Source: a virus (Duplodnaviria > Heunggongvirae > Uroviricota > Caudoviricetes). From it: DNA of 64,000 nucleotides. This document shows positions 1 to 64,000 of the stretch, one piece after another (within the stretch, counting starts at the first letter, position 1; the number at the start of each line of letters is the position of its first letter). The position numbers were made by a program, and so were the translations under genes. The stretch lies in the IMG/VR virus record IMGVR_UViG_3300009419_001390, one strand, 5' to 3'. The notes beneath the pieces are model-generated. The model did not search any database. It was given only the letters and a program-made list of their open reading frames with translations, and was not told the DNA's origin.

Positions 1-1
1 T

Positions 2-1123
2 CTGATTGACACTGCTTGTGCCAAGGCCAAAATCTATCAAACAAACTGGACTGTGAGCAAAAGAAACATTATTGATTGCTTGAGTAAGTTTACCAAAATT
101 CCGGTTGAGCAATTGGCTAGCGAAACCGAAGGTGATCATTCTGCTGTGCAAGGACTTGAAGCTAAAATTAAAGTTAAACTTTACGGTCAAGACTCTGCAA
201 TTGAACAAGTGCTAGAACGTATCTATGTCAGCCGTGCTGGACTCAAAGCATTGAACAAACCCATTGGTAGCTTTTTGTTTACTGGACCAACTGGTGTTGG
301 TAAAACTGAGCTTGCTAAGTTGTTGGCCGAAAATCTTGGGATGAAACTACTAAGATATGATATGAGTGAATACCAAGAGAAGCACAGTGTGGCTAAACTT
401 ATTGGTGCTCCACCCGGATATGTAGGCTACGACGACAGCAACCTTGGCGGTGGCATGTTGATCAGCGAAGTAGAAAAGAATCCTAACTGTGTTATCTTGT
501 TTGATGAAATTGAAAAAGCACACCCAGACGTTAGCAACATCTTGTTGACTGTGATGGACGAAGGTATTATCACAAGTAGCAATGGCAAAAAAGCAGACTG
601 TCGCAACGCTATCTTGATCATGACTTCTAATCTAGGTGCCGCAGATAACGAACGCAACAACATTGGTTTTGGTAGAGATTTACAAAAAGCCGGCGAAGAC
701 GACAAAGCTGTAAAGAACTTTTTCAAACCAGAGTTTCGCAACAGACTAGATGCTATTTGTAAATTTGATAAACTAGAAAAAAGCAATATGAAAATGATTG
801 TTTCCAAGTTTATCAACGACATGAACGAACTGTTGTTGGAAAAAGGCATACGAGTTAAACTCACCGACACTGCAATTGATCATGTGATTGAACAAGGGTT
901 TGATCCTAAAATGGGTGCAAGGCCTTTGCAAAGAAAAATCAATGATTTGATCAAAGTTCCGTTGAGTCGCAAAATTTTATTCGACCGTATGGGTAGCAAC
1001 ACCACTGTACTGGTTGATTATCAAGACGACAAAATTACTTTTGACACCACTGCCACGCAATTGGCACTAACCCCAAGCATAGACAGCAATGGATATATCG
1101 TACTGGACGGGATTAAATCCTAA
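2..1123 (+). CDS. ClpA/ClpB-family AAA+ chaperone, C-terminal part (5' end outside window)
   Basis: Frame is open from base 2 (LIDTACAKAK). Walker A GPTGVGKTE, DMSEYQEKHSVAKLIGAPPGYVG, Walker B ILFDEIEKAH, FKPEFRNRLD, GARPLQR. Confidence 0.92.
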   Translation: MIDTACAKAKIYQTNWTVSKRNIIDCLSKFTKIPVEQLASETEGDHSAVQGLEAKIKVKLYGQDSAIEQVLERIYVSRAGLKALNKPIGSFLFTGPTGVGKTELAKLLAENLGMKLLRYDMSEYQEKHSVAKLIGAPPGYVGYDDSNLGGGMLISEVEKNPNCVILFDEIEKAHPDVSNILLTVMDEGIITSSNGKKADCRNAILIMTSNLGAADNERNNIGFGRDLQKAGEDDKAVKNFFKPEFRNRLDAICKFDKLEKSNMKMIVSKFINDMNELLLEKGIRVKLTDTAIDHVIEQGFDPKMGARPLQRKINDLIKVPLSRKILFDRMGSNTTVLVDYQDDKITFDTTATQLALTPSIDSNGYIVLDGIKS

Positions 1124-1829
1124 TATTCTGCAACAAGAAACTGTAAAGTTAATGCACGGGCATTATCTCTACAGACTTGCGATCCAAGTGGTCGGATGCA
1201 GTATACTTCGAAACAATCAAGACATTGAAGATGCAATCACGTGGCGAAACAACAAACAACGAGATTACAACTGGGCTGGCAGTTGGCGTAAAAAACCAAT
1301 TGGCAATGATGATTCAAATCTATTGAGAATTATTAAAGAACAGTTGATCTATCATGAATCCAGCCCAAAGGTCAACGGACATGAACTGTTGAAAATACGC
1401 ATCGAAGAACCATATATTCAATTCTACAGTTCACAAGAACAGGTGCTAAAAGATCTGGCCAGTCGACTGTTGTATGGAAACAATTTTCATTTTTACAGTA
1501 TCATGTCTCCTGATTCTGCTGAAAAAGAAAAACTTATTCTAGATGGGTTTACATTGCGTAAGAACAAAGTAAAATGGGCCTATCGAATTCTCATGCGAGA
1601 TGGAAAGTACAGTTTGGAAAACAAAGGACAAATTGCGGCCTATTTGAAAAATCTCGGCGATGATATCAAAGTGCCCAATGGCCTTTGGGACCAATTGGAA
1701 AAAGGCAGCTGGATCTGGGGAGGTTATATTTACGTACACGATAAAAATATTGCTACTGTTTTGGGCATGATGGACCCAAGACTGATTGCAAAGATAGAAG
1801 AATTCAAAAGCCTGATTGATGAAGAATAA
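1089..1829 (+). CDS. hypothetical protein
   Basis: 246-aa ORF overlapping the Clp gene end; no motif recognised. Confidence 0.7.
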   Translation: MDISYWTGLNPNILQQETVKLMHGHYLYRLAIQVVGCSILRNNQDIEDAITWRNNKQRDYNWAGSWRKKPIGNDDSNLLRIIKEQLIYHESSPKVNGHELLKIRIEEPYIQFYSSQEQVLKDLASRLLYGNNFHFYSIMSPDSAEKEKLILDGFTLRKNKVKWAYRILMRDGKYSLENKGQIAAYLKNLGDDIKVPNGLWDQLEKGSWIWGGYIYVHDKNIATVLGMMDPRLIAKIEEFKSLIDEE

Positions 1830-1832
1830 ATA
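1826..1832 (+). promoter_or_regulatory. T4-type late promoter core (ATAAATA)
   Basis: The same motif recurs at gene boundaries throughout the window and resembles the T4 TATAAATA late promoter. Confidence 0.55.
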
Positions 1833-1855
1833 CTACTATTATTCCGGAGGCAATT

Positions 1856-2020
1856 ATGGCCAAAATACATGAAGAAGTTGTAGTTATTAAACTCAGCAAA
1901 CTTGTCAAAGACGATGAAACTGTAGATAATATTGCTACCTCAGATATTGTTGCCGCACTTGAACAAGTGGCACAAGAACTCGTTGGTACTGGTGCAGTGG
2001 TTGAAGCTCAACTGGCTTAA
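1856..2020 (+). CDS. small hypothetical protein (54 aa, MAKIHEEVVVIKLSKLVKD...; not in ORF track)
   Basis: GGAGG RBS before ATG 1856; open to TAA at 2018-2020; fills the intergenic gap. Confidence 0.8.
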   Translation: MAKIHEEVVVIKLSKLVKDDETVDNIATSDIVAALEQVAQELVGTGAVVEAQLA

Positions 2021-2044
2021 TTTACTGCCCCAGGCCTGTTAACA

Positions 2045-2051
2045 TTAAATA
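2045..2051 (+). promoter_or_regulatory. late promoter core (TTAAATA)
   Basis: Intergenic, upstream of RBS GAGGA and ATG 2080. Confidence 0.45.
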
Positions 2052-2079
2052 CTTAAACTGATTTTCAAAGAGGATACAC

Positions 2080-3024
2080 ATGTCAGATCAAAACCAACCC
2101 CGCAAGGGCAAAAAAATTGTTATTCCTGGCCCAACAGCCAGTCAACCAACGTTCACGCCAGGTACAAGCGGCCCAAATCAGGCGCCAGTTGGTGCTGCCG
2201 AACAAAGACGTGTGCTGGATGAAATTGCCAAAGTAGCGCAAACTCAAGGTGCCGTTGGTACTGCACCAGGTCAAACTGGCGTACCATTCGACTTCACCAA
2301 ATGTCATTTGCACATTGGTATCCCATGCTACGGTGGCATGGTAAGTGAGCCAACAATGACTTCATTCTTGCGTTTCACATTGCTGGCACAGCAAGTGGGC
2401 TTGAACTGGAGTCTGGACACAATGGTCAATGAATCATTGATTCCACGTGGTCGTAACAACTTGATGGCCAAGATGATGACCAATACTGCATCAACACACT
2501 TTATGTTTATTGATGCTGATATTCGTTTCCAGCCTGAAAGCATTTTGCAAATGATAGCTTATGACAAAGAAGTCATTGGTGGCTTGTATCCCAAAAAAGC
2601 CCTGCCAATCAACTACGTTATTAACTTGAAGCCACAGGTTACTGTGCAAGGCGATATCTACACTGTAGACACCATGGGCACAGGCTTCCTGTTGTTCAAG
2701 CGTAGTGTGTACGAAAAACTAATTGCTTCACATCCAGAAACAAAATACGTTGATGATATTGGTCTTGGCAAACAATATGAACCAATGATGTATGCTATTT
2801 TTGATACAGAAATTGATCATCGCGGACACTACCTAAGTGAAGACTGGACATTCTGCCGTCGCTGGCAAGCAATTGGTGGCGAAATTTGGGCACATAGCAA
2901 AACATTGTTGAACCACATTGGTCACTATGAATTCCAAGGTGATATCAGCAAGCTAGACATTACCACAATGGCTCAGCAAGCTCATGCTTCTGCTAACCCA
3001 ACACCAACAGAACGCAAGGGCTAA
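2080..3024 (+). CDS. GT-A fold glycosyltransferase-like protein
   Basis: HIGIPCYGG start of domain, RGRNNL, DxD motif FMFIDADI, GTGFLLFKR, YLSEDWTFC; low-complexity Pro/Gln N-terminus. Confidence 0.7.
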   Translation: MSDQNQPRKGKKIVIPGPTASQPTFTPGTSGPNQAPVGAAEQRRVLDEIAKVAQTQGAVGTAPGQTGVPFDFTKCHLHIGIPCYGGMVSEPTMTSFLRFTLLAQQVGLNWSLDTMVNESLIPRGRNNLMAKMMTNTASTHFMFIDADIRFQPESILQMIAYDKEVIGGLYPKKALPINYVINLKPQVTVQGDIYTVDTMGTGFLLFKRSVYEKLIASHPETKYVDDIGLGKQYEPMMYAIFDTEIDHRGHYLSEDWTFCRRWQAIGGEIWAHSKTLLNHIGHYEFQGDISKLDITTMAQQAHASANPTPTERKG

Positions 3025-3027
3025 CAC

Positions 3028-3555
3028 ATGCTAACCTCAACTGAGGAATTGCATTTCAAGATAGTACTCAGCGGTACTTACTGGACTAAAAAACCAGAGT
3101 TTGAAATTGTATTTGATAATCAGTTGGTGTTAGGTGGAACAATTAATGCGCCGTCTAGCAGCCGAGGAATTGTGCTACTAGACGGCAATTCTATTCAGAA
3201 TACCCCAGAGTACCAACAAACCACACTAGAGACATTTGAATTTTCTCGCAGTGTAACGCCTGGCGAACATATGCTGGCTATACGACTTAAAAACAAAGCA
3301 CTTGGTGACACACGTGGATTTGTACCCGGTGGATGGACTCGAGATTTATTATTGCATGTGGAAAAAATTACTATAAACGATGTTGATTTACACCAACTTA
3401 TTTACAGCGAAAGCATGTACCAGTTTGATGTGCCACAACAGCTAAATGGTACAACTACGGATAGACTAACAAACTGCACAAGTTTAGGATTTAATGGTAC
3501 CTATCAGCTGCCTATTGCTAGTCCATTCTATATTTGGCTGCTTGAACGTCTGTAA
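3028..3555 (+). CDS. hypothetical protein
   Basis: 175-aa ORF abutting the previous gene. Confidence 0.7.
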   Translation: MLTSTEELHFKIVLSGTYWTKKPEFEIVFDNQLVLGGTINAPSSSRGIVLLDGNSIQNTPEYQQTTLETFEFSRSVTPGEHMLAIRLKNKALGDTRGFVPGGWTRDLLLHVEKITINDVDLHQLIYSESMYQFDVPQQLNGTTTDRLTNCTSLGFNGTYQLPIASPFYIWLLERL

Positions 3556-3573
3556 GCCAAACTATAAAACAGC

Positions 3574-3580
3574 ATAAATA
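3574..3580 (+). promoter_or_regulatory. late promoter core (ATAAATA) followed by a 7-bp hairpin (3582-3601)
   Basis: ATAAATA, then GTGATCT-agggta-AGATCAC, then ATG 3604. Confidence 0.55.
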
Positions 3581-3603
3581 AGTGATCTAGGGTAAGATCA
3601 CAC

Positions 3604-6600
3604 ATGTTTATACAGCAATTATTTGAAGGTGAAATCAAACGGGTAATAGTAATTTATCCAGGACGTTTTCAGCCTTTCCATCTTGGGCACAAAGAGGTAT
3701 TTGAGACATTGCAGGCCAAATTTGGCATGGACAATGTTTACATAGGCACGTCAAACAAAACTGATGCTGTTAAAAGTCCTTTTAATTTCAGCGACAAGTT
3801 ACAGTTGATGACCGCCGCAGGTGTGAACAATCATCATGTGATCGAAGTAACTAGTCCTTACATGCCCGATGACTATATTCGTACAATTGGTTTTGACCCA
3901 AAACAAACTGTGATGATATTTGCAGTGGGTGAGCCGGACCTCAAGAGACTAGAAGTTGATGCCAATTATACTGCACTCACCCCAACAGGAAGACCCAGCA
4001 AGATACCCGACGGTAAATCAGTAGGCGATCCAAAACCATTCAAAACATTCCGAAGCCTACAAGACAGTACAACTGCTGATCAACATCAGTATGTGCTCAT
4101 TGTCAACGAACGTGAAAAAGCAGTTGAAGTAAACGGCAAGAAAATTAATGCCAGTCACGGAACACAAGTACGTGAGTTGTGGAACCAAGTACGCAATGAC
4201 CCCAAAGCCAGTGCTCAAGTACTGCAACAACTGTATGGCCGTGCCACTCCAGAACTAGCACATCTTTTTAACAAAATACCAGATTCCAATGCCGCACCTG
4301 CACCAGCACCAGCTGCCGCACCCAAGCTCAAAGCAGTTAAACAACCCCAACCAGCCGCTGACTTAAATGAATTTGCACCACCCGGCGGAGATGACGGCAA
4401 CGATGGATTCAGCGACGAAACATTAAAACGTCTAGCCGCACAGTGGTGGCAAGGTGACGAGGATCCTCGCGTAGAAAAAACACTTGCAGCCGCAGGTTGG
4501 GAAATTGGCCAAGACGAAGGCTACGACAACGGTGGTGTGTTTGTTGTGCAAGCAGGCGACATCAATGGCAACAGCTACATCAGCTGGCCAGCAGAAGAAC
4601 TAGAAGGCCTGGGCGAAGGTGCTATCATTACCAAAGACCAGTTAGTTGATATCTATATCAAAGGTAAAGGTAAAAACAACATGCCAATTCAAAAGAAAGT
4701 TGGCGCACAGATTCCAAACAGCAAAGTAAATGCTTTCATTGCCGCTGTTGCAGACAAGTACGGACTCAATCCAAAAGCATTTGTATACGGTCCTTCCAAT
4801 GGCATGTCTGAGGCCACAGGCGACGAGAAATTTGACAAGTCGATGAGACAAATGACTGGAAAAATTACTCCAGCTGATGCTGACGAGATGTTTCCAACAC
4901 AAGAATTTGAGCCCTATGATCTTGATCCATCGCGTGTGCCAAACGAGGAAAAATACAAGGCAAAGTTATTTCCATTGGCTTACCAGTACTGGACTGACGG
5001 TGACAATGCAGATGAATTAAGAAAATTAGGATGGGAGCCTGAATACGGCGATGACTATGTTATGGTAGTGCTGTATGGCATTGGGCACGATGGCCATATT
5101 CAATACGACAAATATGATTTTGATGCTGAAGGCAATGACAGTGTCAATGAAGATGCCGCAGGTGTTGGCGTAGTTGCCAGTAAAAAACAAAAGAACGATC
5201 CTCGATACAGCATGAGCTTGACCAAGGATGTACGTCCAGGAGAAGTTGCAAGGAACATGAAAAAATTACATTTAGAAGGCAACCGTGGATACAACCATGG
5301 CTTTGCAAGTCCAACTGCGCCCAGCCTGGGTCGCCGCGGTAGAGAAGATGATGAATACCATGTGCCAGATCCTGCTCCGTCAACTTGGTACATTCGTGCC
5401 AATGGCAAGATCATCAAAGACAAGATGGGCACACCATTTCAATTCCGCGACAAGGAAGCCGCACATAAGTCTGCAATGACCATGATGGCCAAGCCATTCA
5501 ATGCTGGCAAGAAGTTTGTGTTGACTACCCGACCTGAAGATGAGCAAGGTGTAGCGGAAGCAAAACATTTCCGTACTACCTATGGGTGGGCTGGTGGTCG
5601 AAATGAGAAAACTGGAAAGACCTACAAACACCCAGATCAGATCAAAGCCGACAAAGAAGAAAAAAGAAAAGAAAAAGAATTAGAATTAGAAAAAAATAAA
5701 CAACAGACCGTGGCAGAAGACGCAGGGCCAGTTACACATCGTATTGGCGTTACTGTGATTGATCCCAATCACCCTATGGTCAGCAAGCGCAAAGAAGCTA
5801 TTCAAAAATCAATTCGCATCACGCAAACTTCTCGTATTGATAGAGAAGCAGCCATTAACCAAGCTATTGCACACTATCGCCGCAAAGGTTACAAAGTATT
5901 AGATCACCACTACATGGGCACAGTTGATGCAACAGTAGCAGAAGGTGCAGAACTAAAGCAAGCCAAACGCAAGTACAACCAAGCGGCCAAGGATGCTAAC
6001 TTAGACCAAGTGGGCGCAGGCAAGAAGATTGATACAATGAAGAAAAGTCTGCGTCAAAAGGACCTAGACAATAAAAAAGAAATTGAAGAAGGTGCTACAG
6101 GTGCCAAGCCAGGTTGGATGCTGAGACAAGATCCAGCATTGGCCAAGAAAGTCAAAGACTCCAAGGCAGGCCACCAAGCACTGAAGAAGTGGGCAGGCAA
6201 ACCTGTGCCCAAAGATGACAAGCAAGATGTAGCGGAAGCAACTGGTGATCAGAAATTTGACACCATGATGAATAAAATGACCACTGGTGCAATGGATCGT
6301 GAATTTACTCTAGTTACGGAGCTAGGCAAACTAGGCCAACGAATTGTGCAAAATCCCAAACTTTGGGCTAGATACCAAGAAGAAAATGACAGCGGCGATC
6401 CCGATTGGATCATCAGTTTAATAATGGACGGAACTGGTGCCACTTTTGAAGAAGTGTCACATCTCAGCGACCTGTTCGGCGAAATAGGCGGCGGCATGGG
6501 ACGCATTATTGATTTTGCTTGGTCGGTGAAAGAAGGACACTGGGAAGAAGATTTCCTTAACCCATATAGACAACACAGAAGTCAAGGCGTGGCGGAAAGC

Positions 6601-7356
6601 ATGTTTGATATTGATGATAAAATCAAAGGGCAGATTCAAAATATAACTACTGAGATCAGCGACATTCCTGGTTACTGGGATCATCAGCGTGATACATTTA
6701 CACCGTACGGTGTTGAAGCGTTGGAAAAGGCCCTAGGCAATAATAAAAAATATGTAAAGTATGCTCTTAGTCTAACATCAGATGATTATTATGTAGACGA
6801 AAGTGGTCTTGGACTAGATTACAAGCGCAATCGCTTCAAGTCATTGAACATGCGCGAAAACACAGAAGAGCTGAACATAGGCGATCCTGTCATTATCACA
6901 GGGGATGTGCAATTCAAAGGCAAAACTGGTGACATTGACAGCTTTGGTGACATGAAACGTTTTGTTGTCGTTAACTTGTACAACTATGGTAGGCACAGTT
7001 TTCATTCCAGCGATGTCAGCTCCAATGAATATGTGGATCCAAACGAAATTGACGAAGACATGTATCAGTACAATAAAGAAGATCCATACAACAGCGAGTT
7101 TGCACCACGTGCAGGCATGGGCCGCATGACCTTACGTGGGTGGAAGCAACAAATGATCAAACGCACAGCAGAGCTGGCACAACAAATGTCAGACGCTGGG
7201 CAAGACATTGACAAGGCCGCAATATGGGATCATGTGTACAAAAAGCTCAAGAGCATGAACATGGATCCTATTGCACAAGAAATTGAACAAGCACAAGCAG
7301 AGCTAGAAAAAATTCGTCAGCGTGGCGGTGTGCGTAGCAGGGCATTTAACAAATGA
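3604..7356 (+). CDS. large modular protein: N-terminal HIGH-motif nucleotidyltransferase-like domain plus ~12 short cassettes; probable internal head polyprotein
   Basis: YPGRFQPFHLGH motif; recurring [LVIM]-x-E boundaries (LNE, LGE, MSE, VNE, VAE x5, IEE, IDE); duplicated ATGD(E/Q)KFD..M..MT cassette start. Confidence 0.75.
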   Translation: MFIQQLFEGEIKRVIVIYPGRFQPFHLGHKEVFETLQAKFGMDNVYIGTSNKTDAVKSPFNFSDKLQLMTAAGVNNHHVIEVTSPYMPDDYIRTIGFDPKQTVMIFAVGEPDLKRLEVDANYTALTPTGRPSKIPDGKSVGDPKPFKTFRSLQDSTTADQHQYVLIVNEREKAVEVNGKKINASHGTQVRELWNQVRNDPKASAQVLQQLYGRATPELAHLFNKIPDSNAAPAPAPAAAPKLKAVKQPQPAADLNEFAPPGGDDGNDGFSDETLKRLAAQWWQGDEDPRVEKTLAAAGWEIGQDEGYDNGGVFVVQAGDINGNSYISWPAEELEGLGEGAIITKDQLVDIYIKGKGKNNMPIQKKVGAQIPNSKVNAFIAAVADKYGLNPKAFVYGPSNGMSEATGDEKFDKSMRQMTGKITPADADEMFPTQEFEPYDLDPSRVPNEEKYKAKLFPLAYQYWTDGDNADELRKLGWEPEYGDDYVMVVLYGIGHDGHIQYDKYDFDAEGNDSVNEDAAGVGVVASKKQKNDPRYSMSLTKDVRPGEVARNMKKLHLEGNRGYNHGFASPTAPSLGRRGREDDEYHVPDPAPSTWYIRANGKIIKDKMGTPFQFRDKEAAHKSAMTMMAKPFNAGKKFVLTTRPEDEQGVAEAKHFRTTYGWAGGRNEKTGKTYKHPDQIKADKEEKRKEKELELEKNKQQTVAEDAGPVTHRIGVTVIDPNHPMVSKRKEAIQKSIRITQTSRIDREAAINQAIAHYRRKGYKVLDHHYMGTVDATVAEGAELKQAKRKYNQAAKDANLDQVGAGKKIDTMKKSLRQKDLDNKKEIEEGATGAKPGWMLRQDPALAKKVKDSKAGHQALKKWAGKPVPKDDKQDVAEATGDQKFDTMMNKMTTGAMDREFTLVTELGKLGQRIVQNPKLWARYQEENDSGDPDWIISLIMDGTGATFEEVSHLSDLFGEIGGGMGRIIDFAWSVKEGHWEEDFLNPYRQHRSQGVAESMFDIDDKIKGQIQNITTEISDIPGYWDHQRDTFTPYGVEALEKALGNNKKYVKYALSLTSDDYYVDESGLGLDYKRNRFKSLNMRENTEELNIGDPVIITGDVQFKGKTGDIDSFGDMKRFVVVNLYNYGRHSFHSSDVSSNEYVDPNEIDEDMYQYNKEDPYNSEFAPRAGMGRMTLRGWKQQMIKRTAELAQQMSDAGQDIDKAAIWDHVYKKLKSMNMDPIAQEIEQAQAELEKIRQRGGVRSRAFNK
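5545..6597 (+). repeat. dispersed 15-18 bp repeats encoding Q(G/D)VAE cassette junctions
   Basis: caaggtgtagcggaagca 5545-5562; caagatgtagcggaagca 6223-6240; caaggcgtggcggaa 6583-6597; related aaggtgtagcagaa at 7872-7885. Confidence 0.75.
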
Positions 7357-7679
7357 ACAATCAGGTTCGCATTGATTTTCATGTGTCGTGGAATCTCAGC
7401 AGAGAGAAAATGCTCAAGGATCCTCTTGCCAAAGGTTTGAGGAATTTTGGTCGTTATATCCCTGTTCGCATGTATTTAGAACCTTCAGGCGAAATGTTGT
7501 CTGAACGAATGTTTGACATTAGAGATCCTTACAAGATACATGAAACACATTTTGTAGATCTAGGACTAGGTCGTTGGATTGTGCGTGTTGAAGATTTATC
7601 TGGATGGCTTGATCTTCAAATTGAAAATACCAAATTAAACGGAGTCGATCTGTTTGGCAACGAGTTTACTCTGGGCTAA
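7353..7679 (+). CDS. hypothetical protein
   Basis: 108-aa ORF overlapping the upstream stop by 4 nt. Confidence 0.65.
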   Translation: MNNQVRIDFHVSWNLSREKMLKDPLAKGLRNFGRYIPVRMYLEPSGEMLSERMFDIRDPYKIHETHFVDLGLGRWIVRVEDLSGWLDLQIENTKLNGVDLFGNEFTLG

Positions 7680-7682
7680 ATA
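7676..7682 (+). promoter_or_regulatory. late promoter core (CTAAATA)
   Basis: Overlaps the stop codon, 17 nt upstream of ATG 7700. Confidence 0.5.
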
Positions 7683-7699
7683 CGAAAACGGAACATATT

Positions 7700-8017
7700 A
7701 TGAAGATCAGTGAAATCGTTGCAGAAGCTCGTGCCAACACAGACAGTGCAAGAGCAGGCTTGGCCAAACGCAAAGAAACCAAACCGTTGACGCCCAATGA
7801 GCAAATTGCCAAAGACAAAGCCAAGTCTGACAGGTGGCTAGAAAAAGAACGTGCCAAAATGGCAGCTAAAAAAGGTGTAGCAGAAACCACTGGCTCAAGC
7901 AGTATTGGCAGTGCAATGACTGGTGGCAGTAGTCCCAATGTAGGCACGTTGTTTGGCGGTAGTTACAAACCAAAGACACCGTTTACTGCCAAAAAGAAGA
8001 AAGCTGGTAAAAAATGA
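7700..8017 (+). CDS. small basic protein, probable internal head protein
   Basis: N-terminus MKISEIVAE resembles the T4 capsid-targeting sequence; internal GVAE site. Confidence 0.6.
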   Translation: MKISEIVAEARANTDSARAGLAKRKETKPLTPNEQIAKDKAKSDRWLEKERAKMAAKKGVAETTGSSSIGSAMTGGSSPNVGTLFGGSYKPKTPFTAKKKKAGKK

Positions 8018-8616
8018 GTGATATGCGCAAGCTCTTGGAGAGCATGGACAAGTTCGCAGGCGAGCCTGACCAAAAGCCAGGCGATCAGGTACGTGGCACA
8101 GACAACCCAAAGAAGTCTGGAAAGAAACACGGCTTTGGAGATCGACTGGTAGGTGAGGACGTGGAACAGTATGCACAAGAGCTCATGCTTGAATATCATA
8201 AATTTGCTGTGTTGCCAGAAGATGATGTTCCGGGCAATCCCAATAGTCCTGTTGCTAATATAAATCCAGCTGGACAAGGAACACAAGCCAATGCCGCTGC
8301 CAACGTCAGCGCAGGCACTAGCACTGTGCAACCACAAACACCACTGAACCAACAACCAAATCCTGCACAACAGGCAGCAATGAAACAAAAAGAACAAGGC
8401 GATCTTACAAAAAATATTGCCACATTGAAGACCATGGATCCAACACTGAATGTTGGTAAAATACAACAAGCTCTAAGTAAAGACCCTAGCAAAACCAACT
8501 CAATGGATGCCCAACAACTAGGACAACTTGCAAACACTCTAGAGCCAGTGTTTAAGAATCCACAAGCAATGAGTTCCCTAAGGGGTCAAATACAAAAACT
8601 TACGCCAAAGGTATAA
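8014..8616 (+). CDS. hypothetical protein, possible head-core/internal protein
   Basis: MSDMRKLLES start; Q/P/A-rich linker; coupled to neighbours. Confidence 0.6.
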   Translation: MSDMRKLLESMDKFAGEPDQKPGDQVRGTDNPKKSGKKHGFGDRLVGEDVEQYAQELMLEYHKFAVLPEDDVPGNPNSPVANINPAGQGTQANAAANVSAGTSTVQPQTPLNQQPNPAQQAAMKQKEQGDLTKNIATLKTMDPTLNVGKIQQALSKDPSKTNSMDAQQLGQLANTLEPVFKNPQAMSSLRGQIQKLTPKV

Positions 8617-8618
8617 TC

Positions 8619-8882
8619 ATGTTTGTGTATGAATTGTTTAACTCCGATCTTAATCCTGTCAACGAGAACAATGATTCTCGTAATGCAGTACAAAGTGCAA
8701 TCATACGCAGAATTATGACTCAACATAAAGAAGCGTTGGCTGCGCACGGTCCTGTTGTTATCATGCAGGCCGCAGAAGAAGTTGCTGATAATGTTGGCAA
8801 CGTTGACGAAATTGGCAGCAGTGACATAAGTGCATGGACACGCGAAGCATTAGCAATTTGTAAAGAACTAGGACGTACATGA
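8619..8882 (+). CDS. hypothetical protein, possible internal head protein
   Basis: MFVYELF start resembles MFIQQLFE of the 3604 gene. Confidence 0.6.
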   Translation: MFVYELFNSDLNPVNENNDSRNAVQSAIIRRIMTQHKEALAAHGPVVIMQAAEEVADNVGNVDEIGSSDISAWTREALAICKELGRT

Positions 8883-9910
8883 GCGGATCAGAAATTACAT
8901 CTCTTGCATCTACTGATCGCAAGCAGATATTTCCACTACAACAAGGATTCATTAATCCTATTACCGCATACCTATGGGGTGGCGGCGGCGGTGGTGGCGG
9001 CAACGACACAGGCACAGGCGGAAGCGGTGCTGCTGGACAGTTGATCAAAGTCACGTTTAACGCAAACGTTGGTGATATACTTGAGGTAAGTGTTGGCACT
9101 GGTGGTGGTCGCGGCTCAAGTGGAGTTAGAGGAACTGGTGGCGGCACTGCTGGATCTTCTTTTGTTGATGACGCTGGAACTAGATATGGTGGCGGACGCG
9201 GCGGCAACGCAGGTGGATCAGGAACGTCAGGAGGCGGTGGTGGAGGCGGTGGTGCTACTGTGATATCTTTGTTTCGTGTTGCACAAGCTGATAGAGTAGT
9301 TCTTGCAGTAGCAGGTGGTGGTGCAGGCGGTGGTGGTGCAGGTAATCGTGGCTCTCGCAATGGAAAAAATGCCAGTGCAACTGGGTCTGGTGCAAATGCA
9401 TTCCGTACTGGTGGTAACGGACAAGACCATTCTAGTGACGGTGGTGGTGGTGGTGGCGGTGGTGGTGGCTTTTATGGTGGTGCTGGCGGCGCAATCAGTG
9501 GCAGCTACGACGAAGGTGCCAACCCAGGCATAACTGGTAGCAGTTGGGCAAATGCCAGTATCACATTGTCAAATACTGTGTATGCAGGAACTGCTAGTGC
9601 TCCAACCAACATTGATGGATTTGACATTGGCCCTTATGCCAATGGTGGCACGGCCACACAAGCAGGTGGTTCTGGGTTTGCCATTCTTAGATTGATTAAT
9701 GGTCCGCTTCCTTTTATCAAAGTAGGTGGCAGCTGGGCTAAAGTAACCGCTGGATGGGTGAAAGACGGCGGTCAGTGGCGACCAATTACCGGCGCCTATC
9801 ATAAAATCAACAACAAATGGCAAACAATATCAAACGCTGATACTCTTGATTTTACCAACGCAAATGTTGGAATCAACTTTGGCGGTGGCGGAACTAGATC
9901 ATATGCATAA
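8879..9910 (+). CDS. glycine-rich virion/tail-associated protein
   Basis: Multiple GGGGG runs, G.AG....VTF...VGD.LEVSVGTGG pattern, C-terminal KVGGSW.KV..GWVKDGGQW motif. Confidence 0.65.
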   Translation: MSGSEITSLASTDRKQIFPLQQGFINPITAYLWGGGGGGGGNDTGTGGSGAAGQLIKVTFNANVGDILEVSVGTGGGRGSSGVRGTGGGTAGSSFVDDAGTRYGGGRGGNAGGSGTSGGGGGGGGATVISLFRVAQADRVVLAVAGGGAGGGGAGNRGSRNGKNASATGSGANAFRTGGNGQDHSSDGGGGGGGGGGFYGGAGGAISGSYDEGANPGITGSSWANASITLSNTVYAGTASAPTNIDGFDIGPYANGGTATQAGGSGFAILRLINGPLPFIKVGGSWAKVTAGWVKDGGQWRPITGAYHKINNKWQTISNADTLDFTNANVGINFGGGGTRSYA

Positions 9911-9926
9911 CAAGGCAATATAAAAA

Positions 9927-10364
9927 ATGGAACAATTACACAAAGCACTCAAGGTAGCATTTGCAAGCGAATTTAGCTTTTATCTAAAAGCACACAATTT
10001 TCACTGGAATGTGACAGGCCCGTTTTTTAGCCAACTGCATGACTTGTTTGGAAAAATCTACGAAGAAGTGTACGGAAGCATTGATCAGTTTGCAGAAGAA
10101 ATTCGCAGTGCTGGTGCTTTTGTGCCTGCCAGCTACACAAGATTTTCTATGTTGAGTGAGATTGATGATCAAACCAACATACCCGACGACGGAGATATGA
10201 TTGCAATATTGTTAGCAGACAGCGACAAAATGGTCAAAATTCTCAAATACGTGTTTGACATTGCCACAGCACAAGGCGAAGAAGGTCTAGCAGATTTTCT
10301 TGCAGGACGTATGGATGCGCACCGCAAACACTCATGGATGTTGAAGGCTACAATAACAAAATGA
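9927..10364 (+). CDS. dps: Dps/ferritin-like DNA-protecting protein
   Basis: KAHNFHWNVTG.FF..LH.LF..IYEE, D..AE, H.K..WML. Confidence 0.92.
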   Translation: MEQLHKALKVAFASEFSFYLKAHNFHWNVTGPFFSQLHDLFGKIYEEVYGSIDQFAEEIRSAGAFVPASYTRFSMLSEIDDQTNIPDDGDMIAILLADSDKMVKILKYVFDIATAQGEEGLADFLAGRMDAHRKHSWMLKATITK

Positions 10365-10672
10365 AACTTGCTTGCCCTATACAAAAACAATTAAAATGTC
10401 TGCTATGGGAAAAAGCCATATTATTGTTGGTGGTGTTCCTTGCAGTATACGCAACAGTCAGTCACTCGTTTAATCATGCTGGTATCATTGAAGTGATACT
10501 TAGTGTAATTGCCACCGCCAGTGTGTTATGGTGTTTGTGGATAGTAAAAACATTCCGCGACATAATGACCTGGTGGGTCAACATACAACAAAAAGTTGAC
10601 AGTGCATGCAATCTGTTGACAGAAACCAAACAAGAAATTAAAGAACTCAAATTGATCAAACAAGGAAAGTAA
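10361..10672 (+). CDS. small membrane protein (two TM helices plus coiled tail)
   Basis: Two hydrophobic stretches; ATG at 10361 overlaps the dps stop. Confidence 0.55.
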   Translation: MKLACPIQKQLKCLLWEKAILLLVVFLAVYATVSHSFNHAGIIEVILSVIATASVLWCLWIVKTFRDIMTWWVNIQQKVDSACNLLTETKQEIKELKLIKQGK

Positions 10673-11304
10673 TGTCATTCTTAGTTGCGAATCTACCGCC
10701 CGTGAAATGTTTTATTCGTAGAGAATTTCTCTATGATTTTGAAAAAGGACACGGAGAACTTGAACCATGCTGGTGGATCTCAATCAAGTCACAAAGAAGT
10801 CAAGCATTTAGAATTGAAGCGTATTTGAATCAATACGGTGCGTTGTATGACAAACTTCCACTACACGCTTACTGCTGGAAACCCATCGAAGGTGATCCGT
10901 ATCCACTAGACTTCTTACAATTATGGAACAGCATGTCTTATGATATCACTGTGATTAAAAAAGCAATGATAGCAAACATGAGATGTAAAATTAAAATGAA
11001 GGACGGATCTTGGTTAGAAGGCGAGTATCTTTTTACTGTAGATTCTTGTCATCCTGATTTTAATACGCTTGATTGCGGACACGGTGAGGATGTTGAGGAT
11101 CATAAATCTTTTAACTTTATCAAATGCGACAATGGACAATTTGCCGCACAACCAAACAATCGTGTTGTTATTTTGGAACCTGCAAGTAATCCTAAAGAAA
11201 TGAAGATTCCAGATTTTAATGTTGCCACCACCAGATGGAATGTTGAAATGGATCCAAAATGGGATTATGGCCTGCCAGAAAACAAATGGCGAATGAACGA
11301 ATGA
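10672..11304 (+). CDS. conserved hypothetical phage protein
   Basis: 210-aa well-formed ORF (SFLVANLPP...HK..N......NGQFAAQPNNR); function not recognised. Confidence 0.75.
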   Translation: MSFLVANLPPVKCFIRREFLYDFEKGHGELEPCWWISIKSQRSQAFRIEAYLNQYGALYDKLPLHAYCWKPIEGDPYPLDFLQLWNSMSYDITVIKKAMIANMRCKIKMKDGSWLEGEYLFTVDSCHPDFNTLDCGHGEDVEDHKSFNFIKCDNGQFAAQPNNRVVILEPASNPKEMKIPDFNVATTRWNVEMDPKWDYGLPENKWRMNE

Positions 11305-12014
11305 TTGAACTATTATACACACTAGTAGTAACACATATTACTATTGCCTGCGTCACATTATACCTACATCGTAGTCAGGCACATCGTGCAGTGACATTCC
11401 ATCCTGTGGTAGCGCATTTTATGCGTTTTTGGCTATGGTTAACAACAGGTATGGTTACCAAACAATGGGTGGCCATACATCGCAAACATCACAGATACAG
11501 TGACGAGCCGGGTGATCCGCACAGTCCACATGTGTATGGAATCAAACAAGTTTTCTTTAAGGGGGCAGGATTATATCATGCGGCATCAAAAGATAAAGAT
11601 ATGGTTGATTCATATGGTGTTGGTACTCCTGCTGATTGGATGGAGCTTCACGTATACACTCCTCACTCCAGACTTGGCATTGGCATTCTCCTTTTGTTCA
11701 ACATCATTGTCTTTGGTTGGATTGGCGCCTTGATATGGGGCATACAGATGCTCTGGATTCCGTTCTGGGCCGCAGGAGTTATCAATGGTGTTGCACACTG
11801 GTGGGGGTATAGAAATGGCACAACGAGAGATCAATCTAGAAATATTAGTCCATGGGGTATTGTTGTTGGCGGTGAAGAGCTTCACAATAATCATCATCTG
11901 GACCCTGGTAGCGCAAAGCTATCGCTGAAACCTTGGGAGTTTGATATTGGTTGGATGTATATCAAACTTCTTGAAAAGGCTAAATTGGCAAAACTGCGTA
12001 TTGCTAATTCCTAA
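11301..12014 (+). CDS. membrane fatty-acid (delta-9-type) desaturase
   Basis: Three His boxes: HRSQAH, HRKHH, HNNHH; hydrophobic segments; WEFDIGW tail. Confidence 0.92.
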   Translation: MIELLYTLVVTHITIACVTLYLHRSQAHRAVTFHPVVAHFMRFWLWLTTGMVTKQWVAIHRKHHRYSDEPGDPHSPHVYGIKQVFFKGAGLYHAASKDKDMVDSYGVGTPADWMELHVYTPHSRLGIGILLLFNIIVFGWIGALIWGIQMLWIPFWAAGVINGVAHWWGYRNGTTRDQSRNISPWGIVVGGEELHNNHHLDPGSAKLSLKPWEFDIGWMYIKLLEKAKLAKLRIANS

Positions 12015-12029
12015 CACAAACTGTATAAT
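12001..12029 (+). promoter_or_regulatory. sigma70-type promoter
   Basis: TTGCTA-17-TATAAT with TG extension; AAGGAG RBS follows. Confidence 0.65.
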
Positions 12030-12050
12030 CAATCAACTAAGGAGATTTCA

Positions 12051-12311
12051 ATGTCAGCACGTATGTTCGGCTCAGCCGAAAAAGCAAAACTCACTCAACT
12101 GATCAACGAAGGCATGCAAGTCATGCAAGAAGTAGACACACTCAACGAAGGCCTCAATGACACTATCAAGGCCATTGCAGAGGAAATGGAAATCAAACCT
12201 GCTGTGCTAAAAAAGGCCGTGCGTATTGCACACAAAGCCGAACTAGGCAAGCACAATGCAGATCACGAGGAATTGAACACCATCCTTGAAACAGTGGGCA
12301 AAACACTTTGA
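12051..12311 (+). CDS. T4 DsbA/GapR-like dsDNA-binding protein
   Basis: 86 aa helical; IKAIAEEMEIKPAVLKKAVRIAHK pattern. Confidence 0.7.
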   Translation: MSARMFGSAEKAKLTQLINEGMQVMQEVDTLNEGLNDTIKAIAEEMEIKPAVLKKAVRIAHKAELGKHNADHEELNTILETVGKTL

Positions 12312-12604
12312 TCGAAGTATTAAGTGGAACTGCCAATTGGATCAAAGAAGATTACAAAAGCGATCGAGTTCGTTTTTGTTTTGAGGTCCTTGCTTGGGCT
12401 ATATCTATTGGCTGTTCTCTCACTATGGCCCTCACCGTGCCTAATCCACCCCTTCTTTACATGTACCCAGTCTGGATTGCAGGTTGTGCTATATACGCTG
12501 GGTGTGCTTACAGTCGTGGTTCCTTCGGCATGCTGGCTAATTACATTCTTCTTACAACCATCGACACAGTAGGTTTAATTAGAATGATTATGCAATTACA
12601 ATAA
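12308..12604 (+). CDS. small membrane protein
   Basis: TTG start, three hydrophobic helices. Confidence 0.65.
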   Translation: MIEVLSGTANWIKEDYKSDRVRFCFEVLAWAISIGCSLTMALTVPNPPLLYMYPVWIAGCAIYAGCAYSRGSFGMLANYILLTTIDTVGLIRMIMQLQ

Positions 12605-12672
12605 ATATTTTTGTCACGCTGGACACTAAACAGCAAGTAGAGTGTGTGTGAGCTAGAAGTCGCACAAAGGAG
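12601..12672 (+). promoter_or_regulatory. late promoter core plus structured 5' leader of the DNA polymerase gene
   Basis: ATAAATA 12601-12607; GCTG/CAGC stem; ACACT/AGTGT possible pseudoknot; TGTGTGA/TCGCACA hairpin abutting SD AGGAG 12668-12672. Confidence 0.5.
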
Positions 12673-12676
12673 AACT

Positions 12677-15337
12677 ATGAGCTACGTCGACGCATTGTTT
12701 GAACGAGATAAAGATCGTATACACGTGGTAGAACGTGTAGACGGCAAAAGAGAGTACAGAGAGTTTCCAGCAGACTACATCTTTTATTATGATGATCCGC
12801 GAGGCAAACACCGAACCATATACGGCACACCAGTAAGCCGTTTCAACACCCGCAATTCAAAAGAATACCACAAAGAACTAAAAGTCAACTCTGGCAAGCG
12901 CCTGTGGGAAAGTGACATCAATCCTGTTTTTCGTTGTTTGGAAACAAACTATCTAGGTGCCACATCACCCAAACTGCAAACAGCATTCTTTGACATTGAA
13001 GTAGACTTTGATCCACTACGTGGATTCTCAAAACCTGAAGATCCTTTCAACGCTATTACCGCAATCTCTGTGTACTTGGATTGGATGGACAAGATGGTCA
13101 CCTTGGTTGTCCCGCCCAAGAGCATGAGTTGGGAAACTGCACAAGAGATATGTGATCAATTTGATAACTGTTATCTATTTGAGCGTGAAGAAGAACTGTT
13201 AAACACATTTCTAGACTTGATTGAAGATGCTGATATCCTAAGCGGATGGAACAGTGAAGGCTTCGACATCCCTTATACTGTGATGCGTATCACACGTGTG
13301 TTGAGCAAAGACGACACACGCCGTTTCTGCTTGTGGGGACAACTGCCCAAGCAACGTATGTTTGAGCGATTTGGTGCTGAAACACTGACGTTTGACTTGA
13401 TTGGTCGTGTGCATATGGACTATATGCAACTGTATCGCAAGTACACATATGAAGAACGTCACAGCTACAGCCTGGATGCTATTGCAGAATACGAACTGGA
13501 TGAACGTAAGACACAATACGAAGGCACCCTGGATCAATTGTACAACAAAGACTTTCGCGAGTTTATTGTGTACAACCGGCAAGATACCATGCTACTCAAC
13601 AAGCTGGACAAGAAACTTAAATTCTTGGATCTAGCAAACGTACTAGCACATGAAAACACTGTACTGCTACAAACCACAATGGGTGCTGTGGCAGTTACTG
13701 AGCAAGCTATTATCAACGAAGCACATCAACTGGGACTAATTGTTCCCAACAGAAAAGGTAGAGATGATCATGGTGACACACAAGCGGCAGGTGCCTATGT
13801 TGCTTTCCCCAAAGCAGGCATGCACGACTGGGTTGGAGCAATCGACATCAACAGCTTGTATCCTTCTGCGATCCGTGCCTGCAACATGGGCCCAGAAACA
13901 ATCGTTGGACAGATCCGGCCAGTAATGACCGACAAGTATATCAAGGACAAGATGGACTCAGGTAGCAGTTTTGCTGATGCTTGGGAAAACATGTTTGGCA
14001 CTCTTGAATATACTGCTGTGATGGAAAATCGTCCTGGCACCGAACTTACCATTGATTGGGAGTCGGGCGAATCAACTGTACACTCAGCCGCGGAAGTCTG
14101 GCGACTGATCTTTGACAGTCACAAGCCCTGGATCCTTACTGCCAACGGCACTATCATGACATATGAAAAGAAAGGTGTTATCCCTGGCTTGCTGGAACGT
14201 TGGTATCGTGAACGTCAAGAAATGCAGGCCAAGAAGAAGGATGCAGAAACAGATGAAGACAAAGCCTTTTGGGACAAACGACAGCTGGTCAAGAAAATTA
14301 ACTTGAACAGTTTGTACGGTGCTATTCTCAATCCAGGTTGTAGGTTCTTTGACAAGCGTATTGGTCAGTCAACTACACTTACAGGACGAATCATTGCCAG
14401 ACACATGGATGCATACATCAATGAGTGCATCTTTGGAGAATACGATCATGTGGGTAAGGCAATCATCTACGGAGACACTGACTCTGCTTACTTCAGTGCG
14501 TGGCCTGCTGTGAAGGAAGATGTTGAAGCTGGCAGGATGGAGTGGAACAAAAACATCTGTGTGCAACTGTACGACAGCATTGCAGATCAAGTGAACGCCA
14601 GTTTTCCAGCATTCATGGAACGGGCCTGCCACTGTCCACGCAACATGGGCGAACTGATCAAAGGCGGTCGTGAGCTGGTGGCTGAGAAAAGTTTGTTTAT
14701 CAAGAAGAAACGTTATGCACTGTTGATCTATGACCTAGAAGGCAAGCGACAAGACACACACGGCAAACCAGGCAAAGTTAAAGCCATGGGGCTAGACTTG
14801 AAGCGCAGTGATACACCCAAGGTTGTACAAGACTTCTTGAGCGAACTGTTGCTGGATGTGCTAACAGGCGGACAGAAGGAAGGTATCTATGACAAGGTGC
14901 GTGACTTCAAGATTGCATTTCAAGAACGTCCTGCTTGGGAAAAAGGCACACCCAAACGTGTGAACAACTTGACCAAATACACTGCTGAAGAGTCTAGACT
15001 GGGCAAAGCCAACATGCCAGGACATGTACGTGCGGCTATGAACTGGAACAATCTCAAACGCATGCACGGTGACAACTATAGCACCAGCATTGTAGACGGT
15101 ATGAAAACCATTGTGTGTAAACTGAAAGAAAATTCATTGAACTATACTTCAGTTGGATATCCAACTGATGAACTGCACGTTCCGCAATGGTTCAAGGAAC
15201 TACCGTTTGACGATGCACTGATGGAGACAACCATTGTGGATCAAAAGGTAGAAAACTTGTTGGGTGTTCTAAAGTGGAACATTGCAGAAAACACTGACAT
15301 TGCCACCACGTTTGATAGTTTGTTTACATTTGACTGA
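12677..15337 (+). CDS. family B DNA polymerase (gp43-like)
   Basis: Exo motifs FFDIEV, GWNSEGFDIPY, YNRQD; Pol motifs DINSLYPS, KKINLNSLYG, YGDTDS, KKRYAL. Confidence 0.97.
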   Translation: MSYVDALFERDKDRIHVVERVDGKREYREFPADYIFYYDDPRGKHRTIYGTPVSRFNTRNSKEYHKELKVNSGKRLWESDINPVFRCLETNYLGATSPKLQTAFFDIEVDFDPLRGFSKPEDPFNAITAISVYLDWMDKMVTLVVPPKSMSWETAQEICDQFDNCYLFEREEELLNTFLDLIEDADILSGWNSEGFDIPYTVMRITRVLSKDDTRRFCLWGQLPKQRMFERFGAETLTFDLIGRVHMDYMQLYRKYTYEERHSYSLDAIAEYELDERKTQYEGTLDQLYNKDFREFIVYNRQDTMLLNKLDKKLKFLDLANVLAHENTVLLQTTMGAVAVTEQAIINEAHQLGLIVPNRKGRDDHGDTQAAGAYVAFPKAGMHDWVGAIDINSLYPSAIRACNMGPETIVGQIRPVMTDKYIKDKMDSGSSFADAWENMFGTLEYTAVMENRPGTELTIDWESGESTVHSAAEVWRLIFDSHKPWILTANGTIMTYEKKGVIPGLLERWYRERQEMQAKKKDAETDEDKAFWDKRQLVKKINLNSLYGAILNPGCRFFDKRIGQSTTLTGRIIARHMDAYINECIFGEYDHVGKAIIYGDTDSAYFSAWPAVKEDVEAGRMEWNKNICVQLYDSIADQVNASFPAFMERACHCPRNMGELIKGGRELVAEKSLFIKKKRYALLIYDLEGKRQDTHGKPGKVKAMGLDLKRSDTPKVVQDFLSELLLDVLTGGQKEGIYDKVRDFKIAFQERPAWEKGTPKRVNNLTKYTAEESRLGKANMPGHVRAAMNWNNLKRMHGDNYSTSIVDGMKTIVCKLKENSLNYTSVGYPTDELHVPQWFKELPFDDALMETTIVDQKVENLLGVLKWNIAENTDIATTFDSLFTFD

Positions 15338-15338
15338 C

Positions 15339-16316
15339 ATGGATCAAAAGCAAGTAGATCGATTGCCGGGGCTGGTATCTTTAAGAAATCACATGCTACA
15401 CATGCGATCTTGGGATCCTGCTAGTCAAGCACAACAAACTCTATACACAGACCTGTGTGAACTGGTAGGCACTCTAGATGATATTTCTACTTTGGCATCG
15501 CCACAGCTTGATGTTGTGCAAGAACTTGTGCAAAATTTACGGTCAGTGAAACAAAACATTGATCAAATACATGCTCGGGTGCAAACTGAGATTGATGCCA
15601 TTGGAGATGCTGTTTCAACCAAAGAATACTTTTTGCAACATTTGCAAATTACCAACGACACACGCGAAAAGTTTCATGTGTCAGATTACATGCTTAAAGA
15701 AATTGCGGTGGGCACAGGACTTCCTGACATTTGGAAATTTCCTACTTGTATTGTTAATGCACAATTTAGTTACATGGTAGAACAGGTGCTGGCAGGTGAT
15801 GTTGTTTATTTGATTGACGTTGATACTGAGTTGATTCAAAAACAAATATCTAATGTTAACCCAGCAGTACAGGCCAGAATGAGAAGTCATAGGATTGAGA
15901 ACTGGCACGAAATTGAACTTGATCAATATATCACTTTTACTCAACAGCACAATCGATGGGGCTTGCCATTGGGACAAATTGGCATTATTCTAATCAGTGG
16001 AATTTTTGAAAGATTCAATATGGAAATGATTGGTATTGTATTGAATCAACTCAAACCTCTCCTGCGTCCTGGTGGCAAGATATTTTTTACTGTGAACAAT
16101 GCAGACAGTCCTGCAGGTGCTACCAATGTGGCTATTAGAGCAAACGGTTATGCCACTCAATCAAGAATACATAAATTGGTTGAAGAAAACGGATTTGTAT
16201 TCAAACAATGGGAAAGTGTTATCACTCAAACCTTTGCCTTGGTTGAAATTGCCGCGCCGGGTGTGTTACACTCAAGCAAGTATATGGCAAGTAGAACAGC
16301 AAATAAAAAAGCCTAA
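15339..16316 (+). CDS. coiled-coil plus degenerate class I SAM methyltransferase-like domain
   Basis: C-terminal LKPLLRPGGKIFFT motif; canonical motif I is not obvious. Confidence 0.5.
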   Translation: MDQKQVDRLPGLVSLRNHMLHMRSWDPASQAQQTLYTDLCELVGTLDDISTLASPQLDVVQELVQNLRSVKQNIDQIHARVQTEIDAIGDAVSTKEYFLQHLQITNDTREKFHVSDYMLKEIAVGTGLPDIWKFPTCIVNAQFSYMVEQVLAGDVVYLIDVDTELIQKQISNVNPAVQARMRSHRIENWHEIELDQYITFTQQHNRWGLPLGQIGIILISGIFERFNMEMIGIVLNQLKPLLRPGGKIFFTVNNADSPAGATNVAIRANGYATQSRIHKLVEENGFVFKQWESVITQTFALVEIAAPGVLHSSKYMASRTANKKA

Positions 16317-16320
16317 GTCA

Positions 16321-16349
16321 TTGACGATCTAAATAAAATCATATAAACT
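16321..16349 (+). promoter_or_regulatory. sigma70-type promoter with nested late core
   Basis: TTGACG-17-TAAACT; spacer contains CTAAATA. Confidence 0.65.
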
Positions 16350-16372
16350 ATCAACTATCTACAGGAGAACGC

Positions 16373-17104
16373 ATGAAAGATTACTTACAAGACATCGTAC
16401 AACACACACACGCACTGGGTGTGATTGATTTGGTTAAAATTACAGGCACAGATCAAGAAACCACCATTGATTCTATCGCAGAAGATCGTAGTGTGATTGT
16501 ACAGGCCAAGTTCAAGAACCCTGTGCCAGAGTTTGTTGGCACATTTGGCATGCCTAATCTAGGCAAACTAAACACAGTTCTAAACATTCCAGAATACAAA
16601 GAAGACGCTAAACTAAGCATCAGTATGCAACAACGCAATGGTGCAGATGTTCCAGTTGGCATTACCTTTGAAAACAAAGCAGGTGACTTTAAGAATGAAT
16701 ATCGTTTCATGACCAGCGAGATTGTGAACGACAAACTCAAAAGCGTGAAAATGAAAAATGTTAAATGGAGTGTGGAGTTTAATCCCACAGTACAAAACAT
16801 TCAACGTTTGCGATTTCAAGCCAGTGCCAACAGCGACGAAAATACATTTACTGCCAAAACAGAAAACAATCAATTGAAGTTTTTCTTTGGTGACCATAGT
16901 TCACATGCAGGTAACTTTGTGTTTCATGATGGTGCAACTGGTACACTAACCAAAGCATGGGCGTGGCCAGTGACTTCTGTTATTGCCATTCTTGCATTGA
17001 GTGGTGACAAGACTATGAAGATCAGCGACGAAGGTGTCATGCAGATCACTGTGGACAGCGGCATTGCTGAATACAACTATCTATTGCCAGCACAACAAAA
17101 ATGA
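16373..17104 (+). CDS. sliding clamp (gp45-like)
   Basis: 243 aa, GTFGMPNLGKL, beta-rich clamp-like pattern ending YNYLLPAQ; adjacent to the polymerase. Confidence 0.75.
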   Translation: MKDYLQDIVQHTHALGVIDLVKITGTDQETTIDSIAEDRSVIVQAKFKNPVPEFVGTFGMPNLGKLNTVLNIPEYKEDAKLSISMQQRNGADVPVGITFENKAGDFKNEYRFMTSEIVNDKLKSVKMKNVKWSVEFNPTVQNIQRLRFQASANSDENTFTAKTENNQLKFFFGDHSSHAGNFVFHDGATGTLTKAWAWPVTSVIAILALSGDKTMKISDEGVMQITVDSGIAEYNYLLPAQQK

Positions 17105-17454
17105 TCAAAGGTCTAATGGGCAGTCGCGGAGTAGTAGTGGATGGTGGTAACACCAGTGTTCCGTATGTTAACTCAAATGCCAGCAATCCCATACAGGGTA
17201 TGCTCCGTGTCAACGGAACAGACATGCAGGTGTTTGATGGTACAACATGGATCAACATGAGCACCAGTTATGCCACTGTTAGCCTGGATCCTATTACCCA
17301 AGAAGCCATTGATTGGGCACGGCGTAAGATGCAAGAAGAAAAAGACTTGCATGATCGCATGAAGCGGCACCCAGGACTAAAGAGTGCTTGGGAGCAGTTT
17401 CAGATCATGGATGCACTAACACTAGAAGAAAAGAAGCATGGACAAGAAGCCTGA
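17101..17454 (+). CDS. hypothetical protein
   Basis: 117-aa ORF coupled to both neighbours. Confidence 0.7.
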   Translation: MIKGLMGSRGVVVDGGNTSVPYVNSNASNPIQGMLRVNGTDMQVFDGTTWINMSTSYATVSLDPITQEAIDWARRKMQEEKDLHDRMKRHPGLKSAWEQFQIMDALTLEEKKHGQEA

Positions 17455-18808
17455 ACAAGATGATCTAACTAGCAAACAGCTAGACTATGCTGTGTTCTTG
17501 CCAGCTATCAGTGGCTTCTATGCTACCTTCATAGGCAAACAGCGTGTGAACAATGACTACATAGATCCTGCACGTATGCCAGCTGGAATGCCCGACATGG
17601 AACAGATGAACTGGCTTAACAGTCAGAAGGCATTGTTCCCATACAAGTGGAGCCTGTACTCGGGTGGTCATGCCAATCTAGATCTCAACAAAGATGATCC
17701 TAGTGAAGACATGGTTCGCAAGCGTGAGCCAGGTACGTTCATGCTAGGTGACTCTGGTGGATTCCAGATTGCCAAGGGCCTGTGGGAAGGCGACTGGAAG
17801 GCCAATTCAGGTTGTGCCAAAGCTGAAAAGAAACGCAGTTCTGTTCTAAAGTGGTTGGACGAGATTGCCGACTATGGAATGATCTTGGATATTCCAACTT
17901 GGGTTATTCACGACAGGAAAGCTAGCAAGGCTTGTCAGATTACCACACTGGATGAAGCAGTGGCCGCTACCAAATTCAATAACGAATACTTTATGAAACA
18001 TCGTAAAGGAAAAAAGAACGGCGGTGCAAAATTCTTAAATGTTCTACAAGGCGATAATCATACTTCAGCTGAAGAATGGTATCAGACCATGAAGGAATAT
18101 TGTGATCCTGTGAAATATCCTGACACTCACTTTGACGGTTGGTCAATGGGTGGTCAAAACATGTGTGACGTAGATCTAGTGCTACGCAGACTGGTAGCAT
18201 TACGCTACGATAACTTGTTACAAGAGGGAGTTCATGACTGGATGCACTTCTTGGGCACAAGTAAACTAGAGTGGGCAGTCTTGCTCACTGACATTCAACG
18301 TGCAGTTCGCAAATACGTTAACCCTGCATTTACTATCAGCTTTGACTGTGCTAGTCCTTTTCTAGCCACTGCTAATGGACAAATGTATCATCATATTGAT
18401 TTGCCACACAATGATAAATGGTGTTATCGAATGAGTCCAAGTGCAGACGACAAAAAATATGCCGTTGATACACGAATGTTCCGCGATGTAGTACTACAGG
18501 ATGGAATCTTTCCGCATTTTGACGAGAGCCCAATAAGCCAGCATTTACAGATCAAAGATGTATGTATATACAAGCCGGGCGATTTGAACAAGATCGGCAA
18601 AGAGGGCAAGACCAGCTGGGACAGCTTCAGCTATGCACTCATGATGGGACACAACGTGTGGACACACATCGAAGCAGTACAACGTGCCAATCGTGAATAC
18701 GATGCAGGCCGATGGCCTAACATGATGTGGAACGAAGGTACTAAAAAGCGCACAGGTGATCATGCCAAGTTCCGTGACATTGGACGCTATTTTTGCCGCG
18801 CCAACTAA
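17438..18808 (+). CDS. dpdA: TGT-fold 7-deazaguanine DNA transglycosylase (DpdA-like); appears frameshifted near 18782
   Basis: MLGDSGGFQI, MILDIP, FLNVLQG, GWSMGG, HFLG, SFDCASP motifs of the TGT family; located in the Que gene cluster. Confidence 0.8.
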   Translation: MDKKPEQDDLTSKQLDYAVFLPAISGFYATFIGKQRVNNDYIDPARMPAGMPDMEQMNWLNSQKALFPYKWSLYSGGHANLDLNKDDPSEDMVRKREPGTFMLGDSGGFQIAKGLWEGDWKANSGCAKAEKKRSSVLKWLDEIADYGMILDIPTWVIHDRKASKACQITTLDEAVAATKFNNEYFMKHRKGKKNGGAKFLNVLQGDNHTSAEEWYQTMKEYCDPVKYPDTHFDGWSMGGQNMCDVDLVLRRLVALRYDNLLQEGVHDWMHFLGTSKLEWAVLLTDIQRAVRKYVNPAFTISFDCASPFLATANGQMYHHIDLPHNDKWCYRMSPSADDKKYAVDTRMFRDVVLQDGIFPHFDESPISQHLQIKDVCIYKPGDLNKIGKEGKTSWDSFSYALMMGHNVWTHIEAVQRANREYDAGRWPNMMWNEGTKKRTGDHAKFRDIGRYFCRAN

Positions 18809-19034
18809 ACAAGCAAGTTTGGACATTATTGAATATTACAAACGCTATTGGATGGACATCATTGGCACACGTGGATTCAAAGGTGACAAGACTGTTAATC
18901 CACTTACGCAATTTAATGCGCTGTTTGAATATGTAGAAGAAGAAACCGAGGAGACCGAACAAGATGAGGAAATGGCAAAAGATTCAGCAGAGAGTAGACT
19001 TGGAGACATACTTAGACTTGACCACGGAGGGTGA
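18783..19034 (+). pseudogene. probable out-of-frame C-terminal segment of DpdA
   Basis: Overlapping +1 frame without an RBS; reads DAIFAAPTKQASLDIIEYYKRYW...QFNALFE, continuing naturally from ...FRDI. Confidence 0.6.
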
Positions 19035-19038
19035 ACAA

Positions 19039-19224
19039 ATGGGTGATTGGACAAATCGTGTTAAACATTTGGAAGAAGCACACAGAGTGCTTGATCTCAA
19101 ACTCAACGAAATGGAACGTCATCCTCATGTGGACGAATCAAAGGTTGCGGAACTCAAGCGTCAGAAGTTAAAATACAAAGACGAAATCCAAAAATTGCAA
19201 CAGCAACACAAAGGTGAAGTATGA
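19039..19224 (+). CDS. DUF465/YdcH-like small coiled-coil protein
   Basis: GGAGG RBS; LEEAHRVLD...LKRQKLKYKDEI. Confidence 0.75.
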   Translation: MGDWTNRVKHLEEAHRVLDLKLNEMERHPHVDESKVAELKRQKLKYKDEIQKLQQQHKGEV

Positions 19225-19535
19225 ATTGGTTTGATAAATGGATAGCTAAAAAAGTGCGCCGAGCATGGGAGAATTCCCAAGATGAAAAACAAAGTTATAC
19301 TCTAAACTCAATTGGAATTAAAACCGCTGAGTTAGTGTCAAGAGATCGCATGGACAGTAACCCAGACTTGAACTTTCGCATGTTCCGTGCAGAAAATGGA
19401 TATGTAATGGAAGTTCGATACAACGATCGTCGTACCGACCGCACAACCACTAACTTGCATCTTATTTCTGATGATCAAGATCTAGGGCAAAGCATTGCTC
19501 ATATCATAACCGTTGAATCACTAAAGGTATCATAA
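19221..19535 (+). CDS. hypothetical protein
   Basis: 104-aa ORF, coupled. Confidence 0.7.
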   Translation: MNWFDKWIAKKVRRAWENSQDEKQSYTLNSIGIKTAELVSRDRMDSNPDLNFRMFRAENGYVMEVRYNDRRTDRTTTNLHLISDDQDLGQSIAHIITVESLKVS

Positions 19536-20050
19536 TGGATCGTCCAGAGCACGATGGCGCTGACTTCTTTGTTGGAACAGAAGTAGAACACTCACCGGCA
19601 TTTGGCATGCGCACACTGTTTGTTATTGGTGTACAAGATCCTGCACGTATAGTGGGCCTGGCACAAAAAAACAACTGCGAACACATCTACTTTGGTGCCA
19701 ATCAAAGTTTTACCAATCCTGACACAAACAATGGTGATGAATGGCGACGTTGGGAAACCATGATCGGTAACTGTTTGATGCACGGAGTCTGGTGTACACT
19801 AGACGTCGACGTAACAGCCGCAGAAGGTTTGCTTGAAGGCACACTAATTGATCACTCTAGATTTATTCCAATGATCAGTGTAAAATTGCCCTATGCCAAA
19901 CTATACAATTACAACACTACTATCAAGATTGACGACAAAGATTTTGAAGCAACAAATCCAGGCGTATGGTGTCACAGTTTACATGACCTAAAAAATCGTG
20001 CTGTGTTTACAGACTGGTCTAAATATACTCAAGACGAGGTAATAAAATGA
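19535..20050 (+). CDS. conserved hypothetical protein in the Dpd cluster
   Basis: FFVGTEVEHSPAFG..TLFV, HIYFGANQSF, NPGVWCH; translationally coupled to the DpdL-like gene. Confidence 0.75.
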   Translation: MDRPEHDGADFFVGTEVEHSPAFGMRTLFVIGVQDPARIVGLAQKNNCEHIYFGANQSFTNPDTNNGDEWRRWETMIGNCLMHGVWCTLDVDVTAAEGLLEGTLIDHSRFIPMISVKLPYAKLYNYNTTIKIDDKDFEATNPGVWCHSLHDLKNRAVFTDWSKYTQDEVIK

Positions 20051-20490
20051 CATATGATGAAAGAAGACAAACTGAAATCAACAGCGAAGTAGCAGAACGC
20101 ATGATCTGGGTAAAGTTCCAGAAAGAAGGAATTCACAAATATCCCGCTGCCTTGGAGGATCCTAAACTTGCAGACGTATCTTTTCTTGGCTATCCTCATC
20201 GCCATATTTTCCATTTCCGGGTGTCAATCAGTGTCTTCCACAACGACAGGGACATCGAATTTATTCAATTCAAAAGGTGGCTTGAATCACTGTATTCGGG
20301 ACAACCAAATAGTTTGCAACTCGACTATAAGAGTTGCGAAATGATCGCAGATGACTTATATGTCCAAATCAACTCGCGTTATCCTGGCAGACATGTTATA
20401 CTCAGTGTGAGCGAGGACGACGAAAACGGATGTGAGATTGTATACCGCGATCCACGTCAACCCGAGAAAACCTTTTACCATCCCGTCTAA
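20047..20490 (+). CDS. QueD-like T-fold protein, DpdL-like (putative CDG decarboxylase)
   Basis: LGYPHRHIF fits LxxxHRHxF; EFI and SCEM motifs; lacks the QueD CxxxHG motif. Confidence 0.7.
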   Translation: MTYDERRQTEINSEVAERMIWVKFQKEGIHKYPAALEDPKLADVSFLGYPHRHIFHFRVSISVFHNDRDIEFIQFKRWLESLYSGQPNSLQLDYKSCEMIADDLYVQINSRYPGRHVILSVSEDDENGCEIVYRDPRQPEKTFYHPV

Positions 20491-20504
20491 TAGGAGAAAT
20501 CAAG

Positions 20505-20822
20505 ATGGCACAACCTAAATGGCTAGAGAAATATCTTCGCATGAAGCCAGAAGTAGAACAGATCTATGAGGATCTAGAAAAGTACAAAGAGTTCTGTGTA
20601 AGTCACGGCAGACTGTTTAATGAGGCTGCGCTGTACAACGAACGTGACCGTGACTTCATTGACTTCTTGAAGTTCCAAGAACGTGGTTACGCAAAGAACC
20701 AATGGAACTGGGCCAACAAGGATCCCAACGAAGTACGCAAGCCGTACACAGGTCCTCGTCGTGAAGGCGGACAAGGTGGTTATAAAGGCAACAACTTCCG
20801 GAGCAACTACCGCAATGCGTAA
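20505..20822 (+). CDS. hypothetical protein
   Basis: AGGAG RBS; Gly/Arg/Asn-rich tail. Confidence 0.7.
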   Translation: MAQPKWLEKYLRMKPEVEQIYEDLEKYKEFCVSHGRLFNEAALYNERDRDFIDFLKFQERGYAKNQWNWANKDPNEVRKPYTGPRREGGQGGYKGNNFRSNYRNA

Positions 20823-22005
20823 GCTATACTACATGGGCTTGGAGTCTTACAAGGCTCGATATACTCTGCAACTGACAGAGTGGAACAAGCGTGTGTTTGA
20901 TGCACGTGGACTAGATGTAGTCTACGTGCCAGGCTTGACCCTAGACAACAGTCAAAAGATTGTTGTGGGTCAAGTGTTAGATGCACACGGTCGCAGTTAC
21001 TTTGGCATGAGCCAGATGATGAATCTTGTGCGACTCATGCAACAAGGCGAAGTCACCAGTGAAGATGTGATCTACTTTGAAGACATGTTCCAGCCGGGCT
21101 TTGAAAGTCTTGGTTACATTATCAACCAAGTTCCGCAAGAAATGCGTCCACGTATTTTTGTACGCTGTTTGGCGCAGGCAATTGATCCAGATGACTTTGT
21201 TCATGTATGGGGTATGGGCAAGTGGATGATGGACTATGAACGCATGGTCAATGACATTGTGTCTATCTCTGGTGGTGCTGTGTTGGCTACCAATGAAGAG
21301 ATGGTCATGCACATGAAGGTAGCGGGCTGGACTGCTCCCGTCTACAATATTTCAGGCTTGGCATTTGGCAAGAGCGAAGTACGTGAACGTGTGCCAGGTG
21401 AGCTCAAGCCATTTGACAAACGAGCATTCCGTGTGGGCTTTGCCGCACGTTGGGATCAAGAGAAGCAACCAGACTTCTATATGGATCTAATTGAGCTGTG
21501 GGCAGAACGTCATCCAGGTGAGCGCCTGGAGTTTGCGTTGTTTTCTGGTGCCAAACTAAAAAGCAACAACGACAGCTACATGGCTCGTACCAGAGATCTG
21601 CAGGCACGTGGATTGCTTACAATCTACGAGGACCTAGAGAAAAATGATTACTATACTTTGCTTGCTGATACAAGGGTTTTGTTTAATTGTGCATTACAAG
21701 ACTGGGTATCTAACACAGTTTCAGAAGCGGATACTTTGGGTACTAATGTTCTTTACCCTGCTTATAGAAGTTTTCCCGAGACTTTTGCTAACGACCTAGA
21801 ACGTCTTTACATACCCTGGAGTCTGGAAGATGCTATTGGCAAGTTGGAAAAGTTAATTCGTAAGCCGCATGCTAATCAAGGCAAGATTTCAGACTGGACC
21901 AATGGCACAGTTGATCGTATTGTGGACATCCTTGAAGGCAAGGGCGAGCAATGGTTGCGTATGAGCACAGACTACCGCAAGCACACACATGAGTCAAAAT
22001 TTTGA
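20815..22005 (+). CDS. GT-B fold (GT4-like) glycosyltransferase
   Basis: FAARWDQEKQP acceptor/donor motif, FNCALQDWVSNTVSEA (ExxxxxxxE-equivalent position), YRSFPE. Confidence 0.75.
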   Translation: MRKLYYMGLESYKARYTLQLTEWNKRVFDARGLDVVYVPGLTLDNSQKIVVGQVLDAHGRSYFGMSQMMNLVRLMQQGEVTSEDVIYFEDMFQPGFESLGYIINQVPQEMRPRIFVRCLAQAIDPDDFVHVWGMGKWMMDYERMVNDIVSISGGAVLATNEEMVMHMKVAGWTAPVYNISGLAFGKSEVRERVPGELKPFDKRAFRVGFAARWDQEKQPDFYMDLIELWAERHPGERLEFALFSGAKLKSNNDSYMARTRDLQARGLLTIYEDLEKNDYYTLLADTRVLFNCALQDWVSNTVSEADTLGTNVLYPAYRSFPETFANDLERLYIPWSLEDAIGKLEKLIRKPHANQGKISDWTNGTVDRIVDILEGKGEQWLRMSTDYRKHTHESKF

Positions 22006-22213
22006 TTTTGAACTTTGGTACCAAATGCTCACGGAAGAACTTTGGTGGAAAGAAGTTGGTCCAGAATACGCCACCGACGTTTATCAAAACACAGTAAATG
22101 CCTGGGGACATGGTATGAACTACTATGCTCAGGATGGCGTTGGTGGTGCAGTAGACTTGACAAAACTCTACGAACAATGTAAACTAGTATCAATACTCAA
22201 GAAGGAGATTTAA
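21989..22213 (+). CDS. hypothetical protein
   Basis: 74-aa coupled ORF. Confidence 0.55.
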   Translation: MSQNFDFELWYQMLTEELWWKEVGPEYATDVYQNTVNAWGHGMNYYAQDGVGGAVDLTKLYEQCKLVSILKKEI

Positions 22214-22214
22214 T

Positions 22215-22910
22215 ATGTTTGGAGCAAATTATACAGACGGTGGCATAATGAACTATCGTTCTGCAAGCGAAATCAACTCAGCAATGGGTCGTGTATACGG
22301 ACACATGAGTCTGGCTGTGCTTGTGTCAATGTTTGTGAGTTATTTTGTAGGCACCAGTCCAGAGTTGCTACAATTCTTTTTTACAGGTGTGCTAAAGTGG
22401 ATTGTGATCTTTGCACCGCTGGCGGCAATCTTTGGCGTGAGCTATGTTCTGGGTAACAACCCCAGTAAAGGTGTGGCACAACTATGCTTGCATGGCTTTG
22501 CGGCACTTATGGGATTGAGCTTTAGCATGATCTTTGCTGTGTTCAACATGGGGTCAATTGTTAGTGCGTTCATGGGTGCGGCAATCTTGTTTGGGGTGAT
22601 GAGTGGCTATGGCTACTTTACTAAAAAGGATCTAAGCTCAATGGGCCAGATGATGTTTGTGGGCTTGATTGCTATTGTGATTGCCAGCATTGTAAACATC
22701 TTTATTGGTAGTACCGTAATGCAGATGGTTATCAGTGCATTGGCCATTATCATCTTCCTGGGACTAACAGCATACGACACACAACGTATTCGTGAAGAAG
22801 TCAGTGTTGACACCAGTCCAGCCGTGGAAGTAACAGGCGCATTGTCTTTGTACATGAACTTTATCAATTTGTTCCTAAACTTGTTACAGTTGTTTGGCGA
22901 AAGAAAATAA
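22215..22910 (+). CDS. Bax inhibitor-1/YccA family membrane protein
   Basis: Seven hydrophobic helices; YGYFTKKDLS, TAYDTQRI, ALSLYMNFINLF. Confidence 0.92.
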   Translation: MFGANYTDGGIMNYRSASEINSAMGRVYGHMSLAVLVSMFVSYFVGTSPELLQFFFTGVLKWIVIFAPLAAIFGVSYVLGNNPSKGVAQLCLHGFAALMGLSFSMIFAVFNMGSIVSAFMGAAILFGVMSGYGYFTKKDLSSMGQMMFVGLIAIVIASIVNIFIGSTVMQMVISALAIIIFLGLTAYDTQRIREEVSVDTSPAVEVTGALSLYMNFINLFLNLLQLFGERK

Positions 22911-22912
22911 TC

Positions 22913-23887
22913 ATGGCAACAAAGAAACAAACCGAAGCAGAAAAACTTGCAGAACAAGAGCGTCTGATTCAAGTGCTCAAGTTTACACCACGCACCTACA
23001 GCATCTGCATGTGGGGCTACGGTGGCGAGAAAGTCATGGGTACTGTGGATCGCAAGATTTACGATTACTTCAAGCAACGTAGACTAGATGTAAGTGACTT
23101 TGCTTGGGATAGTGACTATGCAGAAGACAACAACATTCCAGAAGACATGTGGCCATTTTCTCCAGGCTCATGGTACGATTGCGACAACATGGGCCATGTG
23201 CATGGTGTTAGCCGCAATGCTGGCACACTGCAAATCTTGGACGAAAACGGTAACGCTGTATTTGAAAAGAGTTTTGATGCCATTGATGGCGGTGGTGAAG
23301 ATGGTCCAGACTGGTCATGTGGTGACGAAGTTTGGATTGGTTCTCAAGCTGACGGTACAGTAGTGTTTCTTGGCAGTAGTAATGAAAAAGGCACATTCTT
23401 TGAAGGAGAGATTGAACTCAAAGAACCTTTTGATATTACCAAACTGTGCTTGGGTTACGACGAAGTTGATGGCGAAGAAATTATCAATACTGTAACCTAC
23501 GACGACGAAGACATTGACAACAACGGTGGCAACACAGATGGTAAGAGTTCAGACTTTGGCATGTACATTGCTGGTTCACAAAAACACAATGATGGCAAGT
23601 GGGAAAAGTACACCAACATGGATGACATTGTGTACACTATGACTGAGTGGTTTCCAAAGAAAGTTCAGCCTGTGCGTGAAGGTGTTTACAATATCAAGAC
23701 TGCTGGTAAGAACAGCTACACACATCAGGCCAAATGGACTGGCTCACGTTGGATTAGTTCTTGGCAAGAAGACGGCAGTGGCACTGAAGAACTCAAAATC
23801 AAAGAGTGGCAGGGTATTGCTTACAATCCTGACGAGCAAGACCTGCGTGACGAACTAGATAAAATTATTCTAGATTCGGAGTGCTAA
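22913..23887 (+). CDS. acidic hypothetical protein
   Basis: 324-aa ORF; C-terminal EWFP..VQPVREGVY module. Confidence 0.75.
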   Translation: MATKKQTEAEKLAEQERLIQVLKFTPRTYSICMWGYGGEKVMGTVDRKIYDYFKQRRLDVSDFAWDSDYAEDNNIPEDMWPFSPGSWYDCDNMGHVHGVSRNAGTLQILDENGNAVFEKSFDAIDGGGEDGPDWSCGDEVWIGSQADGTVVFLGSSNEKGTFFEGEIELKEPFDITKLCLGYDEVDGEEIINTVTYDDEDIDNNGGNTDGKSSDFGMYIAGSQKHNDGKWEKYTNMDDIVYTMTEWFPKKVQPVREGVYNIKTAGKNSYTHQAKWTGSRWISSWQEDGSGTEELKIKEWQGIAYNPDEQDLRDELDKIILDSEC

Positions 23888-24858
23888 TGACAAAAATATT
23901 TGTAACAGGTGCAACAGGCTACATTGGTAGCCATGTGTGCAAACAACTCAAGCAGGACGGCTATGAAGTAGTTGGCCTTGACCGTGTGCATCGTGAACAT
24001 ACTATAAAGCACATGGATCGCTTTATTGAAGCTGACTATCATAGTCCTGTGTGTTTTGATGCACTGGCCTACGAACAACCAGATGCTATCATTCATCTAG
24101 CAGGTACCAGCCTTGTTGGTCCTAGCATGAGTGATCCTGCTGAATACTATACCAACAACGTGGCCAAGACTGCGGCATTGTTGGATGTGGCACGTTGGTT
24201 GGAAAAGATGCCAGTGATTGTGTTTTCTAGTTCAGCCGCTGTGTATGGCAATCCGGATGCCAAGGTCATATACGAGCACACACCATACAGTCCACTGAGC
24301 CCGTATGGTACTAGCAAGGCCATGATTGAAATCATGCTTACTGATTACAATCGTGCATATGGAATGAAAAGTGCAAGTCTACGCTATTTCAATGCCTGCG
24401 GCGCAGATCTTGACAGTGAACTAGGCCAAGAACCTGGTGCCACACACATTATTGCACGACTATTGGAAAGTGTACGTGATAACACAGAATTCACACTGTA
24501 CGGTGATGGCACTCATGTGCGTGACTACGTACACGTGACTGACCTAGCCGCCGCACATGTTATGGCTGTGCAGTATCTCATGAGCGACATGCAGGAATGT
24601 ATGGCATTGAATCTTGGCACAGGTACTGGTGCCAGCAATCAAGAGATCATTGATTTGGTTGCGCAGTTGGTTGGTACCGTGCAACTGACCAAGGCGCCAG
24701 CAAGACCAGGTGATCCAGCACAACTGGTAGCAGGCAATCTAATGGCAAAGACCACGCTGGGCTGGAGTCCTGCACATTCAGACCTCAAGACCATTATTGA
24801 ATCAGCTTGGAAGTGGTATAATAACCTACCACATGTCATTGACAAATCATCTAAATAA
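23887..24858 (+). CDS. galE: UDP-glucose 4-epimerase (extended SDR)
   Basis: GATGYIGSH, HLAG.SLVG.S..DP..YY.NN, SSSAAVYG, YGTSK, LRYFNACGA, RDYVHVTDLA.AH. Confidence 0.9.
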   Translation: MTKIFVTGATGYIGSHVCKQLKQDGYEVVGLDRVHREHTIKHMDRFIEADYHSPVCFDALAYEQPDAIIHLAGTSLVGPSMSDPAEYYTNNVAKTAALLDVARWLEKMPVIVFSSSAAVYGNPDAKVIYEHTPYSPLSPYGTSKAMIEIMLTDYNRAYGMKSASLRYFNACGADLDSELGQEPGATHIIARLLESVRDNTEFTLYGDGTHVRDYVHVTDLAAAHVMAVQYLMSDMQECMALNLGTGTGASNQEIIDLVAQLVGTVQLTKAPARPGDPAQLVAGNLMAKTTLGWSPAHSDLKTIIESAWKWYNNLPHVIDKSSK

Positions 24859-24867
24859 TCTTACAAT
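24839..24867 (+). promoter_or_regulatory. sigma70-type promoter with nested late core
   Basis: TTGACA-17-TACAAT; spacer contains CTAAATA. Confidence 0.7.
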
Positions 24868-24907
24868 ACAAACAAAGTCATCCACGACTATTAACTCGGA
24901 GAACAAA

Positions 24908-25678
24908 TTGACATACAACAAAGTATACATTAGCAACGATCCAGACGAAACAGCACTGGATGCCATGGCAGGCGATGGCGGCTACGAACTAGGTACAGCA
25001 CACAAACAGATCGCATTCAAAATGAACAGAGACAAAAAACGTTTCTGGGCAGGCGACAACATCAGTGACTATGTTGATGACAAAGCCAAAGAGCAATTGA
25101 TTGACGAAGCCACAGCGGCATTTGAACTTGTGTTAGACACGCTACTAATTGATCGACAAACCGATCCCAACAGCCAAGGCACAGCCCGACGCCTGGCCAA
25201 GATGTACTTCAATGAAATAATGGCAGGTAGATATGACACAGCACCAGACGCAACAGCATTTCCTAATGATTCAACAGACCGTTACGAAGGCATGTTGGTT
25301 GTACGCAGTGAATTGCGCAGTATGTGTAGTCATCATCATCAACCAGTTACTGGGGTCGCCTATATTGGAATCATCGCTGCCGAAAAGCTCATTGGTTTAT
25401 CTAAGTATACTCGCATTGCTCAGTGGTGTGCTAGGCGTGGTACTTTACAAGAAGAACTGGCCAATGACATCGCACGAGAAATACAAAAAGCCACAGGAGC
25501 CACAGACCTAGGTGTGTATATTCAAGCCACGCACGGATGCTGTGAGAATCGCGGCATCATGGCACACTCTAGTTTAACACAGACTACTGTGCTTAAAGGT
25601 GCATTCAAGGACGATGGTAATACAAAGAAGGAATTCTTTGACAACATTAAACTACAACAGGAGTTTGCACCAAGATGA
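24908..25678 (+). CDS. folE: GTP cyclohydrolase I
   Basis: SMCSHHHQP, GLSKY.RI, LQEEL, HGCCENRG; TTG start after GGAG. Confidence 0.95.
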   Translation: MTYNKVYISNDPDETALDAMAGDGGYELGTAHKQIAFKMNRDKKRFWAGDNISDYVDDKAKEQLIDEATAAFELVLDTLLIDRQTDPNSQGTARRLAKMYFNEIMAGRYDTAPDATAFPNDSTDRYEGMLVVRSELRSMCSHHHQPVTGVAYIGIIAAEKLIGLSKYTRIAQWCARRGTLQEELANDIAREIQKATGATDLGVYIQATHGCCENRGIMAHSSLTQTTVLKGAFKDDGNTKKEFFDNIKLQQEFAPR

Positions 25679-25905
25679 AAAATGCCGCGGAATTTGCACA
25701 AAACTTAATCGAGAGGGCTCGTAAGATGCAGAAGTTCCGCATCATTAAACCTCAGCCTGAGAGTTTTATCTTTGGTGGAAAAGTGCCATTTGACATTGCA
25801 ATCAAAGACGGAATGATGACATTTACCGTACACGCAGTAGACCTTGCAGAAGCAAATGCAATGGTTGACAAATATCTAGACGACAATTCAGCATCGGAGT
25901 GGTAA
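25675..25905 (+). CDS. hypothetical protein
   Basis: 76-aa coupled ORF. Confidence 0.65.
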   Translation: MKNAAEFAQNLIERARKMQKFRIIKPQPESFIFGGKVPFDIAIKDGMMTFTVHAVDLAEANAMVDKYLDDNSASEW

Positions 25906-25906
25906 C

Positions 25907-26440
25907 ATGAGCCATAGAGAAAAAGATTCGGCAGACTTTGATCTAGAAGCATTCATTGACTTGTTTGATGAAGCACTTACTAGTGATGATCCTAGTGTGC
26001 AAAAGACACTACAGCATCTAATGGTTATTTGTGCGTTGGCTCGTAACCATGCACAACACGATCGACGTAATGGCCCAATGCGCCGTATGTTTGAAGACCA
26101 ACATACAATACTTCGGAGGTTGGAAAGACTTGAGTCGGACCAACAGAACAAGAGGGTCTACCCTGGCGGAGGACTTGGAGGTGGCGGCATGCCGTTTGGC
26201 CCTTATGTACACCCCACCATTGTGCCTAACACAGGTGGAGGCACTGGTTGGCCGCCACAACCTGGAACTTATCCTCCGGGAACCATCTGGGCACAAGGCG
26301 GAACCTCAGACGTAGGATTTGGTGCAGTTCCTCCTGTTACATCAACGGCAACATCAACGGTTGCAGAACGTGTGGAAGATCTGTTAAAATCCAGCTACAA
26401 AGGTTCGTCTGTAGGAACAAAAAATGTTAAAATTACTTGA
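25907..26440 (+). CDS. hypothetical protein with Pro/Gly-rich tail
   Basis: 177-aa ORF. Confidence 0.65.
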   Translation: MSHREKDSADFDLEAFIDLFDEALTSDDPSVQKTLQHLMVICALARNHAQHDRRNGPMRRMFEDQHTILRRLERLESDQQNKRVYPGGGLGGGGMPFGPYVHPTIVPNTGGGTGWPPQPGTYPPGTIWAQGGTSDVGFGAVPPVTSTATSTVAERVEDLLKSSYKGSSVGTKNVKIT

Positions 26441-26894
26441 ACGTCTAGGGCGTAAACGTATCATATATGATCGTATCAACAACGAGCCATACTTGGAACG
26501 CTATTACCTGTTTCTCAAAGAGCGTGAACGTTTTCCGTTCAATGTATTTTTACACAAGTTCTTAAAAGGCGACCCAGATGATGTTCATGATCATCCTTGG
26601 CCGTATGCAACACTGATCTTGAAAGGTGGTTATTATGAATGGATTCCGGAGTTTAACTCAACTGGTATTAAAATTGGAGAAGCTCGTCACTGGCGTGGGC
26701 CCGGACACTTTCGCACTTGCAGTGCTAGCAGTTATCATCGCATCGAACTGGATCCTGGCGTAACTGCCTGGACATTGTTTATGCCTGGACCGCATACTCG
26801 TGAATGGGGATTCTTAACAGGCAAAGATCCAAAAACAAATTGGGAACACAATGAAGATTATCTCACCCGGCGTAGTAGCACTTCGTCCGTTTAA
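26424..26894 (+). CDS. cupin-fold protein
   Basis: LHKF...D.DDVHDHPW, GGYYE, YHRIEL, WTLF..GP..REWGF. Confidence 0.75.
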   Translation: MLKLLERLGRKRIIYDRINNEPYLERYYLFLKERERFPFNVFLHKFLKGDPDDVHDHPWPYATLILKGGYYEWIPEFNSTGIKIGEARHWRGPGHFRTCSASSYHRIELDPGVTAWTLFMPGPHTREWGFLTGKDPKTNWEHNEDYLTRRSSTSSV

Positions 26895-27186
26895 GATTCA
26901 TACCAATGCTCTTTCTCAAGAGATGGTAGACTTCTGGGTCATGATGGGTGCTGAAGCACAGGAAATTAGCGATGAATTCCACACGCACAGAGGCCGGCAT
27001 AGAACTGACAAGCACTATCGCATACGCATGGGCAAGGGTGACTGGAGCCACCAATTCAACGATGGTAGTGGCACCTACATCATTCACTTGCGCGAAGAAT
27101 TTGCACCAGAAGCCAGCCTTTTTATTATGAAGTATATAGACAACATTATCAACCACGACTGTAAGGTACCGGAGCCTCAACTATGA
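26851..27186 (+). CDS. hypothetical protein (start uncertain)
   Basis: Fills the gap on the coding strand; stop overlaps the next ATG. Confidence 0.5.
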   Translation: MKIISPGVVALRPFKIHTNALSQEMVDFWVMMGAEAQEISDEFHTHRGRHRTDKHYRIRMGKGDWSHQFNDGSGTYIIHLREEFAPEASLFIMKYIDNIINHDCKVPEPQL

Positions 27187-27743
27187 AACTGATTCACAAC
27201 AACAAACATCTAAACACCTGGGTGCATAAGATCATTCGAGACATGGCGCAGGATAACTGGCGCCCAGACTACATTGCAGGTATCACACGTGGCGGACTTG
27301 TGCCTGCCACTATGCTGAGTCATTATCTTGATGTGCCCATGCATACCTTGAACATCAGCTTTCGCGACAACGACCTTGGTCCTGAAAGCAATTTGTGGAT
27401 GGCCGAAGATGCGTTTGGTTATGTGCCATATGAAGGTACTGAGTTGCCAGCGCCTGCAGATCGAGTCACAACCGATCCTGCCCTGCGCAAGAAGATTCTT
27501 GTTGTTGACGATATCAATGACTCGGGTCGCACATTGAACTACATCAAACAAGACTGGCCAAGTGGTTGCTTGCCCAAAGATCCAGCCTGGGCAGATATCT
27601 GGCATGATAGTGTGCGCTTTGCTGTGATGGTAGACAATCTATCCAGCGGTTTCCAAGATGTGGACTACTGCGGCACAGAAATTAACAAACAGGAAACACC
27701 ATGTTGGATTGTGTTTCCTTGGGAAAATTGGTGGGAGAACTAA
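27183..27743 (+). CDS. type I phosphoribosyltransferase (Gpt/Hpt-like)
   Basis: GITRGGLVPA, PRPP loop ILVVDDINDSGRT, WIVFPWE. Confidence 0.9.
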   Translation: MKLIHNNKHLNTWVHKIIRDMAQDNWRPDYIAGITRGGLVPATMLSHYLDVPMHTLNISFRDNDLGPESNLWMAEDAFGYVPYEGTELPAPADRVTTDPALRKKILVVDDINDSGRTLNYIKQDWPSGCLPKDPAWADIWHDSVRFAVMVDNLSSGFQDVDYCGTEINKQETPCWIVFPWENWWEN

Positions 27744-27746
27744 AAG

Positions 27747-28235
27747 ATGTTAAACAGTAAGAAAGTTGGCTTCACAGCCTCAACATTTGATTTGCTACAT
27801 GCAGGGCACATTGCCATGCTCAAAGAAGCAAAAGAGCACTGCGAATATTTGATTGCAGGGTTACAAAACGATCCCACATTGGATCGTTCAACAAAAAACA
27901 AACCTATTCAAAGTATTGTAGAACGACAACTACAACTAGAAGGTTGCAAGTTTGTGGATGAAGTTTGGGTCTACAACACAGAAAAAGATCTTGAAGACTT
28001 GTTGCTCACATTACCAATTGATGTACGTATCTTGGGTGTGGAATACGAAGGCAAAGAGTTTACAGGTCGTGAAATTTGTCACAAGCGAGGCATTGAATTG
28101 TATTTCAATGGTCGTGATCACAGTTTCAGTTCTAGCGAACTTCGTCAACGTGTGCATGCCGCAGAAAAGTTCAAAAAGGAACTAGGGCCTGACCCAGTGG
28201 GCGCAGATGATACAGGTGGCCCTAGCCCACGATAA
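27747..28235 (+). CDS. TagD-like cytidylyltransferase
   Basis: TFDLLHAGH (HIGH-type), ERQLQLEGCKFVDEV, RDHSFSSSELR. Confidence 0.88.
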   Translation: MLNSKKVGFTASTFDLLHAGHIAMLKEAKEHCEYLIAGLQNDPTLDRSTKNKPIQSIVERQLQLEGCKFVDEVWVYNTEKDLEDLLLTLPIDVRILGVEYEGKEFTGREICHKRGIELYFNGRDHSFSSSELRQRVHAAEKFKKELGPDPVGADDTGGPSPR

Positions 28236-28238
28236 ATA
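28232..28238 (+). promoter_or_regulatory. late promoter core (ATAAATA)
   Basis: Overlaps the upstream stop and directly precedes the structured queD leader. Confidence 0.55.
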
Positions 28239-28244
28239 CTTGTT

Positions 28245-28316
28245 CCAAGCGGCCTTGGCTTCACCCCGCTATATCAAACTCTGCCAGCCTATGCTACACA
28301 ACATAGGAGAAACAGC
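28245..28316 (+). ncRNA. candidate preQ1-I-like riboswitch (cis-regulatory leader of queD)
   Basis: P1 AGCGG/CCGCT, loop TTGGC complementary to GCCAG, A-rich linker, CCTATG/CATAGG stem occluding SD AGGAG, competing CCAAG/CTTGG hairpin. Confidence 0.55.
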
Positions 28317-28823
28317 ATGTCAGCACTACAACCAGTGGTATACAAATACCAAAGCACCAAAGAGTATCATGACGCATTCCCATGCGCTTATCGTCAATGG
28401 AGGAGTGACAGTCATTGTAATCTAATACATGGCTACTCATTCTCAATGAAGTTCTATTTTGGAACCAATGACCTAGACGTTCGTAACTGGGCCGCAGACT
28501 ATGGCGGACTCAAAGAACTCAAGAAGATCCTGGAAGATCAATTTGATCACACCTTGATCGTAGCACAAGATGATCCAGAAATGGCCACATTCAAACTGCT
28601 ACAAGAAAAGAACATGGCCAAGATTGTGGTGTTACCACGACTAGGATGTGAAGGACTAAGTGACATGCTGTACAAGTATGTGAATGGTGTTTACATTCCG
28701 GACATGTGGGGTCCAAGCGAAGCCGCCCGTTTGTGGTGCTATCGTGTGGAAGTGCGTGAAACCCAAAGCAATATGGCTTTCCGCGAAGGTCATCGCGAAT
28801 GGAATGAAAACTTGCTTGACTAA
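28317..28823 (+). CDS. queD: 6-carboxy-5,6,7,8-tetrahydropterin synthase (QueD), copy 1
   Basis: SHCNLIHGY, DYGGLK, FDHTLIV, LGCEG, RETQSN. Confidence 0.9.
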   Translation: MSALQPVVYKYQSTKEYHDAFPCAYRQWRSDSHCNLIHGYSFSMKFYFGTNDLDVRNWAADYGGLKELKKILEDQFDHTLIVAQDDPEMATFKLLQEKNMAKIVVLPRLGCEGLSDMLYKYVNGVYIPDMWGPSEAARLWCYRVEVRETQSNMAFREGHREWNENLLD

Positions 28824-28844
28824 TACCTAGTTTAATGTTATACT
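28816..28844 (+). promoter_or_regulatory. sigma70-type promoter
   Basis: TTGACT-17-TATACT with TG extension. Confidence 0.7.
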
Positions 28845-28875
28845 ACATTACTTTCAACTACTCTTGGAGTTTTCA

Positions 28876-29421
28876 ATGTCACGTAGATTTAGCACAAAAA
28901 CTTATGGCAACGATCGAGGCCTAAGCTGTACCTTCCGTCAACATGCCGCAACGCATAGTCATTGCAGTCTGTTACATGGATACAGTTTAGGTTTCAAATT
29001 TGTATTCGAAGCAGAACAACTTGATGAACGTAATTGGGTACAAGACTTTGGCGGCCTAGACGAAGTCAAAGAGTTCCTTGAAAAAACATTTGACCATACC
29101 ATGATTGTTGCAGAAGATGACCCACTGCTCAAGCATTTTCAGAAGATGGCTGGGTGGAGTGCAATCAAAGACATGCACGGAAAAGCAGATGAAGTACAGG
29201 TACATCCTGTAGGCAACAAAGGTGTGGCAAAATTGGTAATGATGCCTGCTGTGGGTTGTGAAGCATTTGCTGAGTATGTGTATGCCTGGACTGCTGACTG
29301 GTTGCGCAATGATCCCACAAACAAGTATCAAAATTTACTGGGTGACGAGCATCCACGTGTTAAATTAATCTCTGTTGAAGTATTTGAACACGCAGGCAAT
29401 TCTGCAATCTACGAAGGGTAA
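28876..29421 (+). CDS. queD: QueD, copy 2
   Basis: SHCSLLHGY, DFGGL, FDHTMIV, VGCEA, FEHAGNSA. Confidence 0.9.
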   Translation: MSRRFSTKTYGNDRGLSCTFRQHAATHSHCSLLHGYSLGFKFVFEAEQLDERNWVQDFGGLDEVKEFLEKTFDHTMIVAEDDPLLKHFQKMAGWSAIKDMHGKADEVQVHPVGNKGVAKLVMMPAVGCEAFAEYVYAWTADWLRNDPTNKYQNLLGDEHPRVKLISVEVFEHAGNSAIYEG

Positions 29422-29422
29422 T

Positions 29423-29845
29423 ATGAGACAAGAAATCTTTGAAGATCTTCCAGAAACGATTGAAGAAAGTGAAGCACCTTGGACTGACAGCGTAAGGCAG
29501 GATTTCCATGTGGCAGTGTATCGCGACAGATATCCTGTCACAGACGGCCATCTGTTGTTTGTACCCAAGTACAATGCTGTGGGTGTGCTCAAGGATGCAT
29601 TTGAAGATGCATTCAATTACGGAAAAGAAAAGGTTGATGATGGCGAATGGGACGGTTTCAACATTGGACTTAATTACGGCCAGGCTGCTGGACAAACTGT
29701 GTCTTGGCCTCATATACATCTTATTCCCCGTAAAACGGGCGACGTCGCGGATCCTGTGGGCGGTGTACGACACACGATTCCGGGCAAGGGTAATTATAGA
29801 ACGGCGCCAGAGGGAACGTGGCCACATTTAGATGAGGGAAGATGA
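29423..29845 (+). CDS. HIT family hydrolase
   Basis: YPVTDGHLLFVPK, GFNIGLN.G.AAGQTV, HIHLIPR. Confidence 0.92.
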   Translation: MRQEIFEDLPETIEESEAPWTDSVRQDFHVAVYRDRYPVTDGHLLFVPKYNAVGVLKDAFEDAFNYGKEKVDDGEWDGFNIGLNYGQAAGQTVSWPHIHLIPRKTGDVADPVGGVRHTIPGKGNYRTAPEGTWPHLDEGR

Positions 29846-30708
29846 TAATAGTAACCGGTGACCGTGGCTTTATAGGAAGCGAATTAAAACAACATCTTGT
29901 GGAGCACGGCCACAAGGTACACAGTCTAGATTGGGCTGATAGAGGTCGGACCTGGACTGCTGAAGAACCCATTGAATGGATTTTTCACATGGGTGCCATC
30001 AGCGAAACCAATGTAACTGACTGGTCAGCTTTGGTCAAGAAGAATATTGAAGACACCCAAGCCTGGATCCGGTTTGCACAAGAACACAACTGTGGTATTA
30101 CCTACGCATCAAGTGCCAGTGTGTACGGGCCGTGGTCGGGTAGCCCAGAGTGGGGTCCATTCCAGCCACAGCACTACTACGGTGTGAGCAAGATTGCTAT
30201 TGACATGTGGTGTGCAGAACAAAAATTTACTGTGCCTGTACAAGGTGTGCGTTTCTTTAATGTATATGGACGCAACGAAGGTCACAAGAACCAGCCAAGT
30301 CCAGTCCGCAGATATATTGAGAATGCAATAACCACACGTAAACTTACAGTGTGGCACCACAACAATCGTCTGGGCTCACGAGATTTTATCAGCGTGGATG
30401 ACTGCATCAAGGGCATGCTGGCGCTGAAAGATGCAAGAGTGAGTGGCGTTTACAACCTAGGCACAGGCCAACAGCTGACATTTGAAGACATTGCCAAGCT
30501 GATTCAAAAGCATATGGGCATGGACAATGCTCAAGTATGCATTGCTCCCATGCCTGATCATATGATTGAAAAATATCAGTGGGAGAGTCTAGCGGACCTA
30601 AATAAGCTAAAGTCAGTTGTTCCAAATTGGAATCCACAAACGGTGGATGAATGGCTAGACGACAATTTTGAAACACTGTATAATAAAATCAAAGAGGAAA
30701 TACTATGA
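29842..30708 (+). CDS. ADP-L-glycero-D-manno-heptose 6-epimerase-like SDR
   Basis: TGDRGFIG, FHMGAIS.T, YASSASVYG, YGVSK, RFFNVYG..E.HK, RDFISVDD, YQ....ADL. Confidence 0.8.
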   Translation: MIIVTGDRGFIGSELKQHLVEHGHKVHSLDWADRGRTWTAEEPIEWIFHMGAISETNVTDWSALVKKNIEDTQAWIRFAQEHNCGITYASSASVYGPWSGSPEWGPFQPQHYYGVSKIAIDMWCAEQKFTVPVQGVRFFNVYGRNEGHKNQPSPVRRYIENAITTRKLTVWHHNNRLGSRDFISVDDCIKGMLALKDARVSGVYNLGTGQQLTFEDIAKLIQKHMGMDNAQVCIAPMPDHMIEKYQWESLADLNKLKSVVPNWNPQTVDEWLDDNFETLYNKIKEEIL

Positions 30709-31598
30709 AATTGAAAGTAAGCGAAATGTTCTACAGCCTGCAAGGCGAAGGCAGATACATAGGTGTGCCTAGCGTGTTCTTGCGTACATTTGGTTGTAAT
30801 TTTACCTGTGGTGGATTTGGCATGCCCAAGGGTGAAGTTAGTACAGAACGCGATGCCGTTGATGCAAGCAAATATTCTAAATTTGAACAATTACCATTGG
30901 TACATACTGGCTGTGACAGCTATGCCTCATGGGATCCCAAGTTCAAAGATCTTAGTCCCACAAAAGACATTGACACTATTGTAGACGAATTACTGGCTCT
31001 TACCCCTAATGGCAAATGGCAACAATACATTGGCAACCCTGTGCATCTGGTGATCACAGGCGGTGAGCCATTGTTGGGTTGGCAACGTGTGTATTCTGAA
31101 CTGTTAAGTCATCCAAGAATGATAGATCTTGATTATATTACATTTGAAACCAATGGCACTCAGATGTTGGATGAAAAGTTCAAAGACTATATTCAAGAAT
31201 GGCATACCGAATGGCGTGGCACCACCGAAGCCGACCATCAAGAGTACATTGGTCGTTTCCGTGAAATGCAATTTAGCATTAGTCCTAAACTGAGCAAGAG
31301 TGGCGAGAAGTGGGCTGATGCTATCTGTCCTGAAGTAATTGCTGATTATCAACATGTTGGTGTTACATATCTAAAATTTGTTGTTTCAGATTTTGAAGAC
31401 CTGATGGAAGTAAAAAGTGCGGTAGACGAATACCGTGCCGCAGGGTTTATGGGCCATGTGTATGTGATGCCAGTTGGTGGCACAACAGAACTGTATGATG
31501 TTAACAAAAAGCGCATTGCTGACGAAGCATTGAAACTTGGATATTACTACAGCCCGCGACTGCATGTGGACCTTTGGGGAAATGGCTGGGGCAAGTAA
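30705..31598 (+). CDS. queE: 7-carboxy-7-deazaguanine synthase (radical SAM)
   Basis: EMFYSLQGEG..G.PSVFLR..GCN..C, GCDS, ITGGEPL, ETNGT, SISPK, PRLHVDLW. Confidence 0.92.
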   Translation: MKLKVSEMFYSLQGEGRYIGVPSVFLRTFGCNFTCGGFGMPKGEVSTERDAVDASKYSKFEQLPLVHTGCDSYASWDPKFKDLSPTKDIDTIVDELLALTPNGKWQQYIGNPVHLVITGGEPLLGWQRVYSELLSHPRMIDLDYITFETNGTQMLDEKFKDYIQEWHTEWRGTTEADHQEYIGRFREMQFSISPKLSKSGEKWADAICPEVIADYQHVGVTYLKFVVSDFEDLMEVKSAVDEYRAAGFMGHVYVMPVGGTTELYDVNKKRIADEALKLGYYYSPRLHVDLWGNGWGK

Positions 31599-32008
31599 TG
31601 GTAACCAAAAAGACGCCTGCAAAAAAAGTTGTGGCCAAAAAAGCACCTGCTAAAAAAACCACAACTGCAAAAAAGTCTGTTGAACCAAAACTCAAAGTCA
31701 AAGCCACTGGACCAAAAGAGGCCGCTACCAAACGTGGCGAGCCTTATGTGTCTATTGTTAGCATTGAGTTGGACAAAGATGATGTGGGCAACGGTGCATT
31801 TGAACTAGACTGGAATGATGCTTTCTTGGCCAAATTGGTCAAGGCTGGTTACGAAGGTAAAACGGATGCAGACATTGTGGACCGTTGGTTCCAAACCATT
31901 TGCCGTAATGTCCTGCAGGAAAACTTTGAGCAGTGGGCCGCTAACCAAACTGATCCAAGAGTCATTAGCCGTAAAGACCTAGGTGACGGTAGAACCGAAG
32001 TATCATGA
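31598..32008 (+). CDS. hypothetical protein with Lys/Ala-rich N-terminus
   Basis: KKTPAKKVVAKKAPAKK; conserved-looking ELDWNDAF C-terminal domain. Confidence 0.7.
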   Translation: MVTKKTPAKKVVAKKAPAKKTTTAKKSVEPKLKVKATGPKEAATKRGEPYVSIVSIELDKDDVGNGAFELDWNDAFLAKLVKAGYEGKTDADIVDRWFQTICRNVLQENFEQWAANQTDPRVISRKDLGDGRTEVS

Positions 32009-32250
32009 AACCATTAGAAGCTCCTGCCACTCTAACAATCTACATGCTGTTGAATCAGAGTAGTACCAGCTTCTATTTCAATCCGGCTGCTGTGGCCGGT
32101 ATCACCTCTACCATGGGGTCTGGTTTCTTTGGCACCAGAGACGAAGCCGAAAAAGCTCGTACCCTTGCTATCCTTTCGGACAAATCCAACAACATATTCC
32201 ACGTGTTTGAGTTAGAAGTTCCTAATCCTGCATACCAAAAAACGGGCTAA
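32005..32250 (+). CDS. hypothetical protein
   Basis: 81-aa coupled ORF. Confidence 0.6.
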   Translation: MKPLEAPATLTIYMLLNQSSTSFYFNPAAVAGITSTMGSGFFGTRDEAEKARTLAILSDKSNNIFHVFELEVPNPAYQKTG

Positions 32251-32256
32251 CACCGC

Positions 32257-32285
32257 TTGACACAGAGATAAATATATGCTATTAT
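32257..32285 (+). promoter_or_regulatory. sigma70-type promoter with nested late core
   Basis: TTGACA-17-TATTAT; spacer contains ATAAATA. Confidence 0.7.
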
Positions 32286-32291
32286 ATCTCT

Positions 32292-33311
32292 ATGAACTAT
32301 CTAATTGTAGACACCGCTAATACATTCTTCCGTGCCCGCCATGCCGCGCACCGTGCAAGCTCGCTGGAGGAAAAAGTAGGCTTTGCTATTCACGTGACCC
32401 TTGCTAGTATCTACAAAGCCTGGCGCGATCAAAAGGCAGATCATGTTGTGATCTGCCTCGAAGGTCGTTCGTGGCGCAAGGATTTTTACAAACCCTACAA
32501 AGCCAATCGTGCTGTGGCACGTGCGGCACTGACAGAATCTCAACAAGAAGAAGACACAGCATTTTGGGAAGCCTTTGACGACCTTAAAACATTCTTTGTA
32601 GAAAAAAGCAACTGCACAGTTCTGCGTCACGAAAATCTAGAAGCAGATGATCTTGTGGCAGGTTGGATACAGAGCCATCCGCATGATCACCACACCATCG
32701 TAAGCTCAGACACAGACTTCTATCAGTTGCTGGCAGAAAATGTGAATCAGTACAATGGTATCAGCGATGAACTGCACACACTAAAAGGCATCCTGGACAA
32801 GAAAGGCAAGCTGGTTGTTGACAAGAAGACCAAGGAACCCAAAGTAATTCCTGATCCCAAGTGGATCCTGTTTGAGAAGTGCATGCGTGGCGACTCCACT
32901 GACAATGTGTTTTCAGCCTACCCAGGTGTGCGTACCAAAGGCTCTAGCAAGAAAGTTGGACTAGAGGAAGCATTTGCTGACATGGATCGTAAAGGCTACT
33001 CTTGGAACAATCTCATGCTTCAGCGTTGGGTTGATCACAATGGCGAAGAGCATCGTGTGCTGGATGACTACGAGCGCAATGTAATACTTGTGGATCTTCG
33101 AGCACAGCCTGAACATGTTAAAGGATTTATTGCAGAGACCATTGCCGAAGGCAGTGTGCCAAAAGACATTCCACAAGTTGGTGTGAAGTTCATGAAGTTT
33201 TGCGGCAAACATCAACTGGTCAAGATTGGCGAGCAAGCACAGAACTACGCAGAATTTTTAACAGCACCTTACCCTGAGGTAGAACAAGTAGCAAGGATTT
33301 TAAGAACATGA
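32292..33311 (+). CDS. rnh: T4 RNase H-like 5'-3' exonuclease/flap endonuclease
   Basis: LIVDTAN, WRK..Y..YKANR, EADD, SSDTDFYQL, GDSTDNV. Confidence 0.9.
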   Translation: MNYLIVDTANTFFRARHAAHRASSLEEKVGFAIHVTLASIYKAWRDQKADHVVICLEGRSWRKDFYKPYKANRAVARAALTESQQEEDTAFWEAFDDLKTFFVEKSNCTVLRHENLEADDLVAGWIQSHPHDHHTIVSSDTDFYQLLAENVNQYNGISDELHTLKGILDKKGKLVVDKKTKEPKVIPDPKWILFEKCMRGDSTDNVFSAYPGVRTKGSSKKVGLEEAFADMDRKGYSWNNLMLQRWVDHNGEEHRVLDDYERNVILVDLRAQPEHVKGFIAETIAEGSVPKDIPQVGVKFMKFCGKHQLVKIGEQAQNYAEFLTAPYPEVEQVARILRT

Positions 33312-33511
33312 GTAAAATGAAAAACCCTAAATTTTTTGATATTGCACTAGCAACAGGTGGATCACACTACCCTGGTGTGGGCGGTGAGCTGTTGGAAAAG
33401 TTTGCCACCGAATTGGTCAAGCAATGTGCAGAAATTGCACTACGTGAAGAACATGACCCTAGCGATTGTATCTTAAACCACTTTGGAGTATCACGTGAAC
33501 AAACCACTTAA
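33308..33511 (+). CDS. small hypothetical protein (EKFA.LIV.EC family)
   Basis: LEKFATELVKQCAEIA...ILNHFGV, paralogous to the 34001 and 34240 genes. Confidence 0.65.
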   Translation: MSKMKNPKFFDIALATGGSHYPGVGGELLEKFATELVKQCAEIALREEHDPSDCILNHFGVSREQTT

Positions 33512-33731
33512 AGTAGAATTTGCACCTGGTTGCTTTGACAATTTTGACGGCACTCAGGAAGAGCTGGATGGACTGATGGCAGAAATTCAAAGCACTTTTG
33601 CCAGCATGACGCCAGAGGAACTGGAACGTCAAAGTCGTTTGATTGACCTAGACGAAGCATTAGAAAACGATCCTGAACTGATTGCGGCCATGCAACAGAT
33701 TTCAGGCATGGACAAACGCACACTGCAATGA
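33495..33731 (+). CDS. hypothetical protein
   Basis: GTG start after GGAG; VEFAPGCFDNFDGTQEELD. Confidence 0.6.
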   Translation: MNKPLKVEFAPGCFDNFDGTQEELDGLMAEIQSTFASMTPEELERQSRLIDLDEALENDPELIAAMQQISGMDKRTLQ

Positions 33732-33955
33732 CATACACTGTACACAAAAGCATTGTTCGCACTATACAAGCAGGCGAGCCCGACTTTACCATTGTTGATG
33801 GCTTGGCTGTGTATCCTCGAGCTGAGATTGTGGTCATGCCAGGTGCTCCTGCTAATGTTGCCACAACACTGGACTGGGCAATCGCGCAGGGCTACATTAG
33901 ATGTGCAGCCAATGTCAAAGACTATGAACTAATGATGGATAGGTTATCAGCATGA
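33728..33955 (+). CDS. hypothetical protein
   Basis: 75-aa coupled ORF. Confidence 0.6.
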   Translation: MTYTVHKSIVRTIQAGEPDFTIVDGLAVYPRAEIVVMPGAPANVATTLDWAIAQGYIRCAANVKDYELMMDRLSA

Positions 33956-34000
33956 AGCCAAACACAAGGGAATGGCGAGTATGGATGTTGGAGATCTACT

Positions 34001-34243
34001 ATGAATGAACGAATTGCAGAACTGATGCGGAGTAAAGGTCTACACAAAAATATCAGTGAAGACTGTCAGCATCGCATGGAGATGTTAGCCGAGTTGATTG
34101 TTCTTAAATGTGCTGATATTATCAATCATCGTGCTGACACATGCAGTGATTGGTTAGATAGTGTCAAGGCAAATGAAGCAGTCCGTGAAGGACAAAGAGA
34201 GTGTGCTAAAACGATCAAAGAACATTTCGGAGTTGAAGAATGA
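34001..34243 (+). CDS. small hypothetical protein (MNERI family)
   Basis: MNERIAEL...ELIVLKCA...IKEHFGVEE. Confidence 0.7.
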   Translation: MNERIAELMRSKGLHKNISEDCQHRMEMLAELIVLKCADIINHRADTCSDWLDSVKANEAVREGQRECAKTIKEHFGVEE

Positions 34244-34479
34244 ACGAACGAATTCGAGAACTTTGGACACAGGCTGGAGGTCGCTATGATAGCGGCAATC
34301 AGCACGCTTGGCCCGAGTACACAATTGATGATCCAGAAAAGTTCGCCAAGTTGATTGTTCGAGAATGTATGGTGTGTTCTACTTGGGTTGGCAAGATGAA
34401 TACTAATAGTGTTGAACCAATACACACCGCTCACGCCGTCAATCAGCGTATCAAACAACAGTTTGGAATTGAAGCGTGA
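34240..34479 (+). CDS. small hypothetical protein (MNERI family)
   Basis: MNERIREL...EKFAKLIVREC...IKQQFGIEA. Confidence 0.7.
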   Translation: MNERIRELWTQAGGRYDSGNQHAWPEYTIDDPEKFAKLIVRECMVCSTWVGKMNTNSVEPIHTAHAVNQRIKQQFGIEA

Positions 34480-35009
34480 CTGATATAGCAAAAAGCCCAG
34501 ATCGTGGAACCTTCCAACGTGATGCTTATGTCGAACGCAAGAAAGAAGAAGGCAAGGAAGCCGATGATGCTTTCTTGGACATGATGCTGAACTGGCAAAC
34601 TCAAAAAGCCGAATACGAAGCCACAGAGGAATGGAAAGAAAACAATCTAGAATACGACTTGCGCAGTACTGATTGGATTGTGGCCAAAGCACGTGCCAAC
34701 GACGGATATGCGCAAAACATTTATGCAGCCATGTGCAACATACGTTGGCAAAAGCGTGAAGTATTGCCGGTCCTCAAAGATGAACACTGGTCATGTAGCT
34801 GGCGCTCTGCAGGCGGAATTGTGGCAGATATACTAGGCCAAGGCGACTATATTGATTGGTATTGCTCTGGCATGGGCGAAGGCCTAGGCAACGGTGACAT
34901 AACTGGCGCCAAAGGCTATGTATCAGAAGGCACAGTCACTCAAGAAATTGAAGATGACTTTTATAAACTAGGGTGGGTTCACTCAGAATGGCCAGAGGAT
35001 CAATTATGA
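34476..35009 (+). CDS. hypothetical protein
   Basis: 177-aa ORF, WSCSWRSAGGIVAD...YIDWYCSG. Confidence 0.75.
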   Translation: MTDIAKSPDRGTFQRDAYVERKKEEGKEADDAFLDMMLNWQTQKAEYEATEEWKENNLEYDLRSTDWIVAKARANDGYAQNIYAAMCNIRWQKREVLPVLKDEHWSCSWRSAGGIVADILGQGDYIDWYCSGMGEGLGNGDITGAKGYVSEGTVTQEIEDDFYKLGWVHSEWPEDQL

Positions 35010-35242
35010 GCAAGAAAGACAAAGCACAAGGCCTAACAATTCCTTGGGAAACAGCTGACCAAATCACACTTGAGAGTCTCAAGAATCATAGAGACTATCT
35101 AAAAAGTGAACTCAAACAGTGGCGCAAAAATCCCAAGACTGATACCAACCCTGGTGGCTATTGGTTGCACCCAGAAGACGTGGGCAAAAATGAAATACTG
35201 ATACATCACATGGATGCTATCATCGACTACTACGGAGGCTAA
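35006..35242 (+). CDS. hypothetical protein
   Basis: ATG overlaps the upstream stop; GAGG RBS. Confidence 0.65.
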   Translation: MSKKDKAQGLTIPWETADQITLESLKNHRDYLKSELKQWRKNPKTDTNPGGYWLHPEDVGKNEILIHHMDAIIDYYGG

Positions 35243-35243
35243 C

Positions 35244-35465
35244 ATGGCTACCAAATCCAACAAAAATTTCAAGATAGATTCTTTTGGCGCACCTGAAGAA
35301 AAGGTCATTCACTTGACCCGCAAGCAGATTGAACAAATGCATCAAATGATTGATCACTTCAAAGACGTAGATGATTTTCAACTGCGTATCAGTCATGAAA
35401 GCGGCATAGGTCCTAGCATACGTTTTACATTTGATCTTGATCTAACTGACGTGAGCAAGTGGTAA
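35244..35465 (+). CDS. hypothetical protein
   Basis: GGAGG RBS. Confidence 0.65.
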   Translation: MATKSNKNFKIDSFGAPEEKVIHLTRKQIEQMHQMIDHFKDVDDFQLRISHESGIGPSIRFTFDLDLTDVSKW

Positions 35466-35466
35466 T

Positions 35467-35985
35467 ATGAGACAAGAACTAGACAAACAGTTGTGCGAGA
35501 AGTATCCTGCTATGATGGTCAATCGCAACGGTGCAGTGACTGAGACCTGCATGTGTTGGGGCTTTGAGTGCGGCGACGGTTGGTACAATATCTTGAACCT
35601 GCTGATGAGCAATATCCAACATCACATTGACCATAACAACAAGAACTTTGAAAAAGGTTACAAGCAGTACAAACAAGTGCCGCAGGTGACCTTGGACCAA
35701 GTTAAGGAAAAGTTTGGCACCTTGCGTTTCTACTACACAGGCGGTGATGAATACATTCGCGGTCTGGTTAGCATGGCAGAAAGCATGAGTGCTGTCACTT
35801 GCGAAAGTTGTGGCAATCCAGGCGAGCAAACACGCGGCGGCTGGATTAAAACTATCTGCGAGCCATGTGAGGATAAACGTGCGGCAGAATATGCTAGACA
35901 AACCGCAGAGTACAAAACAAAAAAGGAAAATCAAAATGAAATCAAATATCAATTTATTGGAGAAGACACAGGACATCATGACTGA
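35467..35985 (+). CDS. conserved hypothetical phage protein (possible Zn ribbon)
   Basis: FECGDGW, QVKEKFGTLRFY, CESCG..G....GW.KT.C..C. Confidence 0.75.
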   Translation: MRQELDKQLCEKYPAMMVNRNGAVTETCMCWGFECGDGWYNILNLLMSNIQHHIDHNNKNFEKGYKQYKQVPQVTLDQVKEKFGTLRFYYTGGDEYIRGLVSMAESMSAVTCESCGNPGEQTRGGWIKTICEPCEDKRAAEYARQTAEYKTKKENQNEIKYQFIGEDTGHHD

Positions 35986-36448
35986 ACTCAAAGCTACCCC
36001 TGTTGTTAAGAACAAGTTTTGGATTGTGGAAAAAGACGGCGAAAAGGTTGCCAGTATCTTGGCCGCTGAAGACGGTGTGGTATTTGTCAAAGATGATCAA
36101 AGAGAAAAGTATCCATCCATTACCATGCTCAAGAGTCGTCACAACATTGAATTCCTACGCAACGGCAAAAAGGTATCGGCTGCTCCCAGCAATGAAGTAA
36201 ATGGTTTTCCTGCCAGTGGCAAGCCGCACAATCCCTTGTATGATGTTCGTAAAAAACTACCTATCTATACCAAGGACAGCAAAAGCAAGAGCTTTTATTG
36301 TGCAGGACATTATCTAGTTAGATTGAACAATCACTGGAGCAAGGTCTATTGCCCTAAGTTGATTACACTACAACGATATGAATTTATTGGTCCATTCAAG
36401 GATCCAGAAGAACAAGCACAGGCGCTAAGGCAAAAAAATGGATTATAA
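35978..36448 (+). CDS. hypothetical protein
   Basis: ATG 35978 overlaps the upstream gene; well-formed 156 aa. Confidence 0.7.
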   Translation: MTELKATPVVKNKFWIVEKDGEKVASILAAEDGVVFVKDDQREKYPSITMLKSRHNIEFLRNGKKVSAAPSNEVNGFPASGKPHNPLYDVRKKLPIYTKDSKSKSFYCAGHYLVRLNNHWSKVYCPKLITLQRYEFIGPFKDPEEQAQALRQKNGL

Positions 36449-36659
36449 TCCCACTGTTAATATTCTAGGGTTCAACGATAAAATCAGATTAATGAACCAA
36501 ACACGTGCGCCAGAACTGCGTATGACCTCGATTGAGGCAAACAATCTACAAGCTGATATCACTGCCATGCTGGCAGAAATTGCACGACTTAGTGTTCTCA
36601 ACAATCAACAGAACGAACAAATTGTACAAATTTCCATTGATGGTGGAGGATTCCAATAA
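36438..36659 (+). CDS. hypothetical protein
   Basis: 73-aa coupled ORF. Confidence 0.6.
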   Translation: MDYNPTVNILGFNDKIRLMNQTRAPELRMTSIEANNLQADITAMLAEIARLSVLNNQQNEQIVQISIDGGGFQ

Positions 36660-36676
36660 TATGCCCAGATTAATGC

Positions 36677-36683
36677 ATAAATA
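36677..36683 (+). promoter_or_regulatory. late promoter core (ATAAATA)
   Basis: Intergenic, upstream of GAGGA and ATG 36705. Confidence 0.55.
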
Positions 36684-36704
36684 AATGTAGAGGAAATTTC
36701 AATA

Positions 36705-36992
36705 ATGAGTAGACCCAAGCCAGTAGTGCTTCTTGAGCACGTGAATAAAAACACCTTCAAGAGCGACCAAGTCCTTAACAGCGAAGGAATATGGGCAGTG
36801 TTCTACGACTCAAAACCCATTAACCTAAAAAATCAAAGTATGTTGGTAGCTTACCCAGGTCCCAAATACAAAAAGGTTAGTTTCAGTAATCCTGGCCATG
36901 CCATTAACTTGGCCAAGAAGCTCAATAGTCTTTTCAAGACTGATAAATTTAGTGTGGTAATTCTGACACAAGGTGACAAAATCTATCCGTAA
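36705..36992 (+). CDS. conserved hypothetical phage protein
   Basis: MSRPKP.VLLE, PKYKKVSFSNPGHA.NLAKKLN. Confidence 0.75.
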   Translation: MSRPKPVVLLEHVNKNTFKSDQVLNSEGIWAVFYDSKPINLKNQSMLVAYPGPKYKKVSFSNPGHAINLAKKLNSLFKTDKFSVVILTQGDKIYP

Positions 36993-37326
36993 GCCAGGAC
37001 GGCAACGACAATGGGAACAACAGTTGTTTCCAGAGGCAATCCACCTTCCAGAAGATATTTGGCGCAATATTCTAAATCCCAATAGTCTACGACTCACAGT
37101 CAGCGCACACAAAAAACTTTTACAAAACAAAGATGTAAAGTTTTATCATTTCAAAATACAAGAAATGACCAACCTACAGTTACTACAGTTGGATCATTTG
37201 TTAACATCTCCGTATTATATTCGCAGTCGGCATGCAATTGAACTCATGGGCGAACAGGATGCCATGATGCTTAGTTTGCACGGAAATAACCTTAAACAAT
37301 ATTTGGAAAATCTAAATAACAGTTGA
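36973..37326 (+). CDS. hypothetical protein
   Basis: 117-aa ORF; start uncertain. Confidence 0.6.
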   Translation: MTKSIRKPGRQRQWEQQLFPEAIHLPEDIWRNILNPNSLRLTVSAHKKLLQNKDVKFYHFKIQEMTNLQLLQLDHLLTSPYYIRSRHAIELMGEQDAMMLSLHGNNLKQYLENLNNS

Positions 37327-37351
37327 CACTATTTCAACTTTGTGTTAAACT
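37323..37351 (+). promoter_or_regulatory. sigma70-type promoter
   Basis: TTGACA-17-TAAACT with TG extension. Confidence 0.7.
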
Positions 37352-37374
37352 ATCACTATCTAAGGAGAGTTTAC

Positions 37375-37869
37375 ATGAAAATTGGTTTCAGCTTTGGTCG
37401 GTGTCTTGGTAGCATTGTGCGTGGTGAAGTTGCCTTTGACGATGTGCTATGTCTTATTGCGCGAACACACATGGCATCCGAAGAACATGTGAAATGGGTG
37501 GTTAACGAATACATGCACCGTCGTGGATATTTGTTGGGTCTGGATCAAAAGGAATGTGAACGTGTGGGGCTAGAGTTGTTCAACTCAGGCAAGATCCTGG
37601 AACCTCGTGCCAACGGCATCAGCCCCATGCAGGTGCCGCGTGATTACATCTGGATGGATCTGTTTCCTACTGCACCACATGGTACAGTAAATGAATCTGT
37701 TACTGCGGCGTGGGAACAGTATCGCATGTTGATCACCATGGTTGAGCAACTGCCTGAGGAAGGCTATGTTCCGCAACACAGCGAAAAGATCATTGAAAAA
37801 GAACTCACCGAAGAAGAAAAAGCTGAAGAGAAAAAAGCATTGGATATGTTAATCAAAGCCATGGTATAG
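37375..37869 (+). CDS. hypothetical protein
   Basis: AAGGAG RBS before ATG 37375. Confidence 0.7.
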   Translation: MKIGFSFGRCLGSIVRGEVAFDDVLCLIARTHMASEEHVKWVVNEYMHRRGYLLGLDQKECERVGLELFNSGKILEPRANGISPMQVPRDYIWMDLFPTAPHGTVNESVTAAWEQYRMLITMVEQLPEEGYVPQHSEKIIEKELTEEEKAEEKKALDMLIKAMV

Positions 37870-37877
37870 GAGGTAGT

Positions 37878-38039
37878 ATGACCTTTAGACATTGGTTGCA
37901 GGAAATGTGGATGCAACACAAAGATGAACTTGAACTGTTTAGTCAACAGCGTGACTACGAAATAAAAGATTATTTCAACAGATACAAGTATTGGCTCCGA
38001 CGTGAATACAGGCATCAACATGGCAAAGAAAAAACATAA
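37878..38039 (+). CDS. small hypothetical protein (53 aa, MTFRHWLQEMW...; not in ORF track)
   Basis: AGGAGG RBS; open to TAA at 38037-38039. Confidence 0.7.
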   Translation: MTFRHWLQEMWMQHKDELELFSQQRDYEIKDYFNRYKYWLRREYRHQHGKEKT

Positions 38040-38409
38040 CGTATTTTTACTCAGTTGGGACATGACTGGCTTGGAAACTGTGCTGGACCTAACTACCCTG
38101 GAACGACTACGTAATGAAGAAGAAAAAATCCGCATGATGCAGATACTTTCTGATCCAGAAGCTCGCGACCCTGGAGATCAAACAGGTGCGGCTCTAAATC
38201 GTGCAGTACAAGGTATTTTACTTCGTGCTAGGGTCAACAGTCAGCGTCACTATGAAGTGTATACTATACAAACAGATGCAAGCGTAAGCGAACGTGACAT
38301 GTGGGAATTGTTCAACAGCGATCCCCAACATGCCGCAGAACTGATCCGCGAACGAGGTAATCAACTTTACAGCGATCGCATTCAACAACGAACACAATTG
38401 ATTTACTAA
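38020..38409 (+). CDS. hypothetical protein
   Basis: FLLSWDMTGLE...RARVNSQRHYEVY. Confidence 0.7.
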   Translation: MAKKKHNVFLLSWDMTGLETVLDLTTLERLRNEEEKIRMMQILSDPEARDPGDQTGAALNRAVQGILLRARVNSQRHYEVYTIQTDASVSERDMWELFNSDPQHAAELIRERGNQLYSDRIQQRTQLIY

Positions 38410-38410
38410 C

Positions 38411-38836
38411 ATGGACTTATCTCGATTAAAACGTTTTGACAAAGCAAAACACGAACAACTGCAAGGCTTACTAGAATGGTGCCAACTCATGGGTTTGACT
38501 GGCAAGGATCTAGTGAGTCTGGGCGGCCACATTGATCGTTCGCAAGCGGCCGCTGAAGCCAAAAGAAATCGATCGCTTGCTGATACTATCAAATTTGATG
38601 TAGTTGGTTCAGATACAGAAATGAGCTCTAGATGGAGTTTCAAAACTGCTGAAGGCGTTCGCTATACGTTTGAAAACGCATCCTGGAAACGAGTCAATGT
38701 AACCAGCAACAAAACCAAAGTTCGCAAGGTATTCCATATGGAACATTACGATCTTGGTAGGATCAGTTGGACACGGCGTGACCGCTTGCAATGTGCATTG
38801 AACATCATCAACGGCAACATTGTGTTGAATTTCTAA
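38411..38836 (+). CDS. hypothetical protein
   Basis: 141-aa ORF. Confidence 0.65.
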   Translation: MDLSRLKRFDKAKHEQLQGLLEWCQLMGLTGKDLVSLGGHIDRSQAAAEAKRNRSLADTIKFDVVGSDTEMSSRWSFKTAEGVRYTFENASWKRVNVTSNKTKVRKVFHMEHYDLGRISWTRRDRLQCALNIINGNIVLNF

Positions 38837-38856
38837 TTTACACATGCCCGGCACTG

Positions 38857-38863
38857 ATAAGTA
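38857..38863 (+). promoter_or_regulatory. late promoter variant (ATAAGTA)
   Basis: Sits 5 nt before the first ATG of the GT/radical SAM operon. Confidence 0.4.
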
Positions 38864-38868
38864 AGTGT

Positions 38869-39180
38869 ATGACACTCAATGCACTGGTGCAAGACATACG
38901 TCAAGCAACCGATTATCAAAGAAACAAACTCAAACTAAAGGAACAGATTCAAACGGATCTGCTCCTTCCTTACGAAAATGGCCTATTCAAAGCCACTCCA
39001 GAATTGATGTGTTTTTTAAGTGCATGGGACGAGGACACTGTGTTTGTTGAAGATACCTACGGAAATCCAATACTTTGTAAAAGGTTGGAACTACTGGCTC
39101 AGTGCAAACAACAGTATTCAATGGTAATGAATAGATGGCATCAACAGCATGAACAACTTCAGCGCCAGCGAAAAATCTAG
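38869..39180 (+). CDS. hypothetical protein
   Basis: First gene of the 38.9-50.9 kb operon. Confidence 0.65.
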   Translation: MTLNALVQDIRQATDYQRNKLKLKEQIQTDLLLPYENGLFKATPELMCFLSAWDEDTVFVEDTYGNPILCKRLELLAQCKQQYSMVMNRWHQQHEQLQRQRKI

Positions 39181-39922
39181 GGGCATACTTGCACTAGCAA
39201 ACAACACTAGTTCAATTGATTATCAAGGCATAGCCAAAAAAACTCTAGAACTAGCAAGCCATCATCTGGATATTCCCTGTCAGGTTGTGTCCACACCCAC
39301 ACCCAAACACTGGCTTAATCATCGCAATGATACTGATACACAACAACGTGTGGAATGGTTGAATCACAACAGGTTTCAAGTGTATGATTTGTCACCCTGG
39401 GATGAGACCATAGTAATTGATGCAGACTACTTGGTCACAACAAACAAACTGAATTTGTTGTTTGCTAGCCAGAGCGATCTGGTGTTCTGTCATCACAATC
39501 ACATGTTGCATGACCAATCCTTTCACACCCGCGGGCTACAACCAATCTGGGCCACAGTGTTTTTCTTTCGCAAAGGGCCACGAGCACAGCACTTTTTTGA
39601 TCTTGTGGGTCGCATACAAAAGAACTACAGCTACTATCGACAGATATTTGGCATACTACAATCTAACTTTCGCAATGACATGGCATTTGCCATGGCTGAG
39701 AAAATACTGTATGGATATGCGTTACCGCAACAAACAAGAATGCCATGGGGTATAACCACAGTGGATGCACCTGTACAGTCCATTGATATCAATCAAGACT
39801 GGATGGTGGTGCGCACAGAACATGGTGCAGACATCTTGCCCAGACAGGATCTGCATGTACAAAGCAAGGCCTGGTTGCAGAGCACCAGCTTTGATCAATT
39901 CCTACAACAGGCACGGCAATGA
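39149..39922 (+). CDS. GT8-like glycosyltransferase
   Basis: NRFQVYDLSPWDETIVIDADY (DxD), WATVFFF, FRNDMAFAMA. Confidence 0.7.
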   Translation: MNNFSASEKSRGILALANNTSSIDYQGIAKKTLELASHHLDIPCQVVSTPTPKHWLNHRNDTDTQQRVEWLNHNRFQVYDLSPWDETIVIDADYLVTTNKLNLLFASQSDLVFCHHNHMLHDQSFHTRGLQPIWATVFFFRKGPRAQHFFDLVGRIQKNYSYYRQIFGILQSNFRNDMAFAMAEKILYGYALPQQTRMPWGITTVDAPVQSIDINQDWMVVRTEHGADILPRQDLHVQSKAWLQSTSFDQFLQQARQ

Positions 39923-40767
39923 TTGAAAAAGGCATAGTATGTTTGGCACAAAACAATACCAGCACAGACTATGTGCGGCTGGCCTATTTGCAACGACTTA
40001 GTCTTGCACTGGTAGATCCCGACTTGCCTTATGCACTGATTACAGATCAAGTCAGCTGGGACGCCACAGCGGACCACATACGCAAAGTGTTTGACCATGT
40101 GGTCATACTAGACTTGGATGATGCACAAGATCAAGAATGGAAACAACGCAACAGCTGGCAGTTGGCCAGACTGACTCCGTTTAGAGAAACTATCAAGGTT
40201 GAAGCTGATTTACTGTTTACACGTAGTATTGCGCACTGGTGGAGAGCATTACGTCTTAGAGATGTTGTGATTAGCACAGGCTGTAGAAACTATCTTGGAG
40301 ACGTTTCTGATGTTAGAGCTTATAGAAAAACATTTGATCAAAACGAACTACCTGATGTGTACACTGGACTCATGTACTGGCGCAAAAGTCACACAGCCGT
40401 TGCATTGTTTGAGCATGCAAGACGTGTGTACCAAGATTGGAAATCAGTGAGTGAAAATTTAATAGCCTGTGAAGACCCTGGCAGCAACGACATGGTGTTT
40501 GCAGTTGCCGCAAAGCTGACAGGTGTAGAACTTGTGACTTTACCAGAGTTGAATTTTTTCCAAATGACGCACATGAAGCCAGCTATCAATTATCGAATTC
40601 CTCGCGAGCAATGGATGAAAGAATTGGTTATTGAAACAGTGCCGCCATACATAAGAGTAAGTGCCCAGGATCAACTGCACCCATTTCACTACCATGACAA
40701 ACACTGGGCCACAGATTTATTACTGGAGAAATATGAACATGCCTACCGAATTCGAAAAAGCCATTGA
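39919..40767 (+). CDS. GT8-like glycosyltransferase, paralogue of the preceding gene
   Basis: LTPFRETIKVEADLL, VYTGLMYW, NDMVFAVA, HMKP, HYHDK. Confidence 0.7.
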   Translation: MIEKGIVCLAQNNTSTDYVRLAYLQRLSLALVDPDLPYALITDQVSWDATADHIRKVFDHVVILDLDDAQDQEWKQRNSWQLARLTPFRETIKVEADLLFTRSIAHWWRALRLRDVVISTGCRNYLGDVSDVRAYRKTFDQNELPDVYTGLMYWRKSHTAVALFEHARRVYQDWKSVSENLIACEDPGSNDMVFAVAAKLTGVELVTLPELNFFQMTHMKPAINYRIPREQWMKELVIETVPPYIRVSAQDQLHPFHYHDKHWATDLLLEKYEHAYRIRKSH

Positions 40768-41116
40768 ACTGTTCATGCAAGAGCAGGACAATCTAGCACT
40801 GCACGAAGTTAAAAACAAACGCAGAGCTTACTATAACTCTAGCGGTAAAATAGTTGATATGGTCATGGGTCCACCGTGGTTGGATCTGCCCAATGATTTT
40901 GTTGATATAACTGAAGAACAATGGGATCGCATTGATAGTTTGACCAAAGTAAAAAATGGTGCATTGGTTTTCTTTGACTTACGTGCTAGGTCTGTGCTAC
41001 AATTACAGGAAAGCGACACTGGCGAACATGTGACTGTTAAAGATCACATGAGTTTACATCTGGATCCAAATGAAGAATACGAAAATGTCACAAGGTACAC
41101 AAACAACATTGATTGA
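40733..41116 (+). CDS. hypothetical protein
   Basis: Coupled ORF; start at 40733 or 40739. Confidence 0.6.
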   Translation: MNMPTEFEKAIELFMQEQDNLALHEVKNKRRAYYNSSGKIVDMVMGPPWLDLPNDFVDITEEQWDRIDSLTKVKNGALVFFDLRARSVLQLQESDTGEHVTVKDHMSLHLDPNEEYENVTRYTNNID

Positions 41117-41993
41117 TATTGCAGATTTAGATTGCATATTCTTGACCTATGACGAGCCAAAGAAAGAAGAATTCTGGATACGTATCAAAAACATGGTCCC
41201 ATGGGCCAAGCGTGTGGACGGCGTTAAAGGAAGTGATGCGGCCCACAAGGCTGCTGGCCGTGCCAGTGACACTGATCGTTTTATCATTATTGATGGCGAT
41301 AATATTCCTGATCCTGGTTTTTTCAATCTTCAGTTATCCCTTGATGATACTAATAGGGATTGTGTGTTCCGCTGGAAAGCCCGCAACACAATCAACGGAT
41401 TGATGTATGGCAATGGTGGTCTGAGTTGTTGGACTCAAGATTTTGTTGAGAACATGCGCACACACGAAGCCACAGACGGCACGGCGGCAAATGACGTGGA
41501 ATTTTGTTTTTACCCCAACTACTGGGCCATGCACGATTGTTACTCAACTACCTATCCCAATCAAACACCCCATCAGGCCTGGAGAGCAGGATTTCGTGAA
41601 GGTGTCAAGATGTGCTTGGATCGTGGACAACGTCCTAGCCTTGCTGAATTCAAAGCACGGGTACATGCACGTAACATGGATCATTTGACCATATGGCAAA
41701 GTGTTGGTGCCGACGATGCCAATGGCTTTTGGGCTGTGTATGGAGCTCGCTGTGGCACGTACATGACCATGCTCAATGACTGGGACTACACAAAGGTACA
41801 GGATTTTGACGAGCTACAAAAACTCTGGAACACATATCAACAGCATGACGCAGATGACTGCACTGCTGTAGGAGATGTTCTGCGCAGACAACTAGGGTTG
41901 AACATTGTGGATCTGGACCCAGAGCCTAGTGCATTTTTCAAACATCACTACAAAAGCAATTTTACAAATAAAGGTATAATGACACGTGAGTGA
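41085..41993 (+). CDS. GT-A fold glycosyltransferase-like protein
   Basis: DCIFLTYDEP, FIIIDGDN (DxD), NGLMYGNGG, QAWRAGFREG. Confidence 0.65.
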   Translation: MSQGTQTTLIDIADLDCIFLTYDEPKKEEFWIRIKNMVPWAKRVDGVKGSDAAHKAAGRASDTDRFIIIDGDNIPDPGFFNLQLSLDDTNRDCVFRWKARNTINGLMYGNGGLSCWTQDFVENMRTHEATDGTAANDVEFCFYPNYWAMHDCYSTTYPNQTPHQAWRAGFREGVKMCLDRGQRPSLAEFKARVHARNMDHLTIWQSVGADDANGFWAVYGARCGTYMTMLNDWDYTKVQDFDELQKLWNTYQQHDADDCTAVGDVLRRQLGLNIVDLDPEPSAFFKHHYKSNFTNKGIMTRE

Positions 41994-43347
41994 TTTTATG
42001 CAAGCCGCAGAGGATATGAAGGCCAAACTTGGGCCAGCTCTCTGCTTGGCCAAATGGCAACAAGTTAGTTTGCATTTGGCCACCGGAATGAACAATTCCT
42101 GCTACCATCCACCGTTACACAAAATACCAGCAGAATTATTAAAAGACAACCCAGGTGCATTGCACAACACCCCATACAAAAAACAACAGCGTGTGATCAT
42201 GCTGAAAGATCAACGACCATCAGAGTGCGGCTACTGCTGGTCAGCAGAAGACAACGGACAACTAAGTGACAGACATTATCGTTCTGGTGAGCCGTGGGCC
42301 GCAGAACACCTTAACAGTATTAAAACAAATACAGGAGAAGAAGATGTTATACCTAGTTACGTTGAAGTCAATTTTAATCATGCTTGCAATCTTAAATGCA
42401 GTTATTGTAGTCCACAATTTAGTTCTAGCTGGCAAGCAGAAGTTAATGCCCACGGAGCCTATCCCACTGCTACACCTCATAATAGCCCTGAGCATTTTAC
42501 TGGTAGCCGCCGGCCTATTCCTGCAAGAGATCATAATCCTTATGTTGACGCATTCTGGGATTGGTGGCCTACCTTATATCCAAGATTAAAACATTTTCGT
42601 ATGACTGGCGGAGAACCACTCATGGATCACAATACATATCGTGTGTTTGACTATGTGTTGGCGCTACCGCTTAATGGCCTACACCTGGATGTGACCAGTA
42701 ACTTTAGCGTAGAGCCCAAGCTAATGGACAAATATCTTGGTTATGTGAAACAACTGTGCAACACACAGATAGAACATTTCATGCAGTATGTTAGCCTTGA
42801 CACCGGTATAGCCGCTCAAGCTGAATACATACGCAATGGACTAGACTTTGAACGTTGCCTTGACAATGTAGACAGGTACTTGACAGACATTCCGTATAAG
42901 AATAGCTTAACATTTATCATTACCATGAACAATTTGAATATCACTGGCCTACACGATCTATTGGATTACATACTAGAACTACGTGCTAGACACAGCAAGA
43001 CCTATCAGCGTGTGTGGTTTGATACACCATTGCTACGCACACCTGCCTGGCAAAGCATACAAACCTTGCCAGCAAGTTACAAATACAAACTGGAACAAGT
43101 GATTGGTTTCATGAAAGAAAATCAAATGACGGATGGCTTTGTGGGATTCAAAGACTACGAGATACAGCGTATGGAACGTAATCTAGCATGGATGCACGAA
43201 ACTCCGCCAGCACTGACAACACAACGTGCAGACTTTTATCGTTTCTTTGCAGAGCATGATCGGCGTCGTGGCACAGACTTTTTACAAACATTTCCAGAGA
43301 TGACGGAATTCTGGCAGGAGTGCAAATATCATGCCGAAACTGAATAA
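41986..43347 (+). CDS. radical SAM protein 1 with N-terminal Cys-rich twitch/SPASM-like domain
   Basis: CNLKCSYC, MTGGEPL; N-terminal CLAKW...SCYH...CGYCW. Confidence 0.9.
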   Translation: MSDFMQAAEDMKAKLGPALCLAKWQQVSLHLATGMNNSCYHPPLHKIPAELLKDNPGALHNTPYKKQQRVIMLKDQRPSECGYCWSAEDNGQLSDRHYRSGEPWAAEHLNSIKTNTGEEDVIPSYVEVNFNHACNLKCSYCSPQFSSSWQAEVNAHGAYPTATPHNSPEHFTGSRRPIPARDHNPYVDAFWDWWPTLYPRLKHFRMTGGEPLMDHNTYRVFDYVLALPLNGLHLDVTSNFSVEPKLMDKYLGYVKQLCNTQIEHFMQYVSLDTGIAAQAEYIRNGLDFERCLDNVDRYLTDIPYKNSLTFIITMNNLNITGLHDLLDYILELRARHSKTYQRVWFDTPLLRTPAWQSIQTLPASYKYKLEQVIGFMKENQMTDGFVGFKDYEIQRMERNLAWMHETPPALTTQRADFYRFFAEHDRRRGTDFLQTFPEMTEFWQECKYHAETE

Positions 43348-44668
43348 CGAAACAGATTTGGAATACAAACGCAGAGTTATTGACATCAAGTCAGCCAGCT
43401 TCTGCGGAGCCAAATGGTATAATGCTACCATATGGTTAGGTAGCGGACAAACAACCAGTTGTCATCATCCGTTGCCCCACGCTATTGACTTAGATCAAAT
43501 AAGTCAAAATCCTGCCGCATTGCACAACACCACGCAAAAGAAAAAAGAGCGTGAGCAAATGCAACGTGGTGAACGCCCAGCAGGGTGTGACTACTGCTGG
43601 AAGATCGAAGACATGAACACGGATGCTGTATCTGATCGTGTCTATAAAACTGTGATACATTCCGAGGAGGACCTAAATGTTGCATTCGCCCGACCAAGTT
43701 ATACCGACTTCAACCTTCGCACGTTGGAAATTGCTTTTGACAGAACTTGTCAGTTTGCTTGCTCTTATTGTAACCCTGCTTTTAGTAGTACTTGGGTTAA
43801 TGACATACGTAAAAACGGACCCTACATTAACCTGGTATCAGACGGGCGCGGTCATTTTACTCACACTCATGATCATAGTCAACTTTATAAATTCGGTGAG
43901 ACTAATCCGTATGTGGAGGCTTTTTTCAAATGGTGGGAAACTGACCTCCACCGCACCCTTACAGAGCTCCGCATCACAGGAGGAGAGCCACTCATGTCGG
44001 CCCATACCTGGAAACTCATTGACTGGTTCAAACAAAACCAAGGACGCTCAAACACACGTCTAGCTATCAACACCAACCTTGGCCGAGAAGTAGACGTTGA
44101 TCGACTGCTGGCATCTACGCAAGGCATTGAACTAGACATATATACCAGTTGCGAAACAATAACTGCACAGGCAGAATACATACGTGATGGATTAGACTGG
44201 CCGGCCTGGGTTAAAAATATAGAAAAGATTGCCAACAGTGGCATACGTGGATTGCACATGATGTGTACCATCAACGCATTGTGTTTGCCCGGACTACCAG
44301 CGTTCATTACTACCATGATGATGTTCAAGCAAAGTTACGGCAGAGATTTTCCTAGCATGAGCTTTAACATCTTGCGTTTTCCAAGTTTTCAAAGTGCATA
44401 CGTTCTACCACTTGCACTACGCATGGAATATGCACATGCCATTGAACAAATAGTTGAGCAATATCAAAACAATAGTCTCATGCACGAACACGAAATCAAT
44501 CAATTGACACGGTTAATCAACTACTTGCGAGAACCAGTGACTGGACCAGAATTGCCTAGAATGCAAAACGATTTCAAACAATTTTACGCACAATACGATC
44601 AACGCAGAGGAAAGAACTTTATTACCACTTTCCCTGAACTTAAGGAATTCTATGAGCAAATACCCTAG
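43331..44668 (+). CDS. radical SAM protein 2 with N-terminal twitch-like domain
   Basis: CQFACSYC, ITGGEPL; FCGAKW...SCHH...CDYCW. Confidence 0.9.
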   Translation: MPKLNNETDLEYKRRVIDIKSASFCGAKWYNATIWLGSGQTTSCHHPLPHAIDLDQISQNPAALHNTTQKKKEREQMQRGERPAGCDYCWKIEDMNTDAVSDRVYKTVIHSEEDLNVAFARPSYTDFNLRTLEIAFDRTCQFACSYCNPAFSSTWVNDIRKNGPYINLVSDGRGHFTHTHDHSQLYKFGETNPYVEAFFKWWETDLHRTLTELRITGGEPLMSAHTWKLIDWFKQNQGRSNTRLAINTNLGREVDVDRLLASTQGIELDIYTSCETITAQAEYIRDGLDWPAWVKNIEKIANSGIRGLHMMCTINALCLPGLPAFITTMMMFKQSYGRDFPSMSFNILRFPSFQSAYVLPLALRMEYAHAIEQIVEQYQNNSLMHEHEINQLTRLINYLREPVTGPELPRMQNDFKQFYAQYDQRRGKNFITTFPELKEFYEQIP

Positions 44669-45959
44669 AGACTATACCTACAACAGTCGCAAACCCCTTA
44701 ATGCGGACATAGAAAAAATGCCCCAGTGGCATCAAGACCTGTTGCTAACAGATCCGCATTTTTGTATGTTGCCATGGATACACTTGCATGCTTACCCAGA
44801 TGGTCGTGCATATCCTTGTTGTATCACCGATTACAACATGCCAATTGGCGACCTTAAAAAACAAACAATGAAAGAAGTCTGGAACAGCGAAGGCCTTAAA
44901 GAAATACGGCTTAACATGCTAAACGGACAACCCAGCAAAGAATGCAGTCGTTGTTACGAACAAGAACGTGCAGGATTTGTCAGCATGCGCCATAGTATCA
45001 GTCAAAGTTTTGGACACCATGTTGGACTAGTAGACAATACACTGCCTGATGGTACTGTGGAAGATTTCAAGATACGTTACTATGACATTCGCTTCTCCAA
45101 TGTGTGTAACTTTCGTTGCCGCAGTTGTGGCAGTACCTTTAGCAGTAACTGGTACAATGACGAAGTAAAACTGTGGGGCCCCAAAGAGCAACCGCGAATT
45201 ACCTATGCTGGACGTACCGAAGAAGACATGTGGGAACAGATGCAAGAACACATTCCACATCTTGATCGCATATATTTTGCTGGTGGCGAACCACTTATTA
45301 TGGAAGAACATTATCGTTTGTTAAACGAACTGGTAAAAAGAAAAATGTTTCACGTGAGTCTTGTTTACAATTCAAACTTTAGCAAACTGGCCTACAAAGA
45401 TCAAGACGTGCTAGAACTATGGAAACTCTTTGACTCAGTTAGTATTGGTGCCAGTTTAGATGCCAGTTATGAGCGCGGGGAGTACATGCGTAAAGGTACT
45501 GAGTGGGCAGATATTGTAGAGAATCGAAAACGCATGCAAGCTGTATGCCCAAAAGTAGATTTTTATATAAGTCCAACTGTTAGTATTTTTAATGTGTTGC
45601 ACATTGTTGACTTTCATCGAGAGTGGGTTGAACTAGGGCTCATTGATCCACAAGATATCAATATTAATATTTTACAAAAACCAGACTGGTACAGGATTGA
45701 TATTCTACCCCAAGAAATTAAAGATCAAGTTCGGAAAAAAGTTTTAGCACATATTGAATGGTTAAAGCCGTATGACAAACTTAATCGTGCCACATCTGGA
45801 TTCAATGGAATGCTATCTTTCATGGATGCTATGCAACAACAGCATTTGTTACCAGAATTTTTTTCGCAGACTCGTAAATTAGATAGCTTGCGTCAAGAGG
45901 ATTTGTTCAAAACATTTCCTGAACTAGAAGAATCATTTCGCCATGCTGCCAAACCCTAA
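44652..45959 (+). CDS. radical SAM protein 3 with N-terminal twitch-like domain
   Basis: CNFRCRSC, FAGGEPL; FCMLPW...PCC...CSRCY. Confidence 0.9.
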   Translation: MSKYPRDYTYNSRKPLNADIEKMPQWHQDLLLTDPHFCMLPWIHLHAYPDGRAYPCCITDYNMPIGDLKKQTMKEVWNSEGLKEIRLNMLNGQPSKECSRCYEQERAGFVSMRHSISQSFGHHVGLVDNTLPDGTVEDFKIRYYDIRFSNVCNFRCRSCGSTFSSNWYNDEVKLWGPKEQPRITYAGRTEEDMWEQMQEHIPHLDRIYFAGGEPLIMEEHYRLLNELVKRKMFHVSLVYNSNFSKLAYKDQDVLELWKLFDSVSIGASLDASYERGEYMRKGTEWADIVENRKRMQAVCPKVDFYISPTVSIFNVLHIVDFHREWVELGLIDPQDININILQKPDWYRIDILPQEIKDQVRKKVLAHIEWLKPYDKLNRATSGFNGMLSFMDAMQQQHLLPEFFSQTRKLDSLRQEDLFKTFPELEESFRHAAKP

Positions 45960-47148
45960 GATTTGTGTGTTACCTTGGATTTCACTGGAGGCCACGGCCG
46001 CTGGTACCATGCGTACCTGTTGTCTGGCGCTGGACGAAGTAACTCACAACGGGCGTATGTTAACTGTGGCTGATGGCTTGTCCACAGCATACTACAGTGA
46101 CAGTGTACAAAAACTAAGACAAGACTTTCTAGCAGGCGTTCGTCCCAGTGCCTGTCAACGTTGCTGGTCAGAAGAGGATGCTGGTCGTACCAGCAAACGG
46201 CAATGGAACAATCTCAAATTTGACAAACACATCAAAGACATTAACTGGCACAATCCTTCACATGATCAACTGTGGTTTCTTGATCTCAAACTGGGTAATA
46301 TCTGCAATCTCAAATGCCGCATCTGCGGCACATGGTCAAGTAGCAAGTGGGCACAGGAAGAAATGACTTTTCAAAATCCTGCCAATCCCAAAGCTTCACG
46401 TGCATATCAAGAAATAAAACTAGGCGAATGGCCACGCAAGACTGATGAGTTCTGGAAGGACCTGCAGAGCCTGCTGCCAAATGTCAAGTATTTTGAGTTC
46501 ACGGGCGGCGAGCCTTTTTTGATCAAAGAGCATGTTGACCTACTTAAAATTGCTGTGGATCACGGCTATGCCAAAGACATCAGCATACACTACAACACCA
46601 ATGGCACTGTATGGGATCCAGAACTGGTAAAAATTTGGACCCAGTTCAAGCATGTTGAAATTGCATTCAGCGTGGACAATATCGGCAAACGGTTTGAACT
46701 AGAACGTGCTGGTGCTGTATGGAACGAAGTATGTGACAACATCTCTCGTGCAACACAGTTGCGCACCACATCACAAAACATTTCACTACAGGTTTGTATA
46801 ACAGTAAACATACAAAATGTCTTTTACCTTGAAGAAATATGCGAGTGGGCAGATGCACAAGGATTCAACAGCATATACTTCAACATGTTGCATGACCCTG
46901 TGCGCATGAACATTGGTCGCATGACTGCTTTGGCAAAACAACTGGTGTTGGATCACTTGCGTACTGCAAAGTTTCATGCTAGATTTCACAAAGACATTGC
47001 TGGTATCATTGGCTTTATTGAAAACGGTGCAGGCAGTGATGGTCAAGAGTTTTGTGAGTTTATGGCACGTACAGATGCCAATCGCAAAGAACACTTTGCA
47101 CAAACGCATTCAGAAATAGCAAAGGCCATGGGTTATGAACAAGCCTAG
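45943..47148 (+). CDS. radical SAM protein 4 with N-terminal twitch-like domain
   Basis: CNLKCRIC, FTGGEPF; ICVLPW...TCC...CQRCW. Confidence 0.9.
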   Translation: MLPNPKICVLPWISLEATAAGTMRTCCLALDEVTHNGRMLTVADGLSTAYYSDSVQKLRQDFLAGVRPSACQRCWSEEDAGRTSKRQWNNLKFDKHIKDINWHNPSHDQLWFLDLKLGNICNLKCRICGTWSSSKWAQEEMTFQNPANPKASRAYQEIKLGEWPRKTDEFWKDLQSLLPNVKYFEFTGGEPFLIKEHVDLLKIAVDHGYAKDISIHYNTNGTVWDPELVKIWTQFKHVEIAFSVDNIGKRFELERAGAVWNEVCDNISRATQLRTTSQNISLQVCITVNIQNVFYLEEICEWADAQGFNSIYFNMLHDPVRMNIGRMTALAKQLVLDHLRTAKFHARFHKDIAGIIGFIENGAGSDGQEFCEFMARTDANRKEHFAQTHSEIAKAMGYEQA

Positions 47149-48433
47149 TAATCTTTGCATGGCGCCATGGGTACACACATACCTGAGCCCGCAAACCGAA
47201 CGCAGAATGTGTTGTGCAAGTCGTGAACCTGCACAAAACTTTCAACAGTATATTGACACCAGTGCTGGCACTGGCAAATACATACCTATCACCCTAGACG
47301 AACATTGGAACGGAGAGCACATGCAATCCGTCAGGCGTAGAATGATGTCTGGTGAAACACTGCCTGAGTGCGAAGTGTGCAATGACAAACTGTTGAATAC
47401 ATCTGTATACAGAGACTACTTTAATCAATTGTTTGCACACAAATGGGCAGACGTACAAGCATCAACCACAGTTGATGGCACAACTACCATGTTGCCTGTG
47501 AGTTGGGATTATCGTTTTAGTAACCTATGCAACTTCAAATGCCGCATGTGCGGAGACATGCTGAGCAGTGCATGGGAATCTGAGCAACGACAACATAACA
47601 TGATACAATGGGATAATGCCCAAAATCATTGGATGAAGCCAGAAGTTCGTAGTAAAATAGCAGACTTCCAAGACAGCGTGGTTGAGCAAGAATTTGCACG
47701 TGCTGTTGAAGAACACCGAGTTGAAGAAGTTTATTGGGTGGGCGGCGAACCCTTGATGTACAGCCAACACTGGAAGTACATGCGCCGCATTATTGAATTA
47801 GGAGATGGACCAAATGTTTACGCTAGATACAACACAAACCTTAGTCGCGTTAGTCTACGTGATGTTAACTTATTCACCGATATTCTTGGTCATCTACGCG
47901 ATTGGCAAATATGTGCGAGCTTGGACGGCACAGGAGAAATTGGAGAATACATTCGCACAGGACTTGATTACCAGGCGTGGCTTGTTAACTTTCAACAGGC
48001 ACTTGCGATCCGCAGACACTCAAGGCAATTGAGAATTGATTTCACACTGACCCTGCCAGGTATGTTTGAAGTACTGAATATTGAACGTCTGGCACAAGAG
48101 CTAGACGTAGATGTTCTAGCAAAGGTTGTGTTTAGTTTTAGCCCGGATATAGTTATGTCACCTCTAGCACTACCTCGAGAAATACTGCACCCGTGGGTAG
48201 ACGAAATACTTGACCAGTTAAAGGTTTCTGGCGCCTTACGTGACACTCTAGTGCAATTAAAAACTAGGCCAACCTTTGCTGAACAATGGCCTGACATATA
48301 CAACAAATCTATTGTAAAAGGAAAACAACGTATGTTGCAGTTGGAAAAAATTAGAACGTGTTCAATTGATATGGAAAAAATTCTAAGTCAGCGACCAGCA
48401 GTTGCTGAATGGTGGAGAAGTATAAATGTCTAA
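47135..48433 (+). CDS. radical SAM protein 5 with N-terminal twitch-like domain
   Basis: CNFKCRMC, WVGGEPL; LCMAPW...MCC...CEVC. Confidence 0.9.
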   Translation: MNKPSNLCMAPWVHTYLSPQTERRMCCASREPAQNFQQYIDTSAGTGKYIPITLDEHWNGEHMQSVRRRMMSGETLPECEVCNDKLLNTSVYRDYFNQLFAHKWADVQASTTVDGTTTMLPVSWDYRFSNLCNFKCRMCGDMLSSAWESEQRQHNMIQWDNAQNHWMKPEVRSKIADFQDSVVEQEFARAVEEHRVEEVYWVGGEPLMYSQHWKYMRRIIELGDGPNVYARYNTNLSRVSLRDVNLFTDILGHLRDWQICASLDGTGEIGEYIRTGLDYQAWLVNFQQALAIRRHSRQLRIDFTLTLPGMFEVLNIERLAQELDVDVLAKVVFSFSPDIVMSPLALPREILHPWVDEILDQLKVSGALRDTLVQLKTRPTFAEQWPDIYNKSIVKGKQRMLQLEKIRTCSIDMEKILSQRPAVAEWWRSINV

Positions 48434-49562
48434 ACTTGCAAAACTCTTGCCAAAACTTGTGCCAAAATTTTTACAATTTTTTACAAACAAAAATCCTAAG
48501 ATTGTAAAAATAACACTGAGAAACAAAGAAGGCACAGAATTGTGTTATTTCATAAATGCATATGATCATAAACTAGCCGAAGACTGGATCGCTGAACTAA
48601 AGAAAGTAGTGCGTAGTGGTACACCATTAAACAAAACATTTTGTTTTTTAGGATTTCCGCAAGCTCCTCGTGATTTAGAATATCTTTGTCAGCGACTTAA
48701 TCAAGCTATCTACAGTATCAATACTTACGACTGGGCACAACACGGACTTGAACCTTATGTGATTGAAGAATGGTTCAGTCCCGACGTGGTTAGATTTGGT
48801 AAAGAATATCCTCGTCCTGCACAACTAGAACCTGGCATGATGTACATGACTCTAAAGAATAATGTAATGAACAGACTGCACAATCATTTTGAAAAACTGC
48901 AAGGAACCCTAGACAACGAAAGTGCATATCATCTGCATGCTCCGGCACCTATTAGAAAAAGCATTGGTATACTAAACACTGTGTGTCATGAAATTGAAAG
49001 CCTAGTTATCAGTCAAAGAAAATATGATATGTTGCCTGAGTGGATAAGGCCGTCACAGATTACTACATTTTTCAAGGCGCCAAGAGTGGCACTCAAACCC
49101 GAGCATAAAAAATTATTTCTGCAGAATGGTTATGATAGAGTGCTTGGCGGAGTATACATGCACTGGGCACAAATTGGTAAAACACTGTTTGAAGTGTTCC
49201 GTGACGAAAATGCACCCAAACTTGATGCCACCACGTGCGAAGCAATCACTCATCTCAAATACTATTCAGGAGAATTTGATATTGATTGGGGTAGAGATAT
49301 TGTAAAAGGATTATATCCCTGGCATGATCAACAGATAGAATCGTTCCAGCATTGGTTAGTTGATAACCAATTGGATCCAATGGATGAAAATTTAAGTTTA
49401 GGTTATTTGCCAATTGGACAAGTTGATCTGCAAAAATCTTTTGGCACAACAGATGCTACTGAAATATTGAACATATTGCAAGAATACCTAGATATCTATG
49501 CTATTGATGTTGACGGTGTTCGTTGTGTATATCAATACACCTGGCAAGAACAAGATGTATGA
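48426..49562 (+). CDS. hypothetical protein
   Basis: 378-aa coupled ORF; LHNHFE, YMHWAQIGK motifs. Confidence 0.75.
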   Translation: MSKLAKLLPKLVPKFLQFFTNKNPKIVKITLRNKEGTELCYFINAYDHKLAEDWIAELKKVVRSGTPLNKTFCFLGFPQAPRDLEYLCQRLNQAIYSINTYDWAQHGLEPYVIEEWFSPDVVRFGKEYPRPAQLEPGMMYMTLKNNVMNRLHNHFEKLQGTLDNESAYHLHAPAPIRKSIGILNTVCHEIESLVISQRKYDMLPEWIRPSQITTFFKAPRVALKPEHKKLFLQNGYDRVLGGVYMHWAQIGKTLFEVFRDENAPKLDATTCEAITHLKYYSGEFDIDWGRDIVKGLYPWHDQQIESFQHWLVDNQLDPMDENLSLGYLPIGQVDLQKSFGTTDATEILNILQEYLDIYAIDVDGVRCVYQYTWQEQDV

Positions 49563-50886
49563 CTTGTTTATAATTGATCTTGGCGGACAAGATGTTAACA
49601 TTGCCAGTATCCAACAACAATATCCACATGCACGAGTAACAAGATATTTTCACAGTGTGTTGGATACCGTCACACGATGCGTTAATAAATCTAATACCAG
49701 TCATGTTTGGGTCGTGTTGAGTTGTTCGGACTGTGTGGACTTTGATTTTGATTGGTATCCAGTTCCTTGGGAGTCTGCCCAGATTCATTGCTGGGCCGCG
49801 GGTGTTCAAAAGTTTGGAGACATACTGCTGGTGCCAGTTGCAGAATACAAACGACAAGCACCAGAACAGCTGGAATGGTTTGCTGATGTCAACTATCATG
49901 TGCCTGGACCCAAAAGGGTGGCGTGGCCTGAAGTGTATGTAGGCAACAACGATTTGGTTACCACAATCATGGCAACTGAATTTGAATCCGAGTATCAGTT
50001 GTTCAACTGCAATACATCACTAGCACACGTTGACACTGAACCTAGCTTGTGGGGAGAAAAACACCACCAGCTGATTAGTTTTTCTGCAGATAACAGCGCC
50101 AGCCTTGTGCCTAAGACTGCACAAATGCACCTCAAGACACAGGTTTATGATTACCTGCATCTAGTACGTGTAAACTCTGTAGCCAGTACACCACAAGACA
50201 TTGTGTTTATCAGTTACGATGAACCACAAGCTGATGAGAATTGGGCCACACTGGTTGCTCGCTATCCAAAAGCCAAACGTGTGCATGGTGTAGACGGAAT
50301 GGAAAATGCACTCAAGGCAGCAGCCGCATTGAGCGACACGCCTTGGTTTTATGCTACCTTTGCCAAAACACGATTACATGAAGACTGGGACTTTTCTTTT
50401 GTTCCTGATCGTTGGCAAGCACCCAAGCAGTACATCTTCAATGCACTCAATGCCAGCAATGGTTTGTGTTACGGGCACATGGGTATTATCATGTACCATA
50501 AAGAATCGGTATTGAATTCCAAGCCTTGGGAACAAATTGGCGGTATGGACTTTACCATGAGCTTTGATACAGAGTCAATTCCTTTGATCAGTGTGTATGG
50601 AGAGTTTGCTACCAGTCCGTATCAGGCCTGGCGCACAGCATTCCGTGAAGTAAGCAAACTGTGTCAATGGCAGTTGGACCGGCCTGATGTAGAAACAGAC
50701 TATCGCATCAATGTGTGGCGAACACACGCAACAGGTCCGCATGCAGAATGGGTTCTCAAGGGCGCAAACGATGGCGCGATGTTCTTTGCTGAGAATATCT
50801 CAAACAACAGTGAACTCAAGAAAGCGTTTCGTTGGGAATGGTTACAGGAATACTTTAACCAATTGCATGGTTTGCCTGATCAATAA
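49555..50886 (+). CDS. GT-like protein, paralogue of the 41085 gene with an extra N-terminal domain
   Basis: DIVFISYDEP, AKRVHGVDG, NGLCYGHMG, QAWRTAFRE match the 41085 protein. Confidence 0.65.
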   Translation: MYDLFIIDLGGQDVNIASIQQQYPHARVTRYFHSVLDTVTRCVNKSNTSHVWVVLSCSDCVDFDFDWYPVPWESAQIHCWAAGVQKFGDILLVPVAEYKRQAPEQLEWFADVNYHVPGPKRVAWPEVYVGNNDLVTTIMATEFESEYQLFNCNTSLAHVDTEPSLWGEKHHQLISFSADNSASLVPKTAQMHLKTQVYDYLHLVRVNSVASTPQDIVFISYDEPQADENWATLVARYPKAKRVHGVDGMENALKAAAALSDTPWFYATFAKTRLHEDWDFSFVPDRWQAPKQYIFNALNASNGLCYGHMGIIMYHKESVLNSKPWEQIGGMDFTMSFDTESIPLISVYGEFATSPYQAWRTAFREVSKLCQWQLDRPDVETDYRINVWRTHATGPHAEWVLKGANDGAMFFAENISNNSELKKAFRWEWLQEYFNQLHGLPDQ

Positions 50887-51736
50887 TCAGTGCAATGTCT
50901 AGTGCTTGCTGGGTATCAGTAACCGGTTGCAATCTATTCTGTACACAATCAACCCAGTGTTTTATTTCAACATCCAGTGGGGTCATGTCATGATTGTATT
51001 CAATTGTTACAGGAGCAGGATCTACCACAGCACGACGATTTTGTATTGCATGAGCTGTGACTGTGATTGTGTTTGAATCCTGATCCCATATCAGTTGCCC
51101 TGTAGTACCAACAAATACAGTTTCGCGTGTGCGTACAGGCCAATACCAACTGACGTCAATATCATATGTAACATCTCCAGCAGTGCCAGTGAAGTACACA
51201 CGATCAGGCTGTGTGTTGTTGCTGTAGTTCCAACCGCGAGCAAAGTCAACTGTCATGCGGGCTTGGCACACTTGTTGCACAATGCTCACATCATGTACTG
51301 CTAGGCTCAACAACGGATCTGTTCGTGTTTGATATATGCCCCAGTTCAATCTGCGACTGCTCACATGCTGTAAAGCACCAATTCTGCCTTGTGCAATCAG
51401 CGATTTGATTTCTTGCATTTGCGGATGTAGCACAAAGATGTGTCCTGCCATGACTATTTGATCACCTGTGACCAATCCTGCTAGTTCTGCAATCTTGGGC
51501 GCAGACTCTGCCATGGGCTTTTCAATGTACACATCATGTCCACGCTGTATCAGATACTTGGCTTGTTCATAGTGTTCCCACAGTGGCGTGGCCAGCATCA
51601 CAGGATCTTGAGTGTCAATGTCTTGTATGGTTTGACCATTTTTGATATCAATGATCTTGGCATGCACACCAAATCGTTCAAGACTTTGTAATACCTTGCT
51701 ACCCCAGTAACCTGCACCTACCAGCCACATGATCAT
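50855..51736 (-). CDS. Gfo/Idh/MocA-family NAD-dependent oxidoreductase
   Basis: GAGYWG, LATP..H, DVYIEKPM, LAVHD. Confidence 0.85.
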   Translation of the reverse strand: MIMWLVGAGYWGSKVLQSLERFGVHAKIIDIKNGQTIQDIDTQDPVMLATPLWEHYEQAKYLIQRGHDVYIEKPMAESAPKIAELAGLVTGDQIVMAGHIFVLHPQMQEIKSLIAQGRIGALQHVSSRRLNWGIYQTRTDPLLSLAVHDVSIVQQVCQARMTVDFARGWNYSNNTQPDRVYFTGTAGDVTYDIDVSWYWPVRTRETVFVGTTGQLIWDQDSNTITVTAHAIQNRRAVVDPAPVTIEYNHDMTPLDVEIKHWVDCVQNRLQPVTDTQQALDIALIIDQANHAIG

Positions 51737-52818
51737 TCGAAGAACTCCTTGACACAGTCAACAACATAGTTGACTTGATCGTTAGTCATACTTGGCCAAC
51801 ATGGCAAGCTAAGGATTTCGTTTACTGTGCGTTCTGCTACAGGGCAAGGACGATACCATGGCAAATATGCTGGCTGTTGGTGTGTGGCAGTGGCATAATG
51901 TATATTGGTGCCAATACCCCGGGCTTCTAAAAACTTACGGAGTTCATCACGTTGCGGTGTTTGTATAACATACACATAGTAACTGTGACTGTTACCTTGT
52001 ACTCGTTTGACTGTTTTAACAACATCTCGTAGATGATGATTGTAGTAAGCACAGATATCACGCTTGCGGTTAAGCCATCCATGCAACTTAGGAAGTTTGG
52101 CCAGCACAATGTTGCTTTGCATGTTGTCAACACGTGCGTTGTATCCTACTTCAACAATGTCGTATCGTCCGGTGCGTCCGTGGTCTCTGTACATACGCAC
52201 TTGATCCATCAAGATCTTTTGTCCTACTGCACAGCCAGCATCGCCCATGGCACCCAAGTTCTTCACAGGGTTGAAACTGAAACATGTGATGTCAGCAAAA
52301 CTTCCCACAGTCCGACCCATGAATGTGTTGCCTAGACTGTGTGCGGCATCTTCCACAATGTACAAATCATATTTGTCACGGATAGCACTTAGACGTTGCA
52401 TGTCTGGACACTGTCCGTAAATATCCACAAACAAGATAGCACGAGTGTATGGAGTGATTGCCTGTTCCAATAGTTCTAAATCTATTAGATGTGTGTCTGG
52501 ATCAATGTCCACAAACACAGGTGTAGCACCCACACTAACAATGGCTTCTGTTGTGGCAACAAACGTATGTGGGGTAGTCAGCACTTCGTCACCTTCTCCA
52601 ATGCCCAAGGCTCTCATGGCACACAACAATGCTGTGGTACCTGAACCTGTGCTGGCGCAATCCTCGGCTCCTACGTATTGTGCAAACTCTGTTTCAAACT
52701 TTGTAACATCTGGTCCAGTGATAAAACTGCTACTTGCAATGGTTCTTGCAATGGCTTCGTCAATTTCTATCTTGCAGTCTAGGTACTGCTGATGTAAATT
52801 AGTGAACGGGATCTTCAT
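51733..52818 (-). CDS. DegT/DnrJ/EryC1/StrS PLP aminotransferase
   Basis: SGTTAL, TFVAT.EAI...GA.PVFVD, EDAAH, SFNPVKNLGAMGDAG, LSLP.WP.M. Confidence 0.93.
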   Translation of the reverse strand: MKIPFTNLHQQYLDCKIEIDEAIARTIASSSFITGPDVTKFETEFAQYVGAEDCASTGSGTTALLCAMRALGIGEGDEVLTTPHTFVATTEAIVSVGATPVFVDIDPDTHLIDLELLEQAITPYTRAILFVDIYGQCPDMQRLSAIRDKYDLYIVEDAAHSLGNTFMGRTVGSFADITCFSFNPVKNLGAMGDAGCAVGQKILMDQVRMYRDHGRTGRYDIVEVGYNARVDNMQSNIVLAKLPKLHGWLNRKRDICAYYNHHLRDVVKTVKRVQGNSHSYYVYVIQTPQRDELRKFLEARGIGTNIHYATATHQQPAYLPWYRPCPVAERTVNEILSLPCWPSMTNDQVNYVVDCVKEFFE

Positions 52819-53756
52819 TTCTTAAGCCATTCATGGTAGCGTCGGAATCCTTCCTCAATGTCCACTTGCGGAATAAAACCTAGTTCATCTCTAGCACGAT
52901 CAATCTTGAGACTGGCACGACTTGGATACTCTGCATCTTTGTCCTGTATTTCAATCTCACCTTGACCAACTGTGGCAATGGCCAACTGTGCGGCTTCTAG
53001 CAGGGTGTGACTGGCAGAACGTGTGATATTATAGGTACGATTACTTGCTCTAGGATCTAAGGCAGAGGCAACAATACCTGCCACAGCATCGTCCACATAA
53101 GTAAAGTCCAGCATCTCATTCACGCCTTTGACCTTGAGCTTTTGGCCACGCATGGCCGCAGTAAGAAACTTACTCACCACCCGGTCTTCAATATCACGTG
53201 GACCATACACAGCAGAAGGACGTATAATAGTGTAATCAAAACAACCACGGCGGGCATAATCTTTAACAAGCCATTCTCCTGCAAGCTTCATAATACCATA
53301 CTGTCCAATTGGGTTGCACGGATCGTCTTCTCCAATGTCCTGTGTGAAGTCGCCATATACCATGCTAGACGAGATATACACAAAACGTTTTGTACCATGT
53401 GCTTTGGCAGCTTCGAGCAGGCTCATTGTACCGCCCATCATTACATCAGCACCCCAACGAGGATTTGCACTTACAACTTTCTGTCGTGGAAAACTGGCCA
53501 TGTGTATGATCACATCAGGTTGGTAACGTTTTACCATCCAGTCAACATTACCACTGTTGCTTTCTAAATCTATCCTGTGCAAAGGAGCTTGATACAATTC
53601 TTTGCGCTCTGCATGTAGCGCAGTGATTTCTTCTGCAGGTACAACACCGTAGTCGGTTTGATTGTCTAGGATACTGCATGAGTGTCCTAGTTGTTCTAAT
53701 CTTGCTACCACATTGTGCCCAATGAAGCCGGCACCACCTGTTACTAAAATGTTCAT
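52815..53756 (-). CDS. NAD-dependent nucleotide-sugar epimerase/dehydratase
   Basis: GGAGFIG, ISSSMVYG, YGIMK, RPSAVYGP, DFTYVDD. Confidence 0.9.
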   Translation of the reverse strand: MNILVTGGAGFIGHNVVARLEQLGHSCSILDNQTDYGVVPAEEITALHAERKELYQAPLHRIDLESNSGNVDWMVKRYQPDVIIHMASFPRQKVVSANPRWGADVMMGGTMSLLEAAKAHGTKRFVYISSSMVYGDFTQDIGEDDPCNPIGQYGIMKLAGEWLVKDYARRGCFDYTIIRPSAVYGPRDIEDRVVSKFLTAAMRGQKLKVKGVNEMLDFTYVDDAVAGIVASALDPRASNRTYNITRSASHTLLEAAQLAIATVGQGEIEIQDKDAEYPSRASLKIDRARDELGFIPQVDIEEGFRRYHEWLKK

Positions 53757-53983
53757 GTGTATTTCAACCTATAAATGATTTCGTCTCGTTCTTCTAGCTC
53801 GCCGGTGATGATCACTCGAAAGCCGTATGTTTCAGGGCATGGTCTACAGTGAAACACAATTTCACCTTTTGCATGTGCCATGACCCATTTACCTTTGTCG
53901 GTCTGTTGCCATTCATGGATTGGAAACCCAGCGTACAAGTACGGGTCTTCCACATCCCCCATGCTGAATTCGTGAAGTATCAT
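53753..53983 (-). CDS. hypothetical protein
   Basis: 76-aa coupled ORF. Confidence 0.65.
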   Translation of the reverse strand: MILHEFSMGDVEDPYLYAGFPIHEWQQTDKGKWVMAHAKGEIVFHCRPCPETYGFRVIITGELEERDEIIYRLKYT

Positions 53984-53990
53984 AGCTGTA

Positions 53991-54902
53991 TTATACAGCC
54001 ATTGCGGCAGAAATGCTAGAGTGAGATTGGTAGTTATCTAGCCGAATATCTTCCATGGTAAACTGTGTGATATCAGTTACTTCGGGATTGAGCCAGAGAG
54101 TTGGTTCAGGCAAGGGTTCACGTGTGAGTTGTTCTTTTACCTGGTCCACGTGATTTAGGTAGATGTGTGCATCGCCGAGAACGTGAACGAACTCCCCGAC
54201 CTGGAGGCCGCACACTTGAGCTATCATGGCCGTTAACAGGCTGTAGCTAGCGATATTAAAGGGGACACCTAAAAACATGTCACAACTTCTTTGGTACATC
54301 TGGCATGATAGCTTGCCATCTGCAACATAAAACTGAGCAAAGCAATGACACGGTGGCAGGGCCATGGCTTGTAATTCGCCTGGGTTCCAGCTGGATAATA
54401 TATGTCGTCGTCCGTATGGATCTGCTTTGATTCCGTTGATCAGATCTATAAGTTGATCAACTTCTCTAATAGTAACTCCACCTTCCAGACTGAATGTGTG
54501 CCCAAAGTCGTTGGTAAAGCTGCCACCTTGTATTACTTCTGGAGTACGCCAGTGTCGCCATTGTACACCATACACACGGCCTAGGTCGCCTGGATATTTT
54601 GCCTTGGGTTTCCAATAGGATGCTGTGGCATTGGCAGACCAAATGGTGTCCTTACTGGAATCCCTACTACCATGTAGTATCTCTCGTAGGCGTTTTTCGT
54701 CCCCCGACCCTTCAATGAACCACAGCAACTCGGACACAACACTTCGCCATGCCAACTTCTTTGTGGTCACGGCAGGAAAACCTTTGCTTAAATCGTAACG
54801 TTGTTGCATGCCAAACAAACCAATGGTGCCTGTACCTGTACGATCTGATCGTGTGGTACCTGTTTCTAAAACTTGTTTGAGTGCGTCAAGATACGTTTTC
54901 AT
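53991..54902 (-). CDS. thyA: thymidylate synthase
   Basis: DRTGTGT, ELLWF, GRVYG.QWR, ALPPCH, YQRSCD.FLGVPFNIASY, GDAHIY.NH. Confidence 0.97.
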   Translation of the reverse strand: MKTYLDALKQVLETGTTRSDRTGTGTIGLFGMQQRYDLSKGFPAVTTKKLAWRSVVSELLWFIEGSGDEKRLREILHGSRDSSKDTIWSANATASYWKPKAKYPGDLGRVYGVQWRHWRTPEVIQGGSFTNDFGHTFSLEGGVTIREVDQLIDLINGIKADPYGRRHILSSWNPGELQAMALPPCHCFAQFYVADGKLSCQMYQRSCDMFLGVPFNIASYSLLTAMIAQVCGLQVGEFVHVLGDAHIYLNHVDQVKEQLTREPLPEPTLWLNPEVTDITQFTMEDIRLDNYQSHSSISAAMAV

Positions 54903-55402
54903 AAAGGTCTAAAAATGTCTATGTTTTTGTATGTACACCAGTTGATGGTGCGTTTTTCGTTTGGACAACTGCTGGTAATTCTAGTGCTGTTTAGATATTT
55001 GTACATGTCCATGCGTACATCAGCATAGTATGAACCTTTACGATGTGCAATCCACATTTCATCACAAAAGTCTTTGGTTTGAATCAACAGGTCAACGCCG
55101 CCAATTATCCATATGTCTTTGTGTTTGTAAATTTCTTTTAGTGTTGGAATCACTGTAGCAGGATCACCGTTTACCACATGTGCGTTGGGCAAATAATTTT
55201 GACTGGTGAATACCACGCAGGTGCGGTTGGGCAACGGCTTGGGCATTTTAGGATCGTTCCAGGTGCGCCGGCCCATCACAACCACTTGACCTTCAGTGGC
55301 TTGTTTGAACCATGCCATGTCCTCTGGGTCATTGGCCCAGGGCAGGGAGCCTTTGTTGCCTAGGCCTCCCCGCTGGTCTACGGAAAATATACTACGGATC
55401 AT
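54899..55402 (-). CDS. folA: dihydrofolate reductase
   Basis: GLGNKGSLPW...EDM..FK..T, VVMGRRTW, LPNR, IIGG. Confidence 0.92.
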   Translation of the reverse strand: MIRSIFSVDQRGGLGNKGSLPWANDPEDMAWFKQATEGQVVVMGRRTWNDPKMPKPLPNRTCVVFTSQNYLPNAHVVNGDPATVIPTLKEIYKHKDIWIIGGVDLLIQTKDFCDEMWIAHRKGSYYADVRMDMYKYLNSTRITSSCPNEKRTINWCTYKNIDIFRPL

Positions 55403-55725
55403 GACAGAGATTTTAAGATATCGTCGGTAACAGGTTGCACAGTTTTTGCTACAGTTTCAATACTGATAAAGAAGTCCACATCCTTGATAATCTCATCCAT
55501 CTTTTTAAGACGATCGTTAAGTTCGTCTTTGATATCATCAGGGTGCATGCCTTCTTCCAGTAACTGAAGAATGTCAATTTCAACTTTGCTACCATCTATT
55601 AGATTAACGTGAATCTTTTCAAGTAACGAAACTGGAACTTCATCTTTACTAACTGTTTTTAATATCTGCTTCCAACGATCTCGCGCATCAACATTAATGC
55701 GCTTTGACTTTGGTTTTCGCGACAT
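55399..55725 (-). CDS. hypothetical protein
   Basis: 108-aa coupled ORF. Confidence 0.7.
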   Translation of the reverse strand: MSRKPKSKRINVDARDRWKQILKTVSKDEVPVSLLEKIHVNLIDGSKVEIDILQLLEEGMHPDDIKDELNDRLKKMDEIIKDVDFFISIETVAKTVQPVTDDILKSLS

Positions 55726-56407
55726 TTGTTTTTGTTACCTTCACAGCTGGTTTTGGTGTTAGTGCGACTGCTTCGTTTGTTAATCTTGTTACTTCGGCTA
55801 GCATGCTCACAGCTTGTTGTTTCATGCGTTCTGCTTGTTCCAACAAGTTAGCGGCAATTTGAGTGTCGGATAACACACCAGTGTTCAGTTCAGGAATGTC
55901 GGCTGGCTTGGCTGCGTTTGGTGGTACACCAACTTCGCGACCTTCGTTTTGTCTAGCTTGCTTCTTGGCAGCATTCTTGGCATTTTGCTCAGTTTGTTGT
56001 GCAGGTGTCCAACCAGTTACTTTGGCATCAAGTTCAGCAAGACGTTGTACAGCTTCTTGCCCTGTTGCCATTTCATTGAGAATGCTATTGAGTTCGTCAA
56101 GACGCACACTTGATTTCTGATTGGCTTGAACAATAACTTGGTTACAAGGAACCTTCTGAATCATGCCTTCCACGTGCAAGACCTGAAGTGTATTTTTACC
56201 ATCAGGCATGATGTTGCGGAACAGTGCATCGGCTAGATCGTTTGCTTGTTGACCAACTGGACTTTCAAGAACTTTCATGATCTCGTCATGAATCATTCTA
56301 GGTAACAAATCACTGTACACCAATAGGCACATGTGATCTTCGTTGGGTACTTGCCTGTATAGCAAGGCCGCTTTACGGCTATTGTGTTTTACTACGTGTT
56401 TAAGCAT
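55694..56407 (-). CDS. hypothetical protein
   Basis: 237-aa ORF, coiled C-terminal half. Confidence 0.7.
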   Translation of the reverse strand: MLKHVVKHNSRKAALLYRQVPNEDHMCLLVYSDLLPRMIHDEIMKVLESPVGQQANDLADALFRNIMPDGKNTLQVLHVEGMIQKVPCNQVIVQANQKSSVRLDELNSILNEMATGQEAVQRLAELDAKVTGWTPAQQTEQNAKNAAKKQARQNEGREVGVPPNAAKPADIPELNTGVLSDTQIAANLLEQAERMKQQAVSMLAEVTRLTNEAVALTPKPAVKVTKTNVAKTKVKAH

Positions 56408-56657
56408 TTTGTGTCTCCTCGAGTCCCGATGATGTTTCAGACTCTACGGGCTGGTCTGATTTTTTTACTGCGCCACTTGATTCAAGGAAACTCATAAGGC
56501 GATCGTAAAGATTGCCCACGACGCTCAATTCATCTGGCTTCCACGAAGCTCGTGAAGTGGCTAACTGTATAATTTGAGCCATCAGCACCAAGTCTTGCAA
56601 TCCTAAACTAGGTGCAGATTCAGTTTCGGGTGTTGTAGTGTCCGTTTGGTTTTCCAT
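56400..56657 (-). CDS. hypothetical protein
   Basis: GGAGAG RBS; L.LQDL....QII..A..R. Confidence 0.7.
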   Translation of the reverse strand: MENQTDTTTPETESAPSLGLQDLVLMAQIIQLATSRASWKPDELSVVGNLYDRLMSFLESSGAVKKSDQPVESETSSGLEETQNA

Positions 56658-56688
56658 TGTCTCTCCATGATATAAAATCTACTGCTAT

Positions 56689-56695
56689 TATTTAA
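56689..56695 (-). promoter_or_regulatory. late promoter core (TTAAATA)
   Basis: Intergenic, upstream of the 56657 start. Confidence 0.45.
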
Positions 56696-56724
56696 GAGTC
56701 GGAGAGCACTCGAGTTTTTTTTCG

Positions 56725-57018
56725 TTACCAAAGATTATGTTCGCTGGAATTGATTTGATCTAGAAACAGACCAAAATACGAAGCTTCGCTGTGACGTTCA
56801 AATGCTACTACTTTGCACATGCCGCGTTTGCCGGTATCATCCAGTGTGATTTTATCACCATAGTAAAAACGGCCACTTAGTTTGGTAAAGATCCAATCAC
56901 TTATGGTCTGTTCTTGTGCCTTTAGATCAAAACACACTTGCAAGAAATGCGGTGGGCAATGTTCCACACGCCGCAGTCCATGCACATTCAGGGGATTTAT
57001 TTCTCTATATTGTAGCAT
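56725..57018 (-). CDS. hypothetical protein
   Basis: INPLNVHGLRR..HCPPHF; start chosen at ATG 57018. Confidence 0.65.
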   Translation of the reverse strand: MLQYREINPLNVHGLRRVEHCPPHFLQVCFDLKAQEQTISDWIFTKLSGRFYYGDKITLDDTGKRGMCKVVAFERHSEASYFGLFLDQINSSEHNLW

Positions 57019-57179
57019 GCTTTTTTGAATATTAAACAATCATTGTATATGGTAATTAACTCGTAGCCAGCTTCGCCCAGTGACTGTATCATTTCCAAAT
57101 ACTCAGTTGGGTTGATGTTGACTTCATCACTTTTGGCCATCATGGGCAGTATAGTGTACTTGTAACTAACAGGTGTCAT
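56997..57179 (-). CDS. small hypothetical protein (DUF4177-like)
   Basis: YKY.I...LGEAGYELI......LIFKK pattern. Confidence 0.5.
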   Translation of the reverse strand: MTPVSYKYTILPMMAKSDEVNINPTEYLEMIQSLGEAGYELITIYNDCLIFKKACYNIEK

Positions 57180-57406
57180 TTTTTGTTTAGTTTTTCTTGT
57201 TCAGCTTTGTGTTGCATGTCTTGATCATGTGCATGACGATTCCGACAGGCCTCTTTTACTTTAGGCGGTATGTCTGGATGAAAACTGGCCATGGTACAAT
57301 CGTAGTACACATAGTTATTCCTGTTTCGTACATCGGCCATAAGAAAATACAATGCAATCAATGCCAGTGCAAGTACTATGCCACCTTTGATTAACTCGCT
57401 TTGCAT
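57176..57406 (-). CDS. small membrane-anchored protein
   Basis: N-terminal TM helix; YYDC...HPDIP..VKEACR. Confidence 0.65.
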   Translation of the reverse strand: MQSELIKGGIVLALALIALYFLMADVRNRNNYVYYDCTMASFHPDIPPKVKEACRNRHAHDQDMQHKAEQEKLNKK

Positions 57407-57927
57407 AAATCCTCCCAGGTATCATAGGCGCAATTTTTATTGTACCACCCACCAGCTCGTTCCCCAGTAACTGGGTCAACTGGAATTTTGATTCCAGCCG
57501 CCGGATGTTCGCCTAGTTCGTTTGGCGGAATGGCAAAAAAATTTGGTTTATTGGTTAGCCAGTTCCATCCTATTGCATACACGGTGCCTTGTTTATTTTT
57601 GACACTTGAAATTACAAAACGTCTGTTATCTCCGTCCTTGAGTAAAACTGTTGTTTTCATATCTCCTAGTATTGTGTCTTTGTTGCGTTCGATGGTTACA
57701 AAATCGTAACCATCTCCACTGACTTTTTTAGTAGGTAATCCAAGTACATTTCGCACAGTTACAAACAAATTTTCATACACACCGCTTAACTGTATCTCAC
57801 CGGCATCATACATTGCTATGAATTGTTTTTGGGTAAGATTGTTTGTGCATTTATATTTTTTCTTTAACTTCCATGCATATTCTGCCAATGGCCGTTGCGC
57901 AGTATTCATACGATCACATGTCGACAT
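57391..57927 (-). CDS. putative PD-(D/E)xK nuclease
   Basis: E.L.....GDGYDF...ILGDMK arrangement. Confidence 0.45.
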   Translation of the reverse strand: MSTCDRMNTAQRPLAEYAWKLKKKYKCTNNLTQKQFIAMYDAGEIQLSGVYENLFVTVRNVLGLPTKKVSGDGYDFVTIERNKDTILGDMKTTVLLKDGDNRRFVISSVKNKQGTVYAIGWNWLTNKPNFFAIPPNELGEHPAAGIKIPVDPVTGERAGGWYNKNCAYDTWEDLCKAS

Positions 57928-57928
57928 A

Positions 57929-58483
57929 TTAAACTCCAAAATGCTTGTAATGCTGTTCCAAGGTCCAGTTATGCGGATCTGCAATAACTTTGCCATTGTA
58001 CACGGAAAATGTATTTCCGGTCAAGACATTGTAACGATCAAAGAAATGCCAATAGCTGGGACTTGTGCTAACATGTCCTGCTCGACGCAGTACTTCATCG
58101 TTGGTCTTGCTGATCAAACATGTTGGTGCATTGAGAGCTTGATCAACTGTCAACACACCAGCCAACATCATGTCGCGAATTTTGCTCGCTGGAATGATAT
58201 GTTCGAATATACAGTCACGTGGATTTACGTCCACTTGAACATAGTGTGATCCAATGCCGCCACCAATGGTATATCCATGGTAACGACGGATCCAATGATC
58301 GATACTGTCACGTAGCAGGCGCAGATGTTGCATGCCTCCGCCTGCCTTGTACATCACAACCAAACGATTGATTTCGTTTACTGTGAGTTCTAGAGTTTCA
58401 GCATAGGCAGAATCGTTGCGTGTCACACGCCCATAGTCTGCTTCGCCAAAGCCTTCAATCAAGGTTTTTAGATTATTTGCCAT
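57929..58483 (-). CDS. putative His-Me finger/HNH-like nuclease
   Basis: CIFEHIIP followed by CLISK.ND..L. Confidence 0.4.
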   Translation of the reverse strand: MANNLKTLIEGFGEADYGRVTRNDSAYAETLELTVNEINRLVVMYKAGGGMQHLRLLRDSIDHWIRRYHGYTIGGGIGSHYVQVDVNPRDCIFEHIIPASKIRDMMLAGVLTVDQALNAPTCLISKTNDEVLRRAGHVSTSPSYWHFFDRYNVLTGNTFSVYNGKVIADPHNWTLEQHYKHFGV

Positions 58484-58739
58484 CACGCATGATCTCAACA
58501 ATGCGATCTTGCTCTTTGTTGTAGTCTGCCCAACTGCTCTTGACAGTGTCCCAAACAAACCATTTGAGAAATACCACAGCCATTAACCCAGCAAACAGAT
58601 ACATGTATACCTGTTCGTGGGTACTGCCTTTTTCAGCTGTGATGTAAGCACCTAGCCAGAAACAAGCAAACCACCAGATCTTTTGCCAAGCATCATACTG
58701 ACGCCACTTCCAGGTAATGAAATTAAACACTTTCTTCAT
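58473..58739 (-). CDS. small membrane protein
   Basis: Two aromatic-rich TM helices. Confidence 0.65.
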   Translation of the reverse strand: MKKVFNFITWKWRQYDAWQKIWWFACFWLGAYITAEKGSTHEQVYMYLFAGLMAVVFLKWFVWDTVKSSWADYNKEQDRIVEIMRDGK

Positions 58740-58767
58740 TATTTGCACACTTGAGTATCAGTATTCA

Positions 58768-60060
58768 TCATCGACCTTTCTTGGCTTCTTCATAGTGCGC
58801 CCACACACCAAACTCTGGTTGTGCATCTGGGTTGCCTTTGATGACCCAAACTGTATCACAGTAGGGCTCAACTTCTTTAGGATCCCAACCAAAGAAACAG
58901 TAGTCAGTAAACATGTTCAGCTTTTTAGGCTCAATGTCATTGTCTTTCAAGAACTGCCACACGCACATTGGATCAGTGCCGCCGCCACCTTGTGGCTCGT
59001 ATGACTCAATGTCGCTGAGGTTGTCGCTTGTGAAGATTTGATGATTGTACACTTCAGTATCCCAAGTCACAACATGGATCTTGTACTCATCGTAGCTTTC
59101 CATGATGCCTTTGATTTCACTCAAGAAGTCTTTGATATCACGTTCACTAATAGAGCCTGACGTGTCCATACCAATGAACACATCAATTTGATTACCAGGC
59201 AACATGCCGGGCATGATAGCATCCATGTGCCAACCACGTCGGCTGGTCTTCATCCAAGAGTAATCACTCTTGATGGTGCTTTGGATCTGTTGCTCCAGTA
59301 ACGTGCGCCAGTCAATAACAGGCTCAGTCAAGTCGCTAATCAGACGTTTAACACCAGCAGGCAAGTTGCCTGCGCCTGCTTGTTGTGCGGCATTGAGCAC
59401 AGCCTCACGCAATTCATCCTTGATTGCTTGCTTTTCTTCTTCAGTCAGCTTGGGACGACCGTTGCCTTTTTTGTCACCGTCTTCATCACTTTCGTCATCG
59501 CCGTCGCCGTTGCCATCCAAGTGCTCGTCCAACAGTTGTTCTAGCAGTTGTTCTAGATTGATCTTCTTGACATTTTTCATCAAGTCATCATAGATCTCTT
59601 CTGACATCATGCCGCGATATTTTGGATCGTACAACATACCACATACATTAATGCGCTCGCCAACCTTTTGGTCAATCAAGTCTGCGTTCACAGCATAGTC
59701 GTTGGCAATGTTAAAGATTTGCGGGTCGCGATCACCTCTACGACCCATGTGATCGTATACAGCATGCAGTACTTCGTGACCAACCAAGAATTCCAATTGC
59801 TTGGCAGGAAGCTTCTCAACAAATACAGTATTGTAATAGAAGTTGCGGCCATCTGTAGCCGCAGTAGGGCACCAGTCATCAGCATTGATCAACTGCATGC
59901 GAGTGGCAAGGTTGCCAAAGAAAGGAGCCTTGAGTAGGAGTGCAATACGAGCAGTGATGAGTTTTTCGCGAACAGCATTGTCTCGCTTTTGATCAAACTC
60001 AATTTTAGGCAGTTCTTTTTTACTGACCTTTTTGTTTAGGGTAGTTGTTGCAGTAGACAT
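58768..60060 (-). CDS. HEXXH metallopeptidase-like plus vWA-like protein (DUF2201 type)
   Basis: TAATDG, LVGHEVLH, N.A.DYAVN, MIDAS-like DTSGS, GGGGT. Confidence 0.88.
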   Translation of the reverse strand: MSTATTTLNKKVSKKELPKIEFDQKRDNAVREKLITARIALLLKAPFFGNLATRMQLINADDWCPTAATDGRNFYYNTVFVEKLPAKQLEFLVGHEVLHAVYDHMGRRGDRDPQIFNIANDYAVNADLIDQKVGERINVCGMLYDPKYRGMMSEEIYDDLMKNVKKINLEQLLEQLLDEHLDGNGDGDDESDEDGDKKGNGRPKLTEEEKQAIKDELREAVLNAAQQAGAGNLPAGVKRLISDLTEPVIDWRTLLEQQIQSTIKSDYSWMKTSRRGWHMDAIMPGMLPGNQIDVFIGMDTSGSISERDIKDFLSEIKGIMESYDEYKIHVVTWDTEVYNHQIFTSDNLSDIESYEPQGGGGTDPMCVWQFLKDNDIEPKKLNMFTDYCFFGWDPKEVEPYCDTVWVIKGNPDAQPEFGVWAHYEEAKKGR

Positions 60061-60086
60061 TCGGGCTCCTTGTATGTATGCAAATA

Positions 60087-60115
60087 ATTATACGACAGGG
60101 TGGATTTAGTGTCAA
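60087..60115 (-). promoter_or_regulatory. consensus sigma70 promoter within an 8-bp inverted repeat
   Basis: TTGACA-17-TATAAT; CAGGGTGG (60096-60103) and CCACCCTG (60118-60125) flank the -35. Confidence 0.85.
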
Positions 60116-60132
60116 ACCCACCCTGGGCCACT

Positions 60133-61251
60133 TTACTTCTCTTTGGCACTTGCGGCAAGGATGTACTTGCCAAAACGCTTGTGGAACTCATCAAAGTGCT
60201 TGAGCTTGTTGGGAATCAACGGCAAGTTGTAGGTAGTGAGTGCAACACGCGAACCCATGACCACCAACTCAGTGTTGAAATTGTCCATCATGTATTTGAG
60301 GAAGTTGTCAGCAAACGGATGCCATTTATCCATCTCTGCTTTGTCACCCTTGCAGGCTTGGAAACGTTCTTGCAAGGTGTAGCACAGACTAACTGCAAGC
60401 GAGTATTGTGCAGAAACTTCTTTGGTATCCAGTGTAGTAACCTTGCCGCTCAACACATCCTCAGGCTTGGGCATTTTGCCAGCAACCTTGCGGTGTGCCA
60501 TGAACTTGATGGCAATACCTTCGCCCACAGTGCCTGCAATCAGGTTAGTCAATTCTGCATCAGTCATGTCATCGTCTTCGCAGAACTGGCTTACAAAACT
60601 CCACGAGCGTGGAGTAGCAAATGCACGGCTCACTGAACGAGCGTCAAAGTCAAACAAGTCTTGTTTGGCAAAGCCAACGTAACCAACCACGTCTTTGTGG
60701 ATTTTGTTGTTCACAGCCCATTGCTCCCAGGCGCCGTGATCCACACGGATCTCTTGGTGAACAAAACGGTTTGCCAACGGAGTAGGCATACGGAATGTCA
60801 CACCCTTGTCGCTTTCGCGGTTACCTGCGGCAACCATGACCACGTTCTTGGGCAGGATATACTTGCCCACACGGCGATTCAAAATCAACTGATATGCCGC
60901 ACTTTGTACAGCAGGTGCCGCAGAGTTGAGTTCGTCCAAAAACAGCACAACCACCGGATACTGACTCGCAAGCTCATCATCGGGCAAGTCCACAGGGGCC
61001 GCCCAGTCCATCTTGCCTAGTTCTTTGTTGTAAAAAGGAATACCACGGATGTCAGTGGGTTCCATCTGACCCAGGCGCAAGTCAATCATAAAGCCACCAA
61101 GCTCTTGCGTGATGCCTTCAACTAATTCACTTTTACCAATACCAGGAGGGCCCCAAAGAAAAACTGGGCGTTGTTTTTTGAAACAGCGCAGAATACTTTT
61201 ACGAGCTTCTGTTGCTGTGATTGTGCGATTTTCACTTGTCTTTGCGACCAT
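60133..61251 (-). CDS. MoxR-type AAA+ ATPase
   Basis: GPPGIGKS, DIRGIP, LFLDEL, QLILNRRVG, AAGN, LANRF. Confidence 0.92.
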   Translation of the reverse strand: MVAKTSENRTITATEARKSILRCFKKQRPVFLWGPPGIGKSELVEGITQELGGFMIDLRLGQMEPTDIRGIPFYNKELGKMDWAAPVDLPDDELASQYPVVVLFLDELNSAAPAVQSAAYQLILNRRVGKYILPKNVVMVAAGNRESDKGVTFRMPTPLANRFVHQEIRVDHGAWEQWAVNNKIHKDVVGYVGFAKQDLFDFDARSVSRAFATPRSWSFVSQFCEDDDMTDAELTNLIAGTVGEGIAIKFMAHRKVAGKMPKPEDVLSGKVTTLDTKEVSAQYSLAVSLCYTLQERFQACKGDKAEMDKWHPFADNFLKYMMDNFNTELVVMGSRVALTTYNLPLIPNKLKHFDEFHKRFGKYILAASAKEK

Positions 61252-61285
61252 AAAATACTCCTAAGAAAAATTTGATTACAGGGCT

Positions 61286-61314
61286 AGTATATTGCAGTCG
61301 CAATTTACTGTCAA
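61286..61314 (-). promoter_or_regulatory. sigma70 promoter
   Basis: TTGACA-17-TATACT; AGGAG RBS before ATG 61251. Confidence 0.8.
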
Positions 61315-61325
61315 ACAGTTTTTTG

Positions 61326-61760
61326 TTATTTCGTTTTTTCGCCACACTTGGCACCAAACTCGGCAACCAGGAACTCGCGGCATTGTGCTTCGGTGCGTTT
61401 GGTCACAACGACCTTGCCGCCCATAAAGCCCACAAACAGATTGCGGTGCTCCACAAACTTGATCTCGCCATCGGCACCTGTGTGCTTTTGACGAAGCGGT
61501 GCTTTGGATGGCACCTTTTTGGATGGCACCTTTTTGGTTGCTACCGTGGTTGCCTTTTTGACAGCCTTTGCAGGAGTCGTGGCTTCCGTTTTGGTAGCTG
61601 GCAGGGCAGATGTTGCAAGTGGCTTATGCACATAGCCATGTTTCTTGTCATACTTGGCAATGAATGCTTCATCCTTGCCCCAGGTGTCAATCAGTCGTTT
61701 GACTTCAGTGCCAGGCAGTTGATTCCAGTGAATAATTGAGTCTGTCCAGTTTACCATCAT
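61326..61760 (-). CDS. hypothetical protein with Lys/Ala/Pro-rich linker
   Basis: AAGGAG RBS; KKVPSKKVPSK tandem repeat. Confidence 0.7.
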   Translation of the reverse strand: MMVNWTDSIIHWNQLPGTEVKRLIDTWGKDEAFIAKYDKKHGYVHKPLATSALPATKTEATTPAKAVKKATTVATKKVPSKKVPSKAPLRQKHTGADGEIKFVEHRNLFVGFMGGKVVVTKRTEAQCREFLVAEFGAKCGEKTK

Positions 61761-61789
61761 GGGCTCCTTGTTTGTTTGACTTAGCCTAC

Positions 61790-61818
61790 AGTATAGCAAA
61801 AACGGGACTTTGGGTCAA
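61790..61818 (-). promoter_or_regulatory. sigma70 promoter-stem-loop cassette, copy A
   Basis: TTGACC-17-TATACT; AAAAACGG/CCGTTTTT arms around the -35. Confidence 0.8.
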
Positions 61819-61835
61819 CCGTTTTTTTATTGCAT

Positions 61836-62123
61836 TTACGCAACAGATTGCAATACTAAAAACTTTACTACTTTGGGTTGCATTTTTACAGCAACAGATT
61901 GACTGTTATTTTGCGCACGAAACTCCTCAATTTTTGCTTGTATTACTGCATGAGTAGTGGTGTTGTGAAAAGGCAACTCTGAATAATAGAGTGCTTTGTT
62001 TGCAGGGCACTTGTCAAAATTGTGCGCACTTATGCGAATTGCAACAGGTGAATTTGAGTAAGGTGTTGTTTTAATACTAACGTTTACAAACAGGCAATTA
62101 CTTGCTTTTGTGTTAAATTGCAT
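61836..62123 (-). CDS. hypothetical protein
   Basis: AAAGGAG RBS before ATG 62123. Confidence 0.65.
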   Translation of the reverse strand: MQFNTKASNCLFVNVSIKTTPYSNSPVAIRISAHNFDKCPANKALYYSELPFHNTTTHAVIQAKIEEFRAQNNSQSVAVKMQPKVVKFLVLQSVA

Positions 62124-62152
62124 TTGAGCTCCTTTTTTACTACCGAACACAT

Positions 62153-62181
62153 AGTATAGCAAAAACGGGCTTTTGGGTCAA
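62153..62181 (-). promoter_or_regulatory. sigma70 promoter-stem-loop cassette, copy B
   Basis: TTGACC-17-TATACT; near-identical to copy A over ~37 bp. Confidence 0.8.
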
Positions 62182-62206
62182 CCGTTTTTTGTTGTAAAAA
62201 AGCCAC

Positions 62207-62235
62207 AAAAAAACCCTTGATTTACAAGGGTTTTT
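62207..62235 (-). terminator. intrinsic terminator (potentially bidirectional)
   Basis: 11-bp inverted repeat AAAAACCCTTG/CAAGGGTTTTT, 5-nt loop, T-tract on both strands; lies 15 nt after the stop of the 62250 gene. Confidence 0.85.
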
Positions 62236-62249
62236 GTTAGCAGTGCAGG

Positions 62250-63368
62250 TTAACCTAGCTCTGGGTTTGTCCACGTTTTTGTTAACATGCCACCAGAATA
62301 AGCAGGATCCAATATTTCAAGTTGTACAGAAATAGTAATGTTCAAACCGTCAGTGGCCCAGTTTGGATTCAGACCAGCTGGTCCAGACAAATTGTATCCA
62401 CTGTAGGCAAAAAGACGTACATCAAATTTTGCACCGTTGGAACCTTCGCTTTGATCGCCGCTGAGCTTTACGCTGAGAGTGACATAACTGTCTGAGTATA
62501 CTGCACCTGCCACAGCTGACCTACGGCCTAGTTGTGTGTATCCAGCACCGTTTGAGAATGTCCAGAAACCTTTGCTTTTATCCTCTGTTGCACTTGAGTC
62601 ATTGCCCGAAAATCCTGTGTTGTCATTGTAGCCAATTGTACATGTGCCCAGGCCGTCAATGATAGCGCCCATTTCAAGACTTCTGGCATCACCGCTTGAT
62701 GTGGCACTGACTTTGATTCTTAGTTTGCCGCCGGCATTGAAGAACCATCTGGCCTGATTGCCATCGTTCCATGTGCAGGTACGATCATATGTTCTAGTTT
62801 GCACACTGTAGGTGTTGTTTGCCACAGTCCAGACGTTGGTCCCGGGTGAACCAGTAAGCGCCAGTGTTTGGGTAGATCTAGCTGTCCCTGTACCACCTGC
62901 GGCAGCGTCAATTTTGCTTTGTACAGAATTTATAGCACGTACTGTTCCGCTGAACATTGGTCTAGTTGGCAAAGACAGATTGGCTTGGTTTTGATGATAC
63001 AGCATGCGGTTGATGGTACTGAATAAACCAATCCAGTGACTGGCAGAAATTATTTCAGCGGTATCTCCCGAGCTTGGTCCGTCAACTGGCCTTAGACTAC
63101 CGGATTCATCGCTCCAGGAACTGCCTGTAACAGGGTCTGTTCCAAATGGGCGAAATCTGTTGTTTGGGCTAGATAAATTTGTATTGTCATATGCTTCAAA
63201 TCCAGGCACTGCGGTCATGGGTTGATTCATTCCGCGATTGCCGCTGCCTCGACCCCATATACGATATAGATTATTATTTGAAGTAACCAGTGTGCCGCCG
63301 CTGTCACTACCCCAGACAAACTGGTTGTAGTGCGATGCTAGTGCTTCATCAGATAATTGATATGCCAT
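62250..63368 (-). CDS. virion structural/tail-associated protein
   Basis: MAY start, G/S/T/N-rich beta content, ARWFFNAGGKLRI motif; follows a tail-fibre gene. Confidence 0.6.
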   Translation of the reverse strand: MAYQLSDEALASHYNQFVWGSDSGGTLVTSNNNLYRIWGRGSGNRGMNQPMTAVPGFEAYDNTNLSSPNNRFRPFGTDPVTGSSWSDESGSLRPVDGPSSGDTAEIISASHWIGLFSTINRMLYHQNQANLSLPTRPMFSGTVRAINSVQSKIDAAAGGTGTARSTQTLALTGSPGTNVWTVANNTYSVQTRTYDRTCTWNDGNQARWFFNAGGKLRIKVSATSSGDARSLEMGAIIDGLGTCTIGYNDNTGFSGNDSSATEDKSKGFWTFSNGAGYTQLGRRSAVAGAVYSDSYVTLSVKLSGDQSEGSNGAKFDVRLFAYSGYNLSGPAGLNPNWATDGLNITISVQLEILDPAYSGGMLTKTWTNPELG

Positions 63369-64000
63369 TATAAATTCACTTTCACTACTGCCTCAATCAA
63401 GCCTTCTTCGTGGCCTAATTTATCCTCAAGAGCTCTGCCAATGATTGCACCAGCGCCCACAGGTGATGCAAACTGTGCTGCCATTGCGCAACCATTTCCA
63501 GCACTGACCAAACGATCACCCTTGGAAATAGGACCTGTGCAACGTACAGGTACTCGACCAATCATTGCAACTGGAGGATGTGTGTCGTTGTCACCTGCTT
63601 CACTGTTCATTAGGTGAGCTGGTTTAGAACTTACCACACCCAGTACTTCTGTGCTAGCGGCTTCGTTCTCAATTGTAACTTCTTTTGCACCGCCAATGCG
63701 AACCAGTGTACCTGGCGCATAAACAGCATCTGCTTCATAGCGTTCTGCCAAGTCAGCGTATTTTGCGCTGGTTGCAGTACCACGTAGATCATTGATCCAA
63801 GCTGTGCCAAACTTTCTTCCAGAAGTACCAATGTTCAGTGTGCCATCAGCCGCAGTTCCTGTGCCTGAGGTTTGATATGATATACCACTGCTGTCTAGTA
63901 CCAAATGGCTACTGCTGTAGCCTGCCACATAAGCAACACCAAAACGCATGGCAGCGGTGCCAATATCTGCTTCGCCTGTGGTGCCACCTGAATACCAACG
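63368..64000 (-). CDS. tail fibre C-terminal region (5' end outside window)
   Basis: Frame open to the window edge; GTATSAKYADLAERY.AD..Y.PGT, GVVS..PA..MN, PVA..GRVPV, G..I.KGD.LVS. Confidence 0.75.
   Translation of the reverse strand, partial: RWYSGGTTGEADIGTAAMRFGVAYVAGYSSSHLVLDSSGISYQTSGTGTAADGTLNIGTSGRKFGTAWINDLRGTATSAKYADLAERYEADAVYAPGTLVRIGGAKEVTIENEAASTEVLGVVSSKPAHLMNSEAGDNDTHPPVAMIGRVPVRCTGPISKGDRLVSAGNGCAMAAQFASPVGAGAIIGRALEDKLGHEEGLIEAVVKVNL

Follow-up and report, generated by a model that had tools for sequence, protein, structure and literature searches.

RNA viruses and retroviruses characteristically express polyproteins that are cleaved to give many functional products; we know of no tailed phage for which this mode of expression has been described, and a literature search found no publication describing a cassette polyprotein of the kind considered here. 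Among tailed phages, the virion RNA polymerase of N4 is packaged as a single chain, and the internal-protein genes of T4 lie outside the head module. [quoted passage not shown] The T4 protease gp21 cuts at L/I-X-E, and Asp at P1 blocks processing (PMC9026906).

Here we examine P0001, a protein encoded in a 64,000-nt stretch of DNA (hereafter the window, meaning the whole stretch analyzed) whose source is an uncultivated huge T4-like phage. The explanation we favor, and judge probable from its sequence, is that P0001 is a polyprotein targeted to the capsid, where the prohead protease would cut it after Glu to yield internal or ejected proteins. In this way a single gene probably supplies the capsid with many separate, easily exchanged proteins. 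So understood, it is the T4 internal-protein system in a new variant form.

Cassette architecture of P0001

The open frame at 3604–7356 (+ strand) and its 1250-aa translation bear out the cassette architecture noticed in a first-pass annotation of the sequence, and every peptide string quoted there was located in P0001. An 8-residue leader (MFIQQLFE↓G, the arrow marking a predicted cut) precedes a HIGH-type nucleotidyltransferase domain, which is followed by 14 segments of 19–120 aa. The annotation's "about twelve" segments of 40–120 aa was roughly right, C13 having just 19 aa and C5 and C6 possibly being one unit. The features are as follows (all on the + strand; values with a sign are net charges).

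3604..7356, +: polyprotein gene P0001, 1250 aa; 85 mosaic homologues, syntenic orthologues
3604..3627, +: N-terminal leader MFIQQLFE↓G, similar to a capsid targeting sequence (compare T4 CTS MKTYQEFIAE)
3628..4371, +: HIGH-superfamily nucleotidyltransferase domain and Pro/Ala linker, ends LNE256; PF01467 E=2.2e-8, HxGH at PFHLGH
4372..4617, +: cassette C2, 82 aa, −14, ends LGE338; most widespread module (52/84 homologues, 395 representative clusters)
4618..4812, +: cassette C3, 65 aa, +5, ends MSE403; breakpoints, transposed in P0003
4813..5151, +: cassette C4, 113 aa, −16, starts ATGDEKFD, ends VNE516; exact 113-aa indel versus P0004
5152..5277, +: cassette C5, 42 aa, +4, ends HLE558 (weak junction); usually found with C6
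5278..5559, +: cassette C6, 94 aa, +3, ends VAE652; breakpoints, core pLDDT 82–90
5560..5718, +: cassette C7, 53 aa, +4, ends VAE705; breakpoints, homologues
5719..5943, +: cassette C8, 75 aa, +4, ends VAE780; in 33 homologues, pLDDT 85–94
5944..6090, +: cassette C9, 49 aa, +4, ends IEE829; breakpoints, homologues
6091..6237, +: cassette C10, 49 aa, +5, ends VAE878; breakpoints, homologues
6238..6597, +: cassette C11, 120 aa, −10, starts ATGDQKFD, ends VAE998; breakpoints, helical in the model
6598..6801, +: cassette C12, 68 aa, −6, ends VDE1066; breakpoints, homologues
6802..6858, +: short segment C13, 19 aa, +3, ends MRE1085; breakpoints, homologues
6859..7056, +: cassette C14, 66 aa, −8, small beta-barrel, ends IDE1151; pLDDT 85–93
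7057..7353, +: C-terminal module C15, 99 aa, +3; conserved in orthologues led by the nucleotidyltransferase

The alternating acidic and basic character first ascribed to the segments is real as regards charge (−16 to +5), and strict alternation is confined to C2–C5 and C12–C15. The identical start reported for two cassettes holds as ATGD[EQ]KFD at residues 404 and 879 (E=1e-4), while the LAxQxW...GWE core said to be shared by C2 and C4 is a marginal resemblance (BLASTP E=2.9; hhalign E=0.009 at a probability of 4.6%).

That these segments are separable units emerges from comparison, which the first-pass annotation had proposed as a check: cassette content and order do vary among orthologues. 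High identity between P0001 and its 85 homologues is confined to small parts of the protein, and the breakpoints cluster at motif sites. The 98%-identical orthologue P0004 lacks 113 aa that are exactly C4, and the close orthologue P0003 lacks 178 aa that are exactly C3 plus C4, with C3 present at another position. The family thus displays combinatorial cassette shuffling, and some relatives also encode, within the same frame, enzymes of conflict type (Zeta_toxin, HD_4, ParB_N, GH19). A C8 homologue occurs in a 612-aa protein of the cultured cyanophage BUCT-ZZ01. Among cultured-phage records, searches at nucleotide and protein level returned only four weak partial matches and no close relative, and the "cytidylyltransferase-like" protein of Microcystis phage Mel-JY01 proved not to be a cassette polyprotein.

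Structure prediction points the same way. In an AlphaFold model of 1020 residues, all 14 junctions fall in linkers of pLDDT<50 between better-folded units, a low confidence that may stem partly from the mosaic alignment; residues below 50 make up 47.6% of the model. C2 is modeled confidently as an alpha+beta unit (pLDDT 82). An MAFFT alignment of 140 HSP fragments against residues 231–1250 misplaced most of the fragments and was discarded, and a co-linear orthologue alignment was used instead. The models suggest that the cassettes are independently folded, conserved domains, and the comparative and structural evidence together supports the view of P0001 as a chain of independent cassettes.

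The enzyme domain and the search for cassette functions

Residues 17–110 match the cytidylyltransferase-like family PF01467 (34.8 bits against a cut-off of 21, E=2.2e-8), with the HxGH motif as PFHLGH at residues 24–29 and TIGR00125 at 29.1 against a cut-off of 27.7. NMN adenylyltransferase is the nearest relative of this domain, yet the scores lie far under the equivalog cut-offs; that assignment was rejected, TIGR01527 reaching 36.3 bits against 181.2 in an alignment limited to the first ~60 residues.

Scans of the whole of P0001 against Pfam and PHROGs returned the nucleotidyltransferase domain alone and no homology to T4 IPI, IPII, IPIII or Alt. Pfam, PHROGs, NCBIfam and PDB sequences assigned no function to any cassette, nor did an ESM Atlas feature search with C8. 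No peptidase family was detected in P0001 by Pfam at E≤1, a search that a divergent domain could escape. At the level of fold, the C2 model found no credible match (best Foldseek E=0.17–0.26, VIA Z=4.0), and the PDB matches of the whole 1020-residue model were weak KOW/Tudor-like barrels only (E about 0.02). These presumably correspond to C14, because it is the model's only all-beta unit, and no other recognizable family or fold was found among the cassettes. Matches of the same model in BFVD were uncultured-phage proteins, at least two of which (containing DUF6321 and Gene 88) come from families also present in relatives of the polyprotein.

A protease-like site at every joint

The first-pass annotation listed 13 candidate cleavage sites, and 12 of these (E8, 256, 338, 403, 516, 652, 705, 780, 829, 878, 998 and 1151) coincide with clusters of homology breakpoints across ~84–85 relatives. 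The other, HLE558↓G, is a weak junction, because its P3 His is non-canonical and C5 and C6 mostly travel together. Two further breakpoint-supported sites, VDE1066↓S and MRE1085↓N, were absent from that list. All 13 canonical sites of P0001 have an aliphatic P3.

Is the motif more frequent at the joints than chance would place it, as the annotation had demanded of its own proposal? A bare count of [LIVM]-x-E in P0001 is not enriched (21 versus 16.3 in shuffled sequences, P=0.12), and seven other occurrences fall within domains. When the motif is followed by a small residue or by D, F or N, it is enriched (15 versus 6.25, P<0.001), as is VAE (5 versus 0.43, reached in 0/5000 shuffles). Across the family, [LIVM]-x-E is found no more than 4 aa away from 39% of 5024 breakpoints, as against 14.7 ± 0.4% of random positions, so that the motif coincides very strongly with the breakpoints. 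In an unbiased family-wide analysis of Glu residues, those at breakpoints have V/L/M/I at P3 in 65% of cases, compared with 9% Val and no further aliphatic residue among the eight commonest at other Glu; a phiKZ-like motif with small P3 (S/A/G-X-E or A-X-E) is at odds with this composition. The surrounding positions also show preferences, with Gly at P4 (28%), Gln at P5 (18%), Ala or Asn at P2 and G/F/N/A at P1′. In 258 of 262 distinct contexts, Glu precedes the cassette, and in none does Asp. With an aliphatic P3, an invariant P1 Glu and a small P1′, the junctions match what would be expected of T4-type prohead-protease sites, a likeness that the comparative evidence supports.

The same bond terminates N-terminal leaders. 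MFIQQLFE is common to proteins with different first domains and missing from leaderless homologues of the nucleotidyltransferase, and leaders ending in aliphatic-x-E are found both in P0001 and, as MKISEIVAE↓A and MSDMRKLLE↓S, in neighboring genes; a generic leader-like regular expression is non-specific, matching 14/176 ORFs, unrelated ones in the window among them. The neighboring genes read as cargo standing alone:

7700..8017, +: stand-alone cargo gene, leader MKISEIVAE↓ARANT..., internal GVAE↓T site; residues 9–101 homologous to cassettes inside P0024, P0040 and P0019
8014..8616, +: stand-alone cargo gene, leader MSDMRKLLE↓S; homologous to N- and C-terminal parts of polyprotein P0059
8619..8882, +: small gene MFVYELFN...; its homologues are cassettes within eight polyproteins

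Inside P0024, P0040 and P0019, the ARANT cassette of the first of these genes comes after TNE↓, MSE↓ or MRE↓. Conversely, C2 is preceded by [LIVMF]-x-E↓F in about all of 135 representative proteins, and in 16 of these it stands immediately after a 5–14-aa N-terminal leader (e.g., MKINDILFE↓). Such exchanges support the proposal that junctions are interchangeable with CTS-like leaders. The same universal site brackets every cassette and closes the leaders, so a cassette can be gained, lost, relocated or detached as a leader-tagged gene of its own while the predicted processing is kept.

These observations bear on whether the protein is cut at all. P0001 might be an uncleaved multidomain polyvalent protein, acting or packaged as one chain, whose [LIVM]-x-E joints are flexible linkers or recombination joints. 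Known polyvalent phage proteins do have 2–15 domains and extensive mosaicism, and some are packaged unprocessed (PMC5512222); moreover, CAAGGTGTAGCGGAAGCAA recurs at 5536, 6214 and 7862, a short stretch of shared sequence that could act as microhomology at some junctions. However, the Val-Ala-Glu codons differ synonymously among junctions, so constraint acts on the peptide, and conservation at the DNA level is ruled out as the main constraint. Together with a P1 Glu that is never Asp in 262 contexts, this indicates selection on a specific peptide and not on DNA, and a linker has no reason to sit at the end of a stand-alone gene's leader. We therefore regard an uncleaved chain as unlikely.

Protease, head genes and genomic setting

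If the chain is cut, by which protease and where? The relative's prohead protease has no match within the 64,000-nt window. A related contig (G005) with 74% PolB identity to the window carries cassette proteins, four consecutive genes with leaders or junctions, and a Peptidase_S77 gene of T4 gp21 type (E=1.9e-23) adjoining genes for a scaffold and a Gp23-type capsid protein. The scaffold ends in ...FNE↓ATGD, the start shared by C4 and C11, the capsid protein has ...ALLE↓GLSG near its N-terminus, and in the head module of one relative a highly acidic repeat protein has repeated VEE↓G/S sites. Peptidase_S77 is also present in a second contig (G008), known as related through its cassette protein alone. 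These gene contents support the assignment of a gp21-type protease to the phage lineage.

It is also conceivable that P0001 is a true polyprotein cut in the cytoplasm by some other Glu-specific protease, of phage or host, with products acting unpackaged in the same infection. The gene does sit beside DnaJ/ClpB-type chaperone, lysis and replication genes and not in a head module, and no promoter class could be assigned to it: the T4 late-promoter sequence TATAAATA is absent from the window, and ATAAATA, present in six copies there, occurs upstream of the polyprotein gene and also before the DNA polymerase gene and early-type genes. Yet T4 internal-protein genes are likewise outside the head module, and the homologous polyprotein of BUCT-ZZ01 lies between terminase and baseplate genes. 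Since, in addition, motif and leaders match the gp21/CTS system specifically, the lineage encodes such a protease, and the relative's scaffold and capsid protein bear the same kind of site, cytoplasmic processing appears improbable.

Just as improbable is a core or scaffold-type head protein cut mainly for removal, which would fill space or determine size in the manner of T4 gp22, gp67 and gp68, because despite the many small predicted products (2–13 kDa), the acidic VEE↓G/S protein of a relative and the fragmentation and expulsion of T4 core proteins (PMC9026906), the cassettes appear to be independently folded, conserved domains, the relatives have a dedicated scaffold gene, and extensive shuffling alongside enzymes (Zeta-toxin-like kinase, HD, ParB, lysozyme) is typical of effectors.

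Proposed mechanism and its implications

For the capsid-targeted polyprotein that we favor, a plausible sequence of events would begin with the short leader, analogous to the T4 capsid targeting sequence, steering the precursor into the prohead's scaffolding core. During head maturation, a T4 gp21-type serine protease would cut after Glu at ~14 exposed junctions, with a predicted consensus of Q-G-[V/L/M/I]-[A/N]-E ↓ [G/A/F/N/S/D], freeing the nucleotidyltransferase along with at least a dozen small proteins, acidic or basic. Some of these products would stay with the DNA and be ejected into the next host; others may be expelled.

A broader idea, whose chances we consider about even, is that huge T4-like phages possess plug-and-play cargo. 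A universal protease site would serve both as leader end and as joint between cassettes, any small protein flanked by it could be loaded from its own gene or as a bead of a polyprotein, and recombination at the joints would give rise to combinatorial sets of injected effectors in hundreds of phage lineages, with C2 as a common component having a new fold. Confirmation of the polyprotein reading would show how huge phages bring a large repertoire of ready-made proteins into the host, and reshuffle it quickly, at DNA entry, the moment when anti-defense factors are most useful. It would also furnish a sequence rule, leader or junction followed by cassette, for spotting injected effectors in metagenomes (C2 alone has 395 representative clusters), and a natural model for loading T4-type capsids with more than one foreign protein. 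Because BUCT-ZZ01 is cultured, the polyprotein idea is directly testable.

Comparison with known systems

First, the resemblance to T4 extends from the short N-terminal leader of IPI, IPII, IPIII and Alt, ending in aliphatic-x-Glu, and cleavage after Glu at L/I-X-E, to the diverse, fast-evolving cargo, which includes an enzyme (Alt, with propeptides at both ends), and to the gp21-type protease and Gp23-type capsid protein of the cassette-carrying lineage. The differences lie in organization: each T4 cargo has a gene to itself and is cut once or twice, whereas here up to ~15 cargos are fused, with internal copies of the site, and cassettes pass freely from polyproteins to stand-alone genes and back. 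Sequence similarity to the T4 internal proteins is absent, the leaders are 5–14 aa long, and P3 is mostly Val where T4 prefers Leu or Ile.

Second, the polyvalent proteins of phages and conjugative elements (Iyer et al. 2017) are likewise large, mosaic, multidomain proteins proposed to be packaged and injected with DNA (PMC5512222), and a repertoire of Zeta toxin, ParB, lysozyme and HD domains is shared with the relatives of P0001, which itself has ~15 modules and 85 mosaic relatives. Their processing was ascribed to an embedded zincin-like MPTase (PMC5512222), none of which was detected in P0001 by Pfam at E≤1; here, a conserved putative site for a protease acting in trans brackets each module, and most modules are 40–120 aa long and of no recognized family.

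Finally, in phiKZ and SPN3US, too, a gp21 homologue (gp175/gp245) cleaves many head-internal proteins after Glu, and the propeptides of these proteins carry multiple sites. Their P3 is small (S/A/G-X-E or A-X-E) rather than aliphatic as here, and cleavage there strips long propeptides off one mature protein instead of releasing a series of distinct domains.

The polyprotein gene and its genomic setting

An open reading frame was confirmed at 3604-7356 on the plus strand, encoding the 1250-residue polyprotein P0001, in which known-family matches are limited to residues 17-110 (PF01467, cytidylyltransferase-like, E=2.2e-8; also PHROG 395). This N-terminal domain carries the HxGH signature (PFHLGH); among solved or curated proteins it is closest to archaeal-type NMN adenylyltransferases, for which it scores 36 bits against a cut-off of 181, with about 60 residues aligned. 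Because it lies so far under those cut-offs, we name the predicted domain only a HIGH-superfamily nucleotidyltransferase and nothing narrower.

The window comes from an uncultivated huge phage, the longest recorded contig for P0001 being 371 kb; no close relative was found among cultured phages, and the 64 kb hold no head genes. They do hold Dps/ferritin, desaturase, deazaguanine and sugar-modification genes and seven putative radical-SAM paralogues, together with the following features (here and below, a slash marks the putative cut after Glu):

2-1123 (+): ClpB-like AAA+ chaperone; the polyprotein gene follows a few genes downstream; PHROGs label "ATP-dependent protease"
7700-8017: stand-alone gene, starting MKISEIVAE/ARANT...; cassette internal to other polyproteins
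8014-8616: stand-alone gene, starting MSDMRKLLE/S...; cassette internal to other polyproteins
8619-8882: stand-alone gene; cassette internal to other polyproteins
12644-15337: T4-type family B DNA polymerase (PolB)
24797-25678 and 30705-31598 (+); 23881-24858 and 29842-30708 (+); 51733-53756 (-): GTP cyclohydrolase and QueE-like radical-SAM genes, three nucleotide-sugar epimerases, aminotransferase

The last group suggests that DNA or a surface glycan is modified, with deazaguanine and/or sugars. At 41986-50886 (+), seven genes of 378-462 aa run head-to-tail with slight overlaps in what appears to be a tandem array of paralogues; of four scanned, three weakly match radical-SAM PHROGs and one (49498-50886) has no match. 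Two adjacent ORFs of 79-80 aa (34001-34243 and 34240-34479, +) both start MNERI[AR]E/L and may be a duplication with leader-like starts.

In related contigs the position of the polyprotein gene is constant (lysis genes, DnaJ, ClpB, three small genes, polyprotein, ..., Dps, PolB), although its cassette content varies from contig to contig. Relatives (loci L025 and L027) likewise have lysis genes (GH19, holin) and a homologue of DnaJ upstream of the gene, with synteny conserved. It is conceivable that chaperones have a part in handling the polyprotein.

Cassettes as units of exchange

Among 5.8 billion proteins searched, 85 relatives of P0001 were found, whose best alignments have 36-98% identity (about 50 at 70% or more) and mostly span just 5-30% of its length. 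In many the first domain differs from that of P0001, and family members contain Zeta_toxin, HD_4, ParB_N, GH19, GP88, DUF6321 and DUF6934 domains (Pfam). When BLAST segments are mapped onto P0001, homology starts and stops at few places: 256, 338, 403, 516, 558, 652, 705, 780, 829, 878, 998, 1066, 1085 and 1151. Twelve of the thirteen cleavage sites proposed in the first-pass annotation coincide with such breakpoints; at HLE558, also proposed, a breakpoint is seen but the case is weak, as P3 is His and the cassettes on either side, C5 and C6, mostly travel as a pair. Two breakpoint sites, VDE1066 and MRE1085, had been missed.

The comparison of cassette content and order among orthologues, suggested at the same time, revealed whole-cassette indels and a relocation. 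P0004 is 94-100% identical to P0001 across the first 400 residues and lacks exactly 113 residues, cassette C4 (404-516), while P0003 lacks exactly 178, corresponding to C3 and C4, with C3 present at a different position. The motif flanks each cassette on both sides in nearly all carrier proteins, whose neighbouring cassettes differ widely; in an exhaustive HMMER search, C2 was found in 395 representative clusters, the proteins being 99-1601 aa long.

The junction motif and its equivalence to leaders

Is the Glu-ended motif more frequent at boundaries than chance allows, as had been supposed? A bare count of [LIVM]-x-E within P0001 shows no enrichment (21 against 16.3 expected, P=0.12), but the positions do: of 5024 distinct internal breakpoints from an all-against-all comparison of the 85 proteins, 39% lie within 4 residues of the motif, against 14.7 +/- 0.4% of random positions, and this coincidence is the strong test. 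Within P0001, enrichment is seen for the motif followed by a small residue or D/F/N at P1' (15 against 6.25, P<0.001) and for VAE (5 against 0.43). An analysis of breakpoint Glu residues that did not presuppose the motif found V/L/M/I at P3 in 65%, whereas at other Glu Val accounts for 9% and no other aliphatic is among the eight commonest residues listed; the wider context is Gln at P5 (18%), Gly at P4 (28%), Ala or Asn at P2 and G/F/N/A at P1'. Across 262 distinct sequence contexts of nine cassettes, Glu directly precedes the cassette in 258 and Asp in none. Since the Val-Ala-Glu codons vary synonymously among junctions, the constraint acts on the peptide, notwithstanding a 19-28-nt microhomology common to three junctions.

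The most telling result is the equivalence of junctions and N-terminal leaders. A leader of 8-10 residues is common to family members whose first domains are quite unlike (MFIQQLFE/G, MFVNDLFE/K, MNLYNLFE/N, MKFKDITE/S and others); nucleotidyltransferase homologues without it begin straight at the first strand. C2 is preceded by [LIVMF]-x-E/F in about all of 135 proteins examined, [LIVM]-x-E comes after it in 128 of 131, and in 16 of the 135 it directly follows an N-terminal leader of 5-14 residues (e.g., MKINDILFE/FAPP). The three stand-alone genes come next after the polyprotein gene in the window, and the ARANT... cassette, preceded there by VAE/, follows TNE/, MSE/ or MRE/ within the homologues P0024, P0040 and P0019. 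In T4, the capsid targeting sequence MKTYQEFIAE is removed by the prohead protease gp21 (PMC8442874), which cleaves after L/I-X-E, and processing is blocked by Asp at P1 (PMC9026906).

Directly downstream of the leader-tagged cluster, 8879-9910 (+) encodes a 343-aa protein made up mostly of long stretches of Gly (GGGGGGG); its match to a "virion structural protein" PHROG is weak.

Head genes on contigs with cassette proteins

On the related contig G005, whose PolB is 74% identical to the window's, a Peptidase_S77 (gp21-type) protease gene (E=1.9e-23) adjoins genes for a scaffold and a Gp23-type capsid protein (E=2e-98). The scaffold C-terminus reads ...FNE/ATGDK, with the same ATGD start as C4 and C11, the capsid protein start reads ...ALLE/GLSG, and four genes in a row have leaders or QGVAE junctions. 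A second contig with a cassette protein, G008, also encodes a Peptidase_S77 protease; the other eight tested, all 24-65% complete fragments, lack the head module.

Three further proteins deserve mention. Just upstream of the protease and scaffold genes of G008 (L036, 375-1418) lies a 347-aa, extremely acidic protein of repeated DDVEE/G or DDVEE/S units, a possible core protein with numerous putative cleavage sites. On G005 (L022, 4373-5299), a 308-aa protein comprises a 5-residue leader (MRLRE/), C2, a hydrophobic Gly/Ala-rich stretch and a C-terminal part (ESANF..., GRGFIQLTG) that is GH19-lysozyme-like by eye, a possible candidate for a capsid-delivered cell-wall enzyme. Finally, the cultured T4-like Synechococcus phage BUCT-ZZ01, accession ON615601, which grows on Synechococcus elongatus PCC 7942, encodes, with terminase and baseplate genes either side, a 612-aa "hypothetical protein" (UTS51990; L034, 2455-4293) containing C8, an E/ATGDQ cassette start and a DPCWKGYK...NCVP cassette. 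Its predicted junctions include E/ATGDQ and E/GEGPKQTHRVG, and the phage offers a tractable model in which to study the family.

Structure models

Residues 231-1250 were modelled with AlphaFold from a co-linear alignment of orthologues; overall confidence is low (mean pLDDT 56), with discrete folded units at C2, C3, C6, C8, C11, C12 and C14 (pLDDT 70-94). Segments of pLDDT below 50 account for 47.6% of residues, and every one of the 14 junctions lies in such a segment (chance about 3e-5 if independent), though the dips may owe partly to the mosaic alignment. The first-pass annotation had looked to separate structure and sequence searches for the identity of each cassette; no function could be assigned to any. 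C2 modelled alone is confident (pLDDT 82, alpha+beta) and gave no credible structural match, and the PDB matches of the longer model are weak KOW/Tudor-like barrels only (E about 0.02), which we provisionally assign to C14 because it is the model's sole all-beta unit, the matched range not being given.

Interpretation and comparison with known systems

These proteins form a widespread family of mosaics assembled from small, independently folding cassettes, in a phage lineage that has T4-type head genes; a conserved Glu-ended motif brackets each cassette and is interchangeable with an N-terminal leader. We infer, as the probable course of events, that the leader would direct the precursor into the prohead core, that a gp21-type protease would cleave at all junctions, and that at least some products would stay with the DNA and then be ejected.

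An uncleaved polyvalent protein is an unlikely alternative. Cytoplasmic processing by a different protease is a little more doubtful still, and a disposable core or scaffold role is just as doubtful. If the products are indeed packaged and ejected, a putative payload role in anti-defence or takeover is plausible, given the enzymes found in relatives.

Full-text searches and a jumbo-phage review yielded no description of phage polyproteins of this type. The polyvalent proteins (Iyer et al. 2017) resemble the P0001 family in mosaicism and domain repertoire; they have a proposed self-processing MPTase, and no such domain was detected in P0001. The phiKZ/SPN3US motifs differ from the present junctions, whose P3 is aliphatic. 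The proposed cassette system operates as the T4 internal-protein/CTS system does, with two differences: many cargos are fused in a single reading frame that carries internal copies of the site, and polyprotein and stand-alone forms are freely exchanged.

Follow-up and report, generated by a model that had tools for sequence, protein, structure and literature searches.

A codon-conserved linker between polyprotein cassettes of a giant T4-like phage as a candidate protease site and recombination handle

In T-even phages, the IP loci encode head cargo whose leader is cut by the prohead protease gp21, and the IP genes are hypervariable (Repoila et al. 1994, as recounted in PMC3012670 and PMC2839356). 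The capsid-targeting sequence of T4 is MKTYQEFIAE (PMC8442874). The locus described here lies in a 64,000-nt stretch of DNA (the window) from a giant, T4-like phage of lake origin. It resembles the IP loci in its putative head cargo, for which a short leader with (L/I)xE at its end would be the targeting signal, and, as far as those accounts go, in accessory proteins that vary widely between close relatives and in a short conserved sequence that begins each unit and is associated with shuffling. In the same accounts the IP units are separate genes, whereas here up to a dozen modules lie inside one ORF, and every joint carries the element again in frame, with its silent positions frozen clade-wide.

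The PeSL cassettes of T4-type phages offer a second parallel, with repeated conserved DNA elements around variable non-essential modules, differences of close relatives mapping to these elements, and an integrase-free process attributed to general recombination over short homologies (Arbiol et al. 2010, PMC2839356); the authors liken their system to integrons. A repeated conserved DNA element likewise stands beside each variable module at our locus. However, a PeSL consists of an intergenic promoter and a stem-loop and moves whole genes, whereas the word described here is 18 nt long, coding, in frame and free of a stem-loop; the PeSL-type intergenic early promoter and stem-loop terminator are not part of it, as the word lies in ORFs and has no inverted repeat. 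Excised mini-circles were demonstrated for PeSLs (PMC2839356), whereas neither circles nor deletion products were seen for the junction system in the assembled contigs.

A sequence-only reading of the window had proposed an integrase-free, integron-like diversity system. The first half of this stands: Pfam and PHROGs showed no integron integrase (IntI, a tyrosine recombinase) among the window's flanking genes, nor, by clustering only, did one appear among the gene families that co-occur with the arrays in 68 loci. The second half is an analogy only, since no attC-like imperfect inverted repeat, attI capture site or promoter-proximal capture was found, the word copies being direct and in frame. 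Shufflon or invertase features (inverted crossover repeats, a dedicated recombinase) were not found either, and all copies of the word are on one strand.

In-frame motifs between hypervariable segments of one gene are also known from the T-even gp38/gp37 adhesins, with their glycine-rich and other motifs (Trojet et al. 2011, PMC3157838), and exchanges between phages through these conserved motifs are mentioned there (PMC3157838, citing Tetart et al. 1998). In those adhesins the glycine-rich motifs, in fixed order, make up the structural core of a single folded domain, whereas the motif here links independent modules of variable number and order. Polyvalent proteins of phages and conjugative elements, which are virion-associated and believed to enter along with the DNA and to be split into separate units, are similarly large, with many unrelated modules and highly variable architectures (Iyer et al. 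2017, PMC5512222). These proteins contain an MPTase-type peptidase of their own as well as large known enzyme domains, and a linker conserved at the DNA level is not described for them (PMC5512222); in contrast, the modules here are mostly small and without known family, Pfam finds no embedded peptidase, and processing would presumably be by the head protease at the repeated linker. The giant-phage head/ejection proteins SPN3US gp245 and phiKZ gp175 also have several Glu-ending sites cut by a gp21-related protease (PMC10052503, PMC5694885). These are cut after A-x-E, with Ala at P3 where our linker has Val, their fragments are propeptides of structural proteins and not shuffled cassettes, and DNA-level conservation is not reported for them (PMC10052503, PMC5694885). 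In the literature we found no paper on a GVAE junction conserved at the DNA level.

Architecture of the polyprotein and the small gene

The polyprotein (Table 1) has a cytidylyltransferase/NMNAT-like head (residues about 12-228, with a Pfam PF01467 match at residues 17-110), a middle in which small modules form a variable array, and a tail that is conserved (residues 1083-1250); CTP_transf_like was the only Pfam family matched over the 1250 residues. The 120 mosaic homologues have head and tail in common and differ in the middle. The locus is syntenic across the relatives L024, L025 and L059-L064, and the cassette order varies between these syntenic loci.

Most homologues begin M-F-(I/V)-x-x-(L/M/I)-F-E or with a similar 8-mer. 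The leaders of the polyprotein (MFIQQLFE/G; the slash marks the putative cut) and of the small gene (MKISEIVAE/A) are both short, N-terminal and end in hydrophobic-x-Glu, and MFIQQLFE may, by analogy, have a capsid-targeting role. A gp21-type Peptidase_S77 (PF03420) is found in the records of two relatives (E 3e-24 and 2e-23), and was not found in three incomplete records. The QGVAE-type linker is probably a cutting site of such a head protease.

The small protein consists of its capsid-targeting-like leader, an inserted cassette ending in KKGVAE/, and a conserved Gly/Lys-rich tail. In most relatives this gene encodes 54-57 aa and has no cassette, while in some it carries other cassettes. The cassette of the window is homologous to cassettes within the polyproteins P0026, P0028 and P0013 of other phages.

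Table 1. Coordinates of genes, leader, junctions and exchanged segments in the window
Feature	Position	Strand	Details
Cassette polyprotein	3604..7356	+	1250 aa; ORF list, Pfam, homologues, synteny
Leader MFIQQLFE	3604..3627	+	8 aa, L-F-E at its end; like capsid-targeting sequence; homologue starts
Degenerate junction GMSE/ATGD	4801..4812	+	cluster of homology ends, residues 401-403
Degenerate junction SVNE/DAAG	5140..5151	+	cluster of homology starts, residues 511-516
Junction word EQGVAE/A	5545..5562	+	CAA GGT GTA GCG GAA GCA, CAAGGTGTAGCGGAAGCA
Junction QQTVAE/D	5704..5718	+	GTG GCA GAA; homology boundary of L024 vs L059
Junction ATVAE/G	5929..5943	+	GTA GCA GAA; left boundary of segment replaced in L024 and run X3
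Cassette block	5929..6582	+	654 nt; replaced in L024; blastn and codon-level view
Degenerate junction EIEE/GATG	6079..6090	+	cluster of homology ends, residues 826-831
Junction word KQDVAE/A	6223..6240	+	CAA GAT GTA GCG GAA GCA, CAAGATGTAGCGGAAGCA
Junction word SQGVAE/S	6583..6600	+	CAA GGC GTG GCG GAA AGC; CAAGGCGTGGCGGAA at 6583-6597
Small protein	7700..8017	+	105 aa; same build as polyprotein
Small-gene segment unlike L024	7729..7920	+	window/L024 comparison
Junction word KKGVAE/T	7871..7885	+	AAA GGT GTA GCA GAA; small gene; AAGGTGTAGCAGAA at 7872-7885

Silent positions of the junction word

The sequence-only reading had placed all four junction words correctly, and had rightly counted a single difference in 18 positions between the first two; it had assigned the fourth to the next gene, which is in fact the next but one, and had noted that this site is spelled with GCA. 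With at most two mismatches, CAAGGYGTRGCGGAA has 4 matches in the window where 0.17 would be expected, each on the + strand, and 0 of 100 shuffles got to 4 matches.

All three Q(G/D)VAE junctions of the polyprotein take GCG for Ala. The earlier visual impression that the window otherwise favours other Ala codons agrees with the counts, as only 7.5% of the window's 1381 Ala codons are GCG, and yet it is used at three junctions. Within the polyprotein GCG accounts for 6 of 106 Ala codons, three of the six being at these junctions; in the other genes of the window it is used for 1 of 86 Ala residues before Glu, and it is found in 0 of the 12 other VAE tripeptides of the window. By chance, GCG at all three junctions would have a probability of about 4e-4.

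In the 120 homologues the peptide GVAE is found 248 times between variable flanks, where 3.7 occurrences are expected. Over 166 distinct junctions in 72 polyprotein genes of relatives, well beyond the window, it is spelled with GGT in 92%, GTG in 82% and GCG in 81% of the cases, the background being 37%, 30% and about 6%, respectively. The 53 distinct junctions from protein-retrieved loci gave 87%, 77% and 72% (for GCG, binomial p 4e-35 against a background of 5.9%), and the P5 codon ended in AA in 49 of 49 Q/K/E cases. An independent scan of IMG/VR, in which the three silent positions were left free so that 64 spellings were possible, returned GGT-GTG-GCG in 58 of 132 contexts and in 38 of the 49 within polyprotein-like ORFs. 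Throughout five whole relative records the word is almost confined to the polyprotein locus and to one strand.

The conserved stretch is limited to about 18 nt, with a third-position information content of 0.64-1.67 bits within it and no more than 0.19 beyond. Codon identity within the motif is 0.63-0.68 at a flank synonymous identity of 0.28 or 0.71 alike, which exceeds the 0.43 expected from codon usage, the comparison that had been suggested for the synonymous sites. Amino-acid variants of the motif lie one base away from the word (ATG GCG, GTG TCG), and Ser at P2 is always TCN and never AGY. No lineage-specific spellings were found (p 0.25-0.32); their absence counts against simple homogenisation within genomes and also fits some other sequence-specific function.

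Several causes of the spelling were considered and rejected: codon bias, given GCG at 72-81% of junctions against the low background; codon-pair bias, given the rarity of GCG before Glu outside the polyprotein gene; recent descent, given that motif identity is the same with saturated or similar flanks; and anti-Shine-Dalgarno pairing, given that the median synonymous variant pairs better than the consensus. Part of the signal is ordinary all the same, since GGT-GTG leads the Gly-Val codon pairs of the window at 32%.

Cassette boundaries among relatives

Homology boundaries coincide with the junctions. BLASTP homology ends cluster at residues 644-653, the EQGVAE/A junction. A 92.7% identical segment common to L025 begins at 5939, at the ATVAE/G junction, and stops at 6238, in the KQDVAE/A word, and within the same word, at 6230, a co-occurring contig of run X2 leaves the window sequence. 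The cassette downstream of EIEE/GATG comes after KGVAE/ in L059 and L060. In L006 and L049 a common cassette (98.9% identical) has the word exactly at both borders, between unrelated flanks. Where shared segments have an identity of at least 90%, a (V/I/L/M)xE site is at most 15 nt away from 86% of the 56 boundaries (null 17%) and at most 31 nt away from every one of them; in a larger set, a strict junction is at most 15 nt away for 64% of 81 boundaries (null 6%). About half of the recent boundaries fall at degenerate sites, and no partial cassettes were found among these 56-81. The expectation that breakpoints between related genomes map to the motif is thus borne out, with exceptions at degenerate sites; neither breakpoints off the motif nor a codon bias sufficient for the spelling, the outcomes that would have spoken against the sequence-only reading, was seen. 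That cassettes are gained, lost or swapped, as it had proposed, is seen in the boundaries at junctions, the varied order, and the presence of one cassette in different genes. A better match to the word goes with different neighbours more often (rho 0.48), a correlation confounded by non-junction [VILM]xE sites.

L024, otherwise 96-98% identical to the window, has an unrelated 222-nt cassette instead of the 654-nt block, and its alignment restarts at 6583, with true homology restarting 9 nt past the Glu codon of SQGVAE/S. A contig of lake run X3 joins 5928 to 6605 with 244 letters between, which is the L024-type replacement. In the small gene, a joint from 7723 to 7929 is present in runs X2 and X3; run X2 also has the window form, so both alleles of the small gene are in its assembly. 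L024 (from JGI), run X2 and run X3, as independent samples and assemblies, therefore show the same joints. Both window/L024 exchanges have their boundaries 3-4 codons outside the word, which counts against the simple version of a handle, and on the left side the partner junctions are unlike (ATVAE vs NEPINE). GMSE/ATGD and SVNE/DAAG are the left and right borders of a 114-codon cassette absent from L059, a clean indel with flanks about 95% identical in which GMSE/ is joined to SVNE/ with about 4 nt shared. Precise joints thus exist without the word, or else this joint is old and was spread via flanking homology. No crossover inside the word was caught in the assembled contigs.

Explanations for the conserved linker

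We give about even chances to the reading that the (Q/K/E)-G-V-A-E/(G/A/S) linker is a putative protease site and at the same time a homology patch for cassette joining. The idea of a recombination handle, proposed from the sequence alone, is partly supported: it gains from the silent-site conservation and the boundaries at junctions, and loses from the offset window/L024 boundaries and the 4-nt joint. Crossover within the word is inferred, as are cleavage and packaging of the products. In T4-type recombination less than 50 bp of homology is enough, and conserved motifs mediate modular shuffling (PMC2839356). An 18-nt word is short even by that standard, which counts against this reading, and selection retaining only recombinants joined at junctions may replace word-guided crossover.

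This last possibility belongs to an explanation that we consider unlikely though still worth weighing, in which recombination is untargeted (illegitimate, or homologous via neighbouring cassettes), selection favours joints at cleavage sites, and the silent conservation has its own, nucleic-acid-level cause, such as a protein-bound RNA or DNA element or a translation effect at module boundaries. The precise joints at degenerate junctions and the offset exchange boundaries fit it, and one universal spelling is expected of a recognised sequence; the absence of partial cassettes, however, would demand very strong selection on accessory modules. The candidate causes fare unevenly. Translation might conceivably slow at GCG, which is used least of all Ala codons, but GCG is the only rare one among the favoured codons (GGT, GTG, CAA and GAA are common). 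Against anti-Shine-Dalgarno pairing, the consensus ranks 705 of 1024 synonymous variants (-7.2 vs a median of -8.0 kcal/mol). A quadruplex-like element would need four GG runs, which only 27 of 54 junctions have, and it would leave GGT and the AA-ending P5 codon unexplained, and an RNA helix at the word could have no conserved pairing partner because the flanks are unrelated.

It is rather improbable that true site-specific in-frame shuffling takes place, begun at the 18-nt word by a sequence-specific nuclease, nickase or recombinase dedicated to it. The clade-wide spelling without lineage-specific variants and the sharp edges of the conserved block would suit such an enzyme, and a sequence-specific protein was suggested by Mosig and by Arbiol for the GGGC/PeSL events in T4 (PMC2839356), which sets a precedent. 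But, by clustering only, no family resembling recombinases or nucleases accompanies the arrays in the 68 loci, and Pfam and PHROGs searches found none in the genes adjoining the window array; moreover, the word is non-palindromic with all copies direct, and joints occur also at word-less sites.

Very improbable is an ordinary origin, with recent junction copies or codon or codon-pair bias behind the spelling and metagenome assembly across a repeat behind the mosaic: GGT-GTG is indeed a preferred pair, and many codons are kept also in orthologous conserved domains of these close relatives, but GCG is nearly absent before Glu elsewhere in the window, motif identity is independent of flank divergence even near synonymous saturation, the scan with free silent positions yields the same spelling, and the joints recur between assemblies. 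Assembler k-mers are normally longer than the repeat here (18 nt or less), which also speaks against an assembly artefact.

The reading of a protease site that doubles as a homology patch could work as follows. The linker peptide would be a T4-type prohead-protease site (P3 hydrophobic, P1 Glu, P1' a small residue), and cutting there would free each module from a head-targeted cargo polyprotein. The DNA of the linker, 15-18 nt of (C/G/A)AA GGT GTG GCG GAA GGC, would be the in-frame homology patch that unrelated cassettes have in common, and the phage's general short-homology recombination machinery would join them at the word, so that every product would be in frame and keep its cutting site. 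Majority-spelled junctions would recombine with most partners and so be the source of most new junctions, while junctions drifting from this spelling would become frozen; the outcome would be one clade-wide spelling, with a dedicated recombinase unnecessary. Since modules are gained, lost and swapped at the linker in related phages, Gln-Gly-Val-Ala-Glu is probably both a candidate head-protease site and a DNA handle for in-frame reshuffling.

The junction word and its spelling in relatives

The cassettes of the array gene are joined by a 15-18 nt word coding for a (Q/K/E)-G-V-A-E linker, with a presumed cut after the Glu (marked ↓ below). The sequence-only reading had placed four copies of this word in the window, two of them matching at 17 of 18 positions, and all four lie where that reading put them (see the table), with a single base differing between the two long copies. 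Searching the window with CAAGGYGTRGCGGAA at up to 2 mismatches gave 4 matches, each on the + strand, as against 0.17 expected. The unusual use of GCG-GAA at three junctions, noticed earlier by eye, was borne out by a codon count over the 81 non-overlapping ORFs of the window. GCG makes up 7.5% of all Ala codons, and outside the polyprotein it accounts for 1 of the 86 Ala codons that stand before Glu; it is found at 3/3 Q(G/D)VAE sites of the polyprotein and is absent from the other 12 VAE tripeptides of the window. The junction word is real and is no product of chance.

One spelling of the word also predominates in relatives. Among 53 distinct GVAE contexts from 24 polyprotein genes retrieved at the protein level, all 49 P5 codons for Q, K or E end in AA (CAA in 28/28), and GGT, GTG and GCG are used 46, 41 and 38 times out of 53 against backgrounds of 37%, 30% and 5.9%, respectively (binomial p 4e-35 for GCG). 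An independent scan of IMG/VR with CAAGGNGTNGCNGAAGG, in which CAA and GAA were fixed and the three silent positions left free, returned the GGT-GTG-GCG spelling in 58 of 132 distinct contexts, where 64 spellings are possible, and in 38 of the 49 located in polyprotein-like ORFs. When 72 genes with 166 junctions were pooled, GGT reached 92%, GTG 82% and GCG 81%, so that codon bias, which the sequence-only reading had itself named as the explanation that would undo its case, fails. Third codon positions carry 0.64-1.67 bits of information within the 18 nt of the word; beyond it the value never exceeds 0.19 bits. The amino-acid variants lie one base from the word (GMAE is GGC ATG GCG GAA and GVSE is GGT GTG TCG GAA), and Ser at P2 is always encoded by TCN and never by AGY, though AGY accounts for 60% of Ser codons. 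Five relatives' records were searched whole, and in these the coding pattern lies almost exclusively at the polyprotein locus, always on a single strand.

Recent descent does not account for the shared spelling. Motif codon identity is 0.63-0.68 for junction pairs whose flank synonymous identity is 0.28 as well as for those at 0.71, and remains 0.625 where the flanks are unrelated, compared with a codon-usage expectation of 0.43; this stratification by flank divergence substituted for a conserved-tail control, the tail sequences being too closely related. The DNA at the junctions is thus conserved beyond what the protein sequence calls for.

Several other causes of the spelling were considered. 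GGT-GTG is the commonest Gly-Val codon pair in the window, at 32%, and codon-pair bias accounts for part of the GGT-GTG preference and for none of the GCG preference, given the rarity of GCG before Glu elsewhere. Homogenisation within genomes was rejected, there being no significant excess of lineage-specific spellings (p 0.25-0.32); the consensus spelling is clade-wide and not homogenised genome by genome. A G-quadruplex is an unsuitable cause, with four GG runs at only 27 of 54 junctions, and the RNA pairing profile was uninformative at junctions, since the word, being G-rich, forms pairs in any case and its flanks are unrelated. Shine-Dalgarno-like pausing fails because the consensus spelling ranks 705 of 1024 synonymous variants, its anti-SD binding being weaker than that of the median variant; a Chi-like signal spread over the genome is contradicted by the confinement of the word to polyprotein loci in the five whole records, and a phage-encoded tRNA reading the rare codon by the lack of tRNA genes in the window.

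Organization of the array locus

Features of the array locus and its neighbourhood (window coordinates unless residues are stated)
Feature	Position	Size	Description
Polyprotein ORF	3604-7356 (+)	1250 aa	four parts: leader, head, middle, tail
Polyprotein leader	3604-3627	8 residues	MFIQQLFE
Polyprotein head			cytidylyltransferase/NMNAT-like (PF01467)
Polyprotein middle			variable
Polyprotein tail	residues 1083-1250		conserved
Cassette start, first copy	4813-4860		ATGDEKFDKSMRQMTG
Junction word	5545-5562
Low-complexity stretch	5651-5703		Lys/Glu-rich, KADKEEKRKEKELELEKNK
Replacement in L024, polyprotein	5929-6582
Junction word	6223-6240
Cassette start, second copy	6238-6285		ATGDQKFDTMMNKMTTG
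Junction word	6583		CAAGGCGTGGCGGAA
108-aa gene	7353-7679	108 aa	no family match
Small gene	7700-8017 (+)		leader, one cassette, tail
Replacement in L024, small gene	7729-7920
Junction word, small gene	7872		AAGGTGTAGCAGAA
Small-gene tail	7886-8017		Gly-rich, Lys-rich (..NVGTLFGGSYKPKTPFTAKKKKAGKK)
Glycine-rich protein	8879-9910	343 aa

A search of 5.8 billion proteins yielded 130 relatives of the polyprotein. The best 120 of these 130, which were analysed, are metagenomic throughout, come from contigs of up to 374 kb, and in nearly all cases align to only patches of the query. GVAE occurs in them 248 times, as against 3.7 expected, with the junction consensus (E/K)(Q/K/E)GVAE↓(G/A/S) and otherwise unrelated flanks. 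Many relatives carry alternative heads (for example GNAT, HD/RelA, zeta-toxin-like or LysM), and known phages in GenBank contained no relative of the array. Protein-guided scans with the tail domain found 10 loci in IMG/VR and 13 in metagenome contigs. Synteny with the window was established for eight relatives, in which the array gene invariably stands between the same two genes, of 175 aa and 108 aa, and measures 1105 to 1273 aa; by a crude cassette map these loci have module families in common, which differ in number and order.

The 108-aa gene overlaps the polyprotein stop codon (ATGA) and follows the array gene throughout the syntenic relatives; its product may act together with the array. 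Further downstream, the glycine-rich protein has weak matches to the PHROG virion structural protein phrog_29022 and to Pfam Gly_rich_2, consistent with a neighbourhood coding for virion-associated proteins. Within the polyprotein, two otherwise unrelated cassettes share a start motif of ~15 residues whose DNA has diverged, and an (A/T/V)TGD.KF opening is also common among the relatives' cassettes. Tandem double junctions (for example KQDVAE-GVAE↓TMPM, QGMAE-GVAE↓SMPL and EPMAE-GVAE↓TLPM) were seen in three relatives' loci, L025 (protein P0004, residues 919-930), L061 and L062; here a four-residue GVAE unit stands between two sites, ahead of one cassette family, and could be either a scar left by recombination or a double site kept on purpose.

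Behind its leader, MKISEIVAE↓, the small gene has one cassette, which ends in KKGVAE↓ and is followed by a conserved tail. In most relatives this gene lacks a cassette and codes for 54-57 aa, and others have different cassettes. The cassette in the window is homologous to cassettes within three polyproteins (P0026, P0028 and P0013), where the copies are bounded by MSE↓ and GVSE↓, indicating that modules move between genes. The small-gene tail also forms the C-terminus of some large polyproteins of other phages (P0098, P0088 and P0062) and may be a shared C-terminal functional tag.

Most of the analysed polyproteins (P0001-P0120) open with an 8-residue leader, M-F-(I/V)-x-x-(L/M/I)-F-E. The leaders of both the polyprotein and the small gene resemble the T4 capsid-targeting sequence MKTYQEFIAE (PMC8442874); that of the polyprotein is shorter than this 10-residue sequence, with the same hydrophobic-x-Glu end. 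A gp21-type Peptidase_S77 is coded in two relatives' records, and T4 gp21 cleaves Alt after ITE and LTE (PMC5694885). From the likeness of the leaders, the peptidase in these two records and the T4 gp21 sites, we infer that the GVAE↓ linkers would be cleaved.

Breakpoints between related loci

Homology between related loci breaks off at the motif or a few codons from it, as the sequence-only reading had predicted for related genomes. When segments shared at >=90% identity were collected from all gene pairs, 86% of their 56 boundaries fell within 15 nt of a [VILM]xE site (null 17%), and every one within 31 nt. A larger set of 81 boundaries, tested against strict junctions, had 64% within 15 nt of one (null 6%). 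The recent homology boundaries compared revealed no partial cassette, and two relatives' loci, L006 and L049, have in common a cassette that is 98.9% identical, with the word at both ends and unrelated sequence outside. A better word match went with more often different neighbours (rho 0.48), a correlation confounded by non-junction sites.

Locus L024 is 96-98% identical to the window across 13 kb apart from two replacements. The one in the polyprotein has its left edge 4 codons before ATVAE↓ and its right edge 3 codons after QGVAE↓; the one in the small gene has its left edge within the leader's VAE. Joints were also read from sequencing runs, all of them in the form of assembled Logan contigs, with runs X2-X5 mapped onto the window; bins left uncovered by X3-X5 were given no weight. 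Run X3 again shows the polyprotein replacement, as a contig joint, and the joint in the small gene is present in X2 and X3. Both alleles of the small gene occur in the X2 assembly, as does a contig that departs from the window sequence within the QDVAE word, at 6230. Assembler k-mers are normally longer than the repeat, and the same joints recur across independent samples, so assembly chimeras are unlikely. Near-identical copies of this stretch occur in X1, X2, X4 and X5 as against X3, X7 and X9, that is, in subsurface- and lake/freshwater-metagenome-labelled runs from several studies. The Lys/Glu-rich stretch was flagged as a repeat in read mapping, and contigs appear cut there.

Mechanism and relation to known systems

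The most likely mechanism, to which we give an even chance of being correct, is that the linker acts as protein as a head-protease site and as DNA as a shared in-frame homology patch, at which the general T4-type recombination system would join unrelated cassettes. T4-type recombination works on patches <50 bp (Singer 1982, as cited in PMC2839356). Junctions with the majority spelling would have the most possible partners and would be the source of most new junctions, and this advantage could hold one clade-wide spelling without a dedicated enzyme. Crossover within the word, cleavage and packaging are inferred. Selection for junction-joined products must contribute; in principle it could alone explain the breakpoints, and it does not explain the silent-site conservation.

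A stronger reading, which we think improbable, is that the 18-nt word truly signals recombination from within coding sequence, being recognised by a putative phage or host protein or acting through some special structure of the DNA. On this reading, a single standard connector for small cargo proteins in head-delivered polyproteins would be common to a whole clade of giant lake phages, a new class of in-frame, site-directed protein diversification. Clustering of 68 loci and a Pfam/PHROGs search of the window neighbours revealed no recombinase-like family co-occurring with the arrays. 

The earlier idea of the word as a recombination handle is supported in part: silent-site conservation and boundaries at junctions speak for it, and against it stand clean joints between degenerate sites sharing ~4 nt and the edges of both recent exchanges in the window, which lie just outside the word.

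The array's logic is like that of three systems of T4-type phages: the shuffling of modules through PeSL elements (PMC2839356), the T-even loci for internal proteins, which are hypervariable and have a conserved targeting leader (as cited in PMC3012670 and PMC2839356), and the gp38/gp37 exchange via conserved motifs (PMC3157838). In architecture it is reminiscent of polyvalent proteins (PMC5512222) and of giant-phage head proteins that are cleaved at several sites (PMC10052503). What sets it apart from all five is an 18-nt coding linker, fixed at silent positions, that recurs at each joint between cassettes arrayed within one gene. We found no paper on the motif, text matches to QGVAE being alpha-synuclein papers. 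Judged by the defining features of integrons, shufflons and PeSLs, the array is none of these, and the integron-like label given to it from the sequence alone serves as an analogy only. We regard the array as a variant of known phage modular shuffling, new in its details.

If the linker is both a cutting and a crossover site, this would be a simple form of protein-module shuffling, comparable to exon shuffling, in which any two cassettes could be joined in frame and still be released inside the capsid as separate proteins. It would explain the rapid renewal of the injected cargo of giant phages, probably counter-defence or host-takeover proteins, and would stand as a clear example from nature of coding sequence constrained at the nucleotide level in the service of evolvability. 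The linker would also offer a design rule, ready for use, by which cargo could be loaded into T4-type vectors in modules, and the hundreds of small family-less modules that it delimits form a catalogue of candidate injected effectors.

Follow-up and report, generated by a model that had tools for sequence, protein, structure and literature searches.

The 64,000-nt stretch of phage DNA analysed here (the window; IMG/VR record IMGVR_UViG_3300009419_001390) holds, all on the plus strand and between positions 17438 and 31598, genes for a DpdA-like transglycosylase, a DpdL homologue, FolE, two QueD-type proteins and QueE. This raises the question whether guanine in the phage DNA is replaced by a 7-deazaguanine through a route that bypasses QueC, and which base finally results. 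We estimate at roughly 75% the probability that the locus is a DpdL-type module, independent of QueC, by which an abundant uncultured freshwater jumbo phage modifies its DNA with a 7-deazaguanine. An initial annotation, made from the sequence alone, had listed the same genes; all are present where it placed them (Table 1), its gene calls were right throughout and its overall interpretation is supported. The analysis establishes folds, protein families, catalytic residues and conserved gene order, and finds neither QueC nor QueF; the substrates of the module, DNA as its target and the identity of the base are inferred.

Table 1. Features of the module, with positions in the window
Feature	Position	Strand	Basis or remark
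DpdA-like DNA-guanine transglycosylase candidate, TGT fold	17438..19034	+	Predicted structure and profile alignments
Conserved 171-aa protein	19535..20050	+	Travels with the DpdA gene
DpdL homologue	20047..20490	+	LGYPHRHIF motif at 20197; QueD paralogue without catalytic Cys
GT-B (GT4-like) glycosyltransferase	20815..22005	+	Conserved position next to dpdA and dpdL or between them
UDP-glucose 4-epimerase (GalE)	23881..24858	+	TIGR01179, 299 bits (cut-off 262)
GTP cyclohydrolase I (FolE)	24797..25678	+	PF01227, E 1.8e-38
Gpt-like 6-oxopurine phosphoribosyltransferase (PRTase)	27183..27743	+	PF00156, E 2.6e-15
RfaE-domain-II-like adenylyl/cytidylyltransferase (sugar-phosphate nucleotidyltransferase type)	27747..28235	+	PF01467, E 4.7e-12
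QueD-type CPH4 synthase, copy 1	28317..28823	+	HCxxxHGY variant; PF01242, 53.8 bits
QueD-type protein, copy 2	28864..29421	+	PF01242, 54.6 bits
HIT-family nucleotide hydrolase or transferase	29375..29845	+	PF01230, E 2.4e-7
HldD-like SDR (ADP-heptose 6-epimerase type)	29842..30708	+	PF01370, E 4.4e-28
QueE (CDG synthase) variant	30705..31598	+	QueE N-terminal signature; radical-SAM cysteines CX3CX34C

Conservation of the cluster and the search for QueC

We compared the 40 IMG/VR relatives whose sequence extends 5 kb or further downstream of the DpdA gene. The genes for the 171-aa protein, DpdL and the glycosyltransferase follow in all 40, GalE in 39 and FolE in 36. Because the gene order recurs among these relatives, the clustering is not due to chance. 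The block of replication genes is arranged as in Pseudomonas jumbo phage PA5oct (Wroclawvirus), whose DNA is resistant to G-specific restriction enzymes (PMC12191111). The module of that phage (EST35_0316 to EST35_0322) encodes a DpdA-like protein of the same clade as that of the window (35% identity over 91% of the length), and the order PolB, DpdA-like, GT-like, DpdL, PRTase, QueE and RNase H is common to both, as is the lack of QueC and QueF. Nonetheless, the PA5oct module is compact whereas in the window BI-1, GalE, FolE, two QueD, HIT and SDR genes are inserted, and the DpdL motif reads HFH in PA5oct against HRH in the window. We found no literature report that identifies the PA5oct base chemically.

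In agreement with the initial annotation, none of the 68 scanned window ORFs matched the QueC, QueF or ArcS families (the scan took every ORF of at least 130 aa and, outside the module, a minority of the shorter ones). The suggestion that QueC could lie outside the window is unlikely to hold, because QueC is missing from G001, a syntenic relative with 317 kb at an estimated completeness of 89%, and equally from PA5oct, BUCT-ZZ01, phiST, ACP17 and RHph_I1_18, all with complete genomes. Likewise, QueF was not found in the window, in G001 or in the complete PA5oct and BUCT-ZZ01 genomes.

The transglycosylase candidate

In this record the DpdA-like ORF is truncated (17438-18808) by a 2-nt deletion behind position 18780 (18780/18781), and the conserved C-terminal tail continues in the +1 frame (18783 to 19034). 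The missing nucleotides (TG, or CG in one case) are present in contigs from four runs belonging to four studies. Given that these independent contigs hold the missing letters, the gene truly encodes 532 aa and ends at 19034; it is unbroken in independent assemblies, but broken in this record. More than 100 homologues have a length of 512-581 aa.

The protein has no sequence match in Pfam (PF01702, the tRNA-TGT family, included), NCBIfam or PDB, and the TGT zinc site (CxCxxC...H) is not conserved among its homologues. It belongs to a large family that lacks both a Pfam match and this zinc site conserved, and is unusually divergent for a candidate base-swapping enzyme. The AF2 model (pLDDT 93.6) has TGT, ArcTGT, QTRT2 and DpdA as its best structural matches: the top 50 obtained with Foldseek are Z. 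mobilis TGT throughout (E about 5e-8), and VIA-align yields Z scores of 19.4 for ArcTGT, 18.6 for QTRT2, 18.4 for TGT and 16.8 for DpdA (7ui4), against 11.6 for the next unrelated TIM barrel. Invariant in the family are D105 (in DSGG), H270 and D303 (in FDxAS, FDCAS in the window), while Q110 and D151 are 98% conserved.

Profile alignment with hhalign gives 93% for E. coli Tgt, with D89 and D264 of that enzyme aligned to the catalytic Asp pair, and 96.6% (E 6e-10) for ASD50403 of ACP17. The alignment to phiST DpdA3 is weak (83% over 83 columns), and 9g DpdA1 bears no resemblance to the family. Bacterial DpdA (7ui4), Tgt and ArcTGT, which use preQ0 or preQ1 as base, share the TIM-barrel TGT fold with the window protein, and also the aspartate of DSGG and the one that serves as nucleophile; the window protein differs by the missing family match and zinc site, and by an extra N-terminal segment and a C-terminal helical tail.

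DpdL and the CDG pathway genes

The DpdL homologue is proposed to be a 7-carboxy-7-deazaguanine decarboxylase. Its motif LxxxHRHxF, which the initial annotation gave for DpdL, is indeed the one reported by Cui et al. 2023 (PMC10516641). The protein is 57% identical to ACP17 ASD50405 and 35% to phiST gp040 (the original DpdL), and matches phrog_17812 (E 1.4e-36); across eight phage lineages H30, H51, H53, H65, E71, E98 and E123 are invariant. The 171-aa protein encoded just before it gave no match in Pfam, PHROG, PDB or atlas searches, but has a homologue in ACP17 (ASD50402) that adjoins dpdA there.

NCBIfam FolE models score 135 bits on the window FolE, which is under their cut-offs; because the domain spans residues 94-285, the start of the gene is probably downstream of 24797. 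Both QueD copies match PF01242 (cut-off 22.4 bits). Copy 1 is 51% identical to the ACP17 QueD and about 78% to its counterparts in relatives, and copy 2 is 42% identical to copy 1 with BUCT-ZZ01 QueD as its closest match; a single QueD is seen in most IMG/VR relatives. For QueE the NCBIfam and PDB matches cover residues 2-36, and the full length (307 aa) aligns at 33% identity to the annotated PA5oct QueE; identity to the BUCT-ZZ01 QueE is 42%. C31, C35, C70, the GGEP segment and ETN are invariant.

In Cellulophaga phage phiST guanine is fully replaced by 2'-deoxy-7-deazaguanine (dDG) (Cui, Hutinet et al., NAR 2023, PMC10516641). Like phi13:1 and phi19:2, which also carry dDG, it encodes FolE, QueD, QueE, DpdL and DpdA3, and no QueC (PMC10516641). 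The window has in common with phiST FolE, QueD (HCxxxHGY), QueE, DpdL with LxxxHRHxF, a very divergent TGT-like enzyme, a Gpt-like PRTase and the lack of QueC and QueF. However, the transglycosylases are of different clades (532 aa against 259 aa in phiST) and the QueE cysteines are canonical in phiST (CX3CX2C) but not in the window (CX3CX34C). The GT4-like enzyme, GalE, the 171-aa partner, the HIT protein and the heptose-type enzymes are specific to the window, and a MazG-type and a kinase-like gene to phiST.

In ACP17 (Acidovorax phage), BUCT-ZZ01 (Synechococcus phage) and X1 (Xanthomonas phage) the genes for DpdL, a GT-like protein and QueE adjoin a TGT-like gene, as in the window. The TGT-like proteins of these three phages, with about 416-437 aa, belong to a separate clade whose kinship with the window protein shows at the profile level only. 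The PRTase is present in BUCT-ZZ01, but absent from ACP17 and X1.

Proposed pathway and alternative products

In the pathway that we favour, FolE would convert GTP to dihydroneopterin triphosphate, the phage-type QueD (HCxxxHGY) would form CPH4 and QueE would yield 7-carboxy-7-deazaguanine (CDG); decarboxylation of CDG, the activity proposed for DpdL, would lead to 7-deazaguanine. Counting against this pathway, dpdL together with dpdA from phiST or ACP17 did not produce dDG in E. coli (Cui et al. 2023, PMC10516641). In the proposed scheme the TGT-fold DpdA-like enzyme would then swap guanine in the phage DNA for 7-deazaguanine after replication, which would protect the DNA against restriction enzymes reading G. 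The simplest role of the Gpt-like PRTase would be to turn the released guanine into GMP and GTP, feeding the FolE step, and the GT4-like enzyme and GalE may contribute one further step. Because these two and the PRTase are conserved inside the module, the final base may exceed plain 7-deazaguanine.

The GT4-like model (AF2 pLDDT 71) has GT-B enzymes as all of its top 50 structural matches (Z up to 19.6). Glycos_transf_1 matches of its homologues are under the cut-off (E 2.5e-4 and 1.1e-3). It might be argued that this enzyme adds a sugar to a 7-substituted deazaguanine, on DNA or on the free base, with the sugar supplied via GalE and perhaps the heptose-type nucleotidyltransferase and epimerase. 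Such a sugar-bearing base is possible, though we lean against it. No other protein of the module is as well conserved between lineages as the glycosyltransferase (61% identity to UTS52032 of BUCT-ZZ01, where DpdL reaches 36% and QueE 42%), and its donor-site-type residues R207, K212 and E299 are invariant; its gene directly adjoins dpdA/dpdL in the window, G001, PA5oct, ACP17, BUCT-ZZ01 and X1, and GalE follows it in nearly all relatives (39 of 40). Moreover, PA5oct is targeted by END nucleases sensing hypermodified DNA, and dpdA plus dpdL of ACP17 gave no dDG in E. coli (Cui et al. 2023, PMC10516641). On the other hand, it is not obvious where 7-deazaguanine would accept a sugar, and no enzyme able to create such a site, be it a reductase or a hydroxylase, was identified. 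DpdL occurs without a GT4-like enzyme in phiST, RHph_I1_18 and Bakedbeans, and the product in phiST is plain dDG; some other target, e.g. protein or glycan, is conceivable for the glycosyltransferase, and we found no description of sugar-bearing deazaguanine in DNA in the literature.

Replacement through the nucleotide pool is improbable. Here the PRTase would join 7-deazaguanine or CDG to PRPP, leading to dDGTP that PolB incorporates, and the TGT-like enzyme would have a proofreading or other role. In tubercidin biosynthesis a PRTase acts on CDG. The PA5oct and BUCT-ZZ01 modules include homologues of the window PRTase, which are also encoded by phiST, in which replacement of guanine is complete, and by its dDG-carrying relatives phi13:1 and phi19:2; 17 of the 21 phage records with this PRTase have DpdL, and in phiST a MazG-type NTP pyrophosphohydrolase and a kinase-like AAA_18 protein are encoded between FolE and DpdA3. 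Yet ACP17, X1, RHph_I1_18 and Bakedbeans have DpdL without this PRTase, every phage known to carry a 7-deazaguanine encodes a DpdA, no dedicated kinase or dGTPase is seen in the window, and salvage of released guanine accounts for the PRTase more simply.

Action of the TGT-like enzyme on tRNA or other RNA, with a queuosine- or archaeosine-like precursor as product, is very improbable. The nearest folds are tRNA enzymes and E. coli Tgt aligns well, but the Z gaps to DpdA are small, PF01702 and the zinc site are missing, and no tRNA gene was found in the window; the gene adjoins that of DNA polymerase, PA5oct DNA is G-modified and DpdL phages have dDG in their DNA. A pterin glycoside made by FolE, one PTPS-type protein, the SDR and the GT-B enzyme can practically be dismissed: the window has two PTPS paralogues and the GT-B matches include the UDP-glucose:tetrahydrobiopterin glucosyltransferase of Synechococcus PCC 7942, the host of BUCT-ZZ01 (5zer, Z 16.8), but this match ranks below the top ones and level with dozens of GT4 enzymes, most relatives have one QueD only, and in Pseudomonas, Acidovorax and Xanthomonas phages the glycosyltransferase is always beside dpdA/dpdL, not PTPS.

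The glycosyltransferase, GalE and PRTase went unmentioned in the initial annotation and may change the product; glycosyltransferase/GalE and PRTase recur in unrelated DpdL phages, phiST being without the glycosyltransferase. The published dDG scheme has no role for these or for the HIT protein. In the PDB, the profile of the window PRTase matches P. horikoshii purine PRT (6.5e-20), Sulfolobus GpT-2 and E. coli XGPRT. The RfaE-domain-II-like protein (TIGR02199, 72.9 bits) and the HldD-like SDR (TIGR02197, 183 bits) score under the respective cut-offs, and the former is also present in G001. The HIT protein is HinT-like and ATP-adenylyltransferase-like; its gene adjoins QueD in G001 and, in 19 of the 27 relatives with enough flank, is located by QueD and follows the DpdA gene within 10 kb.

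The proposed deazaguanine gene module

All gene calls made in the initial annotation of the 14-kb module (17438-31598) could be recovered through family, motif and fold matches. Its interpretation, a phage pathway that places a 7-deazaguanine base in DNA without QueC, is essentially right, but it overlooked a glycosyltransferase (GT) gene together with GalE, a phosphoribosyltransferase (PRTase) gene and further genes of the module. The window has the look of a jumbo-phage fragment: its genes lie on the plus strand as far as about 50.9 kb and from there on the minus strand, at a GC content of about 44%.

Megablast of the module against 50,697 phage records gave zero matches. A syntenic IMG/VR contig (G001, 60-75% protein identity) contains the DpdA-like protein, a 171-aa protein, DpdL, GT, GalE, FolE, a HIT protein, QueD, PRTase and QueE. 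In Pseudomonas phage PA5oct the order is the same as in the window: PolB, a structural protein, the DpdA-like protein, a 353-aa protein, DpdL, PRTase, QueE and RNase H. DNA near-identical to the window is present in runs from 13 studies (labelled as subsurface, freshwater, lake and aquatic metagenomes) and the DpdA-like protein forms at least 8000 clusters at 90% identity; the phage clade is very common in freshwater. The type of system is already known: QueC-less deazaguanine systems of the DpdL type were described in 2023 (PMC10516641), and a 2025 preprint describes Vibrio phage VP1 as showing complete replacement by 7-deazaguanine. New with respect to the literature consulted are the DpdA-like family without Pfam match, its abundance, and its GT, GalE and PRTase partners.

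Positions of the principal genes in the module region
Feature	Coordinates	Strand	Properties
DpdA-like ORF	17438-18808	+	456 aa as read in the window
DpdL	20047-20490	+	147 aa, LGYPHRHIF at residues 47-55
GT	20815-22005	+	Homologous to ACP17 ASD50404 (E 7e-12) and PA5oct EST35_0317
Bax-inhibitor-1 family membrane protein	22215-22910	+	PF01027, E 1.3e-54
FolE	24797-25678	+	PF01227, E 1.8e-38, 132 bits (cut-off 27)
phrog_4786 "cysteine dioxygenase"	26424-26894	+	156 aa, E 2.8e-35, no Pfam match
PRTase	27183-27743	+	PF00156, Gpt/HGXPRT type
PTPS/QueD, first copy	28317-28823	+	PF01242, about 54 bits (cut-off 22.4)
PTPS/QueD, second copy	28864-29421	+	PF01242, about 54 bits (cut-off 22.4)
QueE	30705-31598	+	N-terminal QueE signature

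DpdL has been defined as a paralogue of QueD in which the CxxxHGH motif is changed to LxxxHRHxF; it is found in phages that carry DpdA, FolE, QueD and QueE without QueC, and is proposed to decarboxylate 7-carboxy-7-deazaguanine, CDG (PMC10516641). The motif named in the initial annotation agrees with the published signature, and the window sequence fits it. With the original DpdL (gp040, CGPG_00067) of Cellulophaga phage phiST the window protein shares 35% identity, and with that of Acidovorax phage ACP17 57%. A family HMM recovered all eight phage lineages at 1e-36 or better, with H30, H51, H53, H65, E71, E98 and E123 invariant among them. The T-fold is only weakly visible in our own comparisons (hhalign against a phage QueD profile, 61% over 43 columns; PDB PH0634, E 0.72; PTPS on 10% of the members of an atlas cluster), and its assignment here leans on the HHpred value of 99.89% published for phiST DpdL (PMC10516641). 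DpdL co-occurs with FolE, QueD, QueE and DpdA and without QueC. Following the published proposal, it may act as a CDG decarboxylase. A 383-aa ORF of Vibrio phage Bakedbeans (gp176, 9212-10363) has the DpdL domain at its C-terminal end and looks like a fused form.

FolE scores under the NCBIfam equivalog cut-offs. Both QueD copies, which are 42% identical to each other (most relatives have a single copy), show HCxxxHGY, not CxxxHGH, and have Tyr or Phe in place of the first zinc His. Every QueD of a DpdL phage, that of phiST included, shows the same motif and the same loss; since phiST makes 2'-deoxy-7-deazaguanine (dDG), the variant is presumably active. The QueE signature lies in residues 2-36, which are matched by five NCBIfam QueE models and by the QueE structures 6nhl and 4njg; scored as a whole, the protein stays under the NCBIfam cut-offs. 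Full-length identity is 33% to the annotated QueE of PA5oct and 42% to that of Synechococcus phage BUCT-ZZ01. C31, C35, C70, a GGEP segment and ETN are invariant. About 34 residues are inserted between the second and third Cys of the radical-SAM motif (30795-30914, residues 31-70); the resulting CX3CX34C spacing, which is unusual, is shared by the window, G001, PA5oct, BUCT-ZZ01 and Xanthomonas phage X1, whereas ACP17 and phiST have CX3CX2C.

In the window, none of the 68 ORFs scanned (including all of at least 130 aa) matched the QueC, QueF or ArcS families. Beyond the window, relatives were used: neither QueC nor QueF was found in G001 (317,493 bp, 89% by CheckV estimate), in PA5oct or in BUCT-ZZ01 (the latter two as complete genomes), and QueC was likewise not found in the complete genomes of phiST, ACP17, RHph_I1_18 and Bakedbeans. 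Matches to the QueC model in G003 (14 bits) and in X1 (16 bits) were weak, fell under the cut-off and were discounted. As QueC is missing from G001 and the complete relatives, the earlier suggestion that it could lie outside the window is unlikely.

The DpdA-like protein

By sequence comparison, the DpdA-like protein of the window has no match in Pfam, NCBIfam, PHROG or PDB. P0002 and the PA5oct homologue (35% identity) likewise have no match in the first three, the Pfam TGT family (PF01702) included, and HMMER found no TGT in the PDB, whether started from the single sequence or from the family profile. The relation to tRNA-guanine transglycosylase (TGT) is visible by fold and profile-profile comparison only. 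Among 1.84 billion cluster representatives, 945 matched at E values up to 0.001; from these, 51 diverse homologues were taken and aligned. The AlphaFold2 model built on this alignment has a pLDDT of 93.6. Its top 50 Foldseek matches are Z. mobilis TGT throughout (E about 5e-8). VIA-align, run without Foldseek, ranks ArcTGT (Z 19.4), QTRT2 (18.6), bacterial TGT (18.4) the DNA preQ0 insertase DpdA 7ui4 (16.8) and Cap10 (14.5) above all remaining TIM barrels (at most 11.6). The protein is thus predicted to have the (beta/alpha)8 barrel fold of the TGT type.

Among the 51 homologues the catalytic aspartates D105 (in DSGGFQ) and D303 (in FDCAS) are invariant, and the base-binding D151 and Q110 are 98% conserved. 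The family profile matches E. coli Tgt with 93% probability (hhalign), where D105 aligns to D89, D151 to D143 and D303 to the nucleophile D264. In contrast to canonical TGT and DpdA, the family has neither a PF01702 match nor a conserved zinc site: no conserved Cys cluster corresponding to the CxCxxC...H subdomain was seen in the 51 homologues, in which C376 (67%) and H405 (88%) are partly conserved.

The protein is related at the profile level to the TGT-like proteins of the ACP17 type (96.6%). BLASTP found nothing against DpdA3 of phiST (CGPG_00065) or against ACP17 ASD50404; hhalign gave a weak relation to phiST DpdA3 (83%, E 8.7e-6, over 83 columns only) and no detectable one to 9g DpdA1 (0.7%). 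Identities to TGT and to the named DpdA subfamilies are 10-16%, too low for a reliable phylogeny. Judging from the modelled fold, the link to the ACP17 type, the weakness of the DpdA3 match and the undetectable relation to DpdA1, we assign the protein to the TGT/DpdA superfamily and to none of the named subfamilies. As to its substrate, the context makes it a candidate for guanine exchange in DNA: the gene stands beside PolB, is linked to FolE, QueD, QueE and DpdL, and has a counterpart in PA5oct, whose DNA is modified at G. A tRNA target is less likely.

As read in the window, the ORF is shorter than its close homologues (more than 100, with 512-581 aa), and the conserved C-terminal tail continues in the +1 frame up to 19034. 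Over 18300-19300 the window was compared with Logan contigs of four runs, each run from a different study. Every one of the four has two additional nucleotides after 18780 (TG in three runs, CG in the fourth), and two of these contigs match the window everywhere else. With the frame intact in four independent runs, the loss of two nucleotides at 18780/18781 is peculiar to the window record, and most likely an assembly error (TG lost in a TGTG context). The same contigs rule out that the gene is a pseudogene in the population.

Partner genes and the proposed modification

The GT model (pLDDT 71) has GT-B structures as all of its top 50 structural matches (Z 13.7-19.6), mostly of the GT4 type: MshA, BshA, PimA and sucrose-phosphate synthase. 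At the donor site, R207, K212 and E299 do not vary. We predict a GT4-type GT-B glycosyltransferase with two Rossmann domains. Pfam gave no match for the window protein, and its ACP17 and PA5oct homologues reach Glycos_transf_1 under the cut-off only. BUCT-ZZ01 UTS52032 is a homologue with 61% identity. With the family HMM, the gene adjoins dpdA/dpdL in the window, BUCT-ZZ01, ACP17, PA5oct and X1, and was not found in phiST, RHph_I1_18 or Bakedbeans, each searched as a whole genome. GalE is true to type (TIGR01179 above cut-off) and lies downstream of GT in 39 of 40 relatives with at least 5 kb of sequence behind the DpdA-like gene. In the window the Bax-inhibitor-1 gene and a 324-aa gene stand between the two; only 2-3 of the 40 relatives have them at this site, and in G001 they lie elsewhere. 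Between FolE and the TGT-like gene, the compact module of BUCT-ZZ01 encodes another protein (UTS52035, 447 aa, 13504-14847) that its motifs mark as GT4-like, the second of this type.

The PRTase has an invariant PRPP motif (VDDxxDxG) and matches PDB 1vdm (6.5e-20), GpT-2 (1e-14) and E. coli XGPRT (3e-11), so that its sequence identifies it as a probable type I 6-oxopurine phosphoribosyltransferase (Gpt/HGXPRT type). Homologues occur in 21 phage records, 17 of which also have DpdL; among these are PA5oct, BUCT-ZZ01 (with the PRTase inside the module) and three Cellulophaga phages that carry dDG. It was not found in ACP17, X1, RHph_I1_18 and Bakedbeans. Interleaved with the pathway genes are also a HIT protein, an RfaE-II-like nucleotidyltransferase, an HldD-like SDR and the conserved 171-aa protein, for which Pfam, PHROGs, the atlas and a profile search of the PDB all gave no match. 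The putative cysteine dioxygenase gene lies between FolE and PRTase.

Best supported is the DpdL route as published, with all substrates assigned by analogy. FolE, QueD and QueE would convert GTP to CDG, DpdL would decarboxylate it, and the TGT-fold enzyme would exchange G in DNA after replication. The simplest role of the PRTase would be to recycle the released guanine to GTP, which is also the pathway precursor; a route through the nucleotide pool by way of this enzyme is less likely. GT and GalE are at odds with plain dDG, and it is mainly on their account that a base with a further modification, possibly a sugar, is kept as an option. According to this extension of the DpdL route, the freshwater jumbo clade together with PA5oct, ACP17, BUCT-ZZ01 and X1 would go past 7-deazaguanine, with a GalE-fed GT4-like enzyme adding a sugar to a 7-deazaguanine derivative. 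We consider this unlikely rather than likely, at roughly one chance in four; the literature searched holds no report of a glycosylated deazaguanine. A side pathway to pterin glycosides is likewise less likely than the DpdL route.

If a sugar is indeed added, no earlier example of a purine in DNA that carries a sugar would exist, and the addition would account for the failure of dpdA and dpdL alone in E. coli. The literature reports no reconstituted DpdL or DpdA3-type enzyme and gives no settled route to complete guanine replacement. The GT4-like enzyme, GalE and PRTase, present in modules of several unrelated cultured phages, are concrete candidates for the "missing enzymes". The module gives a simple prediction about DNA chemistry, with a bearing on the restriction, END-nuclease and glycosylase defences that such phages evade or trigger.

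Other genes in the window

Outside the module, five tandem radical-SAM paralogues (41986-48433, plus strand) encode proteins of 401-453 aa, each with CxxxCxxC and one with a SPASM domain. Their pairwise identity is 20-31%, and three more genes flank them (41070-41993 and 48426-50886); the whole array is kept in G001. On the minus strand, 50855-53756 holds a second sugar-nucleotide set, consisting of a GFO/IDH/MocA oxidoreductase, a DegT/DnrJ aminotransferase (E 3e-108) and an NDP-sugar epimerase/dehydratase, whose families suggest amino-sugar synthesis. A 1250-aa protein (3604-7356, plus strand) matches the cytidylyltransferase-like family PF01467 with its first 110 residues.

Several accessory genes on the plus strand are unusual in phage: a ClpB/Hsp104-type AAA_2 ATPase with D2-small domain (53-1123), a ferritin-like protein (9927-10364) and a fatty-acid desaturase (11259-12014). 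The minus strand further carries a thymidylate synthase (E 1e-106) adjoining DHFR (53991-55402), and a DUF2201 metallopeptidase/VWA protein adjoining a MoxR-like AAA ATPase (58768-61251).
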